DNA of 64,000 nucleotides from Dehalococcoidia bacterium. GTDB taxonomy: Bacteria > Chloroflexota > Dehalococcoidia > Plut-88900. Both the position numbers and the translations under genes were made by a program. The notes beneath the pieces were generated by a model. That model searched no databases, had not been told where the DNA came from, and saw nothing but the letters and a program-made list of their open reading frames with translations. Where the stretch lies: NCBI GenBank assembly GCA_965197645.1, contig OZ240219.1, forward strand, positions 2,496,001 through 2,560,000, read 5' to 3'. How positions within the stretch are numbered: position 1 is the first letter of the stretch; each line of letters opens with the position of its first letter. Shown piece after piece: positions 1 to 64,000 of the stretch.

Positions 1-132
1 GTCCCCGTCCACTGGGTAGACGACCCGGATACGCGGGTCAAAGTCGTTGGCACCGCTTGGGGCGACCTCAAAGGTCTGCTGAGGCTCAGGTTCGGCGGCA
101 TACCCAGACCTGTCCGCCCAACTGGCCCATAG
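1..132 (+). CDS. C-terminal fragment of a GT2 (dolichol-phosphate glycosyltransferase-like) protein; 5' part lies outside the window
   Basis: Manual translation VPVHWVDDPDTRVKVVGTAWGDLKGLLRLR...TGP*; resembles the C-terminal motif of DPG-synthase-like GT2 enzymes. Confidence 0.7.
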   Translation, partial: VPVHWVDDPDTRVKVVGTAWGDLKGLLRLRFGGIPRPVRPTGP

Positions 133-196
133 GCAAACTGCGACTCGACATAACGGAAGGGCTCCGAAGGGGTAGAGAGCCTGCGGATGACATCCA

Positions 197-272
197 GGGA
201 GTCCAGAGGGCTTCCCTCTGGCAGGGGGCCTGGGGGATGTGCCCCCAGATGTTAAACGTCCCAGGGTGGGTG
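197..272 (+). repeat. Intergenic palindromic (REP-like) element, copy A
   Basis: CAGAGGG-CTT-CCCTCTG and CTGGGGG...CCCCCAG hairpins followed by AAACGTCCCAGGG; near-identical segments at 25170-25248 and a related copy at 26483-26536. Confidence 0.7.
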
Positions 273-387
273 GGAGGGAAAACCTACTTTGGGGGTGGGG
301 TCACCGCTGACCGACCCCCACCCCATACCCTCCTTGAACTTTCACTGGCCGGAGAGTTATTATAGTTTTACTAGAGGGAGACCCAAC

Positions 388-915
388 ATGCCAAACGTAG
401 TGCTGGTTGTGGACATGGTCCGAGGTTTCTGCGAAGAAGGCAACAATCTCTACACCGGCCAGTCCGCCCGCAGAATCATCCCCAACGTACGCCGGCTGCT
501 GGAGCGGGAGTCCAAAGCCGGCTCCAAGCTCATTTTCATCTGCGATAACCACGAACCCGACGACCTAGAGTTCCAGATGTTCCCCGTCCACTGTGTTAAA
601 GGTACCAACGAGACGGAGATCATTCCCGAGCTCGCCGGGATCCAGGGTGACGTCGTCACCAAGCAGCGATACAGCGGCTTCTTCAACACCAACCTGGAGC
701 AGCGCCTCGCCGAGTTGGCCCCCGACAAGATCACCGTCGCCGGCGTCTGCACCGACATATGCGTCATGCACACCGTCGCCGATGCGCGAAATCGAGACTA
801 TGCCGTGGAGGTCCCCGCCGATTGCGTAGCCACCCACACGGAAGAGACCCAGCGCTTCGCCCTTGAGCACATTGAGCGGATTCTCGGCGCAAAGATTGTT
901 CAGCCGGTCGGCTAG
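388..915 (+). CDS. pncA: Nicotinamidase / isochorismatase-family cysteine hydrolase
   Basis: VVDM..GF, D.H, HCV.G, K..YSGF and GVCTDICV motifs; SD GAGGGAG before ATG 388; directly upstream of an NAPRTase. Confidence 0.85.
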   Translation: MPNVVLVVDMVRGFCEEGNNLYTGQSARRIIPNVRRLLERESKAGSKLIFICDNHEPDDLEFQMFPVHCVKGTNETEIIPELAGIQGDVVTKQRYSGFFNTNLEQRLAELAPDKITVAGVCTDICVMHTVADARNRDYAVEVPADCVATHTEETQRFALEHIERILGAKIVQPVG

Positions 916-931
916 AAAAAGGGGTGAGACC

Positions 932-1966
932 ATCACCGCCGAAAGCTCCCCATCCCCGCCTCCCGGGGCCCTCAAAGTCAAGTTCGACATACCCGATCCC
1001 ATCCTGACCGGGGACACCACGGACATCTACTTCAGTCGAGCGAAGGAGATCCTGGACAAAGAGGGCCTAACCCCCAATGCGACCATGGAGTTCTTTCCCC
1101 GCTCGGCGGGCATCCTGTGCGGCATCCAGGAGGCCCTCCAGCTCCTCGATCGGGTATTGCCCCCAGGCTCCAGCGAAGTGTATGCCCTCGAAGAGGGAGA
1201 CCCCATCGAGCGGAAAGAGGTGGTCATGCGGGTCAAAGGCCCATATGCCATCTACGGCCTCTACGAGACGCCCCTCCTCGGCATGCTGTCCCACTGCACG
1301 GGCTGGGCGACCGCCGCCAAGGAGTGCATCGATGCGGCCGGCGACGTTCCAGTCGTTAGCTTCGGGGCACGACACGTCCATCCCCTGGTATCCGGCAGGA
1401 TGGACTATGCCGCCATCGTTGGCGGTTGCGTGGGCTGTGCCTCGATAGACGGCGCTCGAATGGCCGGGCTGCCGCCCTCCGGGACCGTACCCCACGCCCT
1501 GATCCTCATACTGGGCGATACGATCAGAGCTGCCGGTGCTTTCGACGAGCACATAGACCCGGACGTGCCCAGGATAGTTCTGGCCGACACCTTTAGGGAC
1601 GAAGCCGAGGAGAGCGTTCGGGTAGCCCGGGCCCTAGGCGACAAGCTGGAAGGGGTGCGTCTGGACACTCCCAGAGAGCGGGGCGGAGTCACCGCCGACC
1701 TGGTGCACGAGGTCAGGGCCCGGCTGGACCTGGAGGGGTTCCACAGGGTCCAGATAGTGGTGAGCGGTGGGCTGACCCCGGAGCGGATACGCTACTTCAA
1801 AGAGAATGACGCCCCCATCGATACCTTCGGAGTCGGCGCTTACATCAGCGGCGCATCCCCCATCGACTTCACCGGCGACATCCACGAGATAGAGAGCAAG
1901 CCCGTTGCCAAACGGGGCCGGCTCCCAGGCCTCACCCCCAACCCCCGCCTCAAACGGGTGATGTAG
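932..1966 (+). CDS. pncB: Nicotinate phosphoribosyltransferase; start uncertain, possibly ATC
   Basis: TDIYF, FGARH, GTVPHA, GVRLDTP, VSGGL and FGVG motifs; SD-like AGGGGTGA precedes ATC at 932. Confidence 0.88.
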   Translation: MTAESSPSPPPGALKVKFDIPDPILTGDTTDIYFSRAKEILDKEGLTPNATMEFFPRSAGILCGIQEALQLLDRVLPPGSSEVYALEEGDPIERKEVVMRVKGPYAIYGLYETPLLGMLSHCTGWATAAKECIDAAGDVPVVSFGARHVHPLVSGRMDYAAIVGGCVGCASIDGARMAGLPPSGTVPHALILILGDTIRAAGAFDEHIDPDVPRIVLADTFRDEAEESVRVARALGDKLEGVRLDTPRERGGVTADLVHEVRARLDLEGFHRVQIVVSGGLTPERIRYFKENDAPIDTFGVGAYISGASPIDFTGDIHEIESKPVAKRGRLPGLTPNPRLKRVM

Positions 1967-2012
1967 CCATCGAGTCGTCATAGACTTGTCCCTGCCGTCT
2001 GAACGGTAATAC

Positions 2013-3446
2013 TTAGACCCGCCTGGCCCTCAGCCGCACCACCCGCCGGGTGGAGTCCGTCACCTTGGCCCCTTCATCTATCCGGTGCCCGACCACCCAA
2101 ACGATCCCGGCCTTCGAGCAGACCAGGGGCACTTGGTCCCTCTTGGCCTCCGGCACCTTGGCATCGACGAAGTAGTCCTGGAGCTTCTTGGCGCCTTTTA
2201 GACCCAACGGACGAAACCCGTCGCCGGGCCGTCGAGCGCGGACCGTCAATTTCTCTCCTACTGCGTCGGCGTCCAGGGTGGCCTCGTAGACACCATTGCC
2301 CGCTGGGATATCATGTCCATCAACAAGCCGGGACTCGATCTCCCACCCACCCACCAGAGCGGCACCCGGCACCGGCAGCTCCTGCTCTCCTACGATTGAG
2401 TACAGGCCCTTCATCCCCGGTTGCCCGCACGTGATCAGGCACTGCCCATACTCCATTATCGCCGTAACACCTCGGGGCAGATCGATCCTCTTGCCCACCG
2501 GCTTCGACATCAGCTCCACCAACGACTGTACGTGGGAGTACTCGATATCCACCAGGTCGCCCAGCACGGCCTCGAGGACCTTGCGAATCAGGTGGTGCTG
2601 CAGGGAGGCCGGCAGAGCGGACACGATCTCTGTCTTCAGCCTAAAACCGGCGCCGCTCCGCGTCACGACGGCGTCCCAGCTCTCGGCTACTTTGTCCCCT
2701 ATGAACTCCATGTCCTGATGGGCCGAAGAGGAAAGCCGTAGAAGCGCTTCCACGATGTTGGGGTTGTACTCCCGGAGATAGGGAATCAGCTCCAGCCGCA
2801 CCCGGTTGCGCACTATGTCCGTCGACAGGTTGGTCCGGTCGACCCGGGGCTCCAACCCGAGGGCTTTACAGTAGCCTTCGGTCTCCTGGCGAGACACCGC
2901 CAGCAACGGTCGCACCAGGGTGAACTCCGTACCGGTCGTTGACTTTTGAGATAGGACCTCCCTCATGCCCCGCAGCCCGGATAGCCCGCTGCCTCGCAGG
3001 ATGTGGAGCAGGACCGTCTCGGCCTGGTCCTGGGCGGTGTGCCCAGTGGCGATTGCCGCCGCGCCGGTCTCCCCGGCTACTTTCGAAAGGAACTCGTATC
3101 TCGCCTCCCTGGCCTTCTCCTCCAGCGAGCTGCTGTGTGCCCCCTGTCTGCCTTTTACGTCCTCTCTGTGAATCGTGCAGCCGAGGCCCAGCCTCTTTGC
3201 CTGACCCGCCACGAACTCGGCGTCCCCGTCCGACTCTGGCCCACGGAGGCAATGGTTGAGGTGCGCCAAGTGGAGGTTGATGCCAAGCGGTTCCCTCAGC
3301 CTGTTCACGGCATGTAGCAAGCACAGGGAATCTGGGCCGCCGGAGACGGCCACGATCAGCGGCTGGGGCCGGTGGGCTAGTCCGTGACGCCTGATGAAGT
3401 CCTCGACCCGGCCCTCGATACGTCTCAGCAAGCTCTCCGACACCAT
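2013..3446 (-). CDS. tilS: tRNA(Ile)-lysidine synthetase
   Basis: PP-loop AVSGGPDS, TGHT..DQAET, RPLL, RNRVR and C-terminal KKLQDYFVDAKVP domain; ATG at 3446. Confidence 0.95.
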   Translation of the reverse strand: MVSESLLRRIEGRVEDFIRRHGLAHRPQPLIVAVSGGPDSLCLLHAVNRLREPLGINLHLAHLNHCLRGPESDGDAEFVAGQAKRLGLGCTIHREDVKGRQGAHSSSLEEKAREARYEFLSKVAGETGAAAIATGHTAQDQAETVLLHILRGSGLSGLRGMREVLSQKSTTGTEFTLVRPLLAVSRQETEGYCKALGLEPRVDRTNLSTDIVRNRVRLELIPYLREYNPNIVEALLRLSSSAHQDMEFIGDKVAESWDAVVTRSGAGFRLKTEIVSALPASLQHHLIRKVLEAVLGDLVDIEYSHVQSLVELMSKPVGKRIDLPRGVTAIMEYGQCLITCGQPGMKGLYSIVGEQELPVPGAALVGGWEIESRLVDGHDIPAGNGVYEATLDADAVGEKLTVRARRPGDGFRPLGLKGAKKLQDYFVDAKVPEAKRDQVPLVCSKAGIVWVVGHRIDEGAKVTDSTRRVVRLRARRV

Positions 3447-3457
3447 GATGCTACCGC

Positions 3458-4075
3458 TTATCCGTCGGCGTCCTCGGTCCAGTGGCACCGATCGTTCATG
3501 GTAATCAAGACCGGCCCCCGCTCGTTCACTTCGAGTACGCTGATAGCAGCCAGGTCCTGCCGCACCTTTCGGAAGCTGGTCACCTCCAGGCCCAACACCT
3601 TCAGCAATATGCTCTGGATGAGGAAGTTGTGACTGACGGCTATCACCTTTTGCTCCGGGTGTTTCTCCGCCAGCCGCTCCACCGTCGCCCATGCCCGCTC
3701 TTGCAGGGCCGCGATCGATTCTCCTCCCGGCATCTCGAGGGGCGCCACGTCCGTCATCCACTGCTTCATAAAGTCCGGGTATTTGTCCATGAGCTCGGCT
3801 CCGGCGAGGCCGTCCAGGTCTCCCACGTCCAGCTCTCGAAGGTCCTCTATGGGCGCCACCTGCTGACAGGTGCGTTGCGCTATAGCCGTAGCCGTCTCGA
3901 AAGCGCGAGACAGGGGGCTGGAGTATATGCCGGCGGGCCCGAAGCTTCGCAACCGGTCTCCGAGGGCCGCCGCCTGGTCTCGTCCCCTTTGGTTCAACGG
4001 TGCGTCGCTGATCCCCTGGACCCGACCCTCCCGGTTCATATCGGTCTCGCCGTGCCTGACCAATATCAGCCTCAT
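3458..4075 (-). CDS. Histidine phosphatase family protein (phosphoglycerate mutase/CobC-like)
   Basis: RHGET, SSPLSRA, LRE...G, PGGES and VSH motifs. Confidence 0.9.
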   Translation of the reverse strand: MRLILVRHGETDMNREGRVQGISDAPLNQRGRDQAAALGDRLRSFGPAGIYSSPLSRAFETATAIAQRTCQQVAPIEDLRELDVGDLDGLAGAELMDKYPDFMKQWMTDVAPLEMPGGESIAALQERAWATVERLAEKHPEQKVIAVSHNFLIQSILLKVLGLEVTSFRKVRQDLAAISVLEVNERGPVLITMNDRCHWTEDADG

Positions 4076-5370
4076 GCGGGACCCTCGGGCTCGATGGATG
4101 CCGGCTCCCGCCGTTGCTTGGTCATCAGGATCTTCTCGATCTTTACCCCGGACATTTCGGAAACTGTCAGGGTCAACGATCCATGGCGCACCGCCTCACC
4201 CTCCATGGGAATGTGGCCCAGCTGGTCCAGCAAGAAGCCGGCTATCGTTTCGTACTCCCCGTCTGGAATCGAAAGGTTGAGCCTCTCGTTGGCCTCCTCT
4301 ATCTGCATTCCGGCGTCCACCTGGAACGTTCCCTGGCCCAGGCTCTCGACCTCTTCCGAGGGGGCCTGCTCGTCCTCCCCCGTCCAACCGGTAATGGCGC
4401 CCACCAGCTGCTGCATCGTCACCAGCCCCGCTATTCCACCGTGCTCGTCCACCGTCAACACCATATGGATACCGGTGGTCTGCATCTCCTCGAACAGGCC
4501 ATCCAGCTGCTTGGTCTCCGGCACGAACCTGGCGGGTCTGACCAGATGTATAAGGTTGCTCCCGGCTTCGATATCGCCCTTGTGCATAGCTCTTATCGCA
4601 TCGCTGGTGTGAAGAATGCCGACCACGTTGTCCATGTTCTCCTTGTACATGGGGAACCTGGACCTGGGCGCCTGGTCGTAGATGTCCAGAAACTCCGAAA
4701 GGGTGGTATCCTCCTCCACCCAGGCGATCTCCGTGCGCGGCGTCATCACCTCCTTGACCAGCCGGTCTCCGAAGTTGAGAACCTTGTTCAGCATTATCGC
4801 CTCGTCGCTCTCCACCGCCCCCTCGCTCTGACCTATCGATATCACGGACCGGAGCAGCTCCTCACTCACCTGGTAGCTGCCCCTGCTACGGCCGCCAGTC
4901 AGGTTGACCACCGCCGTCCCGATCCACCGTATCAGTATGGCGAAGGGGAACAGCAGCAGTTCGAACACCGCGAAGGGCCGTATGTAGCGAAACGCCAGCC
5001 ACTCCGAGTGTCTGCTGGCGAAGGTCTTCGGCACCACTTCGCCCAGTATCAGCAACAGTATGGTCACTCCCGCGGTGGAGACGACAACCGCTACACCCCG
5101 GTCCAGCCAGGCGACGGCCAGCATTGTTCCAACCGCAGCCATCGCCGTGTTGACTAGATTATTCCCCAGCAGGACCGTTGATAGGGTCTTCTCCGGCTGG
5201 TCTATCCGAGAGTACAGCCGTTTAGCACCCGTTTGACCTATGTTGACGAGGTGCAGTATGCGAATCCGCTGGAGGGATATAAAGGCCGTCTCCGAACTGG
5301 AGAAGAAGGCGGAAAGTACCAGGAACACCCCCATCAAGACCAGGCTTATGATGGTGGCTTCAATGCTCAT
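4072..5370 (-). CDS. Hemolysin-family / CNNM-CBS-CorC Mg2+/Co2+ transport protein
   Basis: FFSSSETAF, GEVVPK, EVMTPR, SRFP and VDEHGG motifs; C-terminal CorC domain YETIAG. Confidence 0.92.
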   Translation of the reverse strand: MSIEATIISLVLMGVFLVLSAFFSSSETAFISLQRIRILHLVNIGQTGAKRLYSRIDQPEKTLSTVLLGNNLVNTAMAAVGTMLAVAWLDRGVAVVVSTAGVTILLLILGEVVPKTFASRHSEWLAFRYIRPFAVFELLLFPFAILIRWIGTAVVNLTGGRSRGSYQVSEELLRSVISIGQSEGAVESDEAIMLNKVLNFGDRLVKEVMTPRTEIAWVEEDTTLSEFLDIYDQAPRSRFPMYKENMDNVVGILHTSDAIRAMHKGDIEAGSNLIHLVRPARFVPETKQLDGLFEEMQTTGIHMVLTVDEHGGIAGLVTMQQLVGAITGWTGEDEQAPSEEVESLGQGTFQVDAGMQIEEANERLNLSIPDGEYETIAGFLLDQLGHIPMEGEAVRHGSLTLTVSEMSGVKIEKILMTKQRREPASIEPEGPA

Positions 5371-5424
5371 CGGTTGTCTCCTTTAACAACACTGAGGCGA
5401 CCGTATCGTGGATCGGGTGGGGCC

Positions 5425-5452
5425 AAAAGAAAAGACCCCGTTTCACGGGGTT
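5425..5452 (-). terminator. Intrinsic terminator in the 5' leader of the CNNM gene (attenuator candidate)
   Basis: Minus strand CCCCG-TGAAA-CGGGG followed by TCTTTTCTTTT, about 55 nt upstream of the ATG, with no full-length upstream minus-strand gene to terminate. Confidence 0.75.
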
Positions 5453-5662
5453 AATGGCTCTGCCGATAGGTGGCTCTCTTGTCTTCTACGCTAGATCTTG
5501 GTATCAAGACAGAGGTCCATCAGGCTCGAAGGGATATCTATTCCATTTCATCCCAGCATATCATTCCCGTCTGAACGGTGTCAAAAGCCGACGGGCGCCC
5601 ACCGATGTAGGGTACAATATGATCTGGGCTAGCGATCACTAGCCCTTTTTGGCGTAGTATAC

Positions 5663-8600
5663 ATGGACCTTTCAGGCATAGTCGATCTGCTTTCGGAGCA
5701 TCCGGACCTCCAGCGATTCCTGGACTCGGCTGGCGTTTCGGAAGGTGCTTGGCGTGGCGCGGTGCTGGACCCCGCCAAACCCGCGGCCATCGCCGCTCTT
5801 CACCGCTCCCTTGGCAGGCCGGTGATGGTGCTGACCACCCGTCCCGAGACCGCCAGAGACCTGGCCGAGCAGCTCAACGAGTGGAGCTCCGATGCCGAAA
5901 ATAGCGTCCATCTCTTCCCCGAGCCCGACGCACTTCCCTACGAACGGCGCTCGTGGGAGCAGTCCGTGGTGCTGGACCGGCTCCGGGTGCTGCACCTGCT
6001 GAGCCACCGACGAGAACCCGCCCCGATCATCGTTGCCAGCCTGCTGTCGGTCGTCATCAAGACTCTCGATGCGGGATACTTTTCCGGCATCGCCCAAACG
6101 CTCCGCCCCGGCATGCGCATCGATCCTACGGAGCTCCTAGAGGGATGGGCCAGGCTCGGCTACGAAGCCGATCGGGCGGTAGAAGTGCCGGGCACCTTCA
6201 GCCGCCGGGGCGGGATCATCGACGTCTACTCCCCCGTCGAGGAACGTCCCATCCGTCTCGATCTCTTCGGCCCAGAGATAGAGAGCATCCGCACTTTCAG
6301 TCCCCAGGACCAGCAGTCCACGGGCAGCCTCGACTCGGCCACGGTCGTACCCACAACCGAGGCTCTGGTGGAGGACGAAGAAGAGGCCCGGAGGACCATC
6401 GACCGGCTCGACCTCACCGGCTTCACTCCCGACGCTCGGGCCCGGTTCGAAGAGGTGATGCGCCAGTATATCCAGGGCGCCAGCTTCGAGGGCCGTGAGA
6501 GCTACGCCCACCTGTTCCAGCGCGGCGCCTTCTTCGACTACCTTCCCAAGGAAACGGTTCTGGTTCTGGACGATCCGACTGCCCTGGAAAACGGCTATGC
6601 CGAGCTACGTGACGAGGCCGAGGAGCTGCGGCAACAGCAGATTGAAAAGGGAGAGCTTTCCCCCTCCTTCCCCCAACCCCACCTTGAGTGGAAGGAGTTG
6701 GAGGAGCGGGTAAACGTCTTCCCCAACGTGGTCCGTATGGAGCGATGGGAGCGGTCCGGCTCCGCTCCCTCCGAGCTGGCCGGATTCAAGGCCATCCGCA
6801 ACTACGGCGGCCATCTCCGCATATTCCTACGAGACCTTCGCACCCTGCTCCGGGAGGACCATCGGGTGGCTATCGTCTCCCATCAGGCCGGCCGGTTGTC
6901 GGAGCTGCTGCAGGAAGCGGACATCATCGCCGCCGTATCCAAGGACGTTTCCAAGCCTCCTCTGCCCGGCTCCATAACCCTGGCCCAGGGAGTGCTCTCC
7001 GCTGGTTGGAGCCTACAGGACGGTGGGCCTCCCCTGGACCTGTTCACCGATAAAGAGATCTTCGGATTCACCAAGCAGCGACGCGCCGTACGACGCCGTC
7101 CCGTCCGCCGCGAGGCCTTCGCATCCGAGCTCGCGGTCGGAGACCACGTCGTTCACGTCGATCACGGGATTGGCCGGTTTAGCGGCATGGCCAAGATGAA
7201 CCGGACGGAGGGGGAGAGGGAATACCTGACCCTGGAATACGCCGATGGCGCCAGGCTCTACGTCCCTAACGATCAGATCGATCGAGTCAGCCCCTACATC
7301 GGTTCGGGGGATAGCGCCCCGGCACTGAATCGCTTGGGATCCCAGGAGTGGACACGCGCCAAGCGAAGGGTCAAGGAGTCCACCGAAGCCATAGCCCGGG
7401 AACTGCTGGCCCTCTATGCCCGGCGCGAAGTACAGAGGGGCTACGCATTCGGGGAGGACACCCCCTGGCAGCAGGAGCTGGAGGCCTCTTTCCCCTACGT
7501 CGAGACCCTGGACCAGTTGGAGACGATACGGGCAGTGAAGGCCGATATGGAGAAGGCGCGGCCCATGGACCGGCTCGTCTGCGGCGACGTCGGTTACGGC
7601 AAGACCGAGGTTGCCGTCCGAGCCGGATTCAAAGCGGTCATGTCCGGCAAGCAAGTGGCGGTGCTGGTACCCACTACCGTCCTGGCTCAGCAGCACCTGC
7701 ACACCTTCCGTGAACGGCTCGAAGCCTTCCCCATCGAGATCGACATGCTCAGCCGGTTCCGGTCCCACAGGGAGCAAAAGCAGGTGATCGAAGCGCTGAA
7801 GACCGGCTCTGTCGATGTCTGCATCGGGACTCACCGCCTGCTTCAGAAGGACATAGAGTTCAAGGACCTCGGGCTCGTCGTCATCGACGAGGAGCAACGG
7901 TTCGGTGTCGCCCACAAGGAGCGATTGAAACGGATGCGCGAGGAGATAGACGTTCTCACCCTGAGCGCGACACCCATCCCTAGGACCATGCACATGTCCC
8001 TGGTCGGCGTCCGGGACATGAGCACCATGGAAACGCCGCCCGAGGAGCGGCTGCCCATCAAGACCTACGTTCAGGAGTACGATGAAGAGTTGGTCCGCGA
8101 GGCGATTCTGCGGGAGATGGACAGGGGCGGCCAGGTCTTCTTCGTCCACAACCGGGTGCAAAACATTAACGGCATGGCCGAACGACTGCGACGTGAGGTG
8201 CCCCGCGCCGAGATAGCCGTGGCCCACGGCCAGATGCCCGAGCAACAGCTCGAATCGGTCATGCTGGACTTCTTCGACGGACGCTACGACGTGTTGGTCT
8301 GCAGCACCATCATCGAATCGGGCCTGGACATGCCCAACGTCAACACCATAATCATCAACGATGCCGATAAGATGGGCCTCTCCCAGCTCTACCAACTCCG
8401 GGGCCGGGTGGGCCGGGGCACAGATAGGGCCTACGCCTACTTTCTCTTCGGCCGCTACCGGGCCCTGACCGAGGTCGCCGAGAAACGCCTCACCTCGATT
8501 CTCGCTGCGTCTGAATTGGGCGCCGGGTTCCGCATAGCGATGAAGGACCTGGAGATCAGGGGGGCGGGCAACCTGTTGGGCGTGGAGCAGAGCGGCCACA

Positions 8601-9181
8601 TCTCCGCTGTCGGCTTCGACCTCTACACCGTCATGCTGGCCCGCGCCGTCGAGGAGCTCCGGTCCCAGGGTTTCGAGGTGCTGACCCCAATTGACGGGAA
8701 GGCGCCGGTCCTTCGTAGTTTGCCCTCCACCTCCATCGATCTCCCCGTCCCCGCCTACATACCCCAAGAGTATGTCCAGGAGTTGGCCCTCCGTCTCTCT
8801 CTCTACCAGCAGCTTGCCTCCGTCAGCACGGAAGAGCGGGTGGAGGAGATCGCCGCCGAGATGCGAGACCGCTTCGGCCCCCCACCCCCGGAGGTCGATA
8901 ACCTGCTCTACCTGGTACACCTGAAATTCATGGCGTCTGAAGCCGGTATCAGCCGTATCAGCCGGGACGCCGCCCAGGTAGTGATCACCGTCCACGACGG
9001 CATGGTGCTGGATAGGGAGGCGCTATCGAGGATTGGGCACGGAGTTGCAGTCGGCGTCAAACGGGTCCGGCTGGACCTCAATCAGCTGGGCGGGCGCTGG
9101 CAAAGCGTCCTGGAGACTGCCATACGGGCCATCGGGAGCGGGGTTGAAGCGAAGCAGAGTAAGGAAGAAGCGGTCCGCTAG
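5663..9181 (+). CDS. mfd: Transcription-repair coupling factor
   Basis: UvrB-like N-terminus, CarD-like [42 protein letters not shown] and TRCF C-terminal domain. Confidence 0.97.
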
Positions 9182-9186
9182 CCCTT

Positions 9187-9882
9187 CTACAGGAACGCCA
9201 AGACCTCCTCCAACTTCCGAATCTTGGGCTGGAAGTCCACGTGCCCTTGTAGATCGTCCCTGTCGATTAGTATCGCCTTCATACCCGCCTCCTGCGCCCC
9301 CATGACATCGGCACTGTAATCGTCGCCGACGTGCATCGATTCCTCAGGCGCTACTCCGGCTTTCTTCATCGCCAGTTTGAAAATTCCGGGGTGAGGCTTT
9401 GCTGCGCCCGCCTCCTCCGACGTCACCGCCAGGTCCAGGTGAGGCGCGAGTCTCAGCTTCTCGCACAGCTCCCAAACGTCTTGGCTGAGGTTGGTAATCA
9501 GCCCTGTCTTCACGCCTCGCTCCCTGATTGCATTCAAGACCAGCGCCGAGTCGTCGAACGCCGCCAGATCGTAGGGAATCTTCCTGAGCGACCGGAAGAT
9601 CTCGCCGGCCCGATCCGCTGATATCTCGACACCGGCCCCTGCGAGTATCAACCGCTCGTAGTCTCCAAAAAAATCTCGCCTCTCGTCCTCGTTGCGCTGG
9701 GACAGGGGAGACCGGGCGTTCTCCCTCGCCATGTAATCGTCGGCCACCACATACCCTTCCAGAATCCCCCTCTTGGTCACATCGATCCCGAACTCTCGGC
9801 ACGCCCTCTGCTGAACCTCCTCCCGCCGCGGCTCAAACCCCACCAACGTGTTGTACAGGTCGAAAAAGACGGCCTTGATCAA
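9187..9882 (-). CDS. HAD-IA family hydrolase
   Basis: FFDLYNTL, ITN, KPHPGIF and HVGDD..AD..GA motifs. Confidence 0.9.
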   Translation of the reverse strand: MIKAVFFDLYNTLVGFEPRREEVQQRACREFGIDVTKRGILEGYVVADDYMARENARSPLSQRNEDERRDFFGDYERLILAGAGVEISADRAGEIFRSLRKIPYDLAAFDDSALVLNAIRERGVKTGLITNLSQDVWELCEKLRLAPHLDLAVTSEEAGAAKPHPGIFKLAMKKAGVAPEESMHVGDDYSADVMGAQEAGMKAILIDRDDLQGHVDFQPKIRKLEEVLAFL

Positions 9883-9974
9883 TTTTCTTCCCGTCTAGAT
9901 GAAGGGTCGCATTCCCTTTAGGTGAAGGGGAATATAATGTCGGGTGAGACCGGCCCGAAGTGTAGCACACGCCC

Positions 9975-10685
9975 ATGTTGAAACTGAACCAGCGTATAGC
10001 CCAGGCAAAGGACAGCCTGCTTGACCTCCTGTTCCCCCTCTACTGCGTCGGCTGCGGTCGAGAGGGAAGCCTTATCTGTTCCCACTGTCGATCCGACCTG
10101 CCAGCAATAGAGCCTCCCTGGTGCTTCATATGCGGCCTACCTCGGGGAGGTTTCTGCGTCTGTGGCACCGACCGAAGCCGGATCTGGTCCCTTGACGGCA
10201 TCCGCTCCCCTTTCCGGTTCGAAGGCGCCATCAGGGAGGCCGTCCATGGCTTGAAGTACCGCAACATTCGCGGTCTTGCCGGCGTTCTGGCCCGGTTTCT
10301 CGCCCCCTACCTGCACAGCGATGAGATTCCCGCCGACGTTCTGGTCCCCGTGCCTCTACATCGAAAGCGTCTGCGAGAGCGGGGCTACAACCAGTCGGAT
10401 CTGCTGGCCCGCTGCCTTTCCGGGTTGACCGGCGTCCCCTGTAGAACGGACCTCCTATCCCGGGAGCGGCACGCCCTACCCCAGGCGCGGGCTGAGGACA
10501 TACGGCAGCGCAGGTCCAACGTGGTCGATGCCTTCCGAGCCGCAGCTGGCCTCATTCAGGGCGAACGGATTCTTCTCCTGGACGACGTTACGACCACCAG
10601 CTCTACCCTAGAGGCCTGCGCCTCCGAGCTCAAGGCCGCAGGAGCCGGTTCCGTCTGGGCCATCACTGTAGCTCGGGAGCTATGA
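9975..10685 (+). CDS. comF: ComF-family amidophosphoribosyltransferase-like competence protein
   Basis: Double zinc ribbon CxxC motifs, VPVPLH..R..ERGYNQS, LLDDVTTT. Confidence 0.88.
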   Translation: MLKLNQRIAQAKDSLLDLLFPLYCVGCGREGSLICSHCRSDLPAIEPPWCFICGLPRGGFCVCGTDRSRIWSLDGIRSPFRFEGAIREAVHGLKYRNIRGLAGVLARFLAPYLHSDEIPADVLVPVPLHRKRLRERGYNQSDLLARCLSGLTGVPCRTDLLSRERHALPQARAEDIRQRRSNVVDAFRAAAGLIQGERILLLDDVTTTSSTLEACASELKAAGAGSVWAITVAREL

Positions 10686-11782
10686 AACCCTCCTTCGTGA
10701 CCTTCGTCGGCGGCTGGGGCGATACCCCCGTCGAGCGGATGATGTCCGATGCCCACAGGGCCATGGTCCGGGATACGCTAGAGCAGGCCGCAGCCACCGG
10801 TGCGTTCCAGCAGCTGGTCGTTGTCGCCGACCTCCCCGATCTCGCCGGGAGGGTTTCCGTCGAGCCTCCACTTTCCCCTTTCCACTTCGGTCGCGAGCTC
10901 CGGAGGATCACCCACAAGTACCGCATGGAGAAAGTGTTCTACGTCGGTGGTGGCGCCTTGCCTCTTCTATCAGCCGACCGCATGGCCGAGATTGCAGATC
11001 AGCTGGCCCAATCCGACGACACCGTCATCTCCAACAACCCCTACTCCGGCGATCTGATCGCCTTCACGCCGGCCGCTGCCCTCGATGACATCGAGCTCCC
11101 CGCCATCGATAATCCCCTCCCCCGGCTGTTGGAAGCGGAGGCAGGGCTGACCGGCAACAGCCTGCCCAAGGACGTTACCACCTTGCTGGACGTGGATACG
11201 CCCACCGATCTTGCTATTCTCAGCCTCTATCCATCCACAGGACCGAACCTACGAGAACACCTGGGCGCCGTTGATCTCGACACGCGGAGAATAGAGCAGA
11301 TAGCCAGGCTGATGACCGTCCGAGAGTCGGAGCTGCTGGTGGCCGGTCGCATCGGCAGCTACGCATGGTCCAAGCTGGAGCAGGAGACGGCCTGCCGTAC
11401 CCGGATCATATCCGAGGAGCGAGGCATGCGGACCGACGGCAGAGAGGCCCGGGGATCTGCAAGGTCGGTCCTGGGCCTCCACATCGAGCGGGTCGGCCCC
11501 GGCCGGTTCTTCGAGCATATGGCCCAGCTCGGAGAGGGGGTGATCCTGGACACCCGTGTCCTGTTCAGCCACCTCGGACTCAACCTGGAACCCTCGGACC
11601 GCTACCTATCGGACATGATGCAGCCGGACGGCATCGAAAACGAGTGGCTGCGTGAGTTCACCCAGGCCGCCATAGAAGCGCCCGTGCCGGTGGTGCTCGG
11701 CGGTCATTCCCTCGTCTCGGGAGGGCTCCTGGCCATGATAGACATCGCCTGGTCCGGCGGCGATTCATTTGACAAGGTCTAG
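10682..11782 (+). CDS. Conserved protein with a GT-A / CofC-like nucleotidyltransferase fold
   Basis: LDVDTPTDL resembles the CofC/MobA-type DVDTP.DL motif; start overlaps the comF stop. Confidence 0.55.
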   Translation: MKPSFVTFVGGWGDTPVERMMSDAHRAMVRDTLEQAAATGAFQQLVVVADLPDLAGRVSVEPPLSPFHFGRELRRITHKYRMEKVFYVGGGALPLLSADRMAEIADQLAQSDDTVISNNPYSGDLIAFTPAAALDDIELPAIDNPLPRLLEAEAGLTGNSLPKDVTTLLDVDTPTDLAILSLYPSTGPNLREHLGAVDLDTRRIEQIARLMTVRESELLVAGRIGSYAWSKLEQETACRTRIISEERGMRTDGREARGSARSVLGLHIERVGPGRFFEHMAQLGEGVILDTRVLFSHLGLNLEPSDRYLSDMMQPDGIENEWLREFTQAAIEAPVPVVLGGHSLVSGGLLAMIDIAWSGGDSFDKV

Positions 11783-11797
11783 GGCCTACTATAGACT
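11769..11797 (+). promoter_or_regulatory. Sigma70-type promoter of glyA
   Basis: TTGACA-17 bp-TAGACT. Confidence 0.6.
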
Positions 11798-11897
11798 AGG
11801 TTGCGCTTTGAAATGCCGCGTGAAAAGCATCGCAGCACAGGCGAAGAGGCACACTGAAAAATAGCGTGCCTCTTTATAGTTAAGGACCCTTGAGGAC

Positions 11898-13142
11898 ATG
11901 ACCGTTCTAGCCCAACAAGACCCGGATGTCGCCAGGTTCGTAGAGTCGGAAGCAGCCCGGCAGAAGCGAAAGATCGTCCTGATCGCATCGGAGAACTACG
12001 CCAGCCGGGCCGTGCTGGAAGCCGCCGGGTCCGTCCTCACCAACAAGTACGCCGAAGGGTACCCGGGTCGTCGGTACTACGGCGGCTGCGAGTACGTGGA
12101 TGAGGTCGAGACCCTGGCCATCGAGCGGGCCAAGCAGATCTTCGGGGCCGAGCACGCCAACGTCCAGCCCCACGCCGGCGCCCAGGCCAACATGGGAGTC
12201 TACTTCGCACTGCTGAAGCCCGGCGACACCGTTCTCGGCCTCCGGCTGGACCAGGGCGGTCACCTGACCCACGGCAGCCCCGTCAACTTCTCCGGCAGGT
12301 ACTACAACTTCGTGTCCTACGGCGTCGACAGGGAGACCGAGCACATCGACTACGAAGAGGTTGAGGCCCTCGCCAAGGAGCACCGGCCCAAGGTCATCGT
12401 CGCCGGCGCCACAGCCTATCCTCGCTTCATAGACTTCGCCCGGTTCCGGCAGATCGCCGACGAGGTCGACGCCGTACTAATGGTGGACATGGCCCACATC
12501 GCCGGCCTCATCGCCGCCGGAGTGCACCCTTCCTGCCTGCCCCATGCCCAGGTCGTAACCTCGACTACCCACAAGACCCTGAGAGGCCCCCGGGGTGCGT
12601 TCATCCTCAGCACCGAGGAGTTGGGGTCGTCGATAGACAAGGGCGTCTTCCCCAGGATGCAGGGCGGCCCGTTCATGCACCTGATTGCCGCCAAGGCCGT
12701 GGGATTCGGAGAGGCGATGCAGCCCGAGTTCGTTGAGTACCAGAAATCTGTGGTTGAAAACGCTAAAATCCTCTCCGACGAGCTCCAGGACCAGGGCTTG
12801 CGCATAGTCTCCGGCGGCACGGACAACCATCTGATGCTGGTGGACGTTTCCGTCCTGGGCATCACTGGCGCCGAGGCCGAAGAAGCCCTGGATTCCGTCA
12901 ACATCACCGCTAACAAGAACACCATCCCCTACGATACCAAACCCCCGAGAGTGACCAGCGGCCTGCGGTTGGGGACGCCGGCAGTCACCAGCCGGGGCTT
13001 CGGGCCGGAGGAAATGTCCAAAATCGCCCGGCTCATGTACCAGACCATCACCAACCTGAACGATAGTACGGTCTCCAGCCAGGTCAAGGAAGAGGTGGAG
13101 GCCATCACCAGCAAGTTTCCCGTCCCCGGCATCGACTATTAA
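11898..13142 (+). CDS. glyA: Serine hydroxymethyltransferase
   Basis: [39 protein letters not shown] and SGLRLGTPA motifs. Confidence 0.98.
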
Positions 13143-13166
13143 GTTTCCATAATGATTGTCTGGCTA

Positions 13167-13175
13167 TGCTATAAT
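13167..13175 (+). promoter_or_regulatory. Extended -10 promoter of rpsF-ssb-rpsR
   Basis: TG-C-TATAAT about 40 nt upstream of the TTG start. Confidence 0.65.
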
Positions 13176-13215
13176 TCCAGCGAGAAACGGCGGTTACAAA
13201 GGTCGGAGATACCAG

Positions 13216-13914
13216 TTGAGAACCTATGAACTAGTCACTATTTTTACCCCTGAAACCCTCGACGATGCAGTACCGGACAGTACCGAGCGAGTCCACAAGC
13301 TGATCTCGAACAAGGGAGGCGCCATAGGCCGGATACAGCACTGGGGCAAACGCCGGCTCTCCTATCCCATCAACCACCACACCGAGGGCCACTACGTCCT
13401 CACCAACTTCGAGATGGAACCCACCGAGATGTCTACCCTCGATTCGGAGCTTCAGGTCTCCGAAGAGATTCTGAGACATATGATCGTTCGGGTCGATGAG
13501 GAGGTGCTGAAAGCAGAGATCGCAGCCGGCCAAGCGGCCGCTGCAAGGCAGGCGGAGCAAGCCGCAGCTCGGGCCGCGGCCCAGGCTGAAAGTGAGAAGG
13601 CTCGCGAAGCCGAAGCAACCGTAGCGGCCGAGTCGGCAACGGCTACCGCCGAGGATGCGACGCCAACGGCCACCGCAGAGGACACCCAGGCCGAGGCTAC
13701 CGCCGAAGAAGCTCCCGCAGCGACGGAAGAGGAGCCCGCAACGGCGGAGGCCAAAGTGGAGACCGTAGCTGCTGATGCCGCCCCAGTCGAGACCGACGAT
13801 GGCAAAGGCGGCCCACCCACTGAGAGTGAGACCCCGACTGCCAGCGACGAACCGGAAACCGAAGAGCCGGCCAAAGAGGATGGCGACGAAAGCGAGTCGA
13901 AAGGAGCGTCTTAG
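13216..13914 (+). CDS. rpsF: 30S ribosomal protein S6 with a long acidic C-terminal extension
   Basis: RTYE...WGKRRLSYPI...GHY...ILRHMIV; TTG start after GGAG; canonical rpsF-ssb-rpsR order. Confidence 0.95.
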   Translation: MRTYELVTIFTPETLDDAVPDSTERVHKLISNKGGAIGRIQHWGKRRLSYPINHHTEGHYVLTNFEMEPTEMSTLDSELQVSEEILRHMIVRVDEEVLKAEIAAGQAAAARQAEQAAARAAAQAESEKAREAEATVAAESATATAEDATPTATAEDTQAEATAEEAPAATEEEPATAEAKVETVAADAAPVETDDGKGGPPTESETPTASDEPETEEPAKEDGDESESKGAS

Positions 13915-13916
13915 CC

Positions 13917-14330
13917 ATGGTGGGGCTGAACAAGATGCTGGTAATCGGCAACGTGGGAACGGATCCCGAGATGCGGTACACTCCCAATGGCAACCCGGTG
14001 ACCTCCTTCCGGCTGGCTACCAGCAGATCCTATACCGATAGGGAAGGCGAGAAGAAGCAGGACACGGAGTGGTTCACCATCGTAGCCTGGAACCAGCTGG
14101 GTGAGCAGTGCAACCAGTATCTTACCAAGGGCCGCCGGGCCTACGTCGAGGGGAGACTCAAGAGTAATTCCTGGGAAGGACCCGACGGGCGGACCCGGTT
14201 CACAAACGAGATAATCGCCCAAAGAGTCCTTTTCCTCGATAGACAGCCTACCGCCCAGCTGGGCGAAGAGTACTCGCCGGCGCCCACCGCTGACGACCCG
14301 GTGATGCAGCCCGATGACCTACCATTCTAA
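13917..14330 (+). CDS. ssb: Single-stranded DNA-binding protein
   Basis: LNK..IGN...DPEMRYT, TEWF, YVEGRL and C-terminal DDLPF. Confidence 0.97.
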   Translation: MVGLNKMLVIGNVGTDPEMRYTPNGNPVTSFRLATSRSYTDREGEKKQDTEWFTIVAWNQLGEQCNQYLTKGRRAYVEGRLKSNSWEGPDGRTRFTNEIIAQRVLFLDRQPTAQLGEEYSPAPTADDPVMQPDDLPF

Positions 14331-14360
14331 GAATCTACATCGTCAGGAGAGAACAGTAAG

Positions 14361-14660
14361 TTGACTACAAGGCCAAGAGGCCCCAGAGAGCGAAGACCGG
14401 GACGGCCCCGATTCTTTCATCGCCGCAGGGTATGCTCCTTCTGCGTTGATAAGCGAGACCACATAGACTATAAGGACCCCGTAGCGTTGCGCCGCTACGT
14501 TTCCGACCGGGGCAAGATAGAGCCCAAGCGGAAGACGGGGACCTGTGCCAAGCACCAACGGGTCCTCACTACGGCCCTCAAGCGCGCCCGGCACATAGCC
14601 CTCCTTCCCATGGCCCCCACCCATCTGTCAGAGACAGGCCAGATCAACGTAATCCAGTAA
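14361..14660 (+). CDS. rpsR: 30S ribosomal protein S18
   Basis: CSFC...IDYKD...GKI...TGTCAKHQR...KRAR..ALLP. Confidence 0.96.
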
Positions 14661-14773
14661 CATCATTCCACCGCTGATAACATCGGTATCCGACACCAAC
14701 CTTCAGGCCTCGCCCCAACACCGGCCAGCGTGTCCGGCCGTTCCCGATGTAATCTTCCCCTGCTTCCAAAGAT

Positions 14774-16075
14774 ATGATGAAGGCTGCTGAAGAGATACGC
14801 ATAGGAATGCTGGGACTCGGGGTGGTGGGTGGCGGCGTAGCCCGGGTCCTGACCGAAAAATCGGGCGACCTGTGCCTCCAGGCCGGCGCCTCCCTCGTGC
14901 TTCATAACGTCCTGGTACGTGATCCAGGAAAGTCTCGCTCCTTTGGCGTCCCCCAAACGCTGCTGACCACCTCTCCCCAAGACGTCCTCTGCGACCCGGA
15001 TGTGGATATCATCGTAGAGGTGATGGGTGGCGAGTCTCCCGCCTGTGACTTCATTCAAGAGGCCCTGGCCGGCGGCAAGCACGTTGTAACCGCCAACAAG
15101 GAGGTAATCGGTAAGCATGGCCCCGAGCTGGCCAAGCTGGCCAGACGGAAGCAGGCGGCCCTCCTCTACGAAGCCAGTGCCGGCGGGGGCATACCCCTAA
15201 TCGGCACCCTGACCGATGACCTCTCCGCCGACAACATCACTTCCGTCCGGGCGATTATCAACGGCACCACCAACTACATCCTGACGCGGATGGCCCAGGA
15301 GGAGATGGATTTCGCCGATGCCCTGAACGAGGCCCGGAACCTGGGCTATGCCGAGCCCGACCCGACCGATGACATCGAGGGGATAGACGCGGGCCACAAG
15401 CTGGCCATCATGGCCTCCCTGGCCTTTCACACCGATGTACGCTCCGGAGACGTCTACCGGGAGGGGATCTCCAACCTGGCGGCCCGGGACTTTCAGTACG
15501 CCAAGGAACTGGGTTACACCATCAAGCTGCTGGCCATCGGCAAAGACCGCAACGGATCGGTGGAGGTACGGGTGCACCCGACCTTCCTGCCCGAAGAGCT
15601 GCTCCTGGCCAAGGTGGACGGCGTCTTCAACGCCGTTCAGATAGACGCCGACGTGGTAGGCTCCCTGCTCCTCTACGGCAGAGGCGCCGGTCCCCTGCCG
15701 ACGGCCAGCGCCATCATCTCGGACGTGGTCAAGATCGCTCGCAACGGCGCTTCGGGAGTGGCTCACCGCTTCGAATCGCCCCGCGGCGCCGGCAAGACGA
15801 TCCAGCCCATAGACGACATCGAGACCCAGTACTATATGCGTATGACTGTAGAGGACACCTTCGGGGTACTGGCCCAGATCACCCGTACCCTGGGCGACAA
15901 TCGTATAAGCCTGGCCTCAGTAATCCAGAAGGAGGCCAACGAGTCCAACCAGACCGCCGAGATCGTGCTCATGACCCATCCCGCCCTGGAGCGGTCCGTC
16001 AAGACCGCCATCACAGAGATGGAGAGCCTGCCGGTGGTGAAGGAGATAGGAAACCTGGTACGGGTGGAGGCCTAA
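14774..16075 (+). CDS. hom: Homoserine dehydrogenase with C-terminal ACT domain
   Basis: GLGVVGGG, VVTANK, EASAGGGIP, NGTTNYIL and GRGAG..PTASA motifs. Confidence 0.95.
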   Translation: MMKAAEEIRIGMLGLGVVGGGVARVLTEKSGDLCLQAGASLVLHNVLVRDPGKSRSFGVPQTLLTTSPQDVLCDPDVDIIVEVMGGESPACDFIQEALAGGKHVVTANKEVIGKHGPELAKLARRKQAALLYEASAGGGIPLIGTLTDDLSADNITSVRAIINGTTNYILTRMAQEEMDFADALNEARNLGYAEPDPTDDIEGIDAGHKLAIMASLAFHTDVRSGDVYREGISNLAARDFQYAKELGYTIKLLAIGKDRNGSVEVRVHPTFLPEELLLAKVDGVFNAVQIDADVVGSLLLYGRGAGPLPTASAIISDVVKIARNGASGVAHRFESPRGAGKTIQPIDDIETQYYMRMTVEDTFGVLAQITRTLGDNRISLASVIQKEANESNQTAEIVLMTHPALERSVKTAITEMESLPVVKEIGNLVRVEA

Positions 16076-16096
16076 ACACCCGGTTATCGATGTGAG

Positions 16097-17155
16097 ATGA
16101 GCAAGGGACTCCTGGACCGCTACGCCGACCACCTCCCCCTCACCAACTCCACCCCTATCCTCACGATGGGGGAGGGCGATACCCCCCTGGTCCGCTCCCA
16201 GCAGCTGGGCCAAGAGCTGGGCGTGGGAGAGCTCTACTTCAAGCTGGAGGGCTGCAACCCCACCGGCTCCTTCAAAGACCGGGGCATGGTGCTGGCCGTC
16301 GCCAAGGCGGTTGAATCGGGCAGCGAGGCGGTTATGTGCGCCTCCACCGGCAACACCAGCGCCTCGGCCTCGGCGTACGGGGCCCGGTTCGGCCTGACCA
16401 CCTATGTCCTGGTGCCCAAGGGCAAGATCGCCAGGGGCAAGCTCGCCCAGGCCATCGCCCACAACGCCCAGGTCATCCAGATAGATGGAGGATTCGATCA
16501 GACCCTTCAGCTGGTGAAACAGCTCACCGAGACCCATCCCATCTCCCTGGTGAACTCCATCAACCCCTTTCGGCTGGAAGGCCAGAAAACCGCCGCATTC
16601 GAGATAATCGAGGAGCTGGGGAGAGCACCGGACTATCTGTGTATACCCGTGGGCAACGCCGGCAACATCACCGCTTATTGGATGGGATTTAAGGAGTATG
16701 CCGATAAGGGCCTGGCGGATGCTCGGCCCAGGATGCTGGGGTTCCAGGCAGAAGGCGCGGCGCCCATCGTCTACGGTAGACCGGTGCCCTACCCGGAGAC
16801 CGTGGCCTCGGCCATCCGCATAGGCAACCCGGCCAGTTGGAAGGGCGCTTTGACCGCCAGAAACGAGTCGGGCGGCCTGATAGATAAGGTGAGCGACGAC
16901 GAGATAATGGACGCCTACGGCATGTTGGCCAGCCGTGAGGGCATCTTCGGCGAACCCGCCTCGGCCGCTTCCCTGGCCGGTCTGAAAAAGCTGGCCGATC
17001 AGGGGAAGGACTTTCGGGATAGTACCGTCGTCTGTGTCATCACGGGCACCGGCCTCAAGGACCCCGACGCCGTGTCCTCGGTGAAAACGCCCATGTCCGA
17101 GTCGTCCCCCGACATCGCCGACGTCGAGAGGGTAATCAAAGTTGGAGTCCTCTAG
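16097..17155 (+). CDS. thrC: Threonine synthase
   Basis: EG.NPTGSFKDRG, CASTGNTSAS, PVGNAGNI and TG.GLKD motifs. Confidence 0.95.
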   Translation: MSKGLLDRYADHLPLTNSTPILTMGEGDTPLVRSQQLGQELGVGELYFKLEGCNPTGSFKDRGMVLAVAKAVESGSEAVMCASTGNTSASASAYGARFGLTTYVLVPKGKIARGKLAQAIAHNAQVIQIDGGFDQTLQLVKQLTETHPISLVNSINPFRLEGQKTAAFEIIEELGRAPDYLCIPVGNAGNITAYWMGFKEYADKGLADARPRMLGFQAEGAAPIVYGRPVPYPETVASAIRIGNPASWKGALTARNESGGLIDKVSDDEIMDAYGMLASREGIFGEPASAASLAGLKKLADQGKDFRDSTVVCVITGTGLKDPDAVSSVKTPMSESSPDIADVERVIKVGVL

Positions 17156-17176
17156 ACATAACTCACGGAGAGCACC

Positions 17177-17737
17177 CTGATAGACCAAGCCGCCATAGAG
17201 AAGGCCGTTGCCGACATCATAGTAGCTATCGGGGAGGACCCTGATCGAGAGGGACTTCGCGACACCCCGAAGCGGGTCGCCCGGGCCTACGCCGAGATCT
17301 TCTCCGGTCTGGGCAAAGACCCTGTCGAGGAGTTGAGGGTCGGCTTCGAAGAGGGTCATCGGGAGATGGTCATCATCAAAGACCTGCCCTTCTACTCGAT
17401 GTGCGAGCACCACCTGCTGCCCTTCATGGGCACCACCCAGCTGGGCTACATACCGGATGGCAAGGTCATAGGCGTGAGCAAGCTTGCCCGGCTCGTCGAA
17501 GTCCTCTCCCGGCGCCCCCAGCTTCAGGAGCGGCTCACCACCGAGATCGCCGACACCATCACCCGGGCCGTCAACGCCGATGGTGTGGCCGTCCTCACCT
17601 CGGCGGAGCACCTGTGCATGACCATGCGAGGCATAAAGAAGCCGGGCAGCAAGGTGGTAACCTCGGCTATGAGAGGCTATTTCAGAAAGAGCGCCAAGAC
17701 CCGCTCCGAGTTTCTCGCCCTCGTGGGACAGAGCTAG
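17177..17737 (+). CDS. folE: GTP cyclohydrolase I; probable CTG start
   Basis: [34 protein letters not shown] and HLCMTMRG motifs; SD GGAGAG before CTG at 17177. Confidence 0.93.
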
Positions 17738-17757
17738 CTCAGCCATATAGCAGACTT

Positions 17758-18738
17758 ATGACCAGCCTATCCACCAGCCAGGAAACCTTCGACTCCCTTG
17801 AGGAAAGGTGGCTGGACGTCCTGGACCACTCCATCAACAACAACGTCTTCTATACGCCCACCTGGCAGCGAATGTGGTGGCAGGAGTTCGGGGCCGATAG
17901 CCAGCTCCACCTGTTCGGGTTCAGCCGAAACGGTGTCCTGGAGGGCGTTGCCCCGCTGATGATCTCCGATGGACAGCTCACCTTCGTGGGCAGCAATGAC
18001 GTTTGCGACTACATGGACGTTGTGGTCAGAGAGGGGTCCGAGGATGAGGTCTACCCCCGTTTCGTCGACCTTATGATGGAGCTGGACTGGCGGACCCTAT
18101 TCCTCTCAGGCATAACCGAGCGATCGGCCACCTACGAACGGCTTCCCGACCTGCTGAAACAGCAGGGCCTCACGGTGGAGGTCAGGGCGGAAGAGGTGTG
18201 CCCCAAGATCAATCTCCCCGGCACCTGGGACGAGTACCTTGCCAGCCTCCGAAAGAAAGACCGGCACGAGCTGAGACGAAAAATGAGAAGGCTTGAAAAT
18301 GCCGGTGACGCCAGCTATCATACTGTCCACAATTCTGACGCGTTCCACGACGACTTGGAGGAGTTCCTTTCTCTCCTGATAAACAGCCGGGCCGATAAAG
18401 CCCAGTTCATGACCGCAGAGCGGCAAGGGTTCTTCTACTCGGCCCTCAGTAACATGGCCGAGAAGGGCTATGTGAAGCTGATATTCCTAGAGCTGGACGG
18501 CATCCGAGTCTCCTCCGCGGTCTGCTTTGACTACAATAACTCCTTCTTCTTGTACAACAGCGGCTACAACCCGGACTACTCGTCGCTGAGTGTCGGGTTG
18601 ATTCTCAAGGCCTACTGCCTCAAAGAGGCGATAGAGGAAGGAAAAGACCAGTTCGATTTTCTGAGGGGAGCGGAACCTTACAAGTACCATCTGGGCGCCC
18701 AGGACGAGCCGATATACCGGATCTCAGCGACGAGATAG
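17758..18738 (+). CDS. GNAT acetyltransferase (CelD/BcsL-like)
   Basis: DY.D, LP.TWDEYL..L..K.R, YNSGY.P and FDFLRG.EPYK motifs. Confidence 0.8.
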   Translation: MTSLSTSQETFDSLEERWLDVLDHSINNNVFYTPTWQRMWWQEFGADSQLHLFGFSRNGVLEGVAPLMISDGQLTFVGSNDVCDYMDVVVREGSEDEVYPRFVDLMMELDWRTLFLSGITERSATYERLPDLLKQQGLTVEVRAEEVCPKINLPGTWDEYLASLRKKDRHELRRKMRRLENAGDASYHTVHNSDAFHDDLEEFLSLLINSRADKAQFMTAERQGFFYSALSNMAEKGYVKLIFLELDGIRVSSAVCFDYNNSFFLYNSGYNPDYSSLSVGLILKAYCLKEAIEEGKDQFDFLRGAEPYKYHLGAQDEPIYRISATR

Positions 18739-18779
18739 GGACTGACGACTCTCCCAGTACCCGCAACGAGCTGCCACCC

Positions 18780-20003
18780 ATGGATTGTGACACCTTAAAG
18801 ATAGCTGTGATCAGCGTTCACGGTTGCCCCTTGGCCCGGCTGGGAGAGCGGGATACCGGCGGCATGAACGTCTACCTTCTTCAGCTCGCCAAGGAGCTGG
18901 GAGCGAGGGGAGTTCTCGTCGATGTCTTTACCCGCTATCACGACCCGGCCGACCCCCAGGTGGTAGACCTGGGCCCCAATGCACGGGTGGTCCACATCAA
19001 GGCGGGAGATTGGGACGAGACCAAGAGCAACATCTACCGCCTCCTGCCCGAGTTTGTCGACAATCTAATCGCCTTTCAGAGCGCCAACAACCTGAGCTAT
19101 GATCTATTCCACAGCCACTACTGGCTCTCCGGAACGGCGGTATCGCTGCTGAACCAGTACTTCAACCTGCCTCACATCGCCAGCTTCCATACCCTGGGCG
19201 AGGCCAAGATTAGAGCGCTCTCCAGCGAGTCGGAGAGCGACATCCGGATACAGTCTGAGCGGTCCATCCTCGATACTGCGGACCGTATCATCGCGGTCAG
19301 CACCCAGGACCGCAGCCACATGATCGACTACTACGAGGCGCCTTCAGAAAAGATACGGGTCATTCCCTGCGGCGTGGATATGGAGGTCTTCAGGCCCCGC
19401 GACAAAGCCCAGGCACGAAGAGAGTTGGGTATCTCGGACTCCAAAGTCCTACTCTACGTCGGGAGGGTACAGGCCCTCAAGGGCCCCGATCTCTTGTTGA
19501 AGGCCATCGGTTGCCTGGACGATGACGAAAAACAGGGCCTCAGGCTGCTGGTAGTCGGCGGAGACAAGGACGGGGACGAAGACATCATCCGCCTCAGGGA
19601 ACTCGCTCGCGAGCTGGGCATCGCCGATATGGTCAGCTTCCTGGGCATCGTGGGCCAGAGCCAGGTATCGAGGTACTACAACGCCGCCGACGTGGTCATA
19701 GTGCCCTCTCACTACGAAAGCTTCGGCCTGGTAGCCGCCGAGGCGTTGGCGTGCGGCACCCCTGTTGTCGCCTCAAGGGTCGGAGGGTTGACCGAGACCG
19801 TCAAGGACGGGGTGAACGGCTACCTGGTCTCGTGGCGCTGCCCGGAGTCCTTCGCCGAGCGGATAGAGCTTCTCCTGAACAACGAGTATCTGAGAAATGC
19901 CCTGGGCGCTCAGGCCCGGAAGTCGGTGGCCAGGCTCAACTGGCCCGTGGTGGCGGACCAGGTCCAAGAGCTGTACCGCACCGTCGCTGAGAGCCGTAAC
20001 TAG
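18780..20003 (+). CDS. mshA: GT4 glycosyltransferase, MshA-like (D-inositol-3-phosphate glycosyltransferase)
   Basis: HGCPL..LG..DTGGMNVY, HSHYWLSG, FHTLG, KGPDLL and ESFGLVAAEALACGTPV match the MshA pattern. Confidence 0.75.
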   Translation: MDCDTLKIAVISVHGCPLARLGERDTGGMNVYLLQLAKELGARGVLVDVFTRYHDPADPQVVDLGPNARVVHIKAGDWDETKSNIYRLLPEFVDNLIAFQSANNLSYDLFHSHYWLSGTAVSLLNQYFNLPHIASFHTLGEAKIRALSSESESDIRIQSERSILDTADRIIAVSTQDRSHMIDYYEAPSEKIRVIPCGVDMEVFRPRDKAQARRELGISDSKVLLYVGRVQALKGPDLLLKAIGCLDDDEKQGLRLLVVGGDKDGDEDIIRLRELARELGIADMVSFLGIVGQSQVSRYYNAADVVIVPSHYESFGLVAAEALACGTPVVASRVGGLTETVKDGVNGYLVSWRCPESFAERIELLLNNEYLRNALGAQARKSVARLNWPVVADQVQELYRTVAESRN

Positions 20004-20010
20004 GCGGGCT

Positions 20011-20919
20011 TCACAGCCTGCGTTCGTACCAGAGGGTAACCGCCCTTCTCTTGAACCCCCCGCCAGTGTAGATCTTGTGGGCGCTGGGGTTCCCACTGTC
20101 CACCGTCAGGTGTACCTCGTCCGCCCCCGCGCCTCTCAGGTAATCTACGCCTGCCCTCATCACCGCCACCCCTAGACCGAGGCCTCGATACTCAGGATGG
20201 CTGCCCATCATCCCTATGAACCCCGTCTTCGTTCCCCCCACCTCTTCGATGCGGGTCCAGTTGAACCCTATGGGCTTCTCTCCCTCGACGATGAACAGGA
20301 TTCCTTCGGGGCGGTAGATGCTCATGTGCGCCCGGTACCGGACGTCTTCGATGGTGTTTGGGCAGAATCCCCAGTGGCGGCTGAAGGATAGGTTCAGGAT
20401 ACTCATCAGGTTTTCCTCGTCCCCCTCGGCCCACGAGCGCAAACGGAACCCCGAAGGTATCATCGGCGGCGGCACCTGGGATGGATCGCTCTGGCCCATC
20501 TCCCAGTACTTGCGAACCTGCTTGAACCCCATCTCCTTTGCCAGGCGACGGGTACGCAGCGCTCCGTACGGCGTGGGGATGTGAGCGATCTTTATCCCCG
20601 TCTTCTCCGCCAGCTCCACCGATCTTCCCACCAACCCGGCTCCGGCGCCCCGACCCAGATATTCCGGGTCCACGCCGCCCTCCATCACTATCCTCTTCAA
20701 CGGGTACTCCAGCGAGTTCTGCAGATAACCTATGGGCCTGTCGCCTTCATAGGCTAGGAAAAGGTCCTCTTCGGGATTGAGGTTCGGCTGACCAAGCCGC
20801 TCCCTTATACGATCGCTGTTGATCGCCGTCCACCAGGTGTCTGGGCCGTGCACCCGTACCGACAGGTCGAAGAAGGCCTCCAGGTCGCTCCAGCGGAAGT
20901 TCTTGACGTGGATAGCTAT
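20011..20919 (-). CDS. Tandem-GNAT acetyltransferase, MshD (mycothiol synthase)-like; probable ATA start
   Basis: Two GNAT halves (V.P.Y.GRG.G; H.EYRGLGLG), GFNWTRI, LTVD..N..A...Y...GF; SD GGGAGA before ATA 20919; TG-C-TACAAT promoter at about 20984-20992. Confidence 0.65.
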   Translation of the reverse strand: MAIHVKNFRWSDLEAFFDLSVRVHGPDTWWTAINSDRIRERLGQPNLNPEEDLFLAYEGDRPIGYLQNSLEYPLKRIVMEGGVDPEYLGRGAGAGLVGRSVELAEKTGIKIAHIPTPYGALRTRRLAKEMGFKQVRKYWEMGQSDPSQVPPPMIPSGFRLRSWAEGDEENLMSILNLSFSRHWGFCPNTIEDVRYRAHMSIYRPEGILFIVEGEKPIGFNWTRIEEVGGTKTGFIGMMGSHPEYRGLGLGVAVMRAGVDYLRGAGADEVHLTVDSGNPSAHKIYTGGGFKRRAVTLWYERRL

Positions 20920-21064
20920 GGAGTTCTCCCGGAAAGTGAAGGTTGAGTGTCGAGATTGTTTAGGGTTGACACTTCGGCCACGATTGTAGCAAAGTAATTC
21001 GTCGCCAGCAATTGAACACACCCCAGGATACCCCCCCGATCCTAGACTCACCAGGAGACCATTG

Positions 21065-21766
21065 ATGGATTCAACCCCCCAACGAGTGGCAGTAGTCACA
21101 CCTCACCCCGACGACTTCGAGATCGGGTGCGCCGGAACGGTAGCGAAGTGGATCAAAGAGGGGGCCGAGGCGGTACTGATAGTATCCACCAACGGAGACA
21201 AGGGCACTGAAGACCCCGAGATGACGTCCGAGAAGCTGGCCGCCATCAGACGGCAGGAACAGCTGAATGCCGCTGAGGTGATCGGTCTCAAGGAGGTGGT
21301 CTTCCTCGATTACCCGGACGGCAGCCTAGAGGACAGCGTGGAGTTCCGCGGCCAGCTCGTCCGGCTGTTCCGCCTCCACAGGCCGGAGGTGGTCTTCACT
21401 ACGGACCCTTTCCGGCGCAGCCATTACATCCATCGGGACCATCGCATGGCCGGCCACGTATCATTGGACGCGGCTTTCCCCTACGCCCGGGACAGGCTCC
21501 ACTTTCCCGATCATGCCAAAGAAGGGTTGATGCCCCACAAGGTCCAGCAGCTCTACTTCTGGGGCAGCGAAGACCCGGACACTTTCGAGGATATCTCCAT
21601 CTCCATAGACCTGAAAATCGAGGCTCTCAAGTGTCACCTCAGCCAGATCTCCGCCGACGACGGATGGAACGTGGACGAGGGCATCAGGGAATGGGCCAGC
21701 AGCCATGGCAAAGACCACAGTATGGAGTATGCCGAGGCCTTCCGGGTCTTTAACTTCCGCGATTAA
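21065..21766 (+). CDS. PIG-L/LmbE family deacetylase (MshB/BshB/Mca-like)
   Basis: PHPDD, TNGDKG, LDYPDG, HRDH and K..AL..H.SQ motifs. Confidence 0.85.
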   Translation: MDSTPQRVAVVTPHPDDFEIGCAGTVAKWIKEGAEAVLIVSTNGDKGTEDPEMTSEKLAAIRRQEQLNAAEVIGLKEVVFLDYPDGSLEDSVEFRGQLVRLFRLHRPEVVFTTDPFRRSHYIHRDHRMAGHVSLDAAFPYARDRLHFPDHAKEGLMPHKVQQLYFWGSEDPDTFEDISISIDLKIEALKCHLSQISADDGWNVDEGIREWASSHGKDHSMEYAEAFRVFNFRD

Positions 21767-21778
21767 CGAAGGTGTCTG

Positions 21779-22528
21779 TTGTTTGATCTACATTCCCACA
21801 TCCTTCCCGGCCTCGACGATGGCGCAAAATCGATGCGTGAGGCGGTCGAGATGGTCCGGGTTGCCGCCGAGGACGGCACCCGGGCAATTCTAGCGACACC
21901 CCACAGCAAGGACGTGCAGGAAGCATCGGCCCACCGGCAGGTGCTCGACGCCATCGACACCCTTCGAAGCCAGGCCAAGGCCGCCGGAATCGACATCGAT
22001 ATCCTGCTGGGAATGGAAAACCACGTGACACCGAACCTGCCACTCCTGGTCGAAAAGGGCGTGGGCTATCCGATAAACGGCCATGGCTACATCCTAGTCG
22101 AGCTACCTTTCCACAGCTACCCCGACTACGTTGACGATGTGCTATCGGAGCTTCTGCATGAAGGCTACACACCCATCGTGGCCCATCCTGAGCGGCAGGA
22201 ATCGATACAACGGGACCTCTCCATCATGGAGCGGCTGGTGGAACTAGGGATCATGGGACAGGTGACGTCCACCAGCATCACCGGCAGGTTTGGACCCGAC
22301 GTCTTACAGTTTGCGCGGACCCTGATGGAGAGAGACCTGGTCCATCTCATAGCATCCGATTGTCATCGGCCCACCGGGCCCCGGTCTCCGGCCATGGCGG
22401 AGGCGGTGAAGGAGGCGGCCAGGCTTGTGGGCGCCGATAGGGCTAACGCGATGGCCGTATCCATCCCCCAAGCCATCCTGGAGGGCCGGCCGGTGGAGAT
22501 GGGCTTGCCAGCCAAGAAAAACAGTTGA
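21779..22528 (+). CDS. PHP-family tyrosine-protein phosphatase (CpsB/CapC-like)
   Basis: DLHSHILPGLDDGA, ATPH, AHPER and ASD.H motifs. Confidence 0.9.
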   Translation: MFDLHSHILPGLDDGAKSMREAVEMVRVAAEDGTRAILATPHSKDVQEASAHRQVLDAIDTLRSQAKAAGIDIDILLGMENHVTPNLPLLVEKGVGYPINGHGYILVELPFHSYPDYVDDVLSELLHEGYTPIVAHPERQESIQRDLSIMERLVELGIMGQVTSTSITGRFGPDVLQFARTLMERDLVHLIASDCHRPTGPRSPAMAEAVKEAARLVGADRANAMAVSIPQAILEGRPVEMGLPAKKNS

Positions 22529-22540
22529 AAGCGGTGAAAC

Positions 22541-23437
22541 ATGGGCTATAGCGAGCTACAAGACCGCCTGGCGAACGATGAGATAGTAGTCCTGGATGGC
22601 GGTATGGGGACGGAGGTAAAGCGACGGACCGGCAAGCCTGGGACCAGCGTCCTAGCCGTGAACGAAATGGTCGAGTCTCCCGACCTGATCAAGAGCATTC
22701 ACACCTCTTACATCGATGCCGGCGCCGACGTGATCACCGCCAACACCTACGACTTGAACGGCCCGGCCCTGGCTAAACCCGGCCTCGACGCCGATGATGC
22801 CTGGCCCTTGACATCGCAGGCCGTTCGTATCGCCCGGGAAGCCAGGGAAGAGGCAACAAACGGCCGGGATGTCCTCATAGCCGGCTCCCTCGGCCCCCTG
22901 GGCTCCGACTACGATCCCGACGACGTCCCCGACTACGATACCTGCCTCGCCGCCTACCGGGAACAGGTCGAGGTTATGGCAGATGAAGGGGTGGACATGG
23001 TCCTGGTAGAAACGACGGCCCGGGTGCGGTCTGCCAGAGCCGGGGTTGCTGCGGCGGCGGAAGTTGGCCTGCCCGCCTGGGCCGCACTCCTGGCCGATGA
23101 TCACGGCCGGGTGAAAAGCGCTGAGCCGCTGGACGCTGCCGTTGATACCCTCGTCTCCGAGGGCGCTTCAGCCGTCCTCATCAACTGCACTCAACCGCCC
23201 CAGGTATCAAGGGCCATGGAGAGTTTGTCCCAGTATCAGCGGGTCCCCTTCGGGGCCTACGCTCAGGCGGCAGTCTACACAGGCAAGGGTTGGGAGTTCG
23301 GACCATCCAGGACTCCTCAGGAGTATCTCGACTGCGCCCGAGACTGGGTCTCGAAGGGCGCCCGAATCGTCGGCGGCTGCTGCGGCACCAACCCGGACCA
23401 CATCAAAGCTCTCCGGTCCCATTTCTCCCAGCCGTAA
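22541..23437 (+). CDS. Homocysteine S-methyltransferase family protein
   Basis: LDGGMGTE, AGADVI..NTY, AGSLGP, INC and GGCCGT.P.HI (Zn-binding cysteines). Confidence 0.88.
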   Translation: MGYSELQDRLANDEIVVLDGGMGTEVKRRTGKPGTSVLAVNEMVESPDLIKSIHTSYIDAGADVITANTYDLNGPALAKPGLDADDAWPLTSQAVRIAREAREEATNGRDVLIAGSLGPLGSDYDPDDVPDYDTCLAAYREQVEVMADEGVDMVLVETTARVRSARAGVAAAAEVGLPAWAALLADDHGRVKSAEPLDAAVDTLVSEGASAVLINCTQPPQVSRAMESLSQYQRVPFGAYAQAAVYTGKGWEFGPSRTPQEYLDCARDWVSKGARIVGGCCGTNPDHIKALRSHFSQP

Positions 23438-23517
23438 CGGGGCATTCCCCTACCCCTCGTTGACAACGCCGTCGGCTCGAACCTAAGATTACTCCAGTCC
23501 CAAGCTAGGAGGAGCTC

Positions 23518-24570
23518 ATGGCCGCTTCCAATCTCGCAGGAAAAGTCCAGACCGTTCTCGGGACCATCGAACCCGACGACCTAGGGGTAACTGTCACCCA
23601 CGAACACCTGTTGATGAACTTCAAACCCCTTTTCGTCGAGCCGACCACCGCCGGGGACAGGGGCATCTCCCAGAGACCGATCACGCTGGACGATCTGGCC
23701 TGGATCCGGTTCAACTGGGCCAGCCACTGGAGCCATCTGGGGCTGGAAAACGAGACCGAAGCCATTGAAGAGGTCGCCCTGTACTATCGGGCCGGCGGCC
23801 AGAGCCTCGTCGAGGCCAGCAGCATCGGGCTGGGACGGGACCCGATGGGCCTGGCGAGGATCTCCCGGGCCACGGGCCTCAACGTGATCATGGGTTCGGG
23901 CTACTACCTGGACAACTTCCAGACCGACGCATGGCGAAACGCCAGCGAAGACCAATTGGTCGAAACGATAATCGGCGACCTCACCGAAGGCGTAGACGAC
24001 ACGGGCATCAAATCGGGCATCATCGGCGAAATCGGATGTTCCTGGCCGTGGACCGATAACGAGCGAAAGTCGGTCCGAGCCGCCGCTCGCGCCCAGCGAG
24101 AGACGGGCGCTCCCCTCATCATCCACCCCGGCCGTCATCACTCGGCGCCGAAGGAGATCACCCAGGTCATCGCCGAGTCCGGCGGAGACCTGAGTCGCAC
24201 GATCATGAGCCACATCGATCGCACCATCTCGGACATCGACATCGTTCTGGACCTGGCCAAGACCGGCTGCTGCCTGGAGTACGATCTGTTCGGCCTCGAG
24301 AGCGCCATCTATCCCTTGGCGCCCGTAGACATGCCCAACGATGGCGCGAGAGTAGACCACATCATCCGCCTGGCACAGGAGGGGCATCTGGAGCAGGTGG
24401 TCGTCGCCCACGATACCGCCTTCCAGACCCGCTACGTCCGATACGGAGGCCACGGCTACGCCCATCTGTTGAACAACGTAGTGCCACTGATGCGCCGCAA
24501 GGGCATGACCCGGGAGCAGATCGACACGATATTCATCGAGAACCCCAAGCGCGTCCTGACCTTCACTTAG
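23518..24570 (+). CDS. Phosphotriesterase-family (PTER-like) metallo-hydrolase
   Basis: THEHL, GLGRDP, GIIGEIG, IHPG, SHIDR, AHD and YGGHGY motifs. Confidence 0.9.
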   Translation: MAASNLAGKVQTVLGTIEPDDLGVTVTHEHLLMNFKPLFVEPTTAGDRGISQRPITLDDLAWIRFNWASHWSHLGLENETEAIEEVALYYRAGGQSLVEASSIGLGRDPMGLARISRATGLNVIMGSGYYLDNFQTDAWRNASEDQLVETIIGDLTEGVDDTGIKSGIIGEIGCSWPWTDNERKSVRAAARAQRETGAPLIIHPGRHHSAPKEITQVIAESGGDLSRTIMSHIDRTISDIDIVLDLAKTGCCLEYDLFGLESAIYPLAPVDMPNDGARVDHIIRLAQEGHLEQVVVAHDTAFQTRYVRYGGHGYAHLLNNVVPLMRRKGMTREQIDTIFIENPKRVLTFT

Positions 24571-24646
24571 AGTGGCTTGGCCCGACCACGGCCGCGCAGC
24601 TAACCAGACGGCCCCATTCAGTCCTCGCCCCCGAACCGGGCCTAGA

Positions 24647-25057
24647 CTACAGTCCAGCGATCCTTACTCTGTCCTCACTTCGCTGGTCAGCTGATCTCAC
24701 GCACTTCATCAGCCCCGGGACACGGATCAACCGTCTCCCAACGGGGTCTACCGCCACGTTGAAAAGCTCCAACGTGGTTGCTCCCAACAAGGGCCCCACT
24801 CCGGGCTCTCCCACCACTACGAGTACAGTCCGTTCTCGATCTCCAATCCGGACTCTCGCTTCCCCAACTTCGTACTCCACAGTCCGATCATCGGCTAACT
24901 GAAACGGTACTGATTCCAGGGATTCGATGCCCAAGTCACGCGCTGTCTCTTGGGGAATGACGGTGTGGGTTGCACCCGTATCGACTAGCGCCTCTACGTC
25001 CAGCCAGCGGCCTCCCTCAACGTAGCCGACCTGAACTTGTACGGAGAATGTGCCCAT
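24647..25057 (-). CDS. Clan AA (retropepsin-like) aspartic protease
   Basis: ALVDTGA catalytic motif; LLGATTLE...VDP. Confidence 0.85.
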   Translation of the reverse strand: MGTFSVQVQVGYVEGGRWLDVEALVDTGATHTVIPQETARDLGIESLESVPFQLADDRTVEYEVGEARVRIGDRERTVLVVVGEPGVGPLLGATTLELFNVAVDPVGRRLIRVPGLMKCVRSADQRSEDRVRIAGL

Positions 25058-25169
25058 ATCTTTAGCTCGCCGCTATCAATTCTACCATAGCCTCTTCTTT
25101 CCACGATGCTGTCATGCACATCCACCACTCGAACCAGTACCAACCTTCGCTTATCTCCTCTCCTGTTAT

Positions 25170-25248
25170 GGGTGCAGGGCCTCGCCCTGCCTCTGGCAGG
25201 GGGTTGGGAGATGTGCCCCCAGAATTCAAAACGTCCCAGGGCAGGTGG
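25170..25248 (+). repeat. Intergenic palindromic (REP-like) element, copy B
   Basis: CCTCTGGCAGGGGG..TGGG.GATGTGCCCCCAGA...AAACGTCCCAGGG shared with copy A. Confidence 0.7.
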
Positions 25249-25261
25249 CTCCGACAACCTC

Positions 25262-26395
25262 TCAACTGAAACCGTACAACCGCGCCGCGTTGGAGTAACT
25301 TATCTTCTCCTGCTCATCCTCCGGCACCCCCGCCAGCACCTCCTGCAGCACCTTCCTCGAGTTGGGCCACGTCGATTCCCGGTGCGGATAGTCGGAACCG
25401 AACATAATGTTGTCCACGCCTATGACCTCTCGGAGGGCTATGCCCAGGGGGTCCTCCTGAAAACACACGAACACGTTCCGACGAAAGACATCGCTGGGCG
25501 TCTTGCCGTCCTTGAACTTTATCTCGGTCACGTACCGGTGCTTCTCGTAGGCCATGTCCATTTGCCAGATGAAATAGGGCGCCCAAGAGAGCTCGTACTC
25601 CACCACGCCGACCTTCAGCTTCGGATGGCGCTCGAAGACGCCGCCGAAGATCATGTTGGCCACCGAGCGACGAACCCAATAGTCCTGAGTGGCACGAAAG
25701 GCCGACGTACCCCGAACACCGGCGTTGTTGGCAAAGGCGCCGATGCGCCCGGGCCCCGGCCTAGCTGATCCCGAATGCATGCCGATGGGCAGCCCGATCT
25801 CCTCGGCAGCGGCCCAGAACGGCTCGAACTCCGGCTCGTCATAGTGGCGCTCCTCGGACTGGTACGCCGGAATCACCAACCCACTGAGCCCCATTTTGGC
25901 GCAGCGCCGGGCCTCGGTCACAGCCTCGCCGATGTCATCGAAGCTGATCACCCCGGTGCCCTTCAGCACTCCTGGATAGGCTCGACCAAAATCCGCCGAC
26001 CAATCGTTCAGCGCCCGAAAGCAGGCCGAAAGGAGCTCGCCGCGGACGTCGACGGTATACAGCCTCGTGCCGATGGTGGAGTAGACCAGCTCTCCCACCA
26101 CCCCATCCACCTCCATTGCCTTGAGCCGCTCGTGGGGATCGTAGGCCGCAGCGGGCGACTCTTCGTAGCTGCCCTCGATTTGCAGCTTCTCCAGGTCCGT
26201 GTACCGGCGTCCCGCTTGGGTGGGTCCTCCGATGGAGCCGATCAGTATGTCTTCATCGACTACCCAGTTATCGACGTCCCCCTGCCGTACAACCCGGGGC
26301 GCCCTGTCACGGAACTCCCGTTCCGTGTAGTTCTGCCACAGGTCCGGCGGCTCCACCACGTGAGAGTCGGCCGAGATCAGCCTGTCCAGCGCCAT
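25262..26395 (-). CDS. Amidohydrolase_2 family protein
   Basis: ISADSHVVEP, MH, FERHP.LK...E and FGSDYPH motifs. Confidence 0.9.
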   Translation of the reverse strand: MALDRLISADSHVVEPPDLWQNYTEREFRDRAPRVVRQGDVDNWVVDEDILIGSIGGPTQAGRRYTDLEKLQIEGSYEESPAAAYDPHERLKAMEVDGVVGELVYSTIGTRLYTVDVRGELLSACFRALNDWSADFGRAYPGVLKGTGVISFDDIGEAVTEARRCAKMGLSGLVIPAYQSEERHYDEPEFEPFWAAAEEIGLPIGMHSGSARPGPGRIGAFANNAGVRGTSAFRATQDYWVRRSVANMIFGGVFERHPKLKVGVVEYELSWAPYFIWQMDMAYEKHRYVTEIKFKDGKTPSDVFRRNVFVCFQEDPLGIALREVIGVDNIMFGSDYPHRESTWPNSRKVLQEVLAGVPEDEQEKISYSNAARLYGFS

Positions 26396-26482
26396 AACTG
26401 CCCGTCCTTCAACAGGGTGTGAAAACTCCTTTTAGACCATCCCACCAGTCTTCTTCCTGCTCAGGAAGAGGGTAGAAATTGG

Positions 26483-26536
26483 ATCTGAGGGACACCCTCA
26501 GACCCCCGGCAAAGGGGCTTCGCTCCTCTGCACACC
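26483..26536 (-). repeat. Intergenic palindromic (REP-like) element, diverged copy C
   Basis: Minus strand GTGCAGAGGAGCGAAGCCCCTTTGCCGGGGGTCTGAGGGTGTCCCTCAGAT has the same two-hairpin layout as copies A and B. Confidence 0.55.
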
Positions 26537-26554
26537 TCATCGTTCGTCAGTCGG

Positions 26555-27544
26555 TTACCCTTCCGACCTCTTCTTCGCCAGCGAGCTGATCGCCTCCATC
26601 ACCACCCTGTTGGCAATGACGGACGTGATGTTGCCCGGGGTATCCCAGGCCGGCAGCACCTCGCTCACGTCCATCCCTACTATGTTCACCCTGGACACGA
26701 TGTACCGCACCGCCCGCAGCAGCTCCATGGAGGTCATCCCGCCCGGCTCCAGGCCCCCCGTCCCGGGGGCGTGGCTGGGATCCAGCACGTCGATGTCCAC
26801 CGAAAGGAACATATACTCGGGGCCGTCCAACGCCTCGTTGATGGCGTCCTCCAGCACGGCGTCGAACCCCCGCTCCTCTATCTCCGACATCAGGTGCCAG
26901 CGCATCCCCTGCTCTTTCATCCAGCGGAATATACTGGGCGGAGGCAGGTAACCCCGCAGGCCCACTTCGATGTAGTTCTCGCCCTTCACGATTCCCCGCT
27001 CGAGGAGCCGCCGTACCGGGGTGCCGTGGTTGACGAGAGAACCCCCGTAGCTCTCCGGGAAGGTATCGGCGTGGGCATCGAAGTGAAGCACGCCCACGTT
27101 TCCGTTTCCGTATCGTTCGGCGACCGCCGTGGTATCGGGCAGCACAATGGTATGGTCTCCTCCCAGCACGATAGGGACCGCCCCCACGTCCACCACCTCT
27201 TTCACCTTGCTGCGGATCGCCTCCATGCTCTCGTCGACCATGTTGGGAGGGCAGTTTGCGTCGCCGTAGTCCACGGCCTTGAGTATCTTCAAAGGCTGTA
27301 CGCCCATGCCGAGGTGATGACTGGGCCAGGGCGGGCTGCCCACGTAGTTGGCCGCTCGGATTGCGTTGGGCCCGAACCGCTGTCCGGGCATTATCACCGC
27401 CCCACTATCGAAGGGAGCGCCGACGATGGCGACGTCGGGCTCCATCTCCCTCAGCTCGTCGGCATCCATGGCGTAAGGGAAATGGTTGAAGGTCTGGAGT
27501 CCTACGTAGCTGGGTCCGCCGCCGGGCGGGTTCAGGTCGGGCAT
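26555..27544 (-). CDS. Agmatinase/ureohydrolase family protein (paralog 1)
   Basis: GQRFGP, GGDHT, DAHADT, HGTP and SVDIDVLDP..APGTG..EPGG motifs. Confidence 0.92.
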   Translation of the reverse strand: MPDLNPPGGGPSYVGLQTFNHFPYAMDADELREMEPDVAIVGAPFDSGAVIMPGQRFGPNAIRAANYVGSPPWPSHHLGMGVQPLKILKAVDYGDANCPPNMVDESMEAIRSKVKEVVDVGAVPIVLGGDHTIVLPDTTAVAERYGNGNVGVLHFDAHADTFPESYGGSLVNHGTPVRRLLERGIVKGENYIEVGLRGYLPPPSIFRWMKEQGMRWHLMSEIEERGFDAVLEDAINEALDGPEYMFLSVDIDVLDPSHAPGTGGLEPGGMTSMELLRAVRYIVSRVNIVGMDVSEVLPAWDTPGNITSVIANRVVMEAISSLAKKRSEG

Positions 27545-27573
27545 CCTAATCGCCTCCGCTGATCGGGCCGTCT

Positions 27574-28566
27574 TTATCTGCTCCGCTTGAGGGCCAGTGC
27601 ACTTATCACCTCCAGCACCACCCGGTGCGCCACCTCGGCGGTCACCGCTCCGTGATCATCGAAGGGGGGCGAAACCTCGACCAGGTCCATCGCCACCAGG
27701 TCTACCGCAGCTACTATGCGCCTCATGGAACGCAGCAGCTCGCTGGGGAGGATCCCGCCCGGTTCAGGGGTTCCGGTACCTGGAGCAAACCCTGGGTCCA
27801 GCACGTCTATATCCACTGAGAGGTAGATGTATTCGGGCCCGTCCAAAGCCTCGTTTATAGCCTGTTCGATAACCTCATTGAAGCCCCGGTCCTCGATCTC
27901 CGCCATCAGGTGCCAGCGCATCCCCTGGGCCTCCATCCACTGCCACACCTCCTCCGGCGGCCAGTAGCCTCGAAGCCCGATCTGCACGAAGTTCTTGGCG
28001 GGAACGGCCCCGCTGTCTATGAGCCTACGCATCGGGCTGCCGTGGGCAATTAACGCCCCGCCGAAGCTGTCGGGAGCCGTATCCGCGTGGGAGTCGAAGT
28101 GGATGATGCCCACCTTGCCGTGTCCCCATCTATCGGCCACGGCGGTAGCCGAGGGCAGCGTTATCGAATGGTCGCCGCCTAGCACCACCGGTAGGACCCC
28201 GGCGCCCACCACTTGACCCACCTTGTCCAGAATCGCCTGGTGGGCCAGCTCCAGCGAGTGGGGCGAGCAGTTGGCGTCCCCGAAGTCCACCACCTTCAGC
28301 ACCTGGAACGGCTTCACACCCGTGGGTATGTGGTACATCGGCTCCACCGGGCTTCCGCCCACGTACCCCGCCGCCATCCGTATCGCTCGGGGGCCGAAGC
28401 GCGTGCCCGGCCGGATGGTGGTGCCCATGTCGAAGGGTGCGCCCATGATGGCGATGTCCGGCTTCGTTTCCCGAAGCTCCTCCAGCGTGGACACGTAGGG
28501 CAGCTTGGAGAAGGTCGCCAGGCCGATGTAGGAGGGTTCGCCGTATTGCGAATAGTCGTTGGTCAT
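27574..28566 (-). CDS. Agmatinase/ureohydrolase family protein (paralog 2)
   Basis: GTRFGP, GGDHS, DSHADT, HGSP and SVDIDVLDP..APGTGTPEPGG motifs. Confidence 0.92.
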   Translation of the reverse strand: MTNDYSQYGEPSYIGLATFSKLPYVSTLEELRETKPDIAIMGAPFDMGTTIRPGTRFGPRAIRMAAGYVGGSPVEPMYHIPTGVKPFQVLKVVDFGDANCSPHSLELAHQAILDKVGQVVGAGVLPVVLGGDHSITLPSATAVADRWGHGKVGIIHFDSHADTAPDSFGGALIAHGSPMRRLIDSGAVPAKNFVQIGLRGYWPPEEVWQWMEAQGMRWHLMAEIEDRGFNEVIEQAINEALDGPEYIYLSVDIDVLDPGFAPGTGTPEPGGILPSELLRSMRRIVAAVDLVAMDLVEVSPPFDDHGAVTAEVAHRVVLEVISALALKRSR

Positions 28567-28698
28567 AGTTCCGCCATTCTACAGAGTGGACATATGGCGT
28601 TCAAGCCGACCTGCTGGATAGCGGTCTCGCCCTAGGCGTACCCGTCCAGTGCACTGTGTCCCTTTCAGGCGGCATGCCAAGGCGGAGACGGCTGGCAT

Positions 28699-28727
28699 TT
28701 GACCCGTTGCCGCTCCAAACGTATATT
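28699..28727 (+). promoter_or_regulatory. Sigma70-type promoter of the third ureohydrolase
   Basis: TTGACC-17 bp-TATATT. Confidence 0.55.
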
Positions 28728-28757
28728 TACCCTCAACCCACTCTCCGGAGGTATACC

Positions 28758-29813
28758 ATGGCGGACACCGGCCAGGAATTCATCAGCTATTACTCGGGCT
28801 TCCCTTCCTTTTTCAAGTCTCCCATCATCACGCCCAATGACATCGAAGAAGGGATGGTCGTCGTTGCCGGCGTGCCCCTGGACGAGGGGATCAACATGGG
28901 AAGGAAGGGCGCCCGGTATGGCCCGCGAGGCATCCGCGAGGGCACCTACAAGTATCGAACGGTGCAGGAGGTGGCCGAGGACCGCACCACGGTGGACATC
29001 GACTCTAACCTCGGGTTCCGGTACAAGGGCGACCACGTCATAGGTGATATCGGCGACTTCGCCATTTCGCCCCAGGACATTCTACAGACCACCGAGAACG
29101 TGGCCAACGGAGTGAGCGACATAGTGCAACGAGGCGGGCTGCCCGTGGTCCTGGGAGGCGACCACTACGTCTGCTATCCCTCCTTTCTCGGATTCGCCCG
29201 GGGGATGATCGAGCGAAAGTCCAACCCCCGCATCGGCTATCTTCACATAGACAGCCACGCCGACTTTTGGGACCAGCTCCAGGGAGCGAGCCGATACAAT
29301 CACGGCACCTCGGTGCGGCGCATCAGCGAAAACTCCTCCATCTCCTACAAGAACATGGCCTGGCTTGGGCTCAACGGCGCCGGCATGGACCCCGAGCAGT
29401 ACCGGATGTATACCAATCACAGCCTGAAGATGCTCACTGCTAAGATGATGATGGACAGGGGCATCGATGAGGCCGTCAAGGAGGTGATGGAGGTGGCCGC
29501 CGAGAGCGTAGACGCCGTCTACGTAAGCATAGACATCGACGTGGTTGATGGCTCGGAAGCTGCCGGCACAACAGCCTGCGTATACCAGGGAATCCGCGCG
29601 AGAGAGTTCCTCTACCTCACCTCGGTGCTCAGCCAGTTCGACATCGTCAAGGGCATCGACATCTGCGAGGTGTCCCCACCCCTGGACCCCACCGGCCGAA
29701 CGGTCCACTTGGCGGCACTGGGCGTCCTGTCCGTGCTGAGCCCCAAGCTCTTCGATACCGTCGACATGACCACGGGAAAGGTACTGGAAGGCCACTCCGG
29801 CTTCAGCTACTAG
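28758..29813 (+). CDS. Divergent ureohydrolase family protein (paralog 3)
   Basis: GARYGP, GGDHY, DSHAD, NHGT and SIDIDVVD motifs; SD GGAGG before ATG 28758. Confidence 0.88.
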   Translation: MADTGQEFISYYSGFPSFFKSPIITPNDIEEGMVVVAGVPLDEGINMGRKGARYGPRGIREGTYKYRTVQEVAEDRTTVDIDSNLGFRYKGDHVIGDIGDFAISPQDILQTTENVANGVSDIVQRGGLPVVLGGDHYVCYPSFLGFARGMIERKSNPRIGYLHIDSHADFWDQLQGASRYNHGTSVRRISENSSISYKNMAWLGLNGAGMDPEQYRMYTNHSLKMLTAKMMMDRGIDEAVKEVMEVAAESVDAVYVSIDIDVVDGSEAAGTTACVYQGIRAREFLYLTSVLSQFDIVKGIDICEVSPPLDPTGRTVHLAALGVLSVLSPKLFDTVDMTTGKVLEGHSGFSY

Positions 29814-29867
29814 AGCCAGGTTACATTCTTAGCCGGCAACCGATAACCGACACGGGGGAACAGTTCT

Positions 29868-31010
29868 ATGGATACGACGTTTGTCGATGCCGACGGGCAC
29901 ATCCTGGAACCGGGTGACCTCTGGGACAACAACCTGGAGCCCGAGTACCGGGACCGGTCCATGCACTTCGAAAAAGATGCAAACGGCTTGGAGCAGTGGG
30001 TGATTGACGGCAAGGTGAACACATTCCTGTCCAAGGGCACTTCGGCCAACATGGCTACCATGGGCAAGGACCAGCAATGGCGCAGGGAGAACATCTATGA
30101 AAGGCCCTCCGTTAGCTGGGAGGAGGGCCGCGCCATGAACCCGGGCGCCGGGGACCCCCACGAGCGGATCAAGGTGATGGACAGCGAGGGTATAGATAAG
30201 AGCATCCTGTATCCCTCCCTCGGCCTCGACTGGCCTGGTTCCGTCGACGACCCCCAGCTCCTCGCTGCATATTGCCGGGTCTACAACGATTGGATCACCG
30301 ACTTCTGCCGCCCCTACCCGTCGAGGCTCTTCCCCGCACTGCTGCTGCCCTGGACGGACGTATCCGAGATCGTCAAGGAGCTGAAAAGAACGGCAATCAT
30401 AGGACCCAGGGCGGTAATGGTGCCCGGCCTTCCCTTCGGAGACATCGCCTACGGTCGGGAGCACTGGGACCCGGTCTGGGCCGAGCTCCAGGACCAGGAC
30501 CTGCCGCCCGCCCTCCACGTATCCAGCGGCGGCACCAGCATCGGCGGGCTCATGTACCCTGAGCTGGAGACCCCCCAATGGTGGGGCTTCGCCTCCGGTT
30601 CCCACAACATCCAGATCGCCTTCATGACCTTCTTCCAAGGCGCCGTCTTCGACCGGTTCCCGGAGCTGAAACTGGTGGTACTGGAGTCGGGCTGCATGTG
30701 GATGCCCTTCGTCCTGGAGCGCATGGATGAGAAGTTCGAAATTCTCGGTTTCACCACTCCAATGAAGCACAGGCCTAGCGAGTACTTTCAGAAGCAGGGC
30801 TGGATAGCCATGGACCCCGACGACGAGTTCGCCACCACGGTCATAGACCTCATCGGCGCCGACAAGCTGGTCTGGGCCTACGACTACCCTCACTCCGATT
30901 CGCCCCTGGCTCCCGTGGCCAGTCTTATCGAGAACCTGAAAGACCTGCCCGAGGACGACCAGCGGAAGGTGATGGGCCGGAACGCCATCGATCTGTACAA
31001 GCTCAGCTAG
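29868..31010 (+). CDS. Amidohydrolase_2 family protein
   Basis: DADGHILEP, LH, FDRFPELK...ESG and DYPH motifs. Confidence 0.9.
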   Translation: MDTTFVDADGHILEPGDLWDNNLEPEYRDRSMHFEKDANGLEQWVIDGKVNTFLSKGTSANMATMGKDQQWRRENIYERPSVSWEEGRAMNPGAGDPHERIKVMDSEGIDKSILYPSLGLDWPGSVDDPQLLAAYCRVYNDWITDFCRPYPSRLFPALLLPWTDVSEIVKELKRTAIIGPRAVMVPGLPFGDIAYGREHWDPVWAELQDQDLPPALHVSSGGTSIGGLMYPELETPQWWGFASGSHNIQIAFMTFFQGAVFDRFPELKLVVLESGCMWMPFVLERMDEKFEILGFTTPMKHRPSEYFQKQGWIAMDPDDEFATTVIDLIGADKLVWAYDYPHSDSPLAPVASLIENLKDLPEDDQRKVMGRNAIDLYKLS

Positions 31011-31090
31011 CCCAAGTTCCCCGAAATAGGAGAGGCTCGCTCATCGCCAACGGACCCCGATGCAAATGAAGCCGAGGGCTTGATTCAACG

Positions 31091-31840
31091 TCACAAGTAC
31101 TTGCCAAACCACTCCGTGGCCAGCTCCAGAATCCGGTCCATGTGCTCCGTGTCCCTGAGAGCGTGCCCACCACCCTCGATGATCTCCAGCCGCTTGGGCT
31201 CTCCGGCATGCTCATATAGCTCGTGGGCTTGCTCCACCGGCACCAACTCATCATCGCCGCCGTGGATAATCAGAACCGGCGCCGCAAGCCCTTGAATAGC
31301 TTGACATAAATCATACTGGCTAACATCCTCGAAATACGAGGGTTTCAACCTGCGACCCGAAGGCAACTCGAAGTAGCCTTGCCTCTTGTAATCGGCCATT
31401 TGTGCCTCTGACGGCACCTCCGACCTGGAGGGCGTCGCCAGCAACACCATCGCTTTGACCCGAGGATCATCGGCCGCTATCGGCACCTCGCCACCGAAGC
31501 TCGACCCTATGACGCCGATTCTGCCTTGATCGATACGGGTATCCGCCAGCCGGTCCAGGGCCGCCATGTAGTCTTTGATACGGCCGGTCAGCGTAGTATC
31601 CTCGAACTCCCCCTCGCTCTTTTCGTCACCATATCCGCATCCCCGGTAGGAAAATCGGAATGTGGCGAAGCCATGTCGGTTCAGCCTAGGCGCCAGGAAC
31701 GACCATTTGGTGCCGTCCTTGCTCGCCTCGAAGCCATGGGACATCAGGATGCACGGGGCTTCCAGAGATGGCTCGGCCAGATTGCCGTACAGCTTCTGCC
31801 CCTCGCAGTAGAAGGTAACCGGCGCGTCTTGGAGGTTCAT
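31091..31840 (-). CDS. Alpha/beta-fold hydrolase
   Basis: HGF, F.YRGCG, nucleophile elbow GSSFGG, IHG..D..VP and GH motifs. Confidence 0.88.
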   Translation of the reverse strand: MNLQDAPVTFYCEGQKLYGNLAEPSLEAPCILMSHGFEASKDGTKWSFLAPRLNRHGFATFRFSYRGCGYGDEKSEGEFEDTTLTGRIKDYMAALDRLADTRIDQGRIGVIGSSFGGEVPIAADDPRVKAMVLLATPSRSEVPSEAQMADYKRQGYFELPSGRRLKPSYFEDVSQYDLCQAIQGLAAPVLIIHGGDDELVPVEQAHELYEHAGEPKRLEIIEGGGHALRDTEHMDRILELATEWFGKYL

Positions 31841-31980
31841 GTTTGGCCTGCCCACCTCTGAGGAATTTTTCGGATTGTGGGTCATCGCTTTAGTCCTGTC
31901 AACGACCCGTTTCGTCTCGGTCATGTTGCACCTCATCCCAGGTTTCGACTAGAATTGAGATGGTTCCAAGACCCCCTCGA

Positions 31981-32055
31981 GGGCCCGTAGCTCAGCGGCA
32001 GAGCGGTCGGCTCATAACCGATTGGTCCCTGGTTCGAATCCAGGCGGGCCCACCA
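31981..32055 (+). tRNA. tRNA with CAT anticodon, most likely tRNA-Ile2 (lysidine-modified)
   Basis: Cloverleaf: GGGCCCG/CGGGCCC acceptor stem, TAGCTCAG D-arm, GTCGG-CTCATAA-CCGAT anticodon arm, GGTTCGAATCC T-arm, encoded CCA; C4-G69/C5-G68 pairs typical of TilS substrates. Confidence 0.93.
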
Positions 32056-32206
32056 TTTCATAGCTAAGACCTGCGGGGACTCGTACTCTCTGGTCGTGGC
32101 CTACGACTGAGATCCGCCCACGACATCGGAGTCCCCTAGCTCCACCCCATTGCGATCAATTGTAAGTTCTACGGTCGACCAACCAGCGGTTACGGGCGGG
32201 GCTAGC

Positions 32207-33430
32207 CTAGGAGTTTGCCGGGGCCGAGACGGCTATGATGACTAGGTCGCCCTCTGACACCCCTTCCAACACGGACCTGATGGCCGGTGGGGCCTCGAAG
32301 TTGATATAGCCCGAGCCGGAGTTCCGTATGTTGTCCTTTGCCAGGAACGACACCGCCTCCGTCTGGGTCTGAATCCAGACCGTCAGCTCGCGGTTGACGC
32401 CCCCTGCGGAGAAAGACTCTCCGATGTGGATGTCGTCGGCCTCGTTGAACCTGAAAGAACCTGCTTCCGAGAAATAGGCCACCCGGTTCAGCGTCATGCC
32501 GTTCCACGCAAGCGACCCGTCCCGCAATTGGCCGGAGGCGTGCCAGGCAGAGGTCTCCGATGCGTACCAGGCGCGGTCCTGGCTCCCGTTGTTCTTCCGT
32601 CCCCGGTCGCCCACCCGGATCAGTGCGCTGGCGAGAACAGCCTGGTCGTCGCCGGCATCGAAATCGTCCAGGCTGAGGCCCGCGACGACCAGCGTCACCT
32701 CGGCTGACAACATCCTGCCGTCCCCGGTGCAAATGGCCCCCTGGCCAGCGCAGTCCTGCGTGACGGGGAGCACAACGGTCACATCGCCATCGCCGTCCGG
32801 CGTTACGGTGATCTTCCAGCGGACGTTGCCAGGAGGATCCAGCCGCCGGGCGTTCGTCACCTCGCCTCCGGTCACGGTGAAGGCGTGGTCACGCAGTGTC
32901 GCGTAACTGAAGGACGAAACGGGCTCTTCGCTCAAGCGCAGCTCGAAGGTGAAGGCCGTTTGCCCACCGTGAGACGAAGGGGTGTCCAAGAACTCCGCAG
33001 AAAACGCTGTAGAAGAGGCTGTAGCCACCGCAGCCGTCGCCACGCTGGTCCGCGATTCCTCATTCCCTGCGTCGTCGGTGAAAGACACCGTGACTTTGAT
33101 GGCTTTGCCTTCTTCGGAGTCCGTGAGCTGGTACCTCGCTCTGGTGGCCCCTGAGATGTCGACGTCGTCGGCCAGCCACTGGTAGCTGTAGGTCGCGCCG
33201 CTCAGCCCGTCAGCGTCTGCGATGGCCGTAGTGTCCGCCGCGAGAGATTGGCCGACCTGGGCCGTACCGCTTATGGTCGGTTTGCCTGTCGCCTCGTTGT
33301 TGGCCTGGGGGTCTTGCGCCTCCGCCAAGCCGCCCTGATATAGGAACAAAACAAGGGTGCTCAGGACGGCTAATGCCATCCCCGCCACAGCTGGATTAAT
33401 GGCACGCGGCTTGAACAGTTTGAAGATCAT
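32207..33430 (-). CDS. Secreted/surface protein with Ig-like modules
   Basis: Signal peptide ending AEA; ATGKPTISGTAQVG...ADADGL...YQWL and H.G..AFTFELR.SEE...W.ITV.P modules typical of repetitive surface proteins. Confidence 0.7.
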   Translation of the reverse strand: MIFKLFKPRAINPAVAGMALAVLSTLVLFLYQGGLAEAQDPQANNEATGKPTISGTAQVGQSLAADTTAIADADGLSGATYSYQWLADDVDISGATRARYQLTDSEEGKAIKVTVSFTDDAGNEESRTSVATAAVATASSTAFSAEFLDTPSSHGGQTAFTFELRLSEEPVSSFSYATLRDHAFTVTGGEVTNARRLDPPGNVRWKITVTPDGDGDVTVVLPVTQDCAGQGAICTGDGRMLSAEVTLVVAGLSLDDFDAGDDQAVLASALIRVGDRGRKNNGSQDRAWYASETSAWHASGQLRDGSLAWNGMTLNRVAYFSEAGSFRFNEADDIHIGESFSAGGVNRELTVWIQTQTEAVSFLAKDNIRNSGSGYINFEAPPAIRSVLEGVSEGDLVIIAVSAPANS

Positions 33431-33699
33431 GGGTCCCCCTACAGACTTGAATGGCAAAAAGCGCGGCGACGAGCCGAGTAGATGGACATGAAACAGTGGT
33501 TGCCACCAAAAGCGCGATTGCACTCGGCGGTGCGGCACAGGCCGGTTCAAGCCTTCGTTTATCGGATGCCAACAGGGTACCTCCGAAAGAACTGGCTCGC
33601 AAAACTCCGCACATTCTACATCCTAAGCCATATGATGTGTGGAACAGTCAACTCCATTCCCCGTCGAATCTCTGTACAATCCTTTACACAGAAGGCAAG

Positions 33700-33880
33700 A
33701 TTGCGCGCAGACGGCCCGACGAGCCCTCGGTCCACGTAGGGCGGGTGATGACCCACGACCAACTTCTGCAATGGGGTCTGGGGTCCGGAGAAAACGGGCC
33801 AACCCTGGCTGGTCCGCGAAGTGGTGTAGAGGCTCCGCCGCAAGCTGGGTGACGCGAATTCGGTTATCACCCGTCCGCCA
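33700..33880 (+). pseudogene. Remnant of an OmpR-type winged-helix (trans_reg_C) domain
   Basis: GRVMTHDQLLQ...LVREVV*RLRRKLGD with a frameshift and a stop; resembles the C-terminus of 37765-40161. Confidence 0.6.
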
Positions 33881-34057
33881 GCCGTGTCACCTCTTTCCAC
33901 TCCCAGATCCTTCATCTCCTCTTCCGTCAAGTTCATGCTGAGAATTTCCTTATCGATGCAGCCAGCCTCAAGCATGCGTGCGACGAGGTCCCGGTCCATG
34001 CCTTTAATGGCTTCGGTGATCTCCGGCTGATGCTGAAGACCTACAGGGAACAGCACG

Positions 34058-34273
34058 GCTAACGTGGCCGTTCGTTACATACTCGATCGCCCTGCCGTTG
34101 CGGGCGTTGCTGTTGGTGTACGGCTGGGGGTCGCCCAACATATTCAGGATAACACCCGGGCATTCGACATATCTCTGAGCGAGGAAGACGGAGAGCGGAT
34201 CCGGGCGGTCGTAGATAAATCGAGTAACCTGTTCTCAATTGTCGGCGACTGCGGAGACGAGTACCGCCGCTAG
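34058..34273 (+). pseudogene. C-terminal fragment of an aldo/keto reductase
   Basis: VAVRYILDRPAVAGV.VG.R....HI.DN..AFD..LS.ED...I; no N-terminal part upstream. Confidence 0.65.
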
Positions 34274-34404
34274 GTTGAGATGCACATAACAGGAGCATCG
34301 CCATGACTCTTCGTCCGGGCTCCGTAGAGGCCGAGGGATTTGGAGTGGGTCAGTGCCGCCGCACAGCATGATTGACCATGTTCCGCCAACCGCAGACAAA
34401 ATGG

Positions 34405-34520
34405 GCACTATCTGTTCCCGTTGCAGGTGTTCGAATACCCGGTCGAGTACGCCGTTCTTAGACCAGCGGTTCATGCGGGTGTAGATGGTGTGCCAGTTGC
34501 CATACCTGAGCGGCAACCGT
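34405..34520 (-). pseudogene. IS5-family transposase fragment
   Basis: LP.RYGNWHTIYTRMNRWSKNGVLDRVFEHLQ, characteristic of the IS5 (DUF4096) N-terminus. Confidence 0.7.
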
Positions 34521-34800
34521 TCGACCTTCGCGCAACCTAAACGGAAGTCCTGAGTCCGAAGCGCCACTCCAACCGAGAAGTCCATGACAAAGCCTACCGA
34601 ACGATTAGTCGATGATTTACATCAACTCTAGACGGTTACTATTGCAGTTTGCGGTTGAAGATAGGTTGCAACTCCAATATAGTACCTGCGAGAGAGAATA
34701 GCAGACTTGGGGAAAGTCACTTGCCTGGAAACTGGAATCTCTCTAGAAACCGCGAGGTCGAAAGTGCGCTCCCCGCCGAGGAGTGGAAGGATGTGCGAAC

Positions 34801-37269
34801 GTGACGAAGGTCCTTGACGCGCTGACTTGGCTGGTCACCGTCCAGCCCATCGCCACGCTTCTCGTACTGCTGGCTGTCACCGTCGCGCTTGGCGCGGGGT
34901 TCACCCGGCTTGCTCCCCAGGCCGAAGCCACGGTATTCCTCCCCCAAGACAGCAGGGCGGCAACCGCCTCCAACAAGATCGCGGCCCTGTTCGGAGGCTC
35001 CAATGACACCATAACGGCGACGCTGCTCTTTCGCGGGAACGGGAACGCAGTCCTGACTCCCGAGGGTCTGAGCCAGATGGACGGCGTGCTGAGCCGGGTC
35101 GCTTCCGATCCCAGGGTCGCCCCGCTGCTGGCGCCTCCAAATCCGGTCATCGCTCCCACCAACATGCTGGCCTCCGTCCTTGGCGTCAACGACTTCGCCC
35201 CGCTGTCGCAGCAGCAGATCGATCAGGCGGCGTCGCAGGTCCCTATAGACCGGCTGGTGGGGACCGACTCCGACGGCGCCCAGGTTGCGATAGCCACCGT
35301 GCGTCTGCTCACGGACGCGGACGGAGACGGAGATGCCGAAGACGACGCCGCTGCCCTCACCCAGGCCCAGCTCGCCATCCGGGACCTCGCAGAGGAGAGC
35401 CAGGGGCCGCTTGAAGGCGGCAGCCTGTCTTCGGCCACGGTTTCCGAGGAGACCGGGGGCGCCACCGGCTCTCAGATGATCCTGTTGATGGGACTGGCCC
35501 TGCTGGTGATAGCCGCTCTGCTGCTGTTGTTCACCCGCTCCCTCTTCGACCTGCTGATGTCGTTGCTGGGACTGGTGATGACCATCGTGTGGATGATGGG
35601 TGCGCAGGGCTGGCTCGGACCCAACGGCCTCGGGGTGATCGGCCCGCCCAACATCTTGACCACCATGGTGCCGATCATGCTCATCGGGCTGGTGGTGGAC
35701 TACGCTATCCAGACGGTTGGGCGGTACCGCGAGCAGCGCAACGAGGGGCATCAGGTCGAGGCAGCCGCTCGTCTGGGACTGCGGTTGGTAATCATTCCCC
35801 TCTCGCTGGCCGCTGTCACCACCATAGTCTCTTTCCTGACCAACCTCACCTCTCCGATCCCTGCCAGCGGCGACTTCGGCGTTGTCGCGGGCATCGGGGT
35901 GGGAGCGGGCCTCGTCGTCATGCTGACGCTGCTCTCGTCGTCGCGGGCGCTGCTTGATCGCTGGCGGGCGGGCCGTGGCTCACTGCCCCCCGCCCGCCCG
36001 ATTTCCGGCGCCATACCCGGTGTGGGCCCGGCGGTCGAGGCGCTGGGAGGCATGTTGGCCCGCAGGCCGATGCCGTTCCTGCTGGTCATCGGCGTCGTTA
36101 CCCTGCTGTTGGGCGTCACCTCCACCTACATCGTCACGGTGTTCAACACCAACGACTTCCTGCCCTCCGGCGGCGAAGCCATCCGCCACATCGAGACCCT
36201 CGACGAGGCCTTCGGCGGCTCCACCGGCACGGTGAAGGTGCTGATAGAGACCGAGATCACCGACGACCGCACCGTCCGTAACATCCTCGATTTCAGCGTG
36301 GCGTTCTCGGACGACCTGCGCCGGCCCGAGGGAGTGGTCGGCGGCATCGAGTCGTCCCTCGGCCTCCTGCTGGTCGACTGGATCGCCGACGACGGCACGC
36401 CAGGCGACAACTACGACTCCCAGCTGCGCGAGATGACTCTGGCGGCGGACGACTTCCGCCTCGACCCCGTGGAGATACAAGCGGTCATCGACCGGCTGGA
36501 AGAGCTGGACCCCGAGGGCTTCGCGCAGGTTGCGGTCGACGACCCCAATGGGCCGGATACTCTGCTGATCCAGTTCAAGGCCCTCAAGGGCGACCAGGAG
36601 CGGGCCCAGCGCATGGTAGACGACATAGACGGGCTGTGGTTCGGGCCGCAGGAGGAGATGACGCCGACGTCCGGCGAGATAGTTGGGATCGAAGTGGCCA
36701 ACGCGCTGACCGGCAATCAGACGACCGGGATCATCATCACCATCATCGCCGCGCTCGTCATCCTCTGCCTGTTCTTCTGGATCACCGGGGGCCGTCCTGC
36801 GCTCGGCTTCATAGCCGTCGCTCCCATCGTGATGGCGCTTTTCTGCGTCCTGGGGACCATGACGCTGTTGGGGATTCCGTACAACGTGATAACGGCGCTG
36901 ATCACGGCGCTGTCCATCGGGATCGGTGTGGACTACACTATCCACATCATCCACCGCTATCAGGAGGAGTTCGCCCACTCCAGAGACGCCGAGGCGGCCG
37001 CGCGGCGCACCCTAAGGACCACGGGCTCGGCCTTGCTGGGCTCTGCGCTGACCACCGCGCTCGGCTTAGGGGTGCTGATCTTCTCGTCGCTGCCGCCGTT
37101 CCAGCAGTTCGGGATGGTCACAGCAATCACCATAGCCTACTCGCTGATCGCCGCCATCGTGGTTGTGCCGCCGGCGATGATCCTGTGGGCCGCCTACCAG
37201 AACTACCGGCTGCGCAGCACCCTCACACGCGCCGAACGGGAACTCGCCGATACTCCGCGAGCGCAGTAG
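34801..37269 (+). CDS. MMPL/RND-family transporter
   Basis: Two TM bundles with GLVVDY and GIGVDY motifs separated by large extracytoplasmic loops; alternative start at 34783. Confidence 0.88.
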   Translation: MTKVLDALTWLVTVQPIATLLVLLAVTVALGAGFTRLAPQAEATVFLPQDSRAATASNKIAALFGGSNDTITATLLFRGNGNAVLTPEGLSQMDGVLSRVASDPRVAPLLAPPNPVIAPTNMLASVLGVNDFAPLSQQQIDQAASQVPIDRLVGTDSDGAQVAIATVRLLTDADGDGDAEDDAAALTQAQLAIRDLAEESQGPLEGGSLSSATVSEETGGATGSQMILLMGLALLVIAALLLLFTRSLFDLLMSLLGLVMTIVWMMGAQGWLGPNGLGVIGPPNILTTMVPIMLIGLVVDYAIQTVGRYREQRNEGHQVEAAARLGLRLVIIPLSLAAVTTIVSFLTNLTSPIPASGDFGVVAGIGVGAGLVVMLTLLSSSRALLDRWRAGRGSLPPARPISGAIPGVGPAVEALGGMLARRPMPFLLVIGVVTLLLGVTSTYIVTVFNTNDFLPSGGEAIRHIETLDEAFGGSTGTVKVLIETEITDDRTVRNILDFSVAFSDDLRRPEGVVGGIESSLGLLLVDWIADDGTPGDNYDSQLREMTLAADDFRLDPVEIQAVIDRLEELDPEGFAQVAVDDPNGPDTLLIQFKALKGDQERAQRMVDDIDGLWFGPQEEMTPTSGEIVGIEVANALTGNQTTGIIITIIAALVILCLFFWITGGRPALGFIAVAPIVMALFCVLGTMTLLGIPYNVITALITALSIGIGVDYTIHIIHRYQEEFAHSRDAEAAARRTLRTTGSALLGSALTTALGLGVLIFSSLPPFQQFGMVTAITIAYSLIAAIVVVPPAMILWAAYQNYRLRSTLTRAERELADTPRAQ

Positions 37270-37626
37270 ACATGCCGGAGCAGGCGATCAACTGGATGAG
37301 AGGCGGCGGTTATGATATCTCATGCGGCGTCGACCTGACGCCATCTCTTCTCATACCTCCCAGAACGAGGTTTTGGGCGACGTGCCAGTTGACCGTGAAA
37401 CGCTTCCGCCCGGCCCCTTCAACTCCACGACGCCTATGGGCAGGCCGTTGACGAACAACACCATGTCCGGCGTGTGAGTGTTCCTGTTCTCGGAGACGGT
37501 GAACTGGTTGACAGCAAACCAGTCGTTAATCCTCAGAGGTCAGAGGCTCGCGTGGTAAGTGATGGGGTACCCCAGTTGACCTAGAGGACGACCTCCCACC
37601 GAAAAGTTCGCAATTCAGTCTTACAT

Positions 37627-37635
37627 GGCCCACCA
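37627..37635 (+). repeat. Direct repeat of the tRNA 3' end (att-like site)
   Basis: GGCCCACCA equals 32047-32055; upstream GTTCGCAATTCAGTC loosely resembles the tRNA T-arm GTTCGAATCCAGGC. Confidence 0.55.
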
Positions 37636-37642
37636 CCGCTTA

Positions 37643-37653
37643 CGGTAGATACC
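37643..37653 (-). repeat. Left inverted core GGTATCTACCG (putative recombination junction)
   Basis: Reverse complement matches 63048-63058 GGTATCTTCCG at 10 of 11 positions and lies in the same reading frame (V-S codons GTA TCT). Confidence 0.6.
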
Positions 37654-37764
37654 GCCATCTTCGAGATGTCGCTCGGCAGCCTGTCGGCGCACCGAGGTCT
37701 GTCGATTCCCGTAGTGTGACGTGTAGGGACGGTCGAACGTAGGGAGCGTCTCGCCATTGGGACT

Positions 37765-40161
37765 TCACTCTCTCTGCGTCTCGCCCTTGGGCATCCGGTA
37801 GCCGACGCGAGGCTCGGTGAAGATGTAGGTGGGATTGTCCGCATCGTCGCCCAGCTTGCGGCGGAGGCTGCTAACGATGGTCCTCATGGCGCGAACGTCG
37901 CTGTCGGTCTTCTCCCCCCACACCCGTTGCAGCAGATGCTCGTAGGTCAACACACGTCCTCCGTTCGCCGAAAGCTCGGCGAGCAGCCGGTACTCGATGG
38001 CCATCAGCTGGAGCGGACGGCCTGCGAGCGTCACACGGCGTTCGCCGTAGTTGACCACGAGGCCGCCCAGCACATACGGCTCTGACGACTCGGACGCCGC
38101 CCGCTTCCGCAGGGCCGCCCTGATCCTCGCCGCAAGCTCAGTTGGCGAGAAGGGCTTGGCGACGTAATCCACGGCCCCCATGTCCAAGGCCCTGGCAACA
38201 AGCTGGTCCTGTCCATAGGCGGACAGGAAGATCACCGGCACGTCCACCGCCTCCAGGATGTCCTTCATCAACTCGATCCCGTCGGCGCCCGGCAGCATCA
38301 TGTCGAGCAAGACAAGATCGGGCTTCTCGTCTACCACGAGGCGGAGCGCCTCTCCCGGGTCCCCAGTCACCAGCGGCGCATAGCCCGCCCTGTTGAGGGC
38401 GTCGCTGACGTACCTGAGCGCCTGGGGGTCGTCGTCCACCGCAAGGACGCGCACCGGTTGACCCGCCTCCCCCACCGCTCGCTGTGAGGAGCGGACCGAG
38501 CGCGGCGTGGGGACGCTCGCCGTGCCGCTCCCGGACTCTTCGACAGACGGAAGCGTGAAGGTGAACCGCGCTCCCATGCCCGGCCCCTCGCTCTCCGCCC
38601 AGATGCGGCCCCCGTGCGCCTCCACTATCCCCTTGCAGATGGCGAGGCCCAGGCCAGACCCGAGAACACCGCTTCCGCGTTCGTCGCCCTCGATCCGGGT
38701 GAACTTCCGAAACAGGAAGGGCAGCTGCTCAGAGGGTATGCCCCTGCCCTCGTCGGCGACCGAGACCGCAACGTAAAGGCCCTCCCGCACGGCGGACACC
38801 CTGATGACGGACGACTCCGAGGAGTGCCGGGCGGCGTTGGACAGCAGGTTGCCCAGCACCTGCACGATGCGCAGCCGGTCCGCCATGACCAGGGGCAGGT
38901 CGGGTCCGATCTCGATGGCGAGGTTGTTCCTGCCTCCTGAGCTGATGAAGGCGCTCCTTGCCCGGTCCACCAGCGCAGCCACCTCCGCAGGTTCCGGGGC
39001 GACCGGCAGCGTGCCCGTCTCGATGCGGGCCACGTCCAGCAGGTCGGCCACGAGTTCGTGCATGTGGTCGGCCTGCTCCTCGATGATGCGGAAGAACTGG
39101 CGGACCACTGCGGGGTCCATGTCGGTGGACGAACCCAGCACCGTTGCCGCGGAACCCTTGATGGAGGTCAGCGGCCCCCGCAGCTCGTGGCTCACCATCC
39201 CCAGGAACTCGGCGCGCAGCCGCTCAAGCTCCTCCAGGGCCGTCATGTCCTGGAGGGTGACCACCACCGACTCCAGCTCGCCTTCCTCGGAGCGGATGGG
39301 CGTGGCATTGATGATGGTCGTGACGCTCCGCCCGTCGGCTACCTGCATCACGATCTCCTCGGCCCGCACCGTCTCCCCTGTGCTCAGCGCCTGCGCTATC
39401 GGGAACTCTTGCAGCGAAATCTCCCGCCCGTCGGCTCGCCGGTAGGTCAGCGTCTGAAGCAGCTCCTCCACCGTCTGGTCCGGGTTGCGCAGGCCGTCGA
39501 CGATCCTCCTCCCTTCCCGGTTGAGCGACGACGGGGCTCCGGTCTTCGCATCGAAGACCACCACGCCCACGGGGCAGGTGTTGACGAGGGTCTCCAGGTC
39601 GGCCCTGGCCCGCTGCTCCTCCCTGTGCCTGCGGGCGTTGGTAATGGCCATCGCAGCCTGGGACGCGAACATCAGCAGCGTGTCCTCGTCCTCCTGGGTG
39701 AACTCAAGGCCCCCCTCCTTGTCCGATAGATAGAGGTTGCCGATGTGTCGCCCCCTGTGACGGATGGGCGCGCCCAGAAAGCCCTGCACCGGCCCCAGGG
39801 GAGGGCCGATCTCCGGTAGACCCAGCGCCGTCGTGTAGGCGGAGAAGTCGGAGACCCTGAGCGGTTCGGGAAGGCTGCTCAGGTGGGCGAAGAACTCCGG
39901 TCCCCCCGGCAGATCGACGAACCGCTGGCGCTCTTCGGCGGTCATCCCGGAGGTGATGAACGACATCAACTCCCCCGCCTCGTCGAGGGCGGTAAGGCCG
40001 CTGATCCTCGCGCCGGTGAGGGAGCGTGCCGCGTCCACCACCTCTTGCAGGACGGTGTCGAGGTCGAGGTCCTCGGTGATGCGGACGCCCGCCTCACTCA
40101 GTCCGGAGAGGCGGTTCCGCAGGGTTTCAATCTCCCGTTTCAGGCTGTCTGCTGGCTCCAA
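37765..40161 (-). CDS. Fused signalling protein GAF-PAS-HisKA-HATPase-REC-wHTH
   Basis: SHELRGPLTSI, NLLSNA, DEGRGI, GSGLGLAI; REC (VDDD, LLDMMLP, KPF); trans_reg_C (LRRKLGDD...TEPRVGYR); TTG start after GAGGTGG. Confidence 0.92.
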   Translation of the reverse strand: MEPADSLKREIETLRNRLSGLSEAGVRITEDLDLDTVLQEVVDAARSLTGARISGLTALDEAGELMSFITSGMTAEERQRFVDLPGGPEFFAHLSSLPEPLRVSDFSAYTTALGLPEIGPPLGPVQGFLGAPIRHRGRHIGNLYLSDKEGGLEFTQEDEDTLLMFASQAAMAITNARRHREEQRARADLETLVNTCPVGVVVFDAKTGAPSSLNREGRRIVDGLRNPDQTVEELLQTLTYRRADGREISLQEFPIAQALSTGETVRAEEIVMQVADGRSVTTIINATPIRSEEGELESVVVTLQDMTALEELERLRAEFLGMVSHELRGPLTSIKGSAATVLGSSTDMDPAVVRQFFRIIEEQADHMHELVADLLDVARIETGTLPVAPEPAEVAALVDRARSAFISSGGRNNLAIEIGPDLPLVMADRLRIVQVLGNLLSNAARHSSESSVIRVSAVREGLYVAVSVADEGRGIPSEQLPFLFRKFTRIEGDERGSGVLGSGLGLAICKGIVEAHGGRIWAESEGPGMGARFTFTLPSVEESGSGTASVPTPRSVRSSQRAVGEAGQPVRVLAVDDDPQALRYVSDALNRAGYAPLVTGDPGEALRLVVDEKPDLVLLDMMLPGADGIELMKDILEAVDVPVIFLSAYGQDQLVARALDMGAVDYVAKPFSPTELAARIRAALRKRAASESSEPYVLGGLVVNYGERRVTLAGRPLQLMAIEYRLLAELSANGGRVLTYEHLLQRVWGEKTDSDVRAMRTIVSSLRRKLGDDADNPTYIFTEPRVGYRMPKGETQRE

Positions 40162-40252
40162 TGCGCCACCTCGCTTGTGCTGCGGAAGACCCCATACTCC
40201 CACCTCATTGACCGGCTGGAATGGGGACAACCGGGGCAATTCTAGCATTTTG

Positions 40253-40324
40253 GTCGAAAGTTGATAAGACATTACGGAAAACACGTCGAAAGTTGATAGC
40301 GAGTTGATACGCGTGCGGTATAGT
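40253..40324 (+). promoter_or_regulatory. Direct-repeat operator plus -10 box upstream of the FN3 gene
   Basis: GTCGAAAGTTGATA twice (40253, 40285), AGTTGATA again 11 bp after the second (40302), then TATAGT at 40319-40324. Confidence 0.6.
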
Positions 40325-40478
40325 GGGGAGTGACTTTGCCCGATTGAGGGAGATATTCACTTGGCGTTCGACAGGCCGATACCTGCAACAGAGACAGCGG
40401 GCGCACCGGTGGCGGAAGCCGCCGCGACAGCCGCGCTTGAGGCCGTCTTCGCCCGCTGCGTATTCGCACAGATGTTCA

Positions 40479-40493
40479 CCCCCCCCCCCCCCC
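40479..40493 (+). repeat. Poly-C tract (C15)
   Basis: 15 consecutive C in the intergenic region between the kinase and FN3 genes. Confidence 0.85.
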
Positions 40494-40809
40494 GATTTTC
40501 GTCGCCAGCCCGTAGCCGGGCCTCTCTCTTTCGCTTCGAACCCTCTCACCTCCGCCGCGTCGCCGCACGCCCGGAGCACACGCCGCTTTCGGACGGCGCA
40601 CCCAACGCCACTAGGGAGCGGGCAAGCCTCTTGCCGACCGACTTCGCCCGTCCGCCGTCTCTCATATCAACCGTCGCTGCCCGCGACCCTCCACTAGGAG
40701 CGCGCCCGTGGGTGCCACACCTCGTACATCGACGCAGGCTCACGCCAGCCACCCCGTTGGACGGAGGCCCGGCGACGGCCACACACAACACACACAAGGA
40801 GGAGAAACC

Positions 40810-43308
40810 ATGACTCTCGCCGCTAGACCCCGACTCGCCATCCTGTTCGTCGCCCTGGCCGCCCTGTTCCTGTCCCTCACCGGCGCACCGGTCCAGGCCC
40901 AGGACGGCTCCGTACCGGATCAGCCCACGGGACTGTCCACCGAGGCGTCCCACGACCGCGTTAACCTGACCTGGGACGACCCCAACGACGCCAGCATCAC
41001 CCACTACCAGGTGCTGCGGCGAGACCGCGACATCCACGACACCGGCGAGTTCGTCACCATCGACTCCGACACCGGCTCGGCGACGACGAGCTACACCGAC
41101 GACACCGTGGAGCCGGAGAAGCGCTACGTGTACCGGGTCGTGGCGGTGAACGACAACGGCGATAGTCAATGGTCCAGTTTCGCCCGGGCCAACACCCCGG
41201 CGGCCCCCCCGCAGGAGCCGGACCCGACTCCGACGCCAACCCCGACACCTACACCGGAACCGACCCCAACGCCGACGCCTGAGACGGACGGCGACGGGGA
41301 GGGCGGAACGGACGAGGGCGCGCCTGATGGCGCGGTGTGCAGCGCCACCGGTCCCTGCACGACGCTCGACGAGACTGACGGCGTGACCCACGTGGAGACG
41401 CTGGAGCTGACGAACGTGACGCATGACTCCGTGACGCTGGAGTGGACGGCGCCCGAGGGCGACCCTCCGCTGGGCTACGTGATCCTGCGGACCGGTGAAG
41501 GGGCTGCGCCCACGTTGTCGTCGATCATCGTGGGCAACACCGAGTCGCAGGAGACGAGCCATGCCGACAGCGGCCTGGAGCCGGAGACGCTCTACACGTA
41601 CTGGGTTTTGGCGCTGCGCTGGACGGGCGTGTCGGCATTCAAAGATGCAGCGAGCGCGTCGACCACCACCCCACCCGCACCTATAGTGATCGTGAGCGAG
41701 GTCCTGCTCGTGCGCGAGGATGGGACGGCGTACGATGAGCCGGGCAGCCCGCTGAAGGTCGCCCTGGCGCACGGCAGCGAGACAGGAGACTCCATCGTCC
41801 TCACCTGGTCGCCGCCGCGCGAGAGGGACTCTGACGGGCAGCTCGCCGGGCCTGAGGTGGACGTCGATGGATACCTCATCAACGTCACAACGCGTCTGGC
41901 GGACGGCCTACCGTCGTCGTCGTCGCGGCAGGTGGCCGACCTGGGGTCCACGGTGCGCACCTGGACGCACGAGCACGTCGAGCGGGGGATATGGCGCCGC
42001 TACTCGATTCGGGGCGACAAGAACGGCGACGAAGGCCCGGCGGCCTACACGGATTGGGTGCGGATTCCCCAGGACGGCGAGCCGGGCTCGCCGAGCAACC
42101 TGCGGCTGAGCCAGCAGGCTGACCCGACCAGGGTGCGGCTGAACTGGACGGCCGGCTCGGACGCGACCGGCTACAAGATCTACCGCTCGAGTAGCTGGCA
42201 CTGGAGTGATGTCACCCTCGAGTATGAGCTTCACTACGGCGTGGAGCTACAGGCCGGCGACGTCACGACATACACCGACGGCGACGCGGTGAGCCTGTAC
42301 TTAGGCACCACACACGACAACGACAACAACCCCGACACCAGGCGGATCATCGCGGGCGTGCTGCCCGGCTTCACCTACCGCTACGTGGTGGAGGCGGTCA
42401 ACGCGAGTGGAACAAGCGAGCGCACGGCGCAGGCAACCATCCTGATACCGACGGCGGGCAAGCCCAACGCGGTGCGCAACTTCGAACACGGCACCATCAG
42501 GCGCGGCAACGGCGCCACGACGAACATCCGGCTGAGCTGGGACGCGCCGCAGGGGTTCACGACGAACAGCTTCGGCGGGACCGCCGGCTACTTCATCGAG
42601 CGCGCCCTCGACCTGGCCGAGCACACCGAGCGGGGCCTGGACTGGGTGAACCTGGCGACGGTGAGTATAGGCACCCACACCTATACGGACAGCGCAGCGG
42701 TGGACGCGGCCAACGCCGACCGGATCATGCCCTTCGGCACGACCTGGCGCTACCGCATCCGCGCCGTCAGCGGCCTGGACGCTACCAAGCAGAGCGACAA
42801 CAGCTACGTCGACGCCGCGATACCCATGCCCTCAGGCGTGCCGGATCTCATCACCGCTGATCTCATATCGTACCTCCTCCCCTTCCCCACTGGGTACGGG
42901 ACGTTTGGCATTGACGAAAAGATGTGGACATGCGCCATGGTGAAATGGGATGGAGATGATTCCAGTCCCACCGACCAACGGATTCTTCGCCTTGGGCCAG
43001 GCGTGACCAGCTGGCACGATCCGGACGCTGTGCTCGTGTCCAGCACGAAAGGCTTGTCGGAGAGGAGCACTACTGCGGATATCACCCGCCTACGCGGAAC
43101 TGGGACTACTGGATCGAATAGCGTGTGTGACACGACCGTCGAGGCGGGCGAGACGTACATCTATATCGTGCAGGCAAAGAACGGCAACGGCTGGAACACG
43201 CAAGTCGTCGATGAATTCAATGTTATCGACACAATCGCCGTCTTCTACATTGAGACGGGCTCCGACGCCCCGCCGCCGCCCACCGAGGTCGAGCAGGATA
43301 CCGAGTAG
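40810..43308 (+). CDS. Secreted multi-fibronectin type III protein with a PT-rich linker
   Basis: Signal peptide (VQA-QD); repeated P..L....V.L.W...Y.I.R...YTD..V....Y.YRV.A.N modules; (PT)n linker at about 41221-41283; SD AAGGAGG. Confidence 0.88.
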   Translation: MTLAARPRLAILFVALAALFLSLTGAPVQAQDGSVPDQPTGLSTEASHDRVNLTWDDPNDASITHYQVLRRDRDIHDTGEFVTIDSDTGSATTSYTDDTVEPEKRYVYRVVAVNDNGDSQWSSFARANTPAAPPQEPDPTPTPTPTPTPEPTPTPTPETDGDGEGGTDEGAPDGAVCSATGPCTTLDETDGVTHVETLELTNVTHDSVTLEWTAPEGDPPLGYVILRTGEGAAPTLSSIIVGNTESQETSHADSGLEPETLYTYWVLALRWTGVSAFKDAASASTTTPPAPIVIVSEVLLVREDGTAYDEPGSPLKVALAHGSETGDSIVLTWSPPRERDSDGQLAGPEVDVDGYLINVTTRLADGLPSSSSRQVADLGSTVRTWTHEHVERGIWRRYSIRGDKNGDEGPAAYTDWVRIPQDGEPGSPSNLRLSQQADPTRVRLNWTAGSDATGYKIYRSSSWHWSDVTLEYELHYGVELQAGDVTTYTDGDAVSLYLGTTHDNDNNPDTRRIIAGVLPGFTYRYVVEAVNASGTSERTAQATILIPTAGKPNAVRNFEHGTIRRGNGATTNIRLSWDAPQGFTTNSFGGTAGYFIERALDLAEHTERGLDWVNLATVSIGTHTYTDSAAVDAANADRIMPFGTTWRYRIRAVSGLDATKQSDNSYVDAAIPMPSGVPDLITADLISYLLPFPTGYGTFGIDEKMWTCAMVKWDGDDSSPTDQRILRLGPGVTSWHDPDAVLVSSTKGLSERSTTADITRLRGTGTTGSNSVCDTTVEAGETYIYIVQAKNGNGWNTQVVDEFNVIDTIAVFYIETGSDAPPPPTEVEQDTE

Positions 43309-43357
43309 AGAAAGAAGCGGCGTGCGGGTGAAGCGGGTGCGACCACGGGGCCTGAAG

Positions 43358-43385
43358 ACGCAAAAAGGGCAGCACACATGGGAAG
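43358..43385. repeat. Dispersed motif CAAAAAGGGCRGCACACATGG, copy 1
   Basis: ACGCAAAAAGGGCAGCACACATGGGAAG; further copies at 43779 and 45292. Confidence 0.7.
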
Positions 43386-43488
43386 TCCGGGCGGGGCGGC
43401 GGTCCTGCCCGGACAACGGATTCGCCCAATTCCAGGAGTGGACAGACGGCGGGAGCGTCCTGGCGAGTCCCTGTGGAAGGCCGACCAG

Positions 43489-43734
43489 ATGCCTCGACAG
43501 CGCATACACCACAGCAGAGTGACCTACCAAGTCCCCCACGACTTCCCGGAGCGGCTGGAGCGGTTCAAGGAGGAGTCGGGGCTGTCGTGGGCGGAGATTG
43601 CACGGCGTCTCGACGTCCACCACGAGACGCTGCGGCGCTGGAGGAAGGGACGGGCTCGCCCCAGCATGCGGAACATGATGGCGCTGGTGGCCCTGGCGAG
43701 ACCCTTTGGCCTCGCCCACCTGTTCACCGACTAG
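43489..43734 (+). CDS. XRE-family HTH protein
   Basis: DFPERLERFKEESGLSWAEIARRLDV..ETLRRWRKG..P. Confidence 0.8.
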   Translation: MPRQRIHHSRVTYQVPHDFPERLERFKEESGLSWAEIARRLDVHHETLRRWRKGRARPSMRNMMALVALARPFGLAHLFTD

Positions 43735-43778
43735 GGAGTCGGCGCTCCGGTGAGCGCCTGCGGCCGCAGACGCCGGAA

Positions 43779-43802
43779 ACGCAAAAAGGGCGGCACACAT
43801 GG
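43779..43802. repeat. Dispersed motif, copy 2
   Basis: ACGCAAAAAGGGCGGCACACATGG. Confidence 0.7.
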
Positions 43803-44066
43803 CCGGGCCTCTCCCCATCCTCTCCCCGTCACGCCGGCGTTGCCTTACGGGAGCGGCTGCATCATCATAGAGGCGTCGTTGGCGGCAGTCCCGTAGGGGG
43901 CCGACGAAAGGCCAAGCCGCGAGGGGACGGCCCGGTGTGGCGTCCCGCCGGTGGAGACGGATTCGAGTCCGGGCCGCAGGCCGCAGCCTGCGCCATCGAG
44001 GGCCGCCGTCCGCGCAACGAGGGACCAGCCCAATAGGAGAACGCCAGGACATGCAGGAGGAGCGTC

Positions 44067-45218
44067 ATGAACGAGGAGCATGACGGGACGGACCAGGAGA
44101 AGCCATCGGAGGAAGAGTACCAGAGGTTTCGCAGGATGATGGACGGCATGGGTCGCGAGGGCATCCGGCGCATGGTCGAGCATCTGACGGAGAGAATCGA
44201 GGCGAACCCCCGCGACGCCGAAGCCCTGTCCGCAAGGGGGCTGGCGTACGCCGAGCTGGGGGAGCACCGCCTTGCGGCGGAGGACTACGGCAGGGTCATC
44301 GCCCTGGACCCCGGCAACGCGGGCGCCCACCTCGGCAGGGCGCGCGCCTATGGCAGGCTGGAGGAGCACCGCTCGGCGGTGGAGGACTACGACGCCGCCA
44401 TCCGCCTGGCCCCCGGCGACGCCGTGGCGCACTACAGCCGGGGGGCGTGCAAGGCGGAGCTGGGCGACCTTGCGGGGGCGATGAGCGACTTCGACGTGGC
44501 CGTCACCATGGCCCCCGGCGACGCCGACGCCCACTACAACCGGGGATTGACCCAGGTGGCGATGGGCAAACGCCACCGGGCGGTGAAGGACCTGAGCAGG
44601 GCCATAGACTTGAACCCCAACCTCGCCGACGCCCACTACCACCGGGGCATGGCATACCGCGACATGGGCCGGATGGACAGGGCGGTCAGGGACTTCGACG
44701 CCGCCGTCGAGATCGAAGAGCGGTACGGCCTCGCCTTCTACGCCAGGGGAATCACCAACGTCAACCTGGGAGCACACGAGGCCGCGCTCGGCGACTTCGA
44801 CGCCGTGCTGGGGCTCGACCCCGACAACGCCCCGGCGCTCCGGGGCAGGGGCGTCGCCCTGGGCAGCCTGGGCCGTTACGACGAGGCGGTCGGGGACTTC
44901 GGCCGGTCCCTGGAGTTGGACCCCGGCAACGCCGAGGCCCTCGCTGCCCGGGGGCTGGCCCACAGCAGCCTGGAGCAATACGAGCTGGCGATAGAGGACT
45001 ACAGCAGGGTGATCGACCTCGACCCCCGGAACAGGGACGTCCTCTACAGCAGGGGAATCGCCCGCATGTACGCGGCCCGGTTCGAGAGCGCCATCGAGGA
45101 CTTCGAGGCCATCCTCGGCATCGAGCCGGGGCACGCCGCGGCGCGGGGGGCGAGGGGGTTGGCCCGCGAGACGCTGGAGATGCGGGGCGGCGCGGGCGAG
45201 GGACAGGCGGCGCGGTAG
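44067..45218 (+). CDS. Tetratricopeptide repeat protein
   Basis: About 10 tandem 34-aa repeats (A...RG.A...LG....A..DF..A..LDP); SD AGGAGG. Confidence 0.92.
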   Translation: MNEEHDGTDQEKPSEEEYQRFRRMMDGMGREGIRRMVEHLTERIEANPRDAEALSARGLAYAELGEHRLAAEDYGRVIALDPGNAGAHLGRARAYGRLEEHRSAVEDYDAAIRLAPGDAVAHYSRGACKAELGDLAGAMSDFDVAVTMAPGDADAHYNRGLTQVAMGKRHRAVKDLSRAIDLNPNLADAHYHRGMAYRDMGRMDRAVRDFDAAVEIEERYGLAFYARGITNVNLGAHEAALGDFDAVLGLDPDNAPALRGRGVALGSLGRYDEAVGDFGRSLELDPGNAEALAARGLAHSSLEQYELAIEDYSRVIDLDPRNRDVLYSRGIARMYAARFESAIEDFEAILGIEPGHAAARGARGLARETLEMRGGAGEGQAAR

Positions 45219-45291
45219 CGCCGCCGCGCGGACGTGAGCGCCCGCTGCCCCCACTTCAGGGATGTCGAAGACGGGCGGTGATTTCGGGCAA

Positions 45292-45339
45292 CAAAAAAAG
45301 GCGGCATACATGGGAAGCAGGGGGAGGCCATCGCCGCAA
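45292..45339 (-). terminator. Dispersed motif copy 3, forming a terminator for the multi-HTH gene
   Basis: Minus strand GCGGCGATGG...CCATGTATGCCGCC-TTTTTTT downstream of the stop at 45404. Confidence 0.55.
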
Positions 45340-45403
45340 TGACGACGGCCTTCCCCCTGAGCGACGGCCCGGTGCTTTGCGCCGGGCCGTCGCCCACGCC
45401 TCG

Positions 45404-46510
45404 CTAGGCGGCTGCCGGCTCCGGCTGCTTGAGCATGGCGGAGTAGCCGGGCATCAGGACGGGCGTCATCGACAACCGGCCCGCGCCGTCGTACCCGGCG
45501 CGGTAGGCGTACTCCGCCTTCGCGCCCCAGGGCACCCGGCCGCCGACCCGGACGGCGGGACCGCCGGACCTGCCGCGGCGCCCAGGCCCGCCCGCGCCGT
45601 GCACCACCATCCCGCTCCGCTCGCCCTTCCGCCAGCCCAGCACCTTCACCTCGGCGGGCATGACCCGCTCCTCCGACTTCGCGCGCCGGAACAGCACGGC
45701 GTGCAGCCTCTTCAGCACGCCCGCCGACGGGCTGGCCTTGCCGTTCATGATCTGGGAGAGGTACGAGGAGCTGATGCCGGCGCGCCGTGCGACCTCGTTC
45801 TGGCTGAAGCCGTGAGCGTCCATGCGGTCCCACACGGCCTTCGGGTCGACGCAGGCAAGCTGCGCGGACGCGACCGTCGCCTCGGCCTCCAGCGCCGCCT
45901 CGACCAGCGCCTGGACCCTCACGCCCATGCCCCTGCGGCCGCGGGACACCTCCGACATGTAGCTGGCGGACACGCCGACCCGCTCGGCAAGCTCCCGCAT
46001 GGTCATGCCCAGGGCGCGGGCGCGCTCCCGGACGTAGCTGCTCTGCCCGTTCACCACGCTCGCCGGGCGGTTGGCGCACTGTGCGGGCGCGATCTTGGCC
46101 GGGGCCTTGAGCGCCGACTCGATCCGGGTCTGGACCTTGACGCCCATGTTGACGCGGCCACGGGCCACCCCCGACATGTATCCGTAGGACACCCCGGCGC
46201 GGTCGGCCAGGTCCCGCATGGTCATTCCCATCTCGCGGGCGCGCTCCCTGATGAAGCTGCTCTCGCCGGTCACGACGCCGCCCTGGCGGTAGACCGTCCC
46301 CTGGCCGGGGACCTCTCCCAGCACCGCCGCGACCTTCTCCCGCATCACGGGCGTCCACGGACTGCCTCCGTTGGCGAGCCGTGACAGGTAACTCGCGCCC
46401 ACGCCCATCCGGGCCGCCAGCTCCTTCATGGTGAGCCCGCGCCGCCTCGCCGCAGCCCTGAGCTCGCTCTCCGCCGTCCTGGTTCCGGTTGCCATCGTTG
46501 CCGTCGTCAT
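45404..46510 (-). CDS. Protein with four tandem XRE HTH domains and an unrecognised C-terminal domain
   Basis: Four repeats of G(L/M/F)(T/S)..(E/D)(L/V)A.R.G(V/I)...Y(L/M)S....G; SD GAGGAGG before ATG 46510. Confidence 0.85.
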   Translation of the reverse strand: MTTATMATGTRTAESELRAAARRRGLTMKELAARMGVGASYLSRLANGGSPWTPVMREKVAAVLGEVPGQGTVYRQGGVVTGESSFIRERAREMGMTMRDLADRAGVSYGYMSGVARGRVNMGVKVQTRIESALKAPAKIAPAQCANRPASVVNGQSSYVRERARALGMTMRELAERVGVSASYMSEVSRGRRGMGVRVQALVEAALEAEATVASAQLACVDPKAVWDRMDAHGFSQNEVARRAGISSSYLSQIMNGKASPSAGVLKRLHAVLFRRAKSEERVMPAEVKVLGWRKGERSGMVVHGAGGPGRRGRSGGPAVRVGGRVPWGAKAEYAYRAGYDGAGRLSMTPVLMPGYSAMLKQPEPAAA

Positions 46511-46564
46511 CGGTCTGTCCTCCTCTTGTGTTGTGTTGCCTGTGGCCTGCGCCCGCTGGCGGGC

Positions 46565-46604
46565 AAAGAAGAAGGGCCGTCCCCGACGAACGAGGACGAC
46601 CCTT
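46565..46604 (-). terminator. Terminator-like hairpin upstream of the multi-HTH gene
   Basis: Minus strand AAGGGTCGTCCTCG-TTCGT-CGGGGACGGCCCTT followed by CTTCTTT. Confidence 0.6.
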
Positions 46605-46643
46605 GTGAATGGGGGTGTGTTGTGAGAGCCGGAGGCCCCGCCG

Positions 46644-46673
46644 TCAGCGGCGATGGACCTCGTTGACGCGCAT
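46644..46673 (-). CDS. Micro-ORF MRVNEVHRR (leader peptide candidate)
   Basis: Strong SD AAAGGAGGAG directly before ATG; 9 codons then TGA. Confidence 0.4.
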   Translation of the reverse strand: MRVNEVHRR

Positions 46674-46794
46674 GGACTCCTCCTTTCAGTAGCTGACCCG
46701 CACGGCATCCACGGCGGGAGTCATTGGTGATGGGGTTGACGCTGGACGCACTCCGCCCACGGTCGAATGCCGGACGCGAGAGACGGAGCGGGGG

Positions 46795-47097
46795 TGAGAA
46801 AAGACGCAGCTCGGCCCAGGGTGGATACCGTCAGGGGGGAACTGCTACGAGGGGAGCGGCTGTCCTACGGCTTCATCGCAGACCAGCGCATGAGAGAAGA
46901 CGCAGCTTGCCCCAGGGTGCGTAGCGTGCAGGTTGGGAGGAAAGCTGCGAGACGTGAAGCGGCCAGCCTACGTCTCAGTCGCAGACCGGCGCATGGTGAG
47001 GAAAACGCAGCTTGCCCAGGGTGCGTAGCGTCCGCGTTGGGCGAAAGCTGCGAGGCGTGAAGCGGCCAGCCTGCTTGGAACGGCAGACCGGCGCATG
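46795..47097. repeat. Three tandem ~100-bp structured repeats
   Basis: Units start at about 46795, 46891 and 46997: TGAG..AA.ACGCAGCT..CCCAGGGTG...GCAGACC.GCGCA; internal complementarity GCAGCTT/AAGCTGC and GAGACGT/ACGTCTC. Confidence 0.8.
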
Positions 47098-47230
47098 TCG
47101 AAGCTGCGGCCTAGCTGTCAGTCAGCCATGCCGCAGGCGTGAGGAGCCGGTCGAAGCGACAGACGCATTTCGACCGACTGGTGGAGGACGGGGCGCAGAG
47201 AGCGCTCCGTCCCTGATGTCCAACGGCGAG

Positions 47231-47458
47231 AGCGATCAACCCCAACCGCCAGACGAGTGCCCAACGGAAGGAGCGATCAACCCCAACCGCCAGACCGGTG
47301 TCCAGTGACGGAAGCGATCAACTCCCAACCACCGGACGGGTGTCCAGCGGGAGAAGGGCTTATCACTCCAACCGCCGGACTTGGACCGAGGACGAAGGAC
47401 CAGCGTCAACTCCGTCGTTTCGGCCCGCGCTGCTTGCGAAGGACCAACGTCAACTCCG
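47231..47458. repeat. Six-unit iteron-like array with a 41-45 bp period
   Basis: TCAAC(C/T)CC cores at 47236, 47277, 47318, 47363 (TCACTCC), 47406 and 47450; the first three share AGCGATCAAC..CAACC.CC.GAC and the last two share CGAAGGACCA.CGTCAACTCCG. Confidence 0.8.
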
Positions 47459-47695
47459 CTTCAGCAGCATTCCCTCGTGGGAGACCGGGGGAGAGCGAAT
47501 CATCCTCCGGTCATGCCCGTGCAACAGGGATCACGCACCCAGGTTTCTATGGTCGGAAACCTTGGAAAAAGCCAAACAGCAGGCTCATTATCGCGGCCCG
47601 AGACCCGCAAAAGAGGGCCTGCGACGCCCCTTTCGCAAACTGCCGCCAAATCGTTCACTAAAGTTGCCTGCAAAGCCGCCGCACTCCCGGCCCGG

Positions 47696-48547
47696 CTACC
47701 GCCACAACAGTCGGAGGGTCAGCGTGTTCAGAAGCTCCCGCTTCTTCAGCGCTCTCCGCGTGTCGAAGAGCGCCGTCCGGCGATGGGTGACCTGCCCGTT
47801 GCGGTCGAAGCCCCTCAGCGGAAACCTTGCCGGGGGTAGCGTCATGCCGTGGTCTTCGAGCAGGCCCAGCTCCAACGCCAGGAACCGCTCCTCGGTGCGC
47901 AGCCAGTCCAGGCTCTTCCCGTCGTTGGGGTGAACGTCCTTCAGCTCCCGCCACTCGACGATCATCGGCCACGCCTCCCCGAACGCCTCCTCGTCGTCCT
48001 CGGCGGGCTCAAGGGTCACGAGGTCGGGGTACTCTCGCCGCAACCTGGGCCTCGGCGGGGGTTTCCTGCCCATGCCCGACGCACCGCTCTCCGAGCCGTC
48101 CGCTGCCGCCTGGGAGGGACCGGCGCCGGCGTGACCGGCCCCGGTCCCCTGGGCATCGTCCCGACGCAGGGCTTCGACCCGGCCCTCGACGGCGGCCACA
48201 CGTCTCCGCACCTCCTTGCCCAGGGCGTCATAGTCCTTTGCCAACGCCTCATGCCCCTTCTCCAGCGCCTCGACCCGGCTCTCCAGCTTCTCGTTGCGCT
48301 CCCGCTGCCGGGCCGCAGCCGACCCGACGCCCTCCTGCAACGCACGCTCCAGGGCCTGCCGCACCCGCCTCGACAGCTGCCCCGTCCTGGCGCACTCGGC
48401 CACCGTCCGCTGGTCCAGCTCCAGCACCCGCGCCGCGCCCTTGTATCCCTTGTCCCGCACCAGCTCTTGCAGCAGCGCCATGAGCCTCATGTGGTAGACG
48501 TTCTCCACGTCCTTGCTGCTCTCGATGCCGTGTTCGGTGGTCTTCAT
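47696..48547 (-). CDS. Hypothetical protein with N-terminal HTH-like segment and coiled coil
   Basis: KGYKGAARVLELDQRTVA helix-turn-helix pattern, heptad-rich middle; SD GAGGGAG. Confidence 0.65.
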   Translation of the reverse strand: MKTTEHGIESSKDVENVYHMRLMALLQELVRDKGYKGAARVLELDQRTVAECARTGQLSRRVRQALERALQEGVGSAAARQRERNEKLESRVEALEKGHEALAKDYDALGKEVRRRVAAVEGRVEALRRDDAQGTGAGHAGAGPSQAAADGSESGASGMGRKPPPRPRLRREYPDLVTLEPAEDDEEAFGEAWPMIVEWRELKDVHPNDGKSLDWLRTEERFLALELGLLEDHGMTLPPARFPLRGFDRNGQVTHRRTALFDTRRALKKRELLNTLTLRLLWR

Positions 48548-48677
48548 GGCTCTTTTCTCCCTCTGCAAACTCCGCTTGAGTCTCCGGTCAGCCACTGGCC
48601 GGCCCTTTTCCCGCTCTCAGGCCACGGTTTTCGGGGACGTCATGCACCCCCACTTCAAGCGCCTTTTCCGGGGCCTA

Positions 48678-48741
48678 ATGTCATTGGGAAGCCGCTCCCA
48701 CGGTCCCGCCGATGTCATTCCCCACGTTTGGCGATGTCATT
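48678..48741. repeat. ATGTCATT repeated three times (operator candidate)
   Basis: Copies at 48678, 48712 and 48734 in the divergent intergenic region. Confidence 0.5.
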
Positions 48742-48910
48742 GCAGTCCGGAACGCACCCTTTCTGAAAGTGTTCACTGGTTACGTCCTGTAGGGGGGCGA
48801 TTTACCCCTGTTTCAGCTACGAAATCACGACTCTGGCCGCTCTGCTACAAAACTGAAACTCCTGTACACCCCCAATACTGCACGAAAGGGGCCGAAAAAA
48901 AGAGGGCCTA

Positions 48911-48983
48911 TAACCCCCCGCATCCCTGCGCAGAGTCACGGGGGAACGGCCCGTAACCACCCCGCATCCGTGCGCAGAGTTAC
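48911..48983. repeat. Two ~29-bp direct repeats upstream of the transfer operon
   Basis: TAACCCCCCGCATCCCTGCGCAGAGTCAC and TAACCACCCCGCATCCGTGCGCAGAGTTAC. Confidence 0.7.
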
Positions 48984-49068
48984 CAGGGGTCTTATTTCCA
49001 GTTTCATTTAGTCACACTTTTTTGCGACCGCCGTAATCCGGCCATTGGCGGCAGACCGCAGAAGAGAG

Positions 49069-49683
49069 GTGAACGAGTTGGCGCTGAGATCGAAACTCCG
49101 GTCCGTTAGACGGCTGATTCCCCTGGCAATCGCGCTGCTGTTGGCGGCGCTTCTGGCAGTCCCCGCAAGCAACATGGCCCTGGCCCAAGCCCCGCCCGGT
49201 AACGAGCTGACCCTGGTCAACGCCGACCGGGAGTTCGTGGAGCGAAAGGGCGGCGGCGAGTTCGTCGCCCGGCCCGTCTTCGACCGCGAGATCGCCGACC
49301 TCTTCTACGCCGTCCGGGACGCCGACACCGGCGACTGGATAAGCGCCATGTACCGGGTCAATGGCGGCGAGAAGGAGCGAAGCGACGGCTGGGAGTACTC
49401 GTGGGAGTACCCCGACCTCGACGAGCAGCCCGACCTCGACCGCGACCGGGCGTACCTGCTGGTCATTCTGGCCGTCGCCGAGGACGGCAAGCGGGGCGAG
49501 TTCTACGCCGTCGTCCCCATCCACCAGCCGGGCCGCATCTGGGACAAGATCCTCTCCGCCCTCAACCCGGCGCGCTGGGCGCGGGCCTTCGCCGGCTGGG
49601 TGATCGAGGGAGTCCACGGGACCCTCTGCGGAGTGGTGGAGCGGGCGTCCGGCGAGGACGCCGACAACTGCGGGGGCGGGTAG
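49069..49683 (+). CDS. Secreted/membrane hypothetical protein, first gene of the transfer operon
   Basis: Signal peptide (ALA-QA); GC3-rich coding pattern; GTG start. Confidence 0.7.
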   Translation: MNELALRSKLRSVRRLIPLAIALLLAALLAVPASNMALAQAPPGNELTLVNADREFVERKGGGEFVARPVFDREIADLFYAVRDADTGDWISAMYRVNGGEKERSDGWEYSWEYPDLDEQPDLDRDRAYLLVILAVAEDGKRGEFYAVVPIHQPGRIWDKILSALNPARWARAFAGWVIEGVHGTLCGVVERASGEDADNCGGG

Positions 49684-49686
49684 CCG

Positions 49687-50664
49687 ATGAGCGACATCCT
49701 CACCGGCACCCCTGCGGACCTCACCTACGCCCACGAGCTGGTGCGCCAGGCGTGGATGGTCGTCTGGGCCATAACAACCGGCGCCCTGGTGGTCATCCTC
49801 GGCTGGATGGGCCTGAGCTTCATCGTGAGCGAGCACCTGGGCCGCCAGCAGACGGGCTGGCGGGAGATGGTGCCCCGCCTCGTGCTCGGCCTCGTGGCCG
49901 CCGCATCGTCCCTGTGGTGGTGCGCCCTGGTCCTCGACGTGGCCGACGCCGTGTCAGGGTTCATAGCCGTCTCCCTGAACGTCACCCCCGGAGACCTGCT
50001 CAGGGCTCCCCTGGACACCTTCCTGAAAGCCGTCCAGGCCGGGAGCGTGGGCATGGCCCAGCTGCTCGCCCTGCTCTACCTGGTCTACGGCTTCTTCGTG
50101 CTCTACGTCATCGTCCAAATGGTGCTGCGCCTGGCCCTCATCGACATCCTGCTCGCCCTGGCCCCGATTGCGCTTGGGCTGTGGATTCTGCCCCACACGG
50201 CGGGCTGGGGCCGCCACTGGCTCAGGCTCTTCATGACGACGGTGTTCCAGCAGGCGGTGCAGCTCATCGCCCTGGCCCTGGGAATCGGGTTCCTCAACGA
50301 GTTCGCGTCGGTAGCCGCCTTCGAGCCGGTGCAGGACCTTATCTGGAAGCTGCTGATGTCTCTGGCCTTCGTCTACATGGCGACCCGGGTGCCCTCAATG
50401 ATGGGCAACGCCGGGACCTTCGACTCCTGGCTCTCGATGCTCTACTTCGGCATGAACCTGCCCGCTTCGATGATGCGCTCGGCGAAGACCATCGGCCTGA
50501 TGAGCGGGGCCGCGGGAGGGCCTGGAGGCATGGCCGTCGGAGCGATTGCGGCCAGCGCGGGGGTGTCGGCGGCAGCCAGCGGCCTCAGCTCGGCCGCTTC
50601 GATGGCGACCCCATCGGCAGGCGGAGACGGCGGCGGCGAAGCGCCCAGGAGCAGCGGCGAGTAA
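49687..50664 (+). CDS. VirB6/TrbL-like T4SS membrane protein
   Basis: Multiple TM helices, LL.ALAPIAL.LW.LP.T..W...W motif, Gly/Ala-rich tail. Confidence 0.75.
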   Translation: MSDILTGTPADLTYAHELVRQAWMVVWAITTGALVVILGWMGLSFIVSEHLGRQQTGWREMVPRLVLGLVAAASSLWWCALVLDVADAVSGFIAVSLNVTPGDLLRAPLDTFLKAVQAGSVGMAQLLALLYLVYGFFVLYVIVQMVLRLALIDILLALAPIALGLWILPHTAGWGRHWLRLFMTTVFQQAVQLIALALGIGFLNEFASVAAFEPVQDLIWKLLMSLAFVYMATRVPSMMGNAGTFDSWLSMLYFGMNLPASMMRSAKTIGLMSGAAGGPGGMAVGAIAASAGVSAAASGLSSAASMATPSAGGDGGGEAPRSSGE

Positions 50665-50802
50665 CCACGACAACCCACAGGCGCGAACGACAGAGCGCCG
50701 ACCAATACCACGACGGAGGGAAAGCGATGTGCAGCTAACGGAGCTTACGGACCCTGACAGATAGAGACGAGCGGAAGGCTCGAAACGAGAGAGGAGCAAG
50801 GA

Positions 50803-51111
50803 ATGGAAGACCTTACACAGACCATATCGAACCTGGTGGGCATCCTGCTGGGGATCGTGGGAGCGGTGGGCGTCGGCTTCTTCATCTACGGCGCGTACCT
50901 GTACCTGACGGCATCGGGAGCGCCCCATCAGATGGAGCGCGGCAAGAGCGCAATGATGACCGCCCTGGCGGGCATCGTCCTGGCCCTGGTCGCCTACGGC
51001 GTCGTGGAGCTGGTGATGAACGCCGTCGTGGACCCGGGAATCGACATCGACGACGCCCTACCCGAGCCGGAAGCGCCGGACGCCGGCGACGGCGGCGGCG
51101 ACAGCGGATAG
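50803..51111 (+). CDS. VirB2/TrbC-like pilin
   Basis: Two TM helices with YLTASG.P.QMERGK.A between them. Confidence 0.75.
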   Translation: MEDLTQTISNLVGILLGIVGAVGVGFFIYGAYLYLTASGAPHQMERGKSAMMTALAGIVLALVAYGVVELVMNAVVDPGIDIDDALPEPEAPDAGDGGGDSG

Positions 51112-51134
51112 ACGGACGCGAGGAGGAGAGACAC

Positions 51135-52850
51135 ATGAGAGAACACGAGGTACCAACTCACGTTCAGGCCGAGGACCGGGTGCTGCTGGGGTTCACCTTC
51201 CCGCAGGTCGTTGCGGTGGTGGCGGTGTGCGCCATCTCTTACGGCGCATACCGCTACGCCCCCGTCGGCCCGTCCGAGGTGCGCATGGCCCTGGCCGTCG
51301 TCCTCGGACTGGTCGGCGTGGCGATGGTGGTGGGGAAGATAGGGGGTCGGCGGCTGCCGTTGGTGGCCGCCGACCTTCTGAAGTACCGGCTGGGGGCGCG
51401 GGTCTACGCCGGGCCGGTGTCCCAGCTGGTGAGAGCCGAGCCGCCCGCGCCGGCGCAGCCGGTCAGGAGCGGCCCCGGCCCGCTGAGCCTGATGGCGAAA
51501 CGCGCCGGGCGCGGGTTGGGAAGGCTGCGCAAGAACAGGAAGACCCGCAAGAACAAAGAACGCCGCAACGGGCGGATGCGCTGGTTCGGCAAGCGCAGGG
51601 GGAAGGATGCCGGGAACAGGAGCGGCCAAGGGCATAAAGCCGAGACCTTGCAGAGCAGACGCAGGAAGCCCCGCATGGGCTGGATTCCGGTGGTGACCCT
51701 GGCCGTCCTCATGGCGGCTGTCGTGGCCGTTCCGCAGTCGGCCCTGGCCGACGACCACGAGCCCTGGCGGGACGAGATCGACTTCGATCTGACCGAGCCG
51801 GTGGAGGGACGCCGGATATTCGTCGAGGGGCTCACCGTCTCCGGCGACCGGGCCGCCGTCACCCTTCGGGCCGCCACCGCCCTGGACATCCGGGTCCGGG
51901 CATTCGGCGGGCCGGAGGGAAGCTGGCTGCGCTTCTGGGGCTCGGCAACGCTGGCCCAGGGGGAGCGCATCGACTACTCCCTTCCCCTCCACGGTCCCGC
52001 GCCGTCATTCACCGTGTCCTGGGAGGACACCCTGGGACAGGCCGGGGCGCTGACCTTCGAGGAAGCACAGCTTCCCTTCCCCCTGCCGGTCATGGAGGGG
52101 GAGTTGTGCGACCTGCGTATGACCTCCCTGGGCTGGACGCCCGGCGCGGTCAGCGGCGTGGTCGAATCGGAGTGCGTGACGCGCATCGAGCACCCGGTGG
52201 AGCTTCAGACGGTGGCCGGATACGAGAGCGTCACCCAGACGGCGCTCATGGACGCCCAGGTGACGGCCATCACAGGGACGGTCTCCGCCGCGACCGGCGC
52301 GTCCCATGAGAGCGTCCCCTTCGTCCCCGACGGAGAGACGCGGTTCACGCTGCCGGTGGGAGATGGGGCAGGCATTCACAACGTGACCGTGGACGCGAGC
52401 CTTGAGGCGAGCCTCCGCATCCCCATCCCCCCGCTGACCGTGCTCACCCACCACCCGGAGCGGACGGAGCAGGTCACCAGGACCGTGCACCTCCATCGCC
52501 CGGGGGACAGCGACTCCGACAGCCAGACGGCGACGGCCGCCTGCGAGGACGGCGCCACGGCGACCGCCACCGCGACGGCCTACGCCTACGTCCCCAGCGC
52601 CACCATCGCCAGGCAGGTGACGGTGGAGGTCCTGCACAAGGAGCACGTCAAGGCCGAGACGGTGGAGCGGTCGCCCGTCACGAGGACGAGGAGCGAAACG
52701 CTGTCTCTGGCGTCCGCCGTGGGATCGGACGACCCCTTCGCCGTCCTGGTCCTGCCCGAACCTGAGCCCGAGGACCCGCCCGCCGAGCAGGAGCCCGCCG
52801 ATGGGCTGCGCCAGTGGTTCGACCGGCTCGGATGGGAGTGGCCCTGGTGA
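51135..52850 (+). CDS. PrgI/VirB3-like N-terminus fused to a large extracellular domain
   Basis: HEVPTHV..EDRVL.G.T..Q plus two TM helices; basic linker; second signal-like helix; beta-rich C-terminal region. Confidence 0.65.
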   Translation: MREHEVPTHVQAEDRVLLGFTFPQVVAVVAVCAISYGAYRYAPVGPSEVRMALAVVLGLVGVAMVVGKIGGRRLPLVAADLLKYRLGARVYAGPVSQLVRAEPPAPAQPVRSGPGPLSLMAKRAGRGLGRLRKNRKTRKNKERRNGRMRWFGKRRGKDAGNRSGQGHKAETLQSRRRKPRMGWIPVVTLAVLMAAVVAVPQSALADDHEPWRDEIDFDLTEPVEGRRIFVEGLTVSGDRAAVTLRAATALDIRVRAFGGPEGSWLRFWGSATLAQGERIDYSLPLHGPAPSFTVSWEDTLGQAGALTFEEAQLPFPLPVMEGELCDLRMTSLGWTPGAVSGVVESECVTRIEHPVELQTVAGYESVTQTALMDAQVTAITGTVSAATGASHESVPFVPDGETRFTLPVGDGAGIHNVTVDASLEASLRIPIPPLTVLTHHPERTEQVTRTVHLHRPGDSDSDSQTATAACEDGATATATATAYAYVPSATIARQVTVEVLHKEHVKAETVERSPVTRTRSETLSLASAVGSDDPFAVLVLPEPEPEDPPAEQEPADGLRQWFDRLGWEWPW

Positions 52851-53167
52851 GACGCGCCGCGACCCTGCTGCTGCTGACCGGCGCGGCCCTCGTGTTCACG
52901 GGGGCTGCGCCGGAGGAGCACGACACGATGCTGGAGCAGTTCGACCGCGTGCTCACGGCGATGGCCTACGCGGGCTCCGGCCTCGCTGTCTTCGCCATCG
53001 TCTGGGCCGGTTTCATCCTGATGGCCGAGGGAGGCGAGGAGCGCGGCGGGGGCAGGGCCAAGACCGCCGTCGTCATGGCGGTGGTCGGCCTCGTCCTGGT
53101 GCTGTCGGCCAAAGGCGTCGCCGCCCTGCTGAGCCACGGCGTCATCCCATCCTTCCCAACCCCATAG
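52847..53167 (+). CDS. Second VirB2/TrbC-like pilin
   Basis: Two TM helices with G..LM.EGG.E...RAK.A..A.VG between them; GTG overlaps the upstream TGA. Confidence 0.65.
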   Translation: MRRAATLLLLTGAALVFTGAAPEEHDTMLEQFDRVLTAMAYAGSGLAVFAIVWAGFILMAEGGEERGGGRAKTAVVMAVVGLVLVLSAKGVAALLSHGVIPSFPTP

Positions 53168-53187
53168 AGAAAAGGAAACAAACCGAA

Positions 53188-55466
53188 TTGAAGAAGCTGC
53201 TTGAACGAATTACGAGGCGCGGAGCGGGAAGTACCCCGGACGGGGCCGTCGCTCCGCAGGAAATACCGGAGGGCGGACTCACCACGGAGCCAGCACCCGG
53301 TGGAACGACGGAGGCCCCTCCCAAACTCCCGCCCGAGCTGCCCCTGTTCTTCATGCTGTCCCACCTGGACGACGACGGTCCCGTCCGCCTGGACGGGGTG
53401 AAGCTGGGCGTCTGCGAGGTGATGGGCCTGGAGATCGACGAGCCGAAGCTCGGCGCATTCGCCGGGGCGCTCAACGCCCTGGACTTCCCCGCCCAACTGC
53501 TCATAAGGCAGCACCCGCCACGTCTGGCAGGGATGCGGGAGAAGCTGAAGGAGGCGCATCCGGAGAACCTTCCCCCGCAGACGAGGGCCGCCGCCGAGTC
53601 GCTTGGGCGCCTGTTGACGGACCTTGAGGCCCGCGACGGCATCCTCGACCGGCGCTTCTACGCCGTCTGTGAGGCGGCCCGCATCGACGACCTGCGCGGC
53701 CTGCTTTCACGGGCCGGGCTGTCCGTCCACGCCCTGAAGGGCCGCCAGCTTCGCATGTTCCTGGTGGCGGCAACACTCAGCGGCTCGCCCTCCGAGTTCG
53801 ACGAGGAGAGTCCCGTCGAGGTGGAGATAGGCCGCCGCGACGTGCGCGTCGGAGACCGCCTCGTGCGCTCCCTGCACCTGGGCAAGTGGCCCCGGTCGCT
53901 GGCCCCCGGCTTCCTGCAAGGACTCATGGCGGCGGGAGCTCCGATGGACCTGGCCGTCCACGTCGGCCCGATACCGGCGGAGCAGGCGGCCAGGACGCTT
54001 GAGTGGCAGAAGGTGCGCTTCGAGTCGGCCCAGTCTCTCTCCTTCAAGCGCGGCCGCACCATGTCCCCCGAGGCGGAGATCGCCCTGGAGGACATCACCC
54101 GGCTCAGGGACGAGGTGCAGCGCGGCAGGGAGAGGCTGTTTCATGCGTCCCTGTCCGTGACCCTTCACGCGAAGGACGAGGCGGCGCTCAAGGAGATGAC
54201 GCAGCGGGCCAAGGCCCACTTCGGCGCCACACTCGGCAAGCTCGACAACCTGGCCTTCCGCCAGCGCGAGGGCTGCTTTCGACCCTGCCCCTGGCCCTGA
54301 ACGCCGTGGCCGAGTGGCGCAGCCTGGACACCTCCAGCATCGCCCGGCTCTTTCCCTTCTCACCGCCCGACCTGGACACCCGCTCCGGCACCCTCTACGG
54401 CATCGACATGCGGGCCTGCTCCCCGGTGGTCTACGACCCCTGGGACGGAACGCACCTCAACGCCAACACAGCCGTCCTCGCACGGTCGGGAAGCGGCAAG
54501 AGCTTCGCCACCAAGCTCGGCGTTCTCAGGGGCTTGTGCCGGGGAGTGACCGCCTACGTCATCGACCCGGAGGGCGAGTATGCGGACATGGCCCGCGCAG
54601 CGGGAGGGCGCGTTCTCTCCCCCGGCGTGCCCGGCGAGGGCATGAACCCCTTTGTCATCGAGCGGGGCGACTCCGAAGAGATGCTCCAGCGCATCGGCAG
54701 CCTGCGCAGGCTCATCGAGGTGATGGTGGGCGAGAGCCTCGGCGCGGAGCGCCGGGCATCCCTCGACCACGCCCTTGCCGGCTACTACTCCCAGCCCCGC
54801 GAGCGCACCGGCTTCCGGGACTTCTACAAATACCTTCAGGAAGACGAATCTGGAGACCCCGGTCTCGCAAGGCTGCTACGTCCCTTCGCCACCGGCAGCC
54901 TGAGACACCTGCTCTCCGACGAGGGCGACGACCTGCTGGGCAGCGAGGCGCTGGTGACGGTCTTCGACCTGCGGTTGCTCGAACCGGAGCTCCGGCCCGC
55001 CGCCGCGATGGTCTGCACCGAGACGGTGTGGGCGGCGGCCGCCCAGGACCCCAAGCCGAGGCTGCTGGTCGTCGACGAGGTGTGGTCGATCATGCAGCAC
55101 CCCGAAGGAGCGGCCTTCATGGTCAGCATGGCGAAGCGGGCAAGGAAGCACCGCTTGGGACTCCAGTTCATAACCCAGGACGTGCAGGACCTCCTCTCCG
55201 AGGACACGTCGAGGACCATTACCGGCCACTCCGGTCGCGCCCTGCTTCAGAACGCCGCCTTCAAGCTCCTGCTCCAGCAGGACGCGGCGGCCATCAGCAC
55301 GGTCGGCGACGCCTTCGACCTGCCCGAAGACCTCCAACGCTGGCTCCTGTCCTGTCCCCGTGGAGACGGGTTGCTTCTCGCCAGGGGCAACCGCTTCCCC
55401 GTGCGCATCGAGGCGACGCCGGAGGAGACGGCGGTCATCGAGTGGCGGCCGGGCCAGCACAGGTAG
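53188..55466 (+). pseudogene. VirB4-like ATPase split by a 1-nt frameshift at about 54270
   Basis: Frame 1 reads ...AFRQREG and stops at 54300; the other frame continues LLSTLP... with Walker A ARSGSGKS, IDPEGEY and Walker B LVVDEVW; adding one G to GAGGGCTG restores FRQREGLLSTLP. Confidence 0.85.
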
Positions 55467-55519
55467 GCAACGAAACGACGGACACATAGAGAGAGGCCCA
55501 TAGAGGAAGGAGTAGAGCA

Positions 55520-58042
55520 TTGAAGCTGAACCCGAAGAACCTGTTGTTTGGAGAAGATGGCGAGAAGAAAGGTCCCGTCCTGCTGGCGGTGACGCCGCCC
55601 CGCGCCGGGGAGCGCACCCTGCTGGGCGTGGAGAACATGCTCGGCTCCATCGCGGTGCCGGAGCCCTTCTCCCTGGAGCTGGCCGCCGACATGGACGGCG
55701 TGACCCTCTTGGCCCGCTGCCTCGACGACGAGGTGGTGAGAGGCCAGCTCTCCGCCCACTACCCCCAGGCCCGAATACAGAAGGTTGACCCGGACGACGA
55801 CCCCCTGCGCCTGGACGAGAGTGAGCGGGCGTGGAGCATGACCCTGCGGGCCGACGGCCCCGAGTACGTCCCCCTCAGAACATTCAGGGACGACGACCTG
55901 CTCGACCCCGGCTCCGACCCCCTCATCGCCCTGATGGGAGCGCTCTCGGCCCTGGAGGACGACGAGCGCGTGGTGGCGCGGCTGCTTCTGCGCTCCCTGG
56001 GACCCGACTGGTCCCAGCCTCATCTCGAAAAGGCCCACAAGAGGCCCGGCATGGAGCCGAGGGAACCCGCCTACACCTACCAGACCAAGCCGTTGCAGAT
56101 GGACGGCATCACGATGGCCGTGCTGGGCATCGGGGCGCTGGCGGCCCTGAAGGGCTACCTGTGGGTGCAGGACGGCGAGATATGGAAGGCCGCGCTCCTG
56201 GGAACCGGAACCGTACTGGGCCTGGCGGTCGGCGGCTGGGCGTTGTGGCGGTGGAAGAAGTCCCGCAAGCGCGTCGAGGACCCCATCCTGATACAGGAGA
56301 AGGTCTCCCGCATCGCCTTCGACGCCGAGCTACAGGTCACGGCGATCCTGCCGGAGACGACCCGGCCCCAGCGGGCCGCCGAGCTTCTCGGTCCGGTTGC
56401 CGCCGCCTACCGCCACTTCGACAACCCTGCCGGGGCGCGGTTCAAGGTCGGCGGGGTCCGGCCCATAACGCCGGACCCCGACATGCTCCATCCGTCAGGC
56501 CCCGGCCTGTTCGGAAGGCGCAGCGTCATGGGCGTCCGCGAGATCGCCTGCCTGTGGCACCCGCCCGGCGCGGGCGACGAGACGCCCCTGGTGGAGCGGT
56601 CCGGGGCGAGGGCGCTCCTGCCCTCTGCGAAGGGCGTCAGGGGAGGCGCGCTGGTGGGAGACACCACGGCGGGCAAGCCCCGGCCCATCCGCTTCCCCGA
56701 CGACCTGCTCCGCCGGCACCACCTCTACGTAGCCCGCACACGCATGGGCAAGTCCACCCTCATGCACCACCTCGTCGCCCACAAGATGAGGGAGAAGGCC
56801 GAGGGCAGGGACCCGGACGCCATCATCGTCATAGACCCCCACACCGACCTTGTGGCCGGGCTGATGGAGCACGTCCCGGAATCCCTGATAGACCGCGTTC
56901 GTCTGATAGACCTGTCCGACGAGACCCGCTCCCCCGGCATCAACCTGCTGGACACCCGCATCTTCGCAGACCGGGACCGCACCGCCGACTCGGTGGTGCG
57001 CGTCGCCAAGGGCCTGTGGGAGCAGTGGGGGCCGAGGATGCAGTCCATCCTCGAACAGACGGTGAAGACCCTGCACGAGGCCAACGAGCAGGTGGAGGCG
57101 GAGCGGCAGTACACCATCCTCGACGGGCTGCGCCTGCTGTCCAACGACCCCTTCCGCAACTCCGTGCTGAAGAAGGTCTCCGACCCCTATCTGCTTGAGT
57201 GGTGGGCCAGGGACTTCGGAAGCTGGCATCGCCAGTACCGCGCCGAGGCCCTGGCCCCCGTCCAGACCCGCCTCTCCTACTACGCATCGTCGAAGCGGGC
57301 CAGGGCCATCCTCGGCCAGCGCCGCTCCACCATCGACCTGCGAAAGACGATCCACGACGGCGGAGTCCTGCTTGTATCGACGTCGCAGGGCGTCGTCGGC
57401 AGGGACGTGGCCGCCCTGGTGGGCGCGTCCCTCCTCAACCTCGTGGATGCCGTGATACGGGAGCAGGGAAGCCTGCCCCTGAGCAAAAGACGCGGCGCTC
57501 TCGTGGTGGTGGACGAGATGCAGTCGATGCCCGGAGTGGACTACGAGTCGATGCTGAGCGAGCTGGGCAAGTTCGGGGCCAGCTTCGTGCTCGCCACCCA
57601 GAGCCTCGCCAAGCTGGACGACCTCTCCCCCACCATGCGCGACACCCTTCTCGCCAACGTCGGCTGCCTCGCCGTCTTCCAGGTGGCGGGGAACGACGCC
57701 CGGACGCTGGTCTGGGAGCTGGGCAAGGACCGGGTGACCGAGGACGACATCACGTCGCTGCCGGTCCATCACTGCTACGTCCGCGCCACCGTGGGCAAGG
57801 AGCGGATGCCCGCCTTCTCGATGATGGTCAGAAAGCCGGAGGAGGGTGAAGCCGACACCGCCGCCCGCATCCGCGCAGCGGCTGCCGCATACACCGTCCC
57901 GGCCCCGCAGATCGCCTACGGCGACGCCGAGGGCGACCTGAAGGTGGAGGAGTTCCGCAGGGGCGTCGACGAGCTTGGGAAGGACGGCGGACAACAGCAG
58001 CAGAAGCCGGAAGCCGGGGAAGCAGAGGAGGCTGAGGAATGA
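55520..58042 (+). CDS. VirD4/TraD-like type IV coupling protein
   Basis: Two TM helices, Walker A-like ARTRMGKST, IDPH.DL, VVDEMQ and LATQSL motifs. Confidence 0.85.
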   Translation: MKLNPKNLLFGEDGEKKGPVLLAVTPPRAGERTLLGVENMLGSIAVPEPFSLELAADMDGVTLLARCLDDEVVRGQLSAHYPQARIQKVDPDDDPLRLDESERAWSMTLRADGPEYVPLRTFRDDDLLDPGSDPLIALMGALSALEDDERVVARLLLRSLGPDWSQPHLEKAHKRPGMEPREPAYTYQTKPLQMDGITMAVLGIGALAALKGYLWVQDGEIWKAALLGTGTVLGLAVGGWALWRWKKSRKRVEDPILIQEKVSRIAFDAELQVTAILPETTRPQRAAELLGPVAAAYRHFDNPAGARFKVGGVRPITPDPDMLHPSGPGLFGRRSVMGVREIACLWHPPGAGDETPLVERSGARALLPSAKGVRGGALVGDTTAGKPRPIRFPDDLLRRHHLYVARTRMGKSTLMHHLVAHKMREKAEGRDPDAIIVIDPHTDLVAGLMEHVPESLIDRVRLIDLSDETRSPGINLLDTRIFADRDRTADSVVRVAKGLWEQWGPRMQSILEQTVKTLHEANEQVEAERQYTILDGLRLLSNDPFRNSVLKKVSDPYLLEWWARDFGSWHRQYRAEALAPVQTRLSYYASSKRARAILGQRRSTIDLRKTIHDGGVLLVSTSQGVVGRDVAALVGASLLNLVDAVIREQGSLPLSKRRGALVVVDEMQSMPGVDYESMLSELGKFGASFVLATQSLAKLDDLSPTMRDTLLANVGCLAVFQVAGNDARTLVWELGKDRVTEDDITSLPVHHCYVRATVGKERMPAFSMMVRKPEEGEADTAARIRAAAAAYTVPAPQIAYGDAEGDLKVEEFRRGVDELGKDGGQQQQKPEAGEAEEAEE

Positions 58043-59691
58043 AGCCCGAAGGATGTGAGGCCGACCTGCTCCGCGCGCTGTCGCGGATGCCCTTCCTCGA
58101 CCGGCTGGAGATGGTCGCCGTCTGCGGCTGGTCCAGGGGCGCGGTCTACGAGGCCATAGAGAGGCTGGAGTCCGGGGGGCTCTGCGCCTCCGTGCCCCAC
58201 GCCACGGGGCTGCTTCCCCCTTCCCGGAGGTTCCACCTCACCGCCGAGGGGCTGAGGCGGCTCGCCGCAGAGGAGGAGGTCTCCCTCGATGAACTGCTTC
58301 GCAGCCGCCCCGTCTCCGCCCAGTGGCGGCGCAGCCTGATGGAGCGCCTCGACGCCGTGGCATCCGTCTACGGCGTAGCCTCCAACGTCTCCGACATCGC
58401 GTTCCCCGTCCGGTTCCGCTGGTACCGCTCCATCCCCCTCGACGCCGCCATGACCCTTCCCGACGGGAGGACCGTCGGCATCGTCCGGCAGGGACTGACC
58501 GCCGACAGGTCGGGCTTCTCCCGGCGTCTCTGGGGGCTGCGCGACTGGCCGATTCCCGGAACGGTGCTGGCGCTCATGGCCGACGAGATGCGGCTCAGGC
58601 ACGCCCGAAGGCTCCTCTCCACCACCGACGTTCCGGCCCTGCTCGCCGTGGAACGCCTTGCGGTCCTGACGGGGGCGGGCGACCGGATATGGAGTCCGCC
58701 GAAGATCGGCGCCGAGATCGACCTGCGCTACGCCCTCGACCGGGTGGGGCCAGGGGGACAACTTCCAATAGAGCCGGAACCGCAGCGCGCCGACCCGCCC
58801 GCCGACTTCGCCGTCGAGGGTCCGGGATGGGACATCCCCGACCACATGCTGCCGGTCCTTCTCAAGCCCATAGAGAAGCGCGCCCTCGACCTCATCTCCG
58901 ACTGGCCCTGGATCGCCCTCAAGGAGATGGCCGGGCTGATGAACGTCTCGACCCAGAGGGTCTCCCACGGCGTCATCCCCCTCGAAGGCTTCGGCCTCGC
59001 GGCCCGGCCCCGGGAGGCGGGCGGACGCCTCGCCCTCACCGACCGGGGGCTGGCGCTCCTGGCCCGCAGGGACAGGACTTCCGTGGCCGTAGCGAGGAAG
59101 CGGTGGAGCGTCACCCTGGAGGATGCCGAAGGCCCCTTCGAGTGGCGCAACGTCACCGGCAGGCGGACCCGCCAGCTGCTCAGGAACATGGAGCACACCG
59201 CGGCCGCACACGGCTTCCTGGCCGCGCTCGCCGAGCAGGCCCCCCTGCTGGGGTGGGAGGTCGTCCAGCTCGACCCGCCCCGCAGGGCCTCCCGCCACTT
59301 CCGGCACGACGGCGGCATGCGCGCCGTCAACCCCGACGCCTTCGGCGTCCTCCGCAAGGACGATGCGACCTGGCCCTTCTTCCTGGAGTGGGAGCGACGC
59401 GCCGTGCGCCCCTCCACCATGTCCGACCGGCTGGCCCCCTATCTGCGCTACTACTCTTCTCACAGGCCCACCGACGACCACGGCACACGGCCCGCCGTCC
59501 TGGTCGTCTTCGACGACGAGATCGCACAGACCCACTTCCTGCGCGTGGCGCGGGAGGAGATGCGGGCCGAGGGGGTGACGGTGCCCCTGTTGGTGTCCCA
59601 CAGGCAGGCCATAGACGCCCTGGGGCCGATGGGACACGCATGGCGCACCCCCGCCGACCCGCAGTCCCCCCAGGCCCTGACGCCTCAATGA
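58039..59691 (+). CDS. Replication-relaxation (Replic_Relax)-family relaxase, two-module form
   Basis: wHTH followed by H..AAH and PDAFG...FFLEWER PD-(D/E)xK-like core; follows virD4 with overlapping start. Confidence 0.75.
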   Translation: MKPEGCEADLLRALSRMPFLDRLEMVAVCGWSRGAVYEAIERLESGGLCASVPHATGLLPPSRRFHLTAEGLRRLAAEEEVSLDELLRSRPVSAQWRRSLMERLDAVASVYGVASNVSDIAFPVRFRWYRSIPLDAAMTLPDGRTVGIVRQGLTADRSGFSRRLWGLRDWPIPGTVLALMADEMRLRHARRLLSTTDVPALLAVERLAVLTGAGDRIWSPPKIGAEIDLRYALDRVGPGGQLPIEPEPQRADPPADFAVEGPGWDIPDHMLPVLLKPIEKRALDLISDWPWIALKEMAGLMNVSTQRVSHGVIPLEGFGLAARPREAGGRLALTDRGLALLARRDRTSVAVARKRWSVTLEDAEGPFEWRNVTGRRTRQLLRNMEHTAAAHGFLAALAEQAPLLGWEVVQLDPPRRASRHFRHDGGMRAVNPDAFGVLRKDDATWPFFLEWERRAVRPSTMSDRLAPYLRYYSSHRPTDDHGTRPAVLVVFDDEIAQTHFLRVAREEMRAEGVTVPLLVSHRQAIDALGPMGHAWRTPADPQSPQALTPQ

Positions 59692-59712
59692 ACGACGAGG
59701 AATGAGAGACCC

Positions 59713-59994
59713 ATGCCTACACAAGATGCCCATAAGCGGGAAGGCCCCCGGAGGCGCGGAGGACGGACCGTTGTCCTGCTCGACGTGGCGGCCCTCTGGA
59801 AGCGGCTGGCACTGCTGAACCGCTCCCAGAACTGGCTCGCCAGGGAGATCGGGATAAGCCCCGGCTACGTGTCGAAGCTGGTCAACACGGGGCGCTCCCC
59901 CTCCGGTCGCATCCGCCGCCGGATGCTCAAGGCCCTGGAACTAACCGAGTTCGGAGACCTTTTCAGACTGGAGGATAGCGATGAACAACAGTAA
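59713..59994 (+). CDS. XRE-family HTH protein
   Basis: SQNWLAREIGISPGYVSKLVN.GRSPS. Confidence 0.85.
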   Translation: MPTQDAHKREGPRRRGGRTVVLLDVAALWKRLALLNRSQNWLAREIGISPGYVSKLVNTGRSPSGRIRRRMLKALELTEFGDLFRLEDSDEQQ

Positions 59995-60307
59995 CGACCC
60001 GACCCGTTTCGACGGGCGCGACAACCCCGTAGCCGATGGGACCGAACCCCTGGACGGCGGCGTGCTGCCCGAGGACTTCGGTGAGCGCCTCGAGCAGCTC
60101 AAGGAGCTCAGCGGCCTCTCGTGGCGCGGCTTCGCCAAGGCCCTCGGCGTGGACCCCAAGCAGCTGCGCATGTGGCGCATGAAGGGCGTCGAGCCCTGCG
60201 GCGGAGCAATGCTCTCCATCTGCCGCTTCGCGTTCCGGATACCCGGCGGCCTGCCGGTCATCCTGGGCGAGGGCATCCAGATGACCTTGTTCGAGGAGGA
60301 GAGCTAG
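59981..60307 (+). CDS. XRE-family HTH protein, paralog of 43489-43734
   Basis: DFGERLEQLKELSGLSWRGFAKALGV..KQLRMWR. Confidence 0.8.
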   Translation: MNNSNDPTRFDGRDNPVADGTEPLDGGVLPEDFGERLEQLKELSGLSWRGFAKALGVDPKQLRMWRMKGVEPCGGAMLSICRFAFRIPGGLPVILGEGIQMTLFEEES

Positions 60308-60476
60308 ACAACCGGCCCCGCCGGGCGCAGGGCGCGCATCGGCGGTACGGCGGGGCCTGAACCGGCTTGGAGGCCGTAGGCGCTCGCCCCTTCCGTCGGC
60401 GCCGGCGGCCCCCCGGCCGCACAACTTGCAACGAGAGGCCAGCGGCCCACAAGAGACTCCGCTGCGACCACGCACC

Positions 60477-60713
60477 ATGAAAGATCCCAGAAGAAACAAC
60501 GGACGAAAGAGGCCCGGAGAGCGGGAGCTTGAAGACGCCCTGGAGCGCTCCATGCCGTCCTACACCCCGGAACACCGCAGGGCCGTCCTGAAGGGGCTGC
60601 GCATCCTGGCCCGCGTCGCCATCCGCTCCTACATGGAGGAGCGGGCGTCCGCATCGCACCGAGCAGAAACCGGGGAGGATGGCGGCGAGGAAGAGGGTCA
60701 GCGTGGAGTGTAA
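60477..60713 (+). CDS. Small hypothetical protein near the recombinase
   Basis: Amphipathic LKGLRILARVAIRSY helix; coding-like codon pattern. Confidence 0.5.
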   Translation: MKDPRRNNGRKRPGERELEDALERSMPSYTPEHRRAVLKGLRILARVAIRSYMEERASASHRAETGEDGGEEEGQRGV

Positions 60714-60769
60714 GCGGGGGTGCAGGCGGTCCGGTGCGGGAGGAAGGTGCGCAGCGAGTGTGGCGCGTT

Positions 60770-61126
60770 CTAGTACATGATGAGATGGGTGGGAACGAGT
60801 CGCTGCGCAATGGGGTCCACCGCCAGCCTCAACCCCTCCAGGGTGTAGGCTCCCAGCAGAGCCGGTGCGTCGTCCTCTCCGAACACGACGAGAGTGACCT
60901 CGCTGGAGCCGTTGACCGTCGCCCAGGCTCTCCCAATGTCCATCTCCACCCGGCGACCGTCGGCGAGCAGGAAGACGCCCTTGTCCATCGGCTCGATCCC
61001 CAGCTCGCGCAGAAGGCTGCCGGGCAGCGTCGTGTAGGCGGCCCCGGTGTCCACCGTCGCCTCTACCTCCCGCTCCTGCTGCCCGTCCATGCTGGAGATG
61101 CGCAGAGGGCACCTGAAAGTCCCCAT
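60770..61126 (-). CDS. Clan AA (retropepsin-like) aspartic protease
   Basis: VDTGA and LLGAYTLEG..L.VDP motifs; paralog of 24647-25057. Confidence 0.85.
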   Translation of the reverse strand: MGTFRCPLRISSMDGQQEREVEATVDTGAAYTTLPGSLLRELGIEPMDKGVFLLADGRRVEMDIGRAWATVNGSSEVTLVVFGEDDAPALLGAYTLEGLRLAVDPIAQRLVPTHLIMY

Positions 61127-61203
61127 AGGGAGAGTCGCTCCTTCTCAGTGTCTACCACCCCATTTTACTCCATTCGGAACGTCTCTTATAGGGGCTGTGG
61201 CCC

Positions 61204-61232
61204 TTGACACCGGCAGCCGGTTCGTCCATGAT
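61204..61232 (+). promoter_or_regulatory. Promoter of the RHH-recombinase operon
   Basis: TTGACA-17 bp-CATGAT. Confidence 0.5.
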
Positions 61233-61271
61233 AAGGGTAAGACATATTGTTACATCGAAGGGCAAAAAAAC

Positions 61272-61493
61272 ATGCCGAAGAAACGAAGGACCGTCACCTT
61301 CTCTCTGCCGCCCGAGATGGACGACCAGCTCAGGCAGGCGGTCAGGGAGGACGGCCGCACGCTGAGCGAGCTTCTGCGCGAGGCGTTCCGCCTCTACCTG
61401 GAGGAGAGGGAGTGGCGCAGACAGGAGAGGACGCAGATGCGGCGCTTGCGCCGAACCAGCAGGAAGCAACAAGGAGGACCAACAGATGAGTGA
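61272..61493 (+). CDS. Ribbon-helix-helix (CopG-like) protein
   Basis: TVTFSLPPEM...L....RTLSELLREA..LY; overlaps the recombinase start. Confidence 0.85.
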   Translation: MPKKRRTVTFSLPPEMDDQLRQAVREDGRTLSELLREAFRLYLEEREWRRQERTQMRRLRRTSRKQQGGPTDE

Positions 61494-63072
61494 GCGAAAC
61501 GACCGCACGCCGGCAGCCCTCTACGCCAGGGTCTCCAGCGACCGTCAGGACGTGGACCTGTCCGTGTCCGCCCAGCTGAGGGCGCTCAGGGACTACGCCG
61601 ACAAGAACGACTACGAGGTCGTCCGGGAGTACGTGGACGAGGCGGAGAGCGGGCGCGTGATGAACCGCCCGGAGTTCCAGAAGATGCTGGACGAGGCCAA
61701 GAGGACCGACGCGCCCTTCGAGGAGATATTGGTCTGGAAGTTCTCAAGGTTCACCCGCAAGCGCGAGCACGCCGTCATTCTGAAGTCCATGCTCAGGCGC
61801 AAGGGCCTCCGCGTCGTCTCCATCACCGAGCAGGCCGAGGACAACCCCACGGGCAGGCTCCTCGAAGGCATCATCGAGACCGTGGACGAGTTCTACAGCG
61901 AGAATTTGGCGATGGAGGTCTTGCGGGGAATGCGCGAGGCCGCATCCAGGGGCTTCTGGGTCGCTCCGATGGCCCCCTACGGCTACAGGAAGGTCAAGGT
62001 GCTGGACGGCCCCAAGGAGAGGCCCGCCCTGGAACCGGACCCCGAAACGAACGGCATCGTCAAGCGCATCTTCGACCTGGCCGAGACTCGCAAGGGGATG
62101 ATGAAGATCGTCCGCATCCTCAACGACGAGGGCATCTCCAGCCCTAGGGGTAAGCTCTGGAACAAGCCCACCGTCCACAACATCCTCAGAAACGAGGCGT
62201 ACCTGGGCACCCTGGTCTGGGGCAACAACGCCAAGGACGGGGCCGAGCCGGTGCGGGTGGACAAGGCGTTCCCCGCCACCGTCGCCAAGGACCAGTTCGA
62301 CCGGGTGAACAGGATACTGCGCTCCCGCGCCCCCAAGGTCTCCCACCCCCGCAGAGTCGGAAGCACCTTCCTGCTGAGCGGCCTGGTCAAGTGCTACAGG
62401 TGCAAGAGGGCGCTCTCGGGCCGCTACTCCAGCAGGGGCACGTTCCCCTACTACGTCTGCCACTCCTTCGTCAAGCGCGCCCCCGGGTCCTGCGACTCGC
62501 CCAGGGTCGACGCCCGGCAGTTCGAGGAGCTGGTCGTCGGCCTGATTCGCACCAACATCCTGACCGAGGGCAACATTCGGAGCCTGGTCAATGTCGTGGA
62601 CGAGCAGATGGACGACGTGGCCGGTGACGAGCGCAAGCGGCTGGAGACCATCGAGAAGGAGCTTGCCGACGTGAGGGGCAGGCTCGACCGGCTCTACGAC
62701 CTCGTGGAGACGACGACCGAGTTCAACATGGCCGACTTCGCCCACCGCATCCGAGACCACAAGGAGCGTCAGGAGCGCCTTGAGTCCGCCGCTGAGGGGG
62801 CGAGGGCAATCCTGGCCCAGCGCAGGGCGGTCCTCGACGACGTGAAGACCATCACGGCCTACGCCAAGGACATGAGCAGGTTCCTCAAGTCGAGCGAGCT
62901 GACGGAGCGCAGGGCCTTCATCGAGACCTTCGTCAAGGAGATCGAGCTTCTGCCCGACAACGCCGTCGTCCGCTACACCGTTCCCATGCCCGACGACAGC
63001 TTGATTCCAGGAAAAAAAGTCCAGGAGATACCGCTGAACGGCTCGGTGGTATCTTCCGACGTGGCGGCGTAG
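61486..63072 (+). CDS. Large serine recombinase (resolvase, recombinase and Zn-ribbon domains)
   Basis: YARVSS..Q catalytic motif, SRFTR, PYGY, LSGLVKC..C, YYVC...C and coiled coil. Confidence 0.95.
   Translation: MSERNDRTPAALYARVSSDRQDVDLSVSAQLRALRDYADKNDYEVVREYVDEAESGRVMNRPEFQKMLDEAKRTDAPFEEILVWKFSRFTRKREHAVILKSMLRRKGLRVVSITEQAEDNPTGRLLEGIIETVDEFYSENLAMEVLRGMREAASRGFWVAPMAPYGYRKVKVLDGPKERPALEPDPETNGIVKRIFDLAETRKGMMKIVRILNDEGISSPRGKLWNKPTVHNILRNEAYLGTLVWGNNAKDGAEPVRVDKAFPATVAKDQFDRVNRILRSRAPKVSHPRRVGSTFLLSGLVKCYRCKRALSGRYSSRGTFPYYVCHSFVKRAPGSCDSPRVDARQFEELVVGLIRTNILTEGNIRSLVNVVDEQMDDVAGDERKRLETIEKELADVRGRLDRLYDLVETTTEFNMADFAHRIRDHKERQERLESAAEGARAILAQRRAVLDDVKTITAYAKDMSRFLKSSELTERRAFIETFVKEIELLPDNAVVRYTVPMPDDSLIPGKKVQEIPLNGSVVSSDVAA
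63048..63058 (+). repeat. Right inverted core GGTATCTTCCG inside the recombinase 3' end
   Basis: Matches the reverse complement of 37643-37653 at 10 of 11 positions. Confidence 0.6.
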
Positions 63073-63285
63073 ATGACGATGTGCCCTGCAGTCCGGTGAT
63101 GGTCTTGCTCGGCTGGCAGAAGCGCAAGCACGCGTTGGCACGATGCTCTCGGAAGCTATCTCCGAGCCGGAGAAGGGCCGTGGGACCGGCAAGCCTTAAC
63201 CTTAGGTAGGTTAGAGACTGGGTTCTGGGAGATTACGCTCTGCAGGCCGGAGGCAGGGGTTACGAAGGCCCCTTGAGTTTCCGTA

Positions 63286-63669
63286 CTAGCCCGACTGAAC
63301 CGGCAACTCGAAGTTCATCAGACAGAATACGTTGTCATCCGGGTCCGCGAAGACGGCCAGGCCGTCCGTAGGCTCGCCGTACTCCTCACTCAGTAGCCTG
63401 CCACCCAGGGCCTGTACACGGGGAACAGCCGCCTTCACGTCGGGCACCGACAAGTCGAAGTGCACCTGATTCTTGCCGGTCTTCTTCTCGGGCACCCACT
63501 GGAGATAGAAGATCACGCCGTTGGAAAGGGGCTTCAAAGCGACGTATGGGCCCCACGCCGCGACCCGCTTGGCTCCCAGCAAGGCGGAGTAGAAGGCCTC
63601 CGCCCGCTCAAGGTCCAAAACATCGACCCCGACGTGGCTAAGAAGCCCTACAGGTCCCGACTGTTCCAT
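63286..63669 (-). CDS. VOC/glyoxalase family protein
   Basis: H..VDV.DLE.A..FYS, KN.VHFDL and ADPD.N.FC motifs. Confidence 0.88.
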   Translation of the reverse strand: MEQSGPVGLLSHVGVDVLDLERAEAFYSALLGAKRVAAWGPYVALKPLSNGVIFYLQWVPEKKTGKNQVHFDLSVPDVKAAVPRVQALGGRLLSEEYGEPTDGLAVFADPDDNVFCLMNFELPVQSG

Positions 63670-63764
63670 GGTGATTTTCTCCTCTCGTTTGGTCTGGGTT
63701 AGCGCGAAGTCCAGAGATGTTCCTAATCAACAACTTCTGGACCCATTAAACGAGACCGGTCCCC

Positions 63765-64000
63765 TCATTTCCCGCTATCGTCGTCCAGCCGCCGTTCCAG
63801 CCGTTGCAACGTTGTTTGGGTAGCACGGATCTCCCGCAAAAGCTCCTCTCTGGATACCGGGCCCTCCAGATCTCGCAATCGCTCCTTCTTGGCCTCGTCC
63901 AGGTTGTTGATGATGATAGCGATGAAGAGATTTATTACCACGAACGTCCCGACCACAACGAAGCTGACAAAGTATATCCAGGCCATCGAGTGCAGCTCCA
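63765..64000 (-). CDS. C-terminus of an ion transporter (bacterial voltage-gated Na+ channel-like); partial
   Basis: S6 helix AWIYFVSFVV..TFVVINLFIAII followed by a coiled coil. Confidence 0.8.
   Translation of the reverse strand, partial: ELHSMAWIYFVSFVVVGTFVVINLFIAIIINNLDEAKKERLRDLEGPVSREELLREIRATQTTLQRLERRLDDDSGK

Follow-up and report, generated by a model that had tools for sequence, protein, structure and literature searches.

Near the 3' end of a large serine recombinase gene of a Dehalococcoidia bacterium stands a 14-nt sequence, GGTGGTATCTTCCG (63045-63058), that faces an inverted partner, GGCGGTATCTACCG (37643-37656, minus strand), identical to it at 12 of 14 positions and set in the same codon phase; all positions refer to the window, that is, the whole 64-kb stretch of DNA that was analysed. 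The recombinase gene ends ...AAC GGC TCG GTG GTA TCT TCC GAC GTG GCG GCG TAG, and the minus strand at 37581-37844 reads ...MAVSTVSGGGPCKTELRTFRWEVVL up to a stop. The original prediction took the pair as crossover cores between which the intervening 25 kb has been, or can be, inverted. When both ends were re-read, its sequence statements were all found correct, as was its arithmetic for a flip of 37647-63054. The question is what the facing sequences are, and whether inversion has anything to do with them.

By itself, a 12/14 inverted match is weak, given that 424 inverted pairs are listed within 34 kb; we take it as real because the same motif recurs at the ends of every member of the family described below. 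The degenerate pattern GGYGGTATCTWCCG, with at most one mismatch, occurs twice in the 64-kb window, both times at these sites (0.14 expected), and two matches were reached in 1 of 100 shuffled windows. Exact matches to the motif number four in the whole genome, all at ends of ICEs.

A conjugative element closed by a recombinase gene

The facing sequences delimit a GC-rich, T4SS-bearing element of 25.4 kb, one end of which is closed by the recombinase gene. Its limits were set by GC content, which is 0.64-0.73 across about 38-63 kb versus about 0.58-0.62 in the flanks, and by homology. Four ICE hallmarks, the VirB4 ATPase, coupling protein, relaxase and integrase, all fall within this one island, the VirB4 gene being split and attR incomplete. 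The conjugation module (49687..59691, plus strand), recognized with Pfam, comprises genes for a TrbL/VirB6-like protein (49687-50664), a T4SS pilin (50803-51111), a PrgI-like protein (51135-52850), a VirB4/TraC-like protein (about 52621-55486), a coupling protein (55520-58042) and a Replic_Relax relaxase (58039-59691). The VirB4 frame is broken by a 1-nt deletion near 54272 relative to two paralogues in the same genome (ICE-2 and ICE-3); an assembly error at this position is possible. The original prediction was right that this is a conjugative element lying between recombinase-related sites, although the present copy is probably non-functional.

The far end holds a gene for a hybrid histidine kinase/response regulator (GAF, PAS, HisKA, HATPase_c, Response_reg and Trans_reg_C domains; 37765..40284, minus strand), which we count as cargo and which is homologous and collinear in ICE-3 and ICE-2. 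It is followed by cargo or regulatory genes for an fn3 protein (40708-43308), an HTH protein (43378-43734) and a TPR protein (44067-45218), all on the plus strand, and a triple-HTH protein (45404-46708, minus strand). Upstream of the recombinase gene, on the plus strand, are three small regulator genes, of the HTH (59713-59994), HTH-like (59981-60307) and RHH (61047-61493) types, the last of which is, by its position, a candidate partner of the recombinase. The ORFs scanned include no DsiA-like small serine recombinase and no further resolvase domain; the neighbour of the integrase gene is the RHH gene.

The recombinase and its variable end

The recombinase gene (61486..63072, plus strand) encodes 528 aa with a YARVSSDRQ motif close to the N terminus and Resolvase (PF00239, E 1.7e-33), Recombinase (PF07508, E 7.5e-21) and Zn_ribbon_recom (PF13408, E 6.9e-12) domains. 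By this domain order the protein is a large serine recombinase (serine integrase), with a predicted role in attP x attB integration and in RDF-dependent excision. Residues 1-524 are homologous to the rest of the family and all alignments end at residue 524, such that the last four residues, DVAA, and the stop codon are encoded by non-homologous flank, the stop lying 12-14 nt past the last homologous base. Among 88 proteins with an LNGSV-type motif, the SDVAA ending is found only in the window's own.

Running through the att site is the rule in this family. In all 5 paralogues and in 70 of the 72 scorable loci, the ORF passes the att site without a stop inside the element, and the tails vary with the flank. 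Two earlier claims hold, namely that the recombinase gene overlaps its own att site, the P arm being its last codons, and that the C-terminus depends on the sequence across that site. The proposed comparison of homologue tails came out as expected, in that they do resemble STV..GGP..TELRTF (for example, P0017), with a cause other than inversion: the homologue tails and the orphan tail are both read antisense through the same attB-type repeat, at equal distance from the arm.

Attachment sites of the family

The ICE family is large, occurs in MAGs of Dehalococcoidia and is abundant in the sponge-associated ones. Its attP consists of two 25-bp half-sites, each with the arm motif GGTATCT(A/T)CCGT, and the arms stand 22 bp apart in the natural attP-like sites of two loci, L075 and L099, and of genome G008. 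Family comparison maps the crossover 10 nt inside the arms, at the central CC of GGC-CC-ACCA, a tRNA-3'-end-like core. The paired ends of G043, G044, G041 and G045 carry a direct repeat, AG(C/T)CCACCA, whose polymorphic base partitions left of the CC, in agreement with the centre of symmetry. Read against the family, the inverted 14-mers are not crossover sites but the two arm motifs, P and P', of its pseudo-palindromic attP, so the view of them as crossover cores had to be given up. Pseudo-palindromic sites with a central 2-bp crossover are seen at the level of the family; the window retains only attL intact.

The left end of the window element is a canonical attL, located at a repeat that imitates the 3' end of a tRNA. 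On the plus strand, the attB-type half-site (B arm; 37590..37631) is a copy of a dispersed repeat, made up of CTCCCACCGAAAAGTTCGCAATTCAG and about 10 nt, that ends in the tRNA-3'-end-like GGCCCACCA (37627-37635), identical to the 3' end of the tRNA genes that adjoin paralogous recombinases. The crossover dinucleotide CC is placed, from the family comparison, at 37630-37631. The P' half-site (37632..37656) then reads ACCACCGCTT followed by the arm ACGGTAGATACCGCC, and includes the left 14-mer; the right 14-mer is the outer P arm (63045..63058, plus strand), with a breakpoint between 63058 and 63059. Homology with ICE-3 and other copies begins at CCCACCA. The att repeat is present in 8 copies in the genome that holds the window (G000) and in many in its relatives, and flanks far ends with unchanged spacing in G010, G044, G041 and G006. 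An Rfam search of the repeat and left end gave no match, and a tRNA remnant at the left end was rejected, both ARAGORN and Rfam finding nothing there. Beside the far end in G008 no tRNA was called in the tRNA-like stretch; a genuine tRNA-Ala adjoins a far end in locus L071.

The far-end motif was found in 6 copies in G000 and in 27 copies across 8 genomes. Far ends carry ACGGTAGA.., and the core before it lies in one of two orientations, by which lineages can be told apart. In the 'CC' lineage, which is that of the window element and to which the L071 end belongs, the recombinase end joins a downstream B' arm and the non-integrase end adjoins a tRNA or the repeat; in the 'GG' sister lineages, the core is flipped and the recombinase adjoins the tRNA. 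All 5 paralogous recombinases in G000 continue as arm-N6-TGGTGG(G/A)(C/G)C, and 3 of the 5 run into called tRNA genes (Ile, Lys and Ala). The targets of the family are the 3' ends of tRNA-Ile, -Lys and -Ala genes and a repeat, not ssrA.

The junction at the integrase side

In G008, the closest genome relative compared (95% identity over residues 1-524), the far end is preceded by a tRNA-like 3' end and N6, and the recombinase continues ..TCTTCCGTAAGCGGTAGCCCACCA. More generally, G008 and 46 of 48 close homologues run on from ...TCTTCC, past the outer P arm, into GTAA(A/G)CGGTAG(T/C)CCACCA, that is, into the inner arm and core. After 63058, where an inner P arm (GTAA.CGGT..), a CC crossover and a B' arm would be expected, the window has none of them, and no copy of the missing inner-arm and core stretch is present elsewhere in G000. 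The right flank contains no recognizable B' arm, nor ACCA after the putative crossover, so that either it was a poor original target or the deletion ran on into the chromosome.

We give a probability of about 0.68 to the following account as a whole, in which the arms are paired half-sites and no inversion is involved. The 25.4-kb element would be an ICE moved by the large serine recombinase of a family of sponge-associated Dehalococcoidia, with the P arm in the last codons of the recombinase, the P' arm at the far end and the cut made at the CC between them. As attP lies within the ORF, integration would replace the conserved C-terminal tail ..TVDxTIFEMWLGxL by residues encoded in the flank. 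On the right side, whatever stood between the outer P arm and the chromosome at 63059 is missing, including the inner arm, the crossover, the B' arm and perhaps further sequence, most likely through a secondary deletion, which would have produced the unique SSDVAA end. Loss of attR together with the VirB4 frameshift would leave the element unable to excise or transfer. This ICE copy appears to be decaying and is probably trapped, an outcome that the original prediction had considered as a result of inversion; here attR loss and frameshift would account for it. Given that no empty site or same-site relative was found among the relatives searched, and that the right flank is absent elsewhere, we infer the size and nature of the attR loss. 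The right flank is missing from 41 relatives and from 5 closest relatives, and yields no exact 42-mer in genome contigs and no exact 26-mer in metagenome contigs.

Several candidate explanations of the flanks were rejected. G006 does not represent the empty site, its 95-97% match to the left flank covering only 34517-37337 and lacking synteny. Matches to a remnant recombinase gene in either flank were at chance level in tblastn searches; the reading of the right flank as a degenerate far end of a tandem ICE had an alignment score reached by 69 of 300 shuffles; and the two flanks give no continuous minus-strand frame, as a host gene split by the element would. In the left flank, only a 62-aa HsdR fragment was found. 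A simple 13-nt deletion ending at the crossover was downgraded, the B' arm that follows the core in relatives being missing from the flank; this idea had been prompted by a single copy of the repeat (1998491) that continues in a flank-like manner, GGCCCACGTGG...

The breakpoint between 63058 and 63059 is not confirmed by public contigs. An unlikely explanation is that the junction is a product of assembly, or that two variants from the population were combined there, in which case the true attR would be canonical and the flank would come from an ICE-free or differently joined allele. Flank contigs from three runs in three studies (X19, X21 and X24) match the window only from 63059 to 63909, at 97-100% over 851 nt, and cease to match exactly at 63059, with 35, 39 and 52 further letters, respectively, beyond the matched part. 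X1 contigs that match the recombinase end take the canonical continuation after 63058, no bridging piece is present among the contig pieces listed, and the at least six related ICE copies in the genome could have confused the assembler. Mis-joins, however, normally fall inside a shared repeat and not at the last homologous base; the paralogous copies are only 75-91% alike; the listed pieces on which the absence of a bridge rests are a minority of all; and the X1 contigs continue with the N6 that is typical of G008-like loci and may come from other organisms. Depth in this region sums many organisms and carries no copy-number information, and uncovered parts are not evidence. Within 58000-64000, the contig joints listed are short skips that related copies give rise to.

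There is a slight chance that the right junction is instead an aberrant recombinase scar, in which, after cleavage of attR or of an intermediate of integration at the CC, the P side was resected to ..TCTTCCG and the ends were joined independently of the recombinase. If the flank in other samples starts exactly at 63059, one edge of the loss may be a recombinase-made end, and the close homologue L137 likewise breaks off within the inner arm; against this, the flank has no B' arm or ACCA after the putative crossover, so that the edge need not be the crossover.

Orientation across the family

Between 37629/37780 and 63013/63058, the window element matches ICE-3 and ICE-2 of its own genome collinearly and in the same strand orientation. 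All 5 closest relatives examined carry the far-end motif on the recombinase strand, 26-52 kb upstream. Of the 48 recombinase ends in the close clade, 46 belong to the 'CC' type, one is of another kind and one is a contig end, and in the distant clade 24 of 24 are 'GG', with none like the window (79 of 80 loci gave a match, and 7 with truncated alignments were set aside). Because end type tracks clade, orientation appears to be fixed by lineage and not by switching.

These observations make it highly improbable that the whole element was inverted or is invertible between the 14-nt cores, as a switch or in a one-off event that parted the recombinase from its natural tail (STVSGGGP...). In its favour, the cores do exist, in inverted orientation and in one frame; the orphan tail is similar to the tails of homologues; and, on the evolutionary scale, a flip of precisely this kind between the arms distinguishes the 'GG' from the 'CC' form. 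Against it, the crossover maps 10 nt from the cores, outside the inverted sites; the arrangement GGCCCACCA-N6-arm at the far end is the normal state of the lineage (ICE-3, G008, G010, G041, G043 and G044); close relatives offer no second orientation; core type follows recombinase clade without exception (46 'CC', 24 'GG'), with no sign of frequent switching; and a flip would just relocate the defect, so that the opposite end would then lack the inner arm and core. On the family comparison, inversion seems neither needed nor supported.

A conserved tail beyond attP

At the far end, an open frame on the plus strand (37642..37719), TVDTAIFEMSLGSLSAHRGLSIPVV followed by a stop, encodes a conserved tail; once the element is excised as a circle, this frame would continue that of the recombinase across attP. 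Among the six frames, the most favourable synonymous to non-synonymous count is that of frame +0 (44:52, versus 7:75 to 26:56 for the other five). In a set of 25 distinct copies, nucleotide 33 of the tail varies in 13 and nucleotide 36 in 15, with L and G kept, the codons of both varying at the third position. Such third-position variation alone cannot separate frame +0 from the minus frame of identical wobble phase; these two are told apart only by the synonymous to non-synonymous count, and only moderately. As the far-end copies were gathered with a pattern or BLAST query covering the first 10 tail codons, conservation in that part is partly by construction. Natural contiguous ORFs that include the tail are found in L099, P0072, P0103 and P0122. 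Judged from these alignments, the recombinase ORF of the family crosses attP into the conserved tail ..TVDxTIFEMWLGxL, and its C-terminus would be swapped by integration, not by inversion. The tail is probably translated and may be functionally relevant.

A tentative extension, to which we give somewhat less than even odds, is that this split-tail gene yields the full protein only from the excised circle, and that the exchange of the tail for arbitrary flank residues upon integration serves as a built-in sensor of state, the integrase being, for instance, fully active or stable only when made from the circular form. Under the same proposal, flipping of the asymmetric tRNA-like core would have given rise to the sister lineages that insert oppositely relative to tRNA genes.

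Discussion

The proposed 25-kb inversion switch does not appear to be real, the inverted match being the ordinary dyad symmetry of a serine-integrase att site. Switches of the Hin/Gin type are driven by small serine invertases that act on identical crossover sites, and both orientations coexist. The window element resembles them in having inverted sites and a serine recombinase; the small invertase, identical crossover sites and coexisting orientations are not seen here. The mycobacterial phiRv1 serine integrase uses as attB a dispersed chromosomal repeat, REP13E12. It is thus also a large serine recombinase that targets copies of a dispersed repeat, but phiRv1 is prophage-like, its repeat is unrelated and it is not known to involve tRNA mimicry.

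Sites of the kind found here have a counterpart in the integrases of Listeria phage A118 and LI, as far as described in the available text of Rutherford et al. (2013, PMC3783163). In the attP sites of large serine recombinases, which are pseudo-palindromic, the recombinase and zinc-ribbon domains of the enzyme bind half-sites of 25 bp and crossover takes place at a central dinucleotide, and attL and attR each combine one P-type and one B-type half-site, such that attL resembles the reverse complement of attR (PMC3783163). That text (PMC3783163) does not place the A118 site within the integrase ORF, whereas here P forms the last codons and the spacer holds a tRNA-like core. The SSV-type ('suicidal') archaeal integrases, in what is available of PMC7253208, also have the site within the ORF, and integration into a tRNA gene splits the integrase; those are tyrosine recombinases of archaea split into two large gene parts, whereas here the last 15-35 codons of a serine recombinase are exchanged.

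A close likeness, judged by description, is to DsiB of the Dehalococcoides ssrA-specific islands, as portrayed in the accessible parts of McMurdie et al. (2011, PMC3146451). There, too, a large serine recombinase of about 540 aa from the class Dehalococcoidia adjoins att and has a variable tail encoded by the flank; the 3' end of dsiB always overlaps attL, and its frame meets no stop within the island; insertion takes place at a structured RNA gene, in its 3' end; and islands accrete in tandem (PMC3146451). The target is ssrA in that case (PMC3146451), as opposed to tRNA 3' ends and a tRNA-end-like repeat in this one; the DsiB islands are IMEs that also encode the small serine recombinase DsiA, whereas the window element, with its own T4SS, is an ICE with an RHH gene beside the integrase; and the conserved in-frame tail beyond attP is a feature seen here. 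The authors of that study proposed that full function of the gene may be confined to the circular form (PMC3146451), and this old remark can now be tested, since a conserved peptide is available for assays with and without it. The family offers dozens of natural attL/attR pairs, attP-like sites and two core orientations, and its targets range from tRNA genes to a mimic of a tRNA end, which makes it good material for the study of how large serine recombinases read their sites.

A conjugative element integrated by a serine recombinase

Over ~38–63 kb of the window, the GC content rises from ~0.58–0.62 to 0.64–0.73, and a large serine recombinase of 528 amino acids (61486–63072; Resolvase, Recombinase, and Zn_ribbon_recom domains) is encoded at the end of this island. 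Upstream of the recombinase lie an RHH gene, two HTH genes, and genes for a Replic_Relax relaxase, a coupling protein, a VirB4/TraC-like ATPase, a PrgI-like protein, a T4SS pilin, and a TrbL/VirB6-like protein; the cargo includes a hybrid histidine kinase/response regulator, an fn3 protein, a TPR protein, and a triple-HTH protein. Given the combination of a GC-rich island, a recombinase, and conjugation genes, the 25-kb conjugative element of the original prediction is real. Compared with both paralogous integrative conjugative elements of the same genome (G000), ICE-2 and ICE-3, the VirB4-like gene (52621–55486) carries a 1-nt deletion at ~54272 that splits it into two frames, either a true frameshift or an assembly error. 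Two internal repeats were also observed, namely, a 212-nt direct repeat (45860–46290, 77% identity) that encodes the repeated HTH domains of the minus-strand gene 45404–46708, and 102-nt TPR units (44255–45124) inside 44067–45218.

The left flank contains an MMPL transporter gene and, on the minus strand, a 62-aa fragment of the N-terminus of HsdR (type I restriction; 37354–37539; PF04313, E 2.4e-12), with stop codons on both sides; a 111-nt stretch of this fragment (37417–37527) recurs at G000:3019079–3019189 and in several relatives. The right flank contains a glyoxalase gene and, at the right end of the window, a minus-strand ion-transport gene fragment (PF00520; 63765–63986), over which (~63830–64000) the summed contig depth in public sequencing runs climbs from 2–10 to 220–350; the sequence at this end of the window is conserved or repeated.

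Anatomy of the attachment sites

The original prediction held that the element has been, or can be, inverted between two inverted 14-nt cores (37647–63054). The sequences that it quotes and their translations proved correct, and the presence of inverted motifs is confirmed: the degenerate 14-mer occurs at only two places in the window, with 0.14 expected (1 of 100 shuffles gave two matches), and the 3.2-Mb genome has four exact copies, each at an ICE end. This genome encodes six related recombinases; in all five paralogues of the window gene, the last codons are S-(T/A)-(V/L)-x-x-G-(G/P)-(P/A), and the DNA consists of an arm, TCTACCGT, then six bases, and then TGGTGGGCC. In three of the five, this sequence matches, in reverse complement, the 3' end of a called tRNA gene (Ile, Lys, Ala). 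A mirror motif, ACGGTAGA.., with a conserved stretch after it, is found at the opposite ends (six copies in G000; 27 copies in 8 of the 12 family genomes).

Both arms are present, 22 bp apart and with a tRNA-like core between them, in a solo site at G000:1928351, at a junction in the related genome G008, and at the recombinase locus L099. The attP of serine integrases is pseudo-palindromic, with 25-bp half-sites, according to a published account (PMC3783163), and the two-arm sites are attP sites of this kind. The solo, attP-like site (L075, G000:C1:1928320–1928420) combines a remnant recombinase end, the core, and the far end (the end opposite the recombinase) in one piece, with a reading frame open across it. 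In four relatives (G043, G044, G041, G045), the two ends of one element share the direct repeat AG(C/T)CCACCA, the variable base of which stays with the left-hand partner. This partitioning left of CC places the exchange at CC, which is also the center of symmetry, 10 nt inside each arm. With exchange at CC in a pseudo-palindromic attP, the 14-mers are the P and P' arms rather than crossover cores. Because these arms mirror each other, attL resembles the reverse complement of attR in any serine-integrase element.

Two lineages with opposite core orientations

Across the family, the asymmetric tRNA-like core is found facing either way relative to the recombinase ('CC' and 'GG' types). In the distant clade (59–75% identity in the last 84 residues), all 24 ends are arm-N6-TGGTGG, and the recombinase adjoins the tRNA. 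The close clade, with identity of at least 85%, has arm-N7-(A/G)G(T/C)CCAC at 46 of the 48 ends, one (L137) being broken otherwise and one cut by a contig end; this tally covers 80 loci, 79 with a match, with 7 alignments short of residue 524 left out. Here the far end, not the recombinase end, adjoins the 3' end of the target, which is a tRNA-like stretch in G008, tRNA-Ala at L071, and, in G010, G044, G041, G006, and the window, a dispersed repeat that ends in GGCCCACCA. In G044 and G041, the B' arm partner (GACTTGA..AAATC.AGAAC) follows the core on the recombinase side.

The dispersed repeat, ~45 nt long, is present in 8 copies in G000 (window 37593–37635; G000 591191, 995557, 1998491, 2996241, 3084919, 3103772, and 3193495) and consists of CTCCCACCGAAAAGTTCGCAATTCAG and ~10 nt, with GGCCCAC(CA) at the end of some copies; these ICEs use it as their B half-site. 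Neither an Rfam family nor a tRNA was assigned to it, and its sequence is similar to the 3' end of a second recombinase type. In G010 (e.g. C3:23303–26412, C3:57433–60557, C4:734112–737236) and G008 (C1:158240–161406), two different large serine recombinase genes converge tail to tail, 30–57 nt apart, in at least seven pairs, with a full arm-core-arm site between the two genes; the arrangement resembles serial insertion, one element having entered the att-bearing end of another. At L068 (G000:C1:2966558–2966760), a truncated copy of an HTH gene homologous to window 43378–43734 contains the far end of ICE-3, with the join at CTCGC|CC|A; the insertion is nested, at a pseudo-site, and the inner element later lost its recombinase side.

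Inversion of the whole element is not supported. The left end of the window element, repeat-GGC|CC|ACCA-CCGCTT-arm, matches the canonical attL of the close lineage exactly; ICE-3 (37629–41249 and 48747–63013, 83–91%) and ICE-2 (37780–63058) align with the element collinearly and in the same orientation; and in the five closest relatives checked (recombinases 96–99% identical), the far-end motif is on the recombinase's strand, 26–52 kb upstream. A flip of 37647–63054 would produce a 'GG'-type recombinase junction, found in none of 46 close relatives, and would still leave the other end without the inner arm and core. The expected similarity between the orphan tail and the tails of homologues does exist (STVSGGGPCKTELRTF.. 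resembles, for example, ..SSVNGSPLYLTELRTF..), but its cause is not inversion: each tail is an antisense reading of the same attB-type repeat, equally spaced from an arm, and this repeat is faced by the recombinase side in such homologues and by the far side in the window. Over evolutionary time, a flip between the arms does distinguish the two lineages, and this is the grain of truth in the inversion proposal; the perfect split of core type by clade argues against a working switch.

A damaged right end

The window element is a serine-integrase ICE of an ordinary kind, though well documented, and its attR is damaged. Every recombinase alignment ends at residue 524; after ..GGTATCTTCCG, close homologues continue with GTAA(A/G)CGGTAG(T/C)CCACCA, whereas the window continues with ACGTGGCGGCGTAG. 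The resulting SDVAA end was found in none of 72 scorable loci and, among 88 scored proteins, only in the window's own. The missing stretch was not found elsewhere in G000, and a search of the right flank revealed no B' arm, no recombinase remnant, and no likeness to the far end. A deletion is the simplest explanation, one that took away the inner P arm, the crossover, and the B' arm along with some length of chromosome. Together, the right-end loss and the VirB4 deletion point to a copy that is probably decaying and immobile.

The right junction was compared (window 58000–64000) with contigs of four public runs found by a run search, in which many runs were labelled sponge or marine metagenomes. 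In X19, X21, and X24, from three studies, the right-flank contig (886, 890, and 903 letters) matches 63059–63909 only (851 letters; 0, 17, and 26 differences). The 35–52 extra letters probably lie to the left of 63059 and differ there from the window; should the records be numbered in the opposite direction, 63059 would be the exact end of these contigs. In X1, two contigs match the recombinase end and have the canonical continuation after 63058, and of the contig pieces listed for this region, a minority of all pieces, none bridges 63058|63059. Because contigs stop matching at 63059 and X1 continues canonically, the breakpoint is real as a discontinuity; the window's putative join may be peculiar to the strain, an assembly fault being the less likely alternative.

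A recombinase tail possibly split between the element ends

In every family member, the recombinase ORF has no stop before the att site, so that the integrated gene ends in flank-encoded residues of variable length. In this running into the att site, the family resembles Dehalococcoides dsiB, for which McMurdie et al. (PMC3146451) describe the same stop-less, flank-set end and offer the guess that the gene is perhaps complete only on the circle. The far end provides an in-frame continuation (TVDTAIFEMSLGSLSAHRGLSIPVV* in the window copy, 37642–37719). F-E-(M/L) is kept in 25 of the 27 far-end copies, and most stop 14–26 codons past the arm. The first ten tail codons belonged to the query that found these copies, so their conservation is partly by construction; in the Leu and Gly codons after the search pattern, third positions are off consensus in 13 and 15 of 25 distinct copies, with the residues kept. 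The tail frame has the best synonymous to non-synonymous ratio among the six frames (44:52; runner-up 26:56), and contiguous natural ORFs with the tail exist at L099 and in P0072, P0103, and P0122 among the 120 homologues listed. From these sequence patterns, we infer that the tail may be translated and functional, and it is this split tail, at the level of the family, that is worth pursuing.

Follow-up and report, generated by a model that had tools for sequence, protein, structure and literature searches.

The window analysed here, a stretch of 64,000 nt from a Dehalococcoidia bacterium, contains at 46511-47695 a region without coding signal that can form about 18 hairpins on the minus strand. 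On this strand, a 5' block is followed by six hairpin units, three single-copy hairpins, three units of about 100 nt, a 9-codon ORF and a terminator. An earlier note, made from the letters alone, had described a hairpin-dense locus with two repeat arrays and no convincing long ORF; the six-unit array, the three hairpins, the three longer repeats, the micro-ORF and the terminator that it listed were all located on the minus strand. The features of this locus and of its flanking genes are given below in minus-strand order.

47696..48547, minus strand: UP gene, 283 aa from the ATG at 48547; third-position G+C (GC3) signal, start Met shared by the homologues
47617..47640, minus strand: weak terminator-like hairpin, 8 pairs and a T-rich tail, just after the UP stop; moderately conserved
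47587..47592, minus strand: GATAAT hexamer, -10-like; putative promoter element of the RNA
47516..47581, minus strand: near-invariant 5' block; two or three small hairpins, with GAUC in one of the loops
47471..47512, minus strand: another two hairpins (30 and 12 nt) belonging to the 5' domain, from folding
47383..47468, minus strand: hairpin units U1 and U2, 40 and 44 nt, from folding and repeat family D10
47215..47382, minus strand: hairpin units U3-U6, 37-39 nt, period 41-42, from model R1
47429-47468, 47383-47426, 47342-47380, 47300-47337, 47259-47295 and 47218-47254, minus strand: the six units individually
47103..47213, minus strand: single-copy hairpins H1-H3 (47185-47213, 47145-47179 and 47103-47138)
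46799..47100, minus strand: three tandem units of about 100 nt, each composed of hairpin a (12 bp) and hairpin b (long, tip variable)
46697..46836, minus strand: 3' domain with more hairpins, from folding
46644..46673, minus strand: 9-codon ORF MRVNEVHRR, ATG at 46673, TGA ending at 46644, with a strong Shine-Dalgarno sequence
46572..46604, minus strand: intrinsic terminator, 14-bp stem and U-rich tail; presumed 3' end of the RNA
45404..46510, minus strand: gene of a multi-HTH (XRE-type) protein, 368 aa, four HTH stretches (Pfam HTH_3 and HTH_31)

The repetitive nature of the locus is reflected in the TRF output, where 3.2 copies of a 41-nt period span 47217-47350 and 2.0 copies of a 103-nt period span 46864-47072. 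It is also reflected in a repeat search, which returned families D1-D10, whose members lie 41-44 and 96-105 apart, and tandem direct repeats spaced by 41, 41, 42 and 44. In units U1 and U2, an outer and an inner stem lead to a 3-bp tip that carries a GYUG loop. Units U3-U6 possess an 8-bp outer stem, a 4-bp inner stem and a conserved apical loop, which reads UGAUCG in U4-U6 and is a longer variant in U3. Two of the ~100-nt units (47000-47100 and 46895-46998) are matches of a covariance model, and the third and more diverged one (46799-46895) is seen by nhmmer only. In the 3' domain, 17 nt (46729-46745) are 88% complementary to the 5' side of U2 (inverted repeat I1).

The G+C content by codon phase is flat over 46510-47680 (0.55-0.72), as against a third-position G+C of 0.87-0.98 in the flanking genes, and the third-position signal is absent from all phases of the hairpin stretch. 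The repeat periods found by TRF and the repeat search (41, 42, 44 and 103 nt) do not keep to multiples of three, and the lengths of the units differ among related loci by non-multiples of three. On the basis of this flat profile and of these periods, the region is considered as non-coding. A repetitive protein gene that had simply been missed could be suspected from long chance ORFs on the plus strand, such as 47298-47933, but the composition and the changes in unit length leave it a practically negligible probability, and this reading is refuted as far as sequence can show.

The locus lies in an integrative conjugative element (ICE) of soil Dehalococcoidia, about 20 kb long, that carries T4SS genes, a relaxase and a serine recombinase. 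A search for attachment-site repeats at the ends of the element found none. The oriT was sought and not located, the inverted repeats of the divergent region and those close to the relaxase gene being unremarkable. Plasmid and phage collections interrogated with the locus as query (blastn, distant mode) gave no match. GATC occurs four times in the locus for 3.3 expected; with no enrichment at the DNA level, a methylation or restriction reading was dropped.

Related loci and flanking genes

A set of 78 related loci was assembled, all from Dehalococcoidia or Chloroflexota MAGs. These loci were all gathered through the UP gene, so that linkage to UP is true by construction, and the close kinship among many of them means that the support drawn from shuffle controls is overstated. 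The hairpin stretch directly follows the UP gene in 77 of the 78 loci, with an identity of 70-93%, and genomes often contain several of these 77 copies. Its mean identity to the window (0.827) can be compared with 0.85, 0.87 and 0.77 for the first, second and third codon positions of UP: the hairpin stretch is about as conserved as coding positions. The number of modules varies between loci, from one to six for the hairpin unit and from one to four for the 100-nt unit (both counted with nhmmer). In 1.6 Mb of related DNA, the modules are confined to this locus. Indeed, the 240 matches of the R1 model (hairpin unit; four of them in the window, the 240 spread over 77 sources) and the 126 matches of the R2 model (100-nt unit) all fall at the hairpin locus and on the sense strand, with the exceptions of L057, which has a second, inverted copy of the element, and of L043, which has one weak match.

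UP is the only gene found beside the hairpin locus in every family. In its product, an HTH-like domain at the N-terminus is followed by a coiled coil, whose heptad-like repeats vary, and by a conserved helical domain at the C-terminus. Searches of Pfam, NCBIfam, PHROGs and PADLOC returned no family for this protein. The AF2 model of the protein (pLDDT 76) gave only weak Cro/XRE-like matches of the N-terminal domain in Foldseek (E ~1), and that of the C-terminal domain (pLDDT 84) no fold match at E < 0.8. A UP profile compared with PDB sequences retrieved only amphiphysin (E = 0.12), reflecting the coiled coil. The ESM Atlas gave HTH leads below 0.8. The structural matches give UP the look of a regulator that binds DNA. 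Family and structure searches recognised no RNA-binding protein among the neighbours.

On the other side, the four HTH stretches that had been proposed for the 45404-46510 protein were confirmed by domain search, and only HTH-type families were returned by Pfam, NCBIfam and PADLOC. The multi-HTH gene is a frequent, not an obligate, downstream neighbour, present in 54 of the 78 loci and missing from 24, and the RNA region is retained where the downstream gene differs. The idea that each repeat is matched by one HTH domain was rejected, as the length of the protein does not track the number of hairpin units (r = 0.11). Loci devoid of the multi-HTH gene have Rad52-like and RecE/Cas4-like genes downstream, together with a conserved ORF of about 155 aa between the hairpins and the terminator; in 24 loci, a small protein gene directly follows the RNA region, inside the same terminator-bounded unit, an arrangement that would suit a 5' leader.

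A near-identical 9-codon peptide, most often MHVNEVHRR, is encoded in the loci with the multi-HTH gene. The ~155-aa ORF of the other loci ends at a TGA homologous to that of the 9-codon ORF, which may for this reason be a remnant: it probably unites the beginning and the end of a ~155-aa gene that has otherwise been deleted. A leader-peptide attenuator would require a conserved leader ORF whose translation controls a terminator. The 9-codon ORF is conserved, but with an end homologous to that of the longer gene, and it is more probably what a deletion left behind than a leader peptide.

Helix conservation and strand

The predicted helices are kept at 94-99% pairing across loci. Within the 5' block, nearly every column shows at least 90% identity among 75 loci, and 30 nt (47527-47556) reach 99% identity in 98% of them; this block is too invariant for covariation. 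Hairpins H1-H3 were recovered in 76 of the 78 loci. Their RNA fold has a z of -4.89, equalled by none of 200 shuffles, and 94.5% of 2670 cells are paired, compared with 32-50% when the partners are slid. The earlier note had called for a covariation check, and its outcome depends on the module: 13 pairs of H1-H3 are changed at both partners, where shuffles give 6.4 +/- 1.7 (1/500), whereas the both-side changes in R1 and R2 are no better than in shuffles (259/500 and 126/500). The pairing of these two repeat units is well maintained, with 98.6% of 1404 cells paired for R1 (117 distinct units) and 95.5% of 2465 cells for R2 (118 distinct units), in alignments that were themselves fitted to the model structure. 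The loop positions of R1 are 85-99% conserved in the same 117 units.

The nature of the imperfect pairs distinguishes the two strands. G-U pairs occupy 355 of the 1404 R1 cells versus 19 non-standard ones, and the R2 units contain 388 G-U cells versus 112 non-standard. In H1-H3, G-U plus U-G pairs amount to 350, against 78 for A-C plus C-A. Folding of 47215-47590 leads to the same distinction: the minus strand as RNA has a z of -6.57, with none of 100 shuffles as good, compared with -1.95 for the same strand as DNA and with -1.15 (RNA) and -0.57 (DNA) for the plus strand. This segment is exceptional only as a minus-strand RNA fold; the helices are confined to the sense strand and need RNA energetics to be stable.

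These data bear directly on the second reading offered by the earlier note, an origin with iterons recognised by the multi-HTH protein, and more generally on double-strand DNA sites such as iterons, operators for the multi-HTH or UP proteins, or an array comparable to sopC, a centromere-like repeat array. The 41-44-bp tandem period would correspond to about four helical turns, every unit combines an inverted repeat with a conserved core, and two HTH proteins flank the locus. However, the arm mismatches are almost all G-U, with few A-C, an asymmetry that is meaningless in duplex DNA. The array is present in 77 of 78 loci although 24 of the 78 lack the multi-HTH gene, the product of which does not scale with the units. 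The origin is not supported by this comparison, and the whole class of double-strand sites is considered as highly improbable.

Candidate transcript ends

The promoter suggested by the earlier note, TTGCGG..GATAAT, was sustained in its second half only. The -10-like hexamer occurs as GATAAT, AATAAT or GATACT across loci, 6-8 nt before the conserved 5' block, and its columns are 70-99% conserved in 75 loci, the sequence upstream being unconserved and the 40 nt that precede the hexamer differing between subfamilies. The TTGCGG (47605-47610) lies only 12 nt away, which is the wrong spacing, and the conserved hexamer has no -35 at canonical spacing. A consensus scan of both strands of 46300-49200 returned no sigma-70-like promoter.

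At the other end, a terminator scan detected seven terminator-like sites, versus 1.8 +/- 1.3 in shuffles. The intrinsic terminator at 46572-46604, about 600 nt past the 41-nt array and before the downstream gene, is conserved in 62 distinct sequences in which the loop is variable, G-U and G-C are exchanged in the stem and the tail is almost invariant. Transcription of the minus strand would start near 47580, just past the -10-like hexamer, or result from read-through from UP, and would end at this terminator.

This arrangement could also be that of a cis-acting leader or attenuator, in which the hairpins and the terminator gate read-through from UP to the downstream genes, namely a small zinc-finger membrane protein in some loci and multi-HTH or recombination genes in others. 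The locus has the orientation of both flanking genes and no canonical promoter of its own, several hairpins are followed by U-rich runs, the strong terminator closes the unit about 60 nt before the ribosome-binding site of the next gene, and the ~155-aa ORF is placed between hairpins and terminator where the multi-HTH gene is missing. Against such a leader, the RNA is equally conserved in the approximately 43 loci where this ORF is cut to nine codons, the internal hairpins are not called terminators by the scan, and an array of about 900 nt with invariant loops and variable copy number far exceeds the needs of known attenuators. We regard a leader as rather unlikely.

A third possibility is an element acting as single-stranded DNA, on whichever strand is transferred or displaced: a single-strand origin or priming site (sso/ssi) or a portion of oriT, which would fold after conjugation or rolling-circle replication. 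Like Frpo/ssi promoters and sso origins, the locus is hairpin-dense, strand-specific, non-coding DNA of a conjugative element; if the oriT resides in the divergent region 48596-49044 with an F-like polarity, the folding minus strand would be the one transferred, and the Rad52-like and RecE/Cas4-like genes downstream of loci without the multi-HTH gene are reminiscent of establishment regions. With DNA energies, however, the fold is unremarkable, and the quarter of unit base pairs that are G-U would become G-T. Frpo-type elements, as described in PMC11541004, carry a -35/-10 pair and were sought among regulatory regions of 50-350 bp upstream of ORFs; the present locus has no such pair on either strand and measures about 1 kb. 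This size, with a conserved -10 on one side and a conserved terminator on the other, indicates a transcript. Single-stranded DNA function is judged improbable.

A probable structured RNA and its possible role

Taken with the strand-specific, G-U-rich helices and the exceptional minus-strand RNA fold, these conserved ends fit the structured non-coding RNA of about 1 kb that was the first reading of the earlier note, and the locus most likely functions as an RNA. The more specific explanation, that it encodes a ~1-kb structured ncRNA of this ICE family, probably a multivalent scaffold or sponge, is one to which we would give about an even chance. The transcript would fold as a string of about 18 hairpins and act in trans: by presenting identical loops, its repeated hairpins would make it a multivalent platform. 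These loops might bind several copies of one partner, in a scaffold or sponge as CsrB/RsmZ, or the units might pair mutually via their self-complementary UGAUCG loops. A trans-acting multivalent scaffold, as opposed to a cis-acting leader, is proposed tentatively, with somewhat less than even confidence.

The earlier note had recognised no named RNA family, and Rfam 15 agrees: at gathering scores, only a tRNA passes in the whole window and no family covers the locus. In permissive scans of 45000-49000 and 46500-47700, the best match was CC2171, a Caulobacter sRNA, at 25.3 bits for a gathering score of 75; the likeness of this weak match (46574-46695) comes down to a Shine-Dalgarno sequence followed by a terminator. 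Within the element, the only 11-mers found to be exactly complementary to the RNA belonged to scattered matches of 11-13 nt and to its own repeats.

CsrB/RsmZ and CrcZ are protein-sponge sRNAs with many hairpins that display one short loop motif in varying number. The candidate RNA likewise combines many similar hairpins, one conserved loop motif and a number that varies between relatives. It differs from them by its loop, UGAUCG and not GGA or CA-rich, by a length about three times greater and by its location on an ICE.

GOLLD and ROOL, large ornate bacterial ncRNAs, are carried on mobile DNA, and their oligomers are held by kissing loops. Both form RNA-only homo-oligomers. Their models gave no match at the locus even at E <= 10, and the likeness resides in a size above 500 nt, many conserved helices and a function unassigned in both cases. 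Here, the modules are in tandem with a variable copy number, and the carrier is a conjugative element of Dehalococcoidia, not a prophage. That the RNA represents a new class of giant modular RNA, made by a conjugative element and working as an RNA machine by itself, is quite unlikely in our opinion. Its palindromic UGAUCG loops might then let it build a multimeric particle, in the manner of GOLLD and ROOL; three or four of its loops contain the self-complementary UGAUCG or GAUC, and oligomerisation is pure conjecture. Alternatively, it might serve as a multivalent decoy that ties up a host factor or a defence protein upon activation of the element or its entry into a new cell. The copy number of the hairpins would set the valency.

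Type III toxin-antitoxin modules (ToxIN, CptIN, TenpIN) consist, according to PMC3401426, of tandem RNA repeats of about 36-40 nt, a terminator and a gene, on mobile DNA. A similar module, with a tandem-repeat antitoxin RNA and a toxin gene, would account for the succession of a putative promoter, tandem repeats of about 40 nt, a terminator and a gene on a mobile element observed here. Unlike these systems, the units are plain hairpins inside a far larger RNA, with several hundred nt of other structure between the 37-44-nt array and the terminator, and loci that have lost the small gene still keep the RNA. The gene downstream encodes either an XRE multi-HTH protein or a small zinc-finger membrane protein, with no match to a ToxN-like endoribonuclease or to CptN or TenpN (Pfam, PADLOC and NCBIfam for the former, Pfam and PADLOC for the latter). 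The small zinc-finger ORF itself matched no family in Pfam and PADLOC (L045 copy) or in NCBIfam (L050 copy). A toxin-antitoxin module is barely credible in this context.

OLE, GOLLD, ROOL and the omega RNAs have each opened a new line of biology. To our knowledge, few bacterial ncRNAs approach 1 kb, and we know of no genetic system for Dehalococcoidia and of little on the biology of their mobile elements. A survey of the open-access literature for ICE ncRNAs in Dehalococcoidia returned nothing relevant. The candidate RNA belongs to an uncharacterised family of conjugative elements of this group; should it be a regulator or a scaffold of conjugation, it would represent a layer of RNA control undescribed for ICEs in the open-access literature. 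Its repeat-built architecture provides an experimental handle, via the number of units and the sequence of the loops.

The locus is itself a target of insertions. IS elements are found within the hairpin stretch of L016, L021, L031 and L069, and L009 contains a fifth insert devoid of a recognised transposase. Inserts in five loci imply that the element tolerates the disruption of this locus, at least for a while.

The host element

Gene calls were based on third-position G+C, and families were assigned from Pfam and NCBIfam. Judged by their predicted products, the genes around the locus constitute a conjugative element, whose size is put at about 20 kb because homology among related loci stops near 43500. 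Its main features are:

43400-63100, both strands: integrative conjugative element, ~20 kb
49045-58042, plus strand: T4SS operon (Pfam/NCBIfam scan)
58039-59691, plus strand: Replic_Relax relaxase (Pfam/NCBIfam scan)
61486-63072: large serine recombinase, after the operon

The plus-strand operon encodes TrbL/VirB6-like, pilin-like, PrgI-like and VirB4-like proteins, a coupling protein and the Replic_Relax relaxase. Two minus-strand genes diverge from this transfer operon, namely UP (47696-48547), encoding an HTH/coiled-coil protein, and a four-HTH XRE gene (45404-46510), here called the multi-HTH gene; in minus-strand order, UP is followed by a non-coding stretch and then by the multi-HTH gene. 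No attachment repeats flanking the element were found. Upstream of its mapped left end, and outside it, lie a tRNA-Met gene (31981-32055), an IS4/5-type transposase fragment (34235-34585) and a G+C step from ~0.60 to ~0.68 near 35 kb.

In the VirB4-like gene (52814-55466), the frame with the third-position G+C signal switches near 53200-53400 and again near 54000-54300; the copy is either decaying, with two frameshifts, or affected by indel errors of long-read assembly. The region 48596-49044, which separates UP from the divergently oriented transfer operon, is a candidate site for an operator or oriT. It carries two ~35-nt direct repeats with hairpin potential (~48905-48975), three AATGACAT boxes (~48680-48745) and a block (~48787-48816) with 94% identity in 97% of loci. 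The multi-HTH gene contains an internal 219-nt tandem duplication (45860-46290, 77% identity) corresponding to one HTH unit, and the length of its homologues, ~330 to 590 aa, suggests that the number of these units varies.

The non-coding locus and its relatives

The 1185-nt stretch between the two minus-strand genes (46511-47695) has a flat codon-phase G+C of 0.55-0.72 at all three phases, as against third-position values of 0.87-0.98 in both flanking genes. Tandem Repeats Finder, in agreement with a second repeat search, detected a 41-nt period (3.2 copies, 47217-47350) and a 103-nt period (2.0 copies, 46864-47072), and the predicted minus-strand fold comprises about 18 hairpin domains. The six short units, three single hairpins and three ~100-nt units described in the earlier note were all recovered, together with its micro-ORF (46673-46644) and terminator (46572-46604). 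The proposed promoter, TTGCGG..GATAAT, stood only in part: its hexamers are 12 nt apart, and a consensus promoter scan returned no sigma-70-type site on either strand, but a GATAAT, AATAAT or GATACT hexamer is conserved just upstream of a 5' block (~47516-47581), while the preceding 40 nt vary between subfamilies. A -10 element and a transcription start would be expected to show this pattern. Across 75 loci, almost all columns of the 5' block itself reach 90% conservation or more, and thirty bases within it are 99% identical. At the other end, 62 distinct sequences retain the terminator; its loop varies among them, and its U-rich tail hardly changes.

UP and the multi-HTH protein each have more than 1600 unnamed homologues. 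One UP search of species-representative genomes gathered 78 loci, up to five of them in a single genome; every source is a Dehalococcoidia or Chloroflexota MAG. The stretch directly follows UP in 77 of them at 70-93% nucleotide identity, a linkage that is true by construction since the loci were collected through UP; in the single exception, L074, homology to the element ends right after UP. Mean identity to the window is 0.827 for the stretch, compared with 0.85, 0.87 and 0.77 at UP codon positions 1, 2 and 3. Copy number ranges from one to six for the hairpin unit (nhmmer) and from one to four for the 100-nt unit.

The multi-HTH gene is present in only 54 of the 78 loci. Elsewhere, a conserved ~155-aa ORF comes after the hairpin region; the same terminator follows, and then different genes, among them those for a DUF7007 protein, a Rad52-family annealing protein and a RecE/Cas4-like nuclease (L050:13959-17027 and equivalents), by their families an establishment- or recombination-type module.

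Several MAGs hold three to five copies; CBDAOG01 contigs, for example, have five loci and OY759598.1 has four. UP and multi-HTH identities to the window are uncoupled across the 78 loci (for example, 78% and 95% in L009, 96% and 79% in L004), which points to recombination between element variants.

Helices and the strand that carries them

Many of the loci compared for structure are close kin. Across 75 loci, pairing holds in 94.5% of 2670 cells of the three single hairpins, against 32-50% with the partners slid. Both partners have changed in 13 pairs, where shuffles give 6.4 +/- 1.7 (1/500). The hairpin unit (117 distinct units) is paired in 98.6% of 1404 cells and the 100-nt unit in 95.5% of 2465, in alignments fitted to their own models; double changes were no better than shuffles in either (259/500 and 126/500). 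The 5' block is too invariant for covariation testing. The covariance model of the hairpin unit, R1, gave 240 matches in 1.6 Mb; apart from those in a second, inverted copy of the element in L057 and a single weak one in L043, all fall in this locus and on the sense strand. The 126 matches of R2, the model of the 100-nt unit, are restricted in the same manner.

G-U pairs number 350 against 78 A-C mismatches in the single hairpins, and occupy 355 cells of the hairpin unit, where two positions conserve them, and 388 of the 100-nt unit. Such asymmetry rules out a palindrome of duplex DNA and assigns the helices to the minus strand. It also contradicts a reading as double-strand repeat sites bound by the multi-HTH protein, as do the 24 loci without its gene and the lack of correlation with its length. 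Four folds were computed for 47215-47590, and the sole exceptional one is that of the minus strand as RNA (z = -6.57; plus as RNA, -1.15; plus as DNA, -0.57). The minus strand as DNA (z = -1.95) fits poorly with a single-strand DNA origin, which is possible only if this strand is the transferred one; the G-U load and the size of the locus fit no better, and the -35/-10 elements described for Frpo in PMC11541004 are absent.

Possible roles as RNA

The locus therefore probably works as RNA. A search of Rfam matched no family, and no similar DNA was found in plasmid or phage collections. The nearest known kind is that of the large ornate RNAs, which include GOLLD and ROOL; no model match is common to them and the candidate RNA, which differs in being made of tandem repeats. 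A type III toxin-antitoxin system, by the criteria of PMC3401426, would account for the repeats and the terminator, but the downstream proteins matched no toxin-like family in Pfam or PADLOC.

A cis-acting leader or attenuator is a serious rival. The ~155-aa ORF, which comes after the hairpin region and before the terminator (L045:11913-12413; also in L048, L050-L054, L057, L058, L062, L067, L068 and L078), encodes a Cys/His-rich product with a hydrophobic C-terminal segment. It belongs to no Pfam or PADLOC family (L045 copy) or NCBIfam family (L050 copy), and its Cys/His motifs suggest a zinc finger. Loci with the multi-HTH gene have instead a recurrent 9-codon peptide, MRVNEVHRR in the window and most often MHVNEVHRR elsewhere, whose stop codon aligns with that of the longer ORF. 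We read the micro-ORF as the two ends of a deleted gene joined together, the only remnant that the window would keep. Retention of the RNA region where only the micro-ORF stands argues that the RNA is more than that gene's leader.

We favor a trans-acting role, in which the RNA would serve as a multivalent scaffold or sponge, because its repeated hairpins have invariant loops, its valency differs among loci and it is retained whatever gene stands downstream. The apical loop of the common hairpin unit, UGAUCG, is 85-99% conserved and self-complementary when U-G pairs are allowed; GAUC also occurs in one loop of the 5' block.

Insertions of 1.2-2.2 kb break the non-coding locus in L016 (11135-12822), L021 (11418-12760), L031 (11486-12683), L069 (11090-13318) and L009 (11542-12703). 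The first four carry transposase genes of different families (DDE_Tnp_1_4; IS110; DDE_Tnp_1 with DUF772; rve/Mu-like); for the insert in L009, no family was recognised. Between UP and the -10-like hexamer, ~60-120 nt past the UP stop codon, one subfamily (L047-L059 and L062) contains four or five boxes of the TGAAC/TGACC type, spaced by ~11 nt, which may be operator sites; the window has one or two (~47650-47665) and a further GTGAAC upstream of UP, near 48775.
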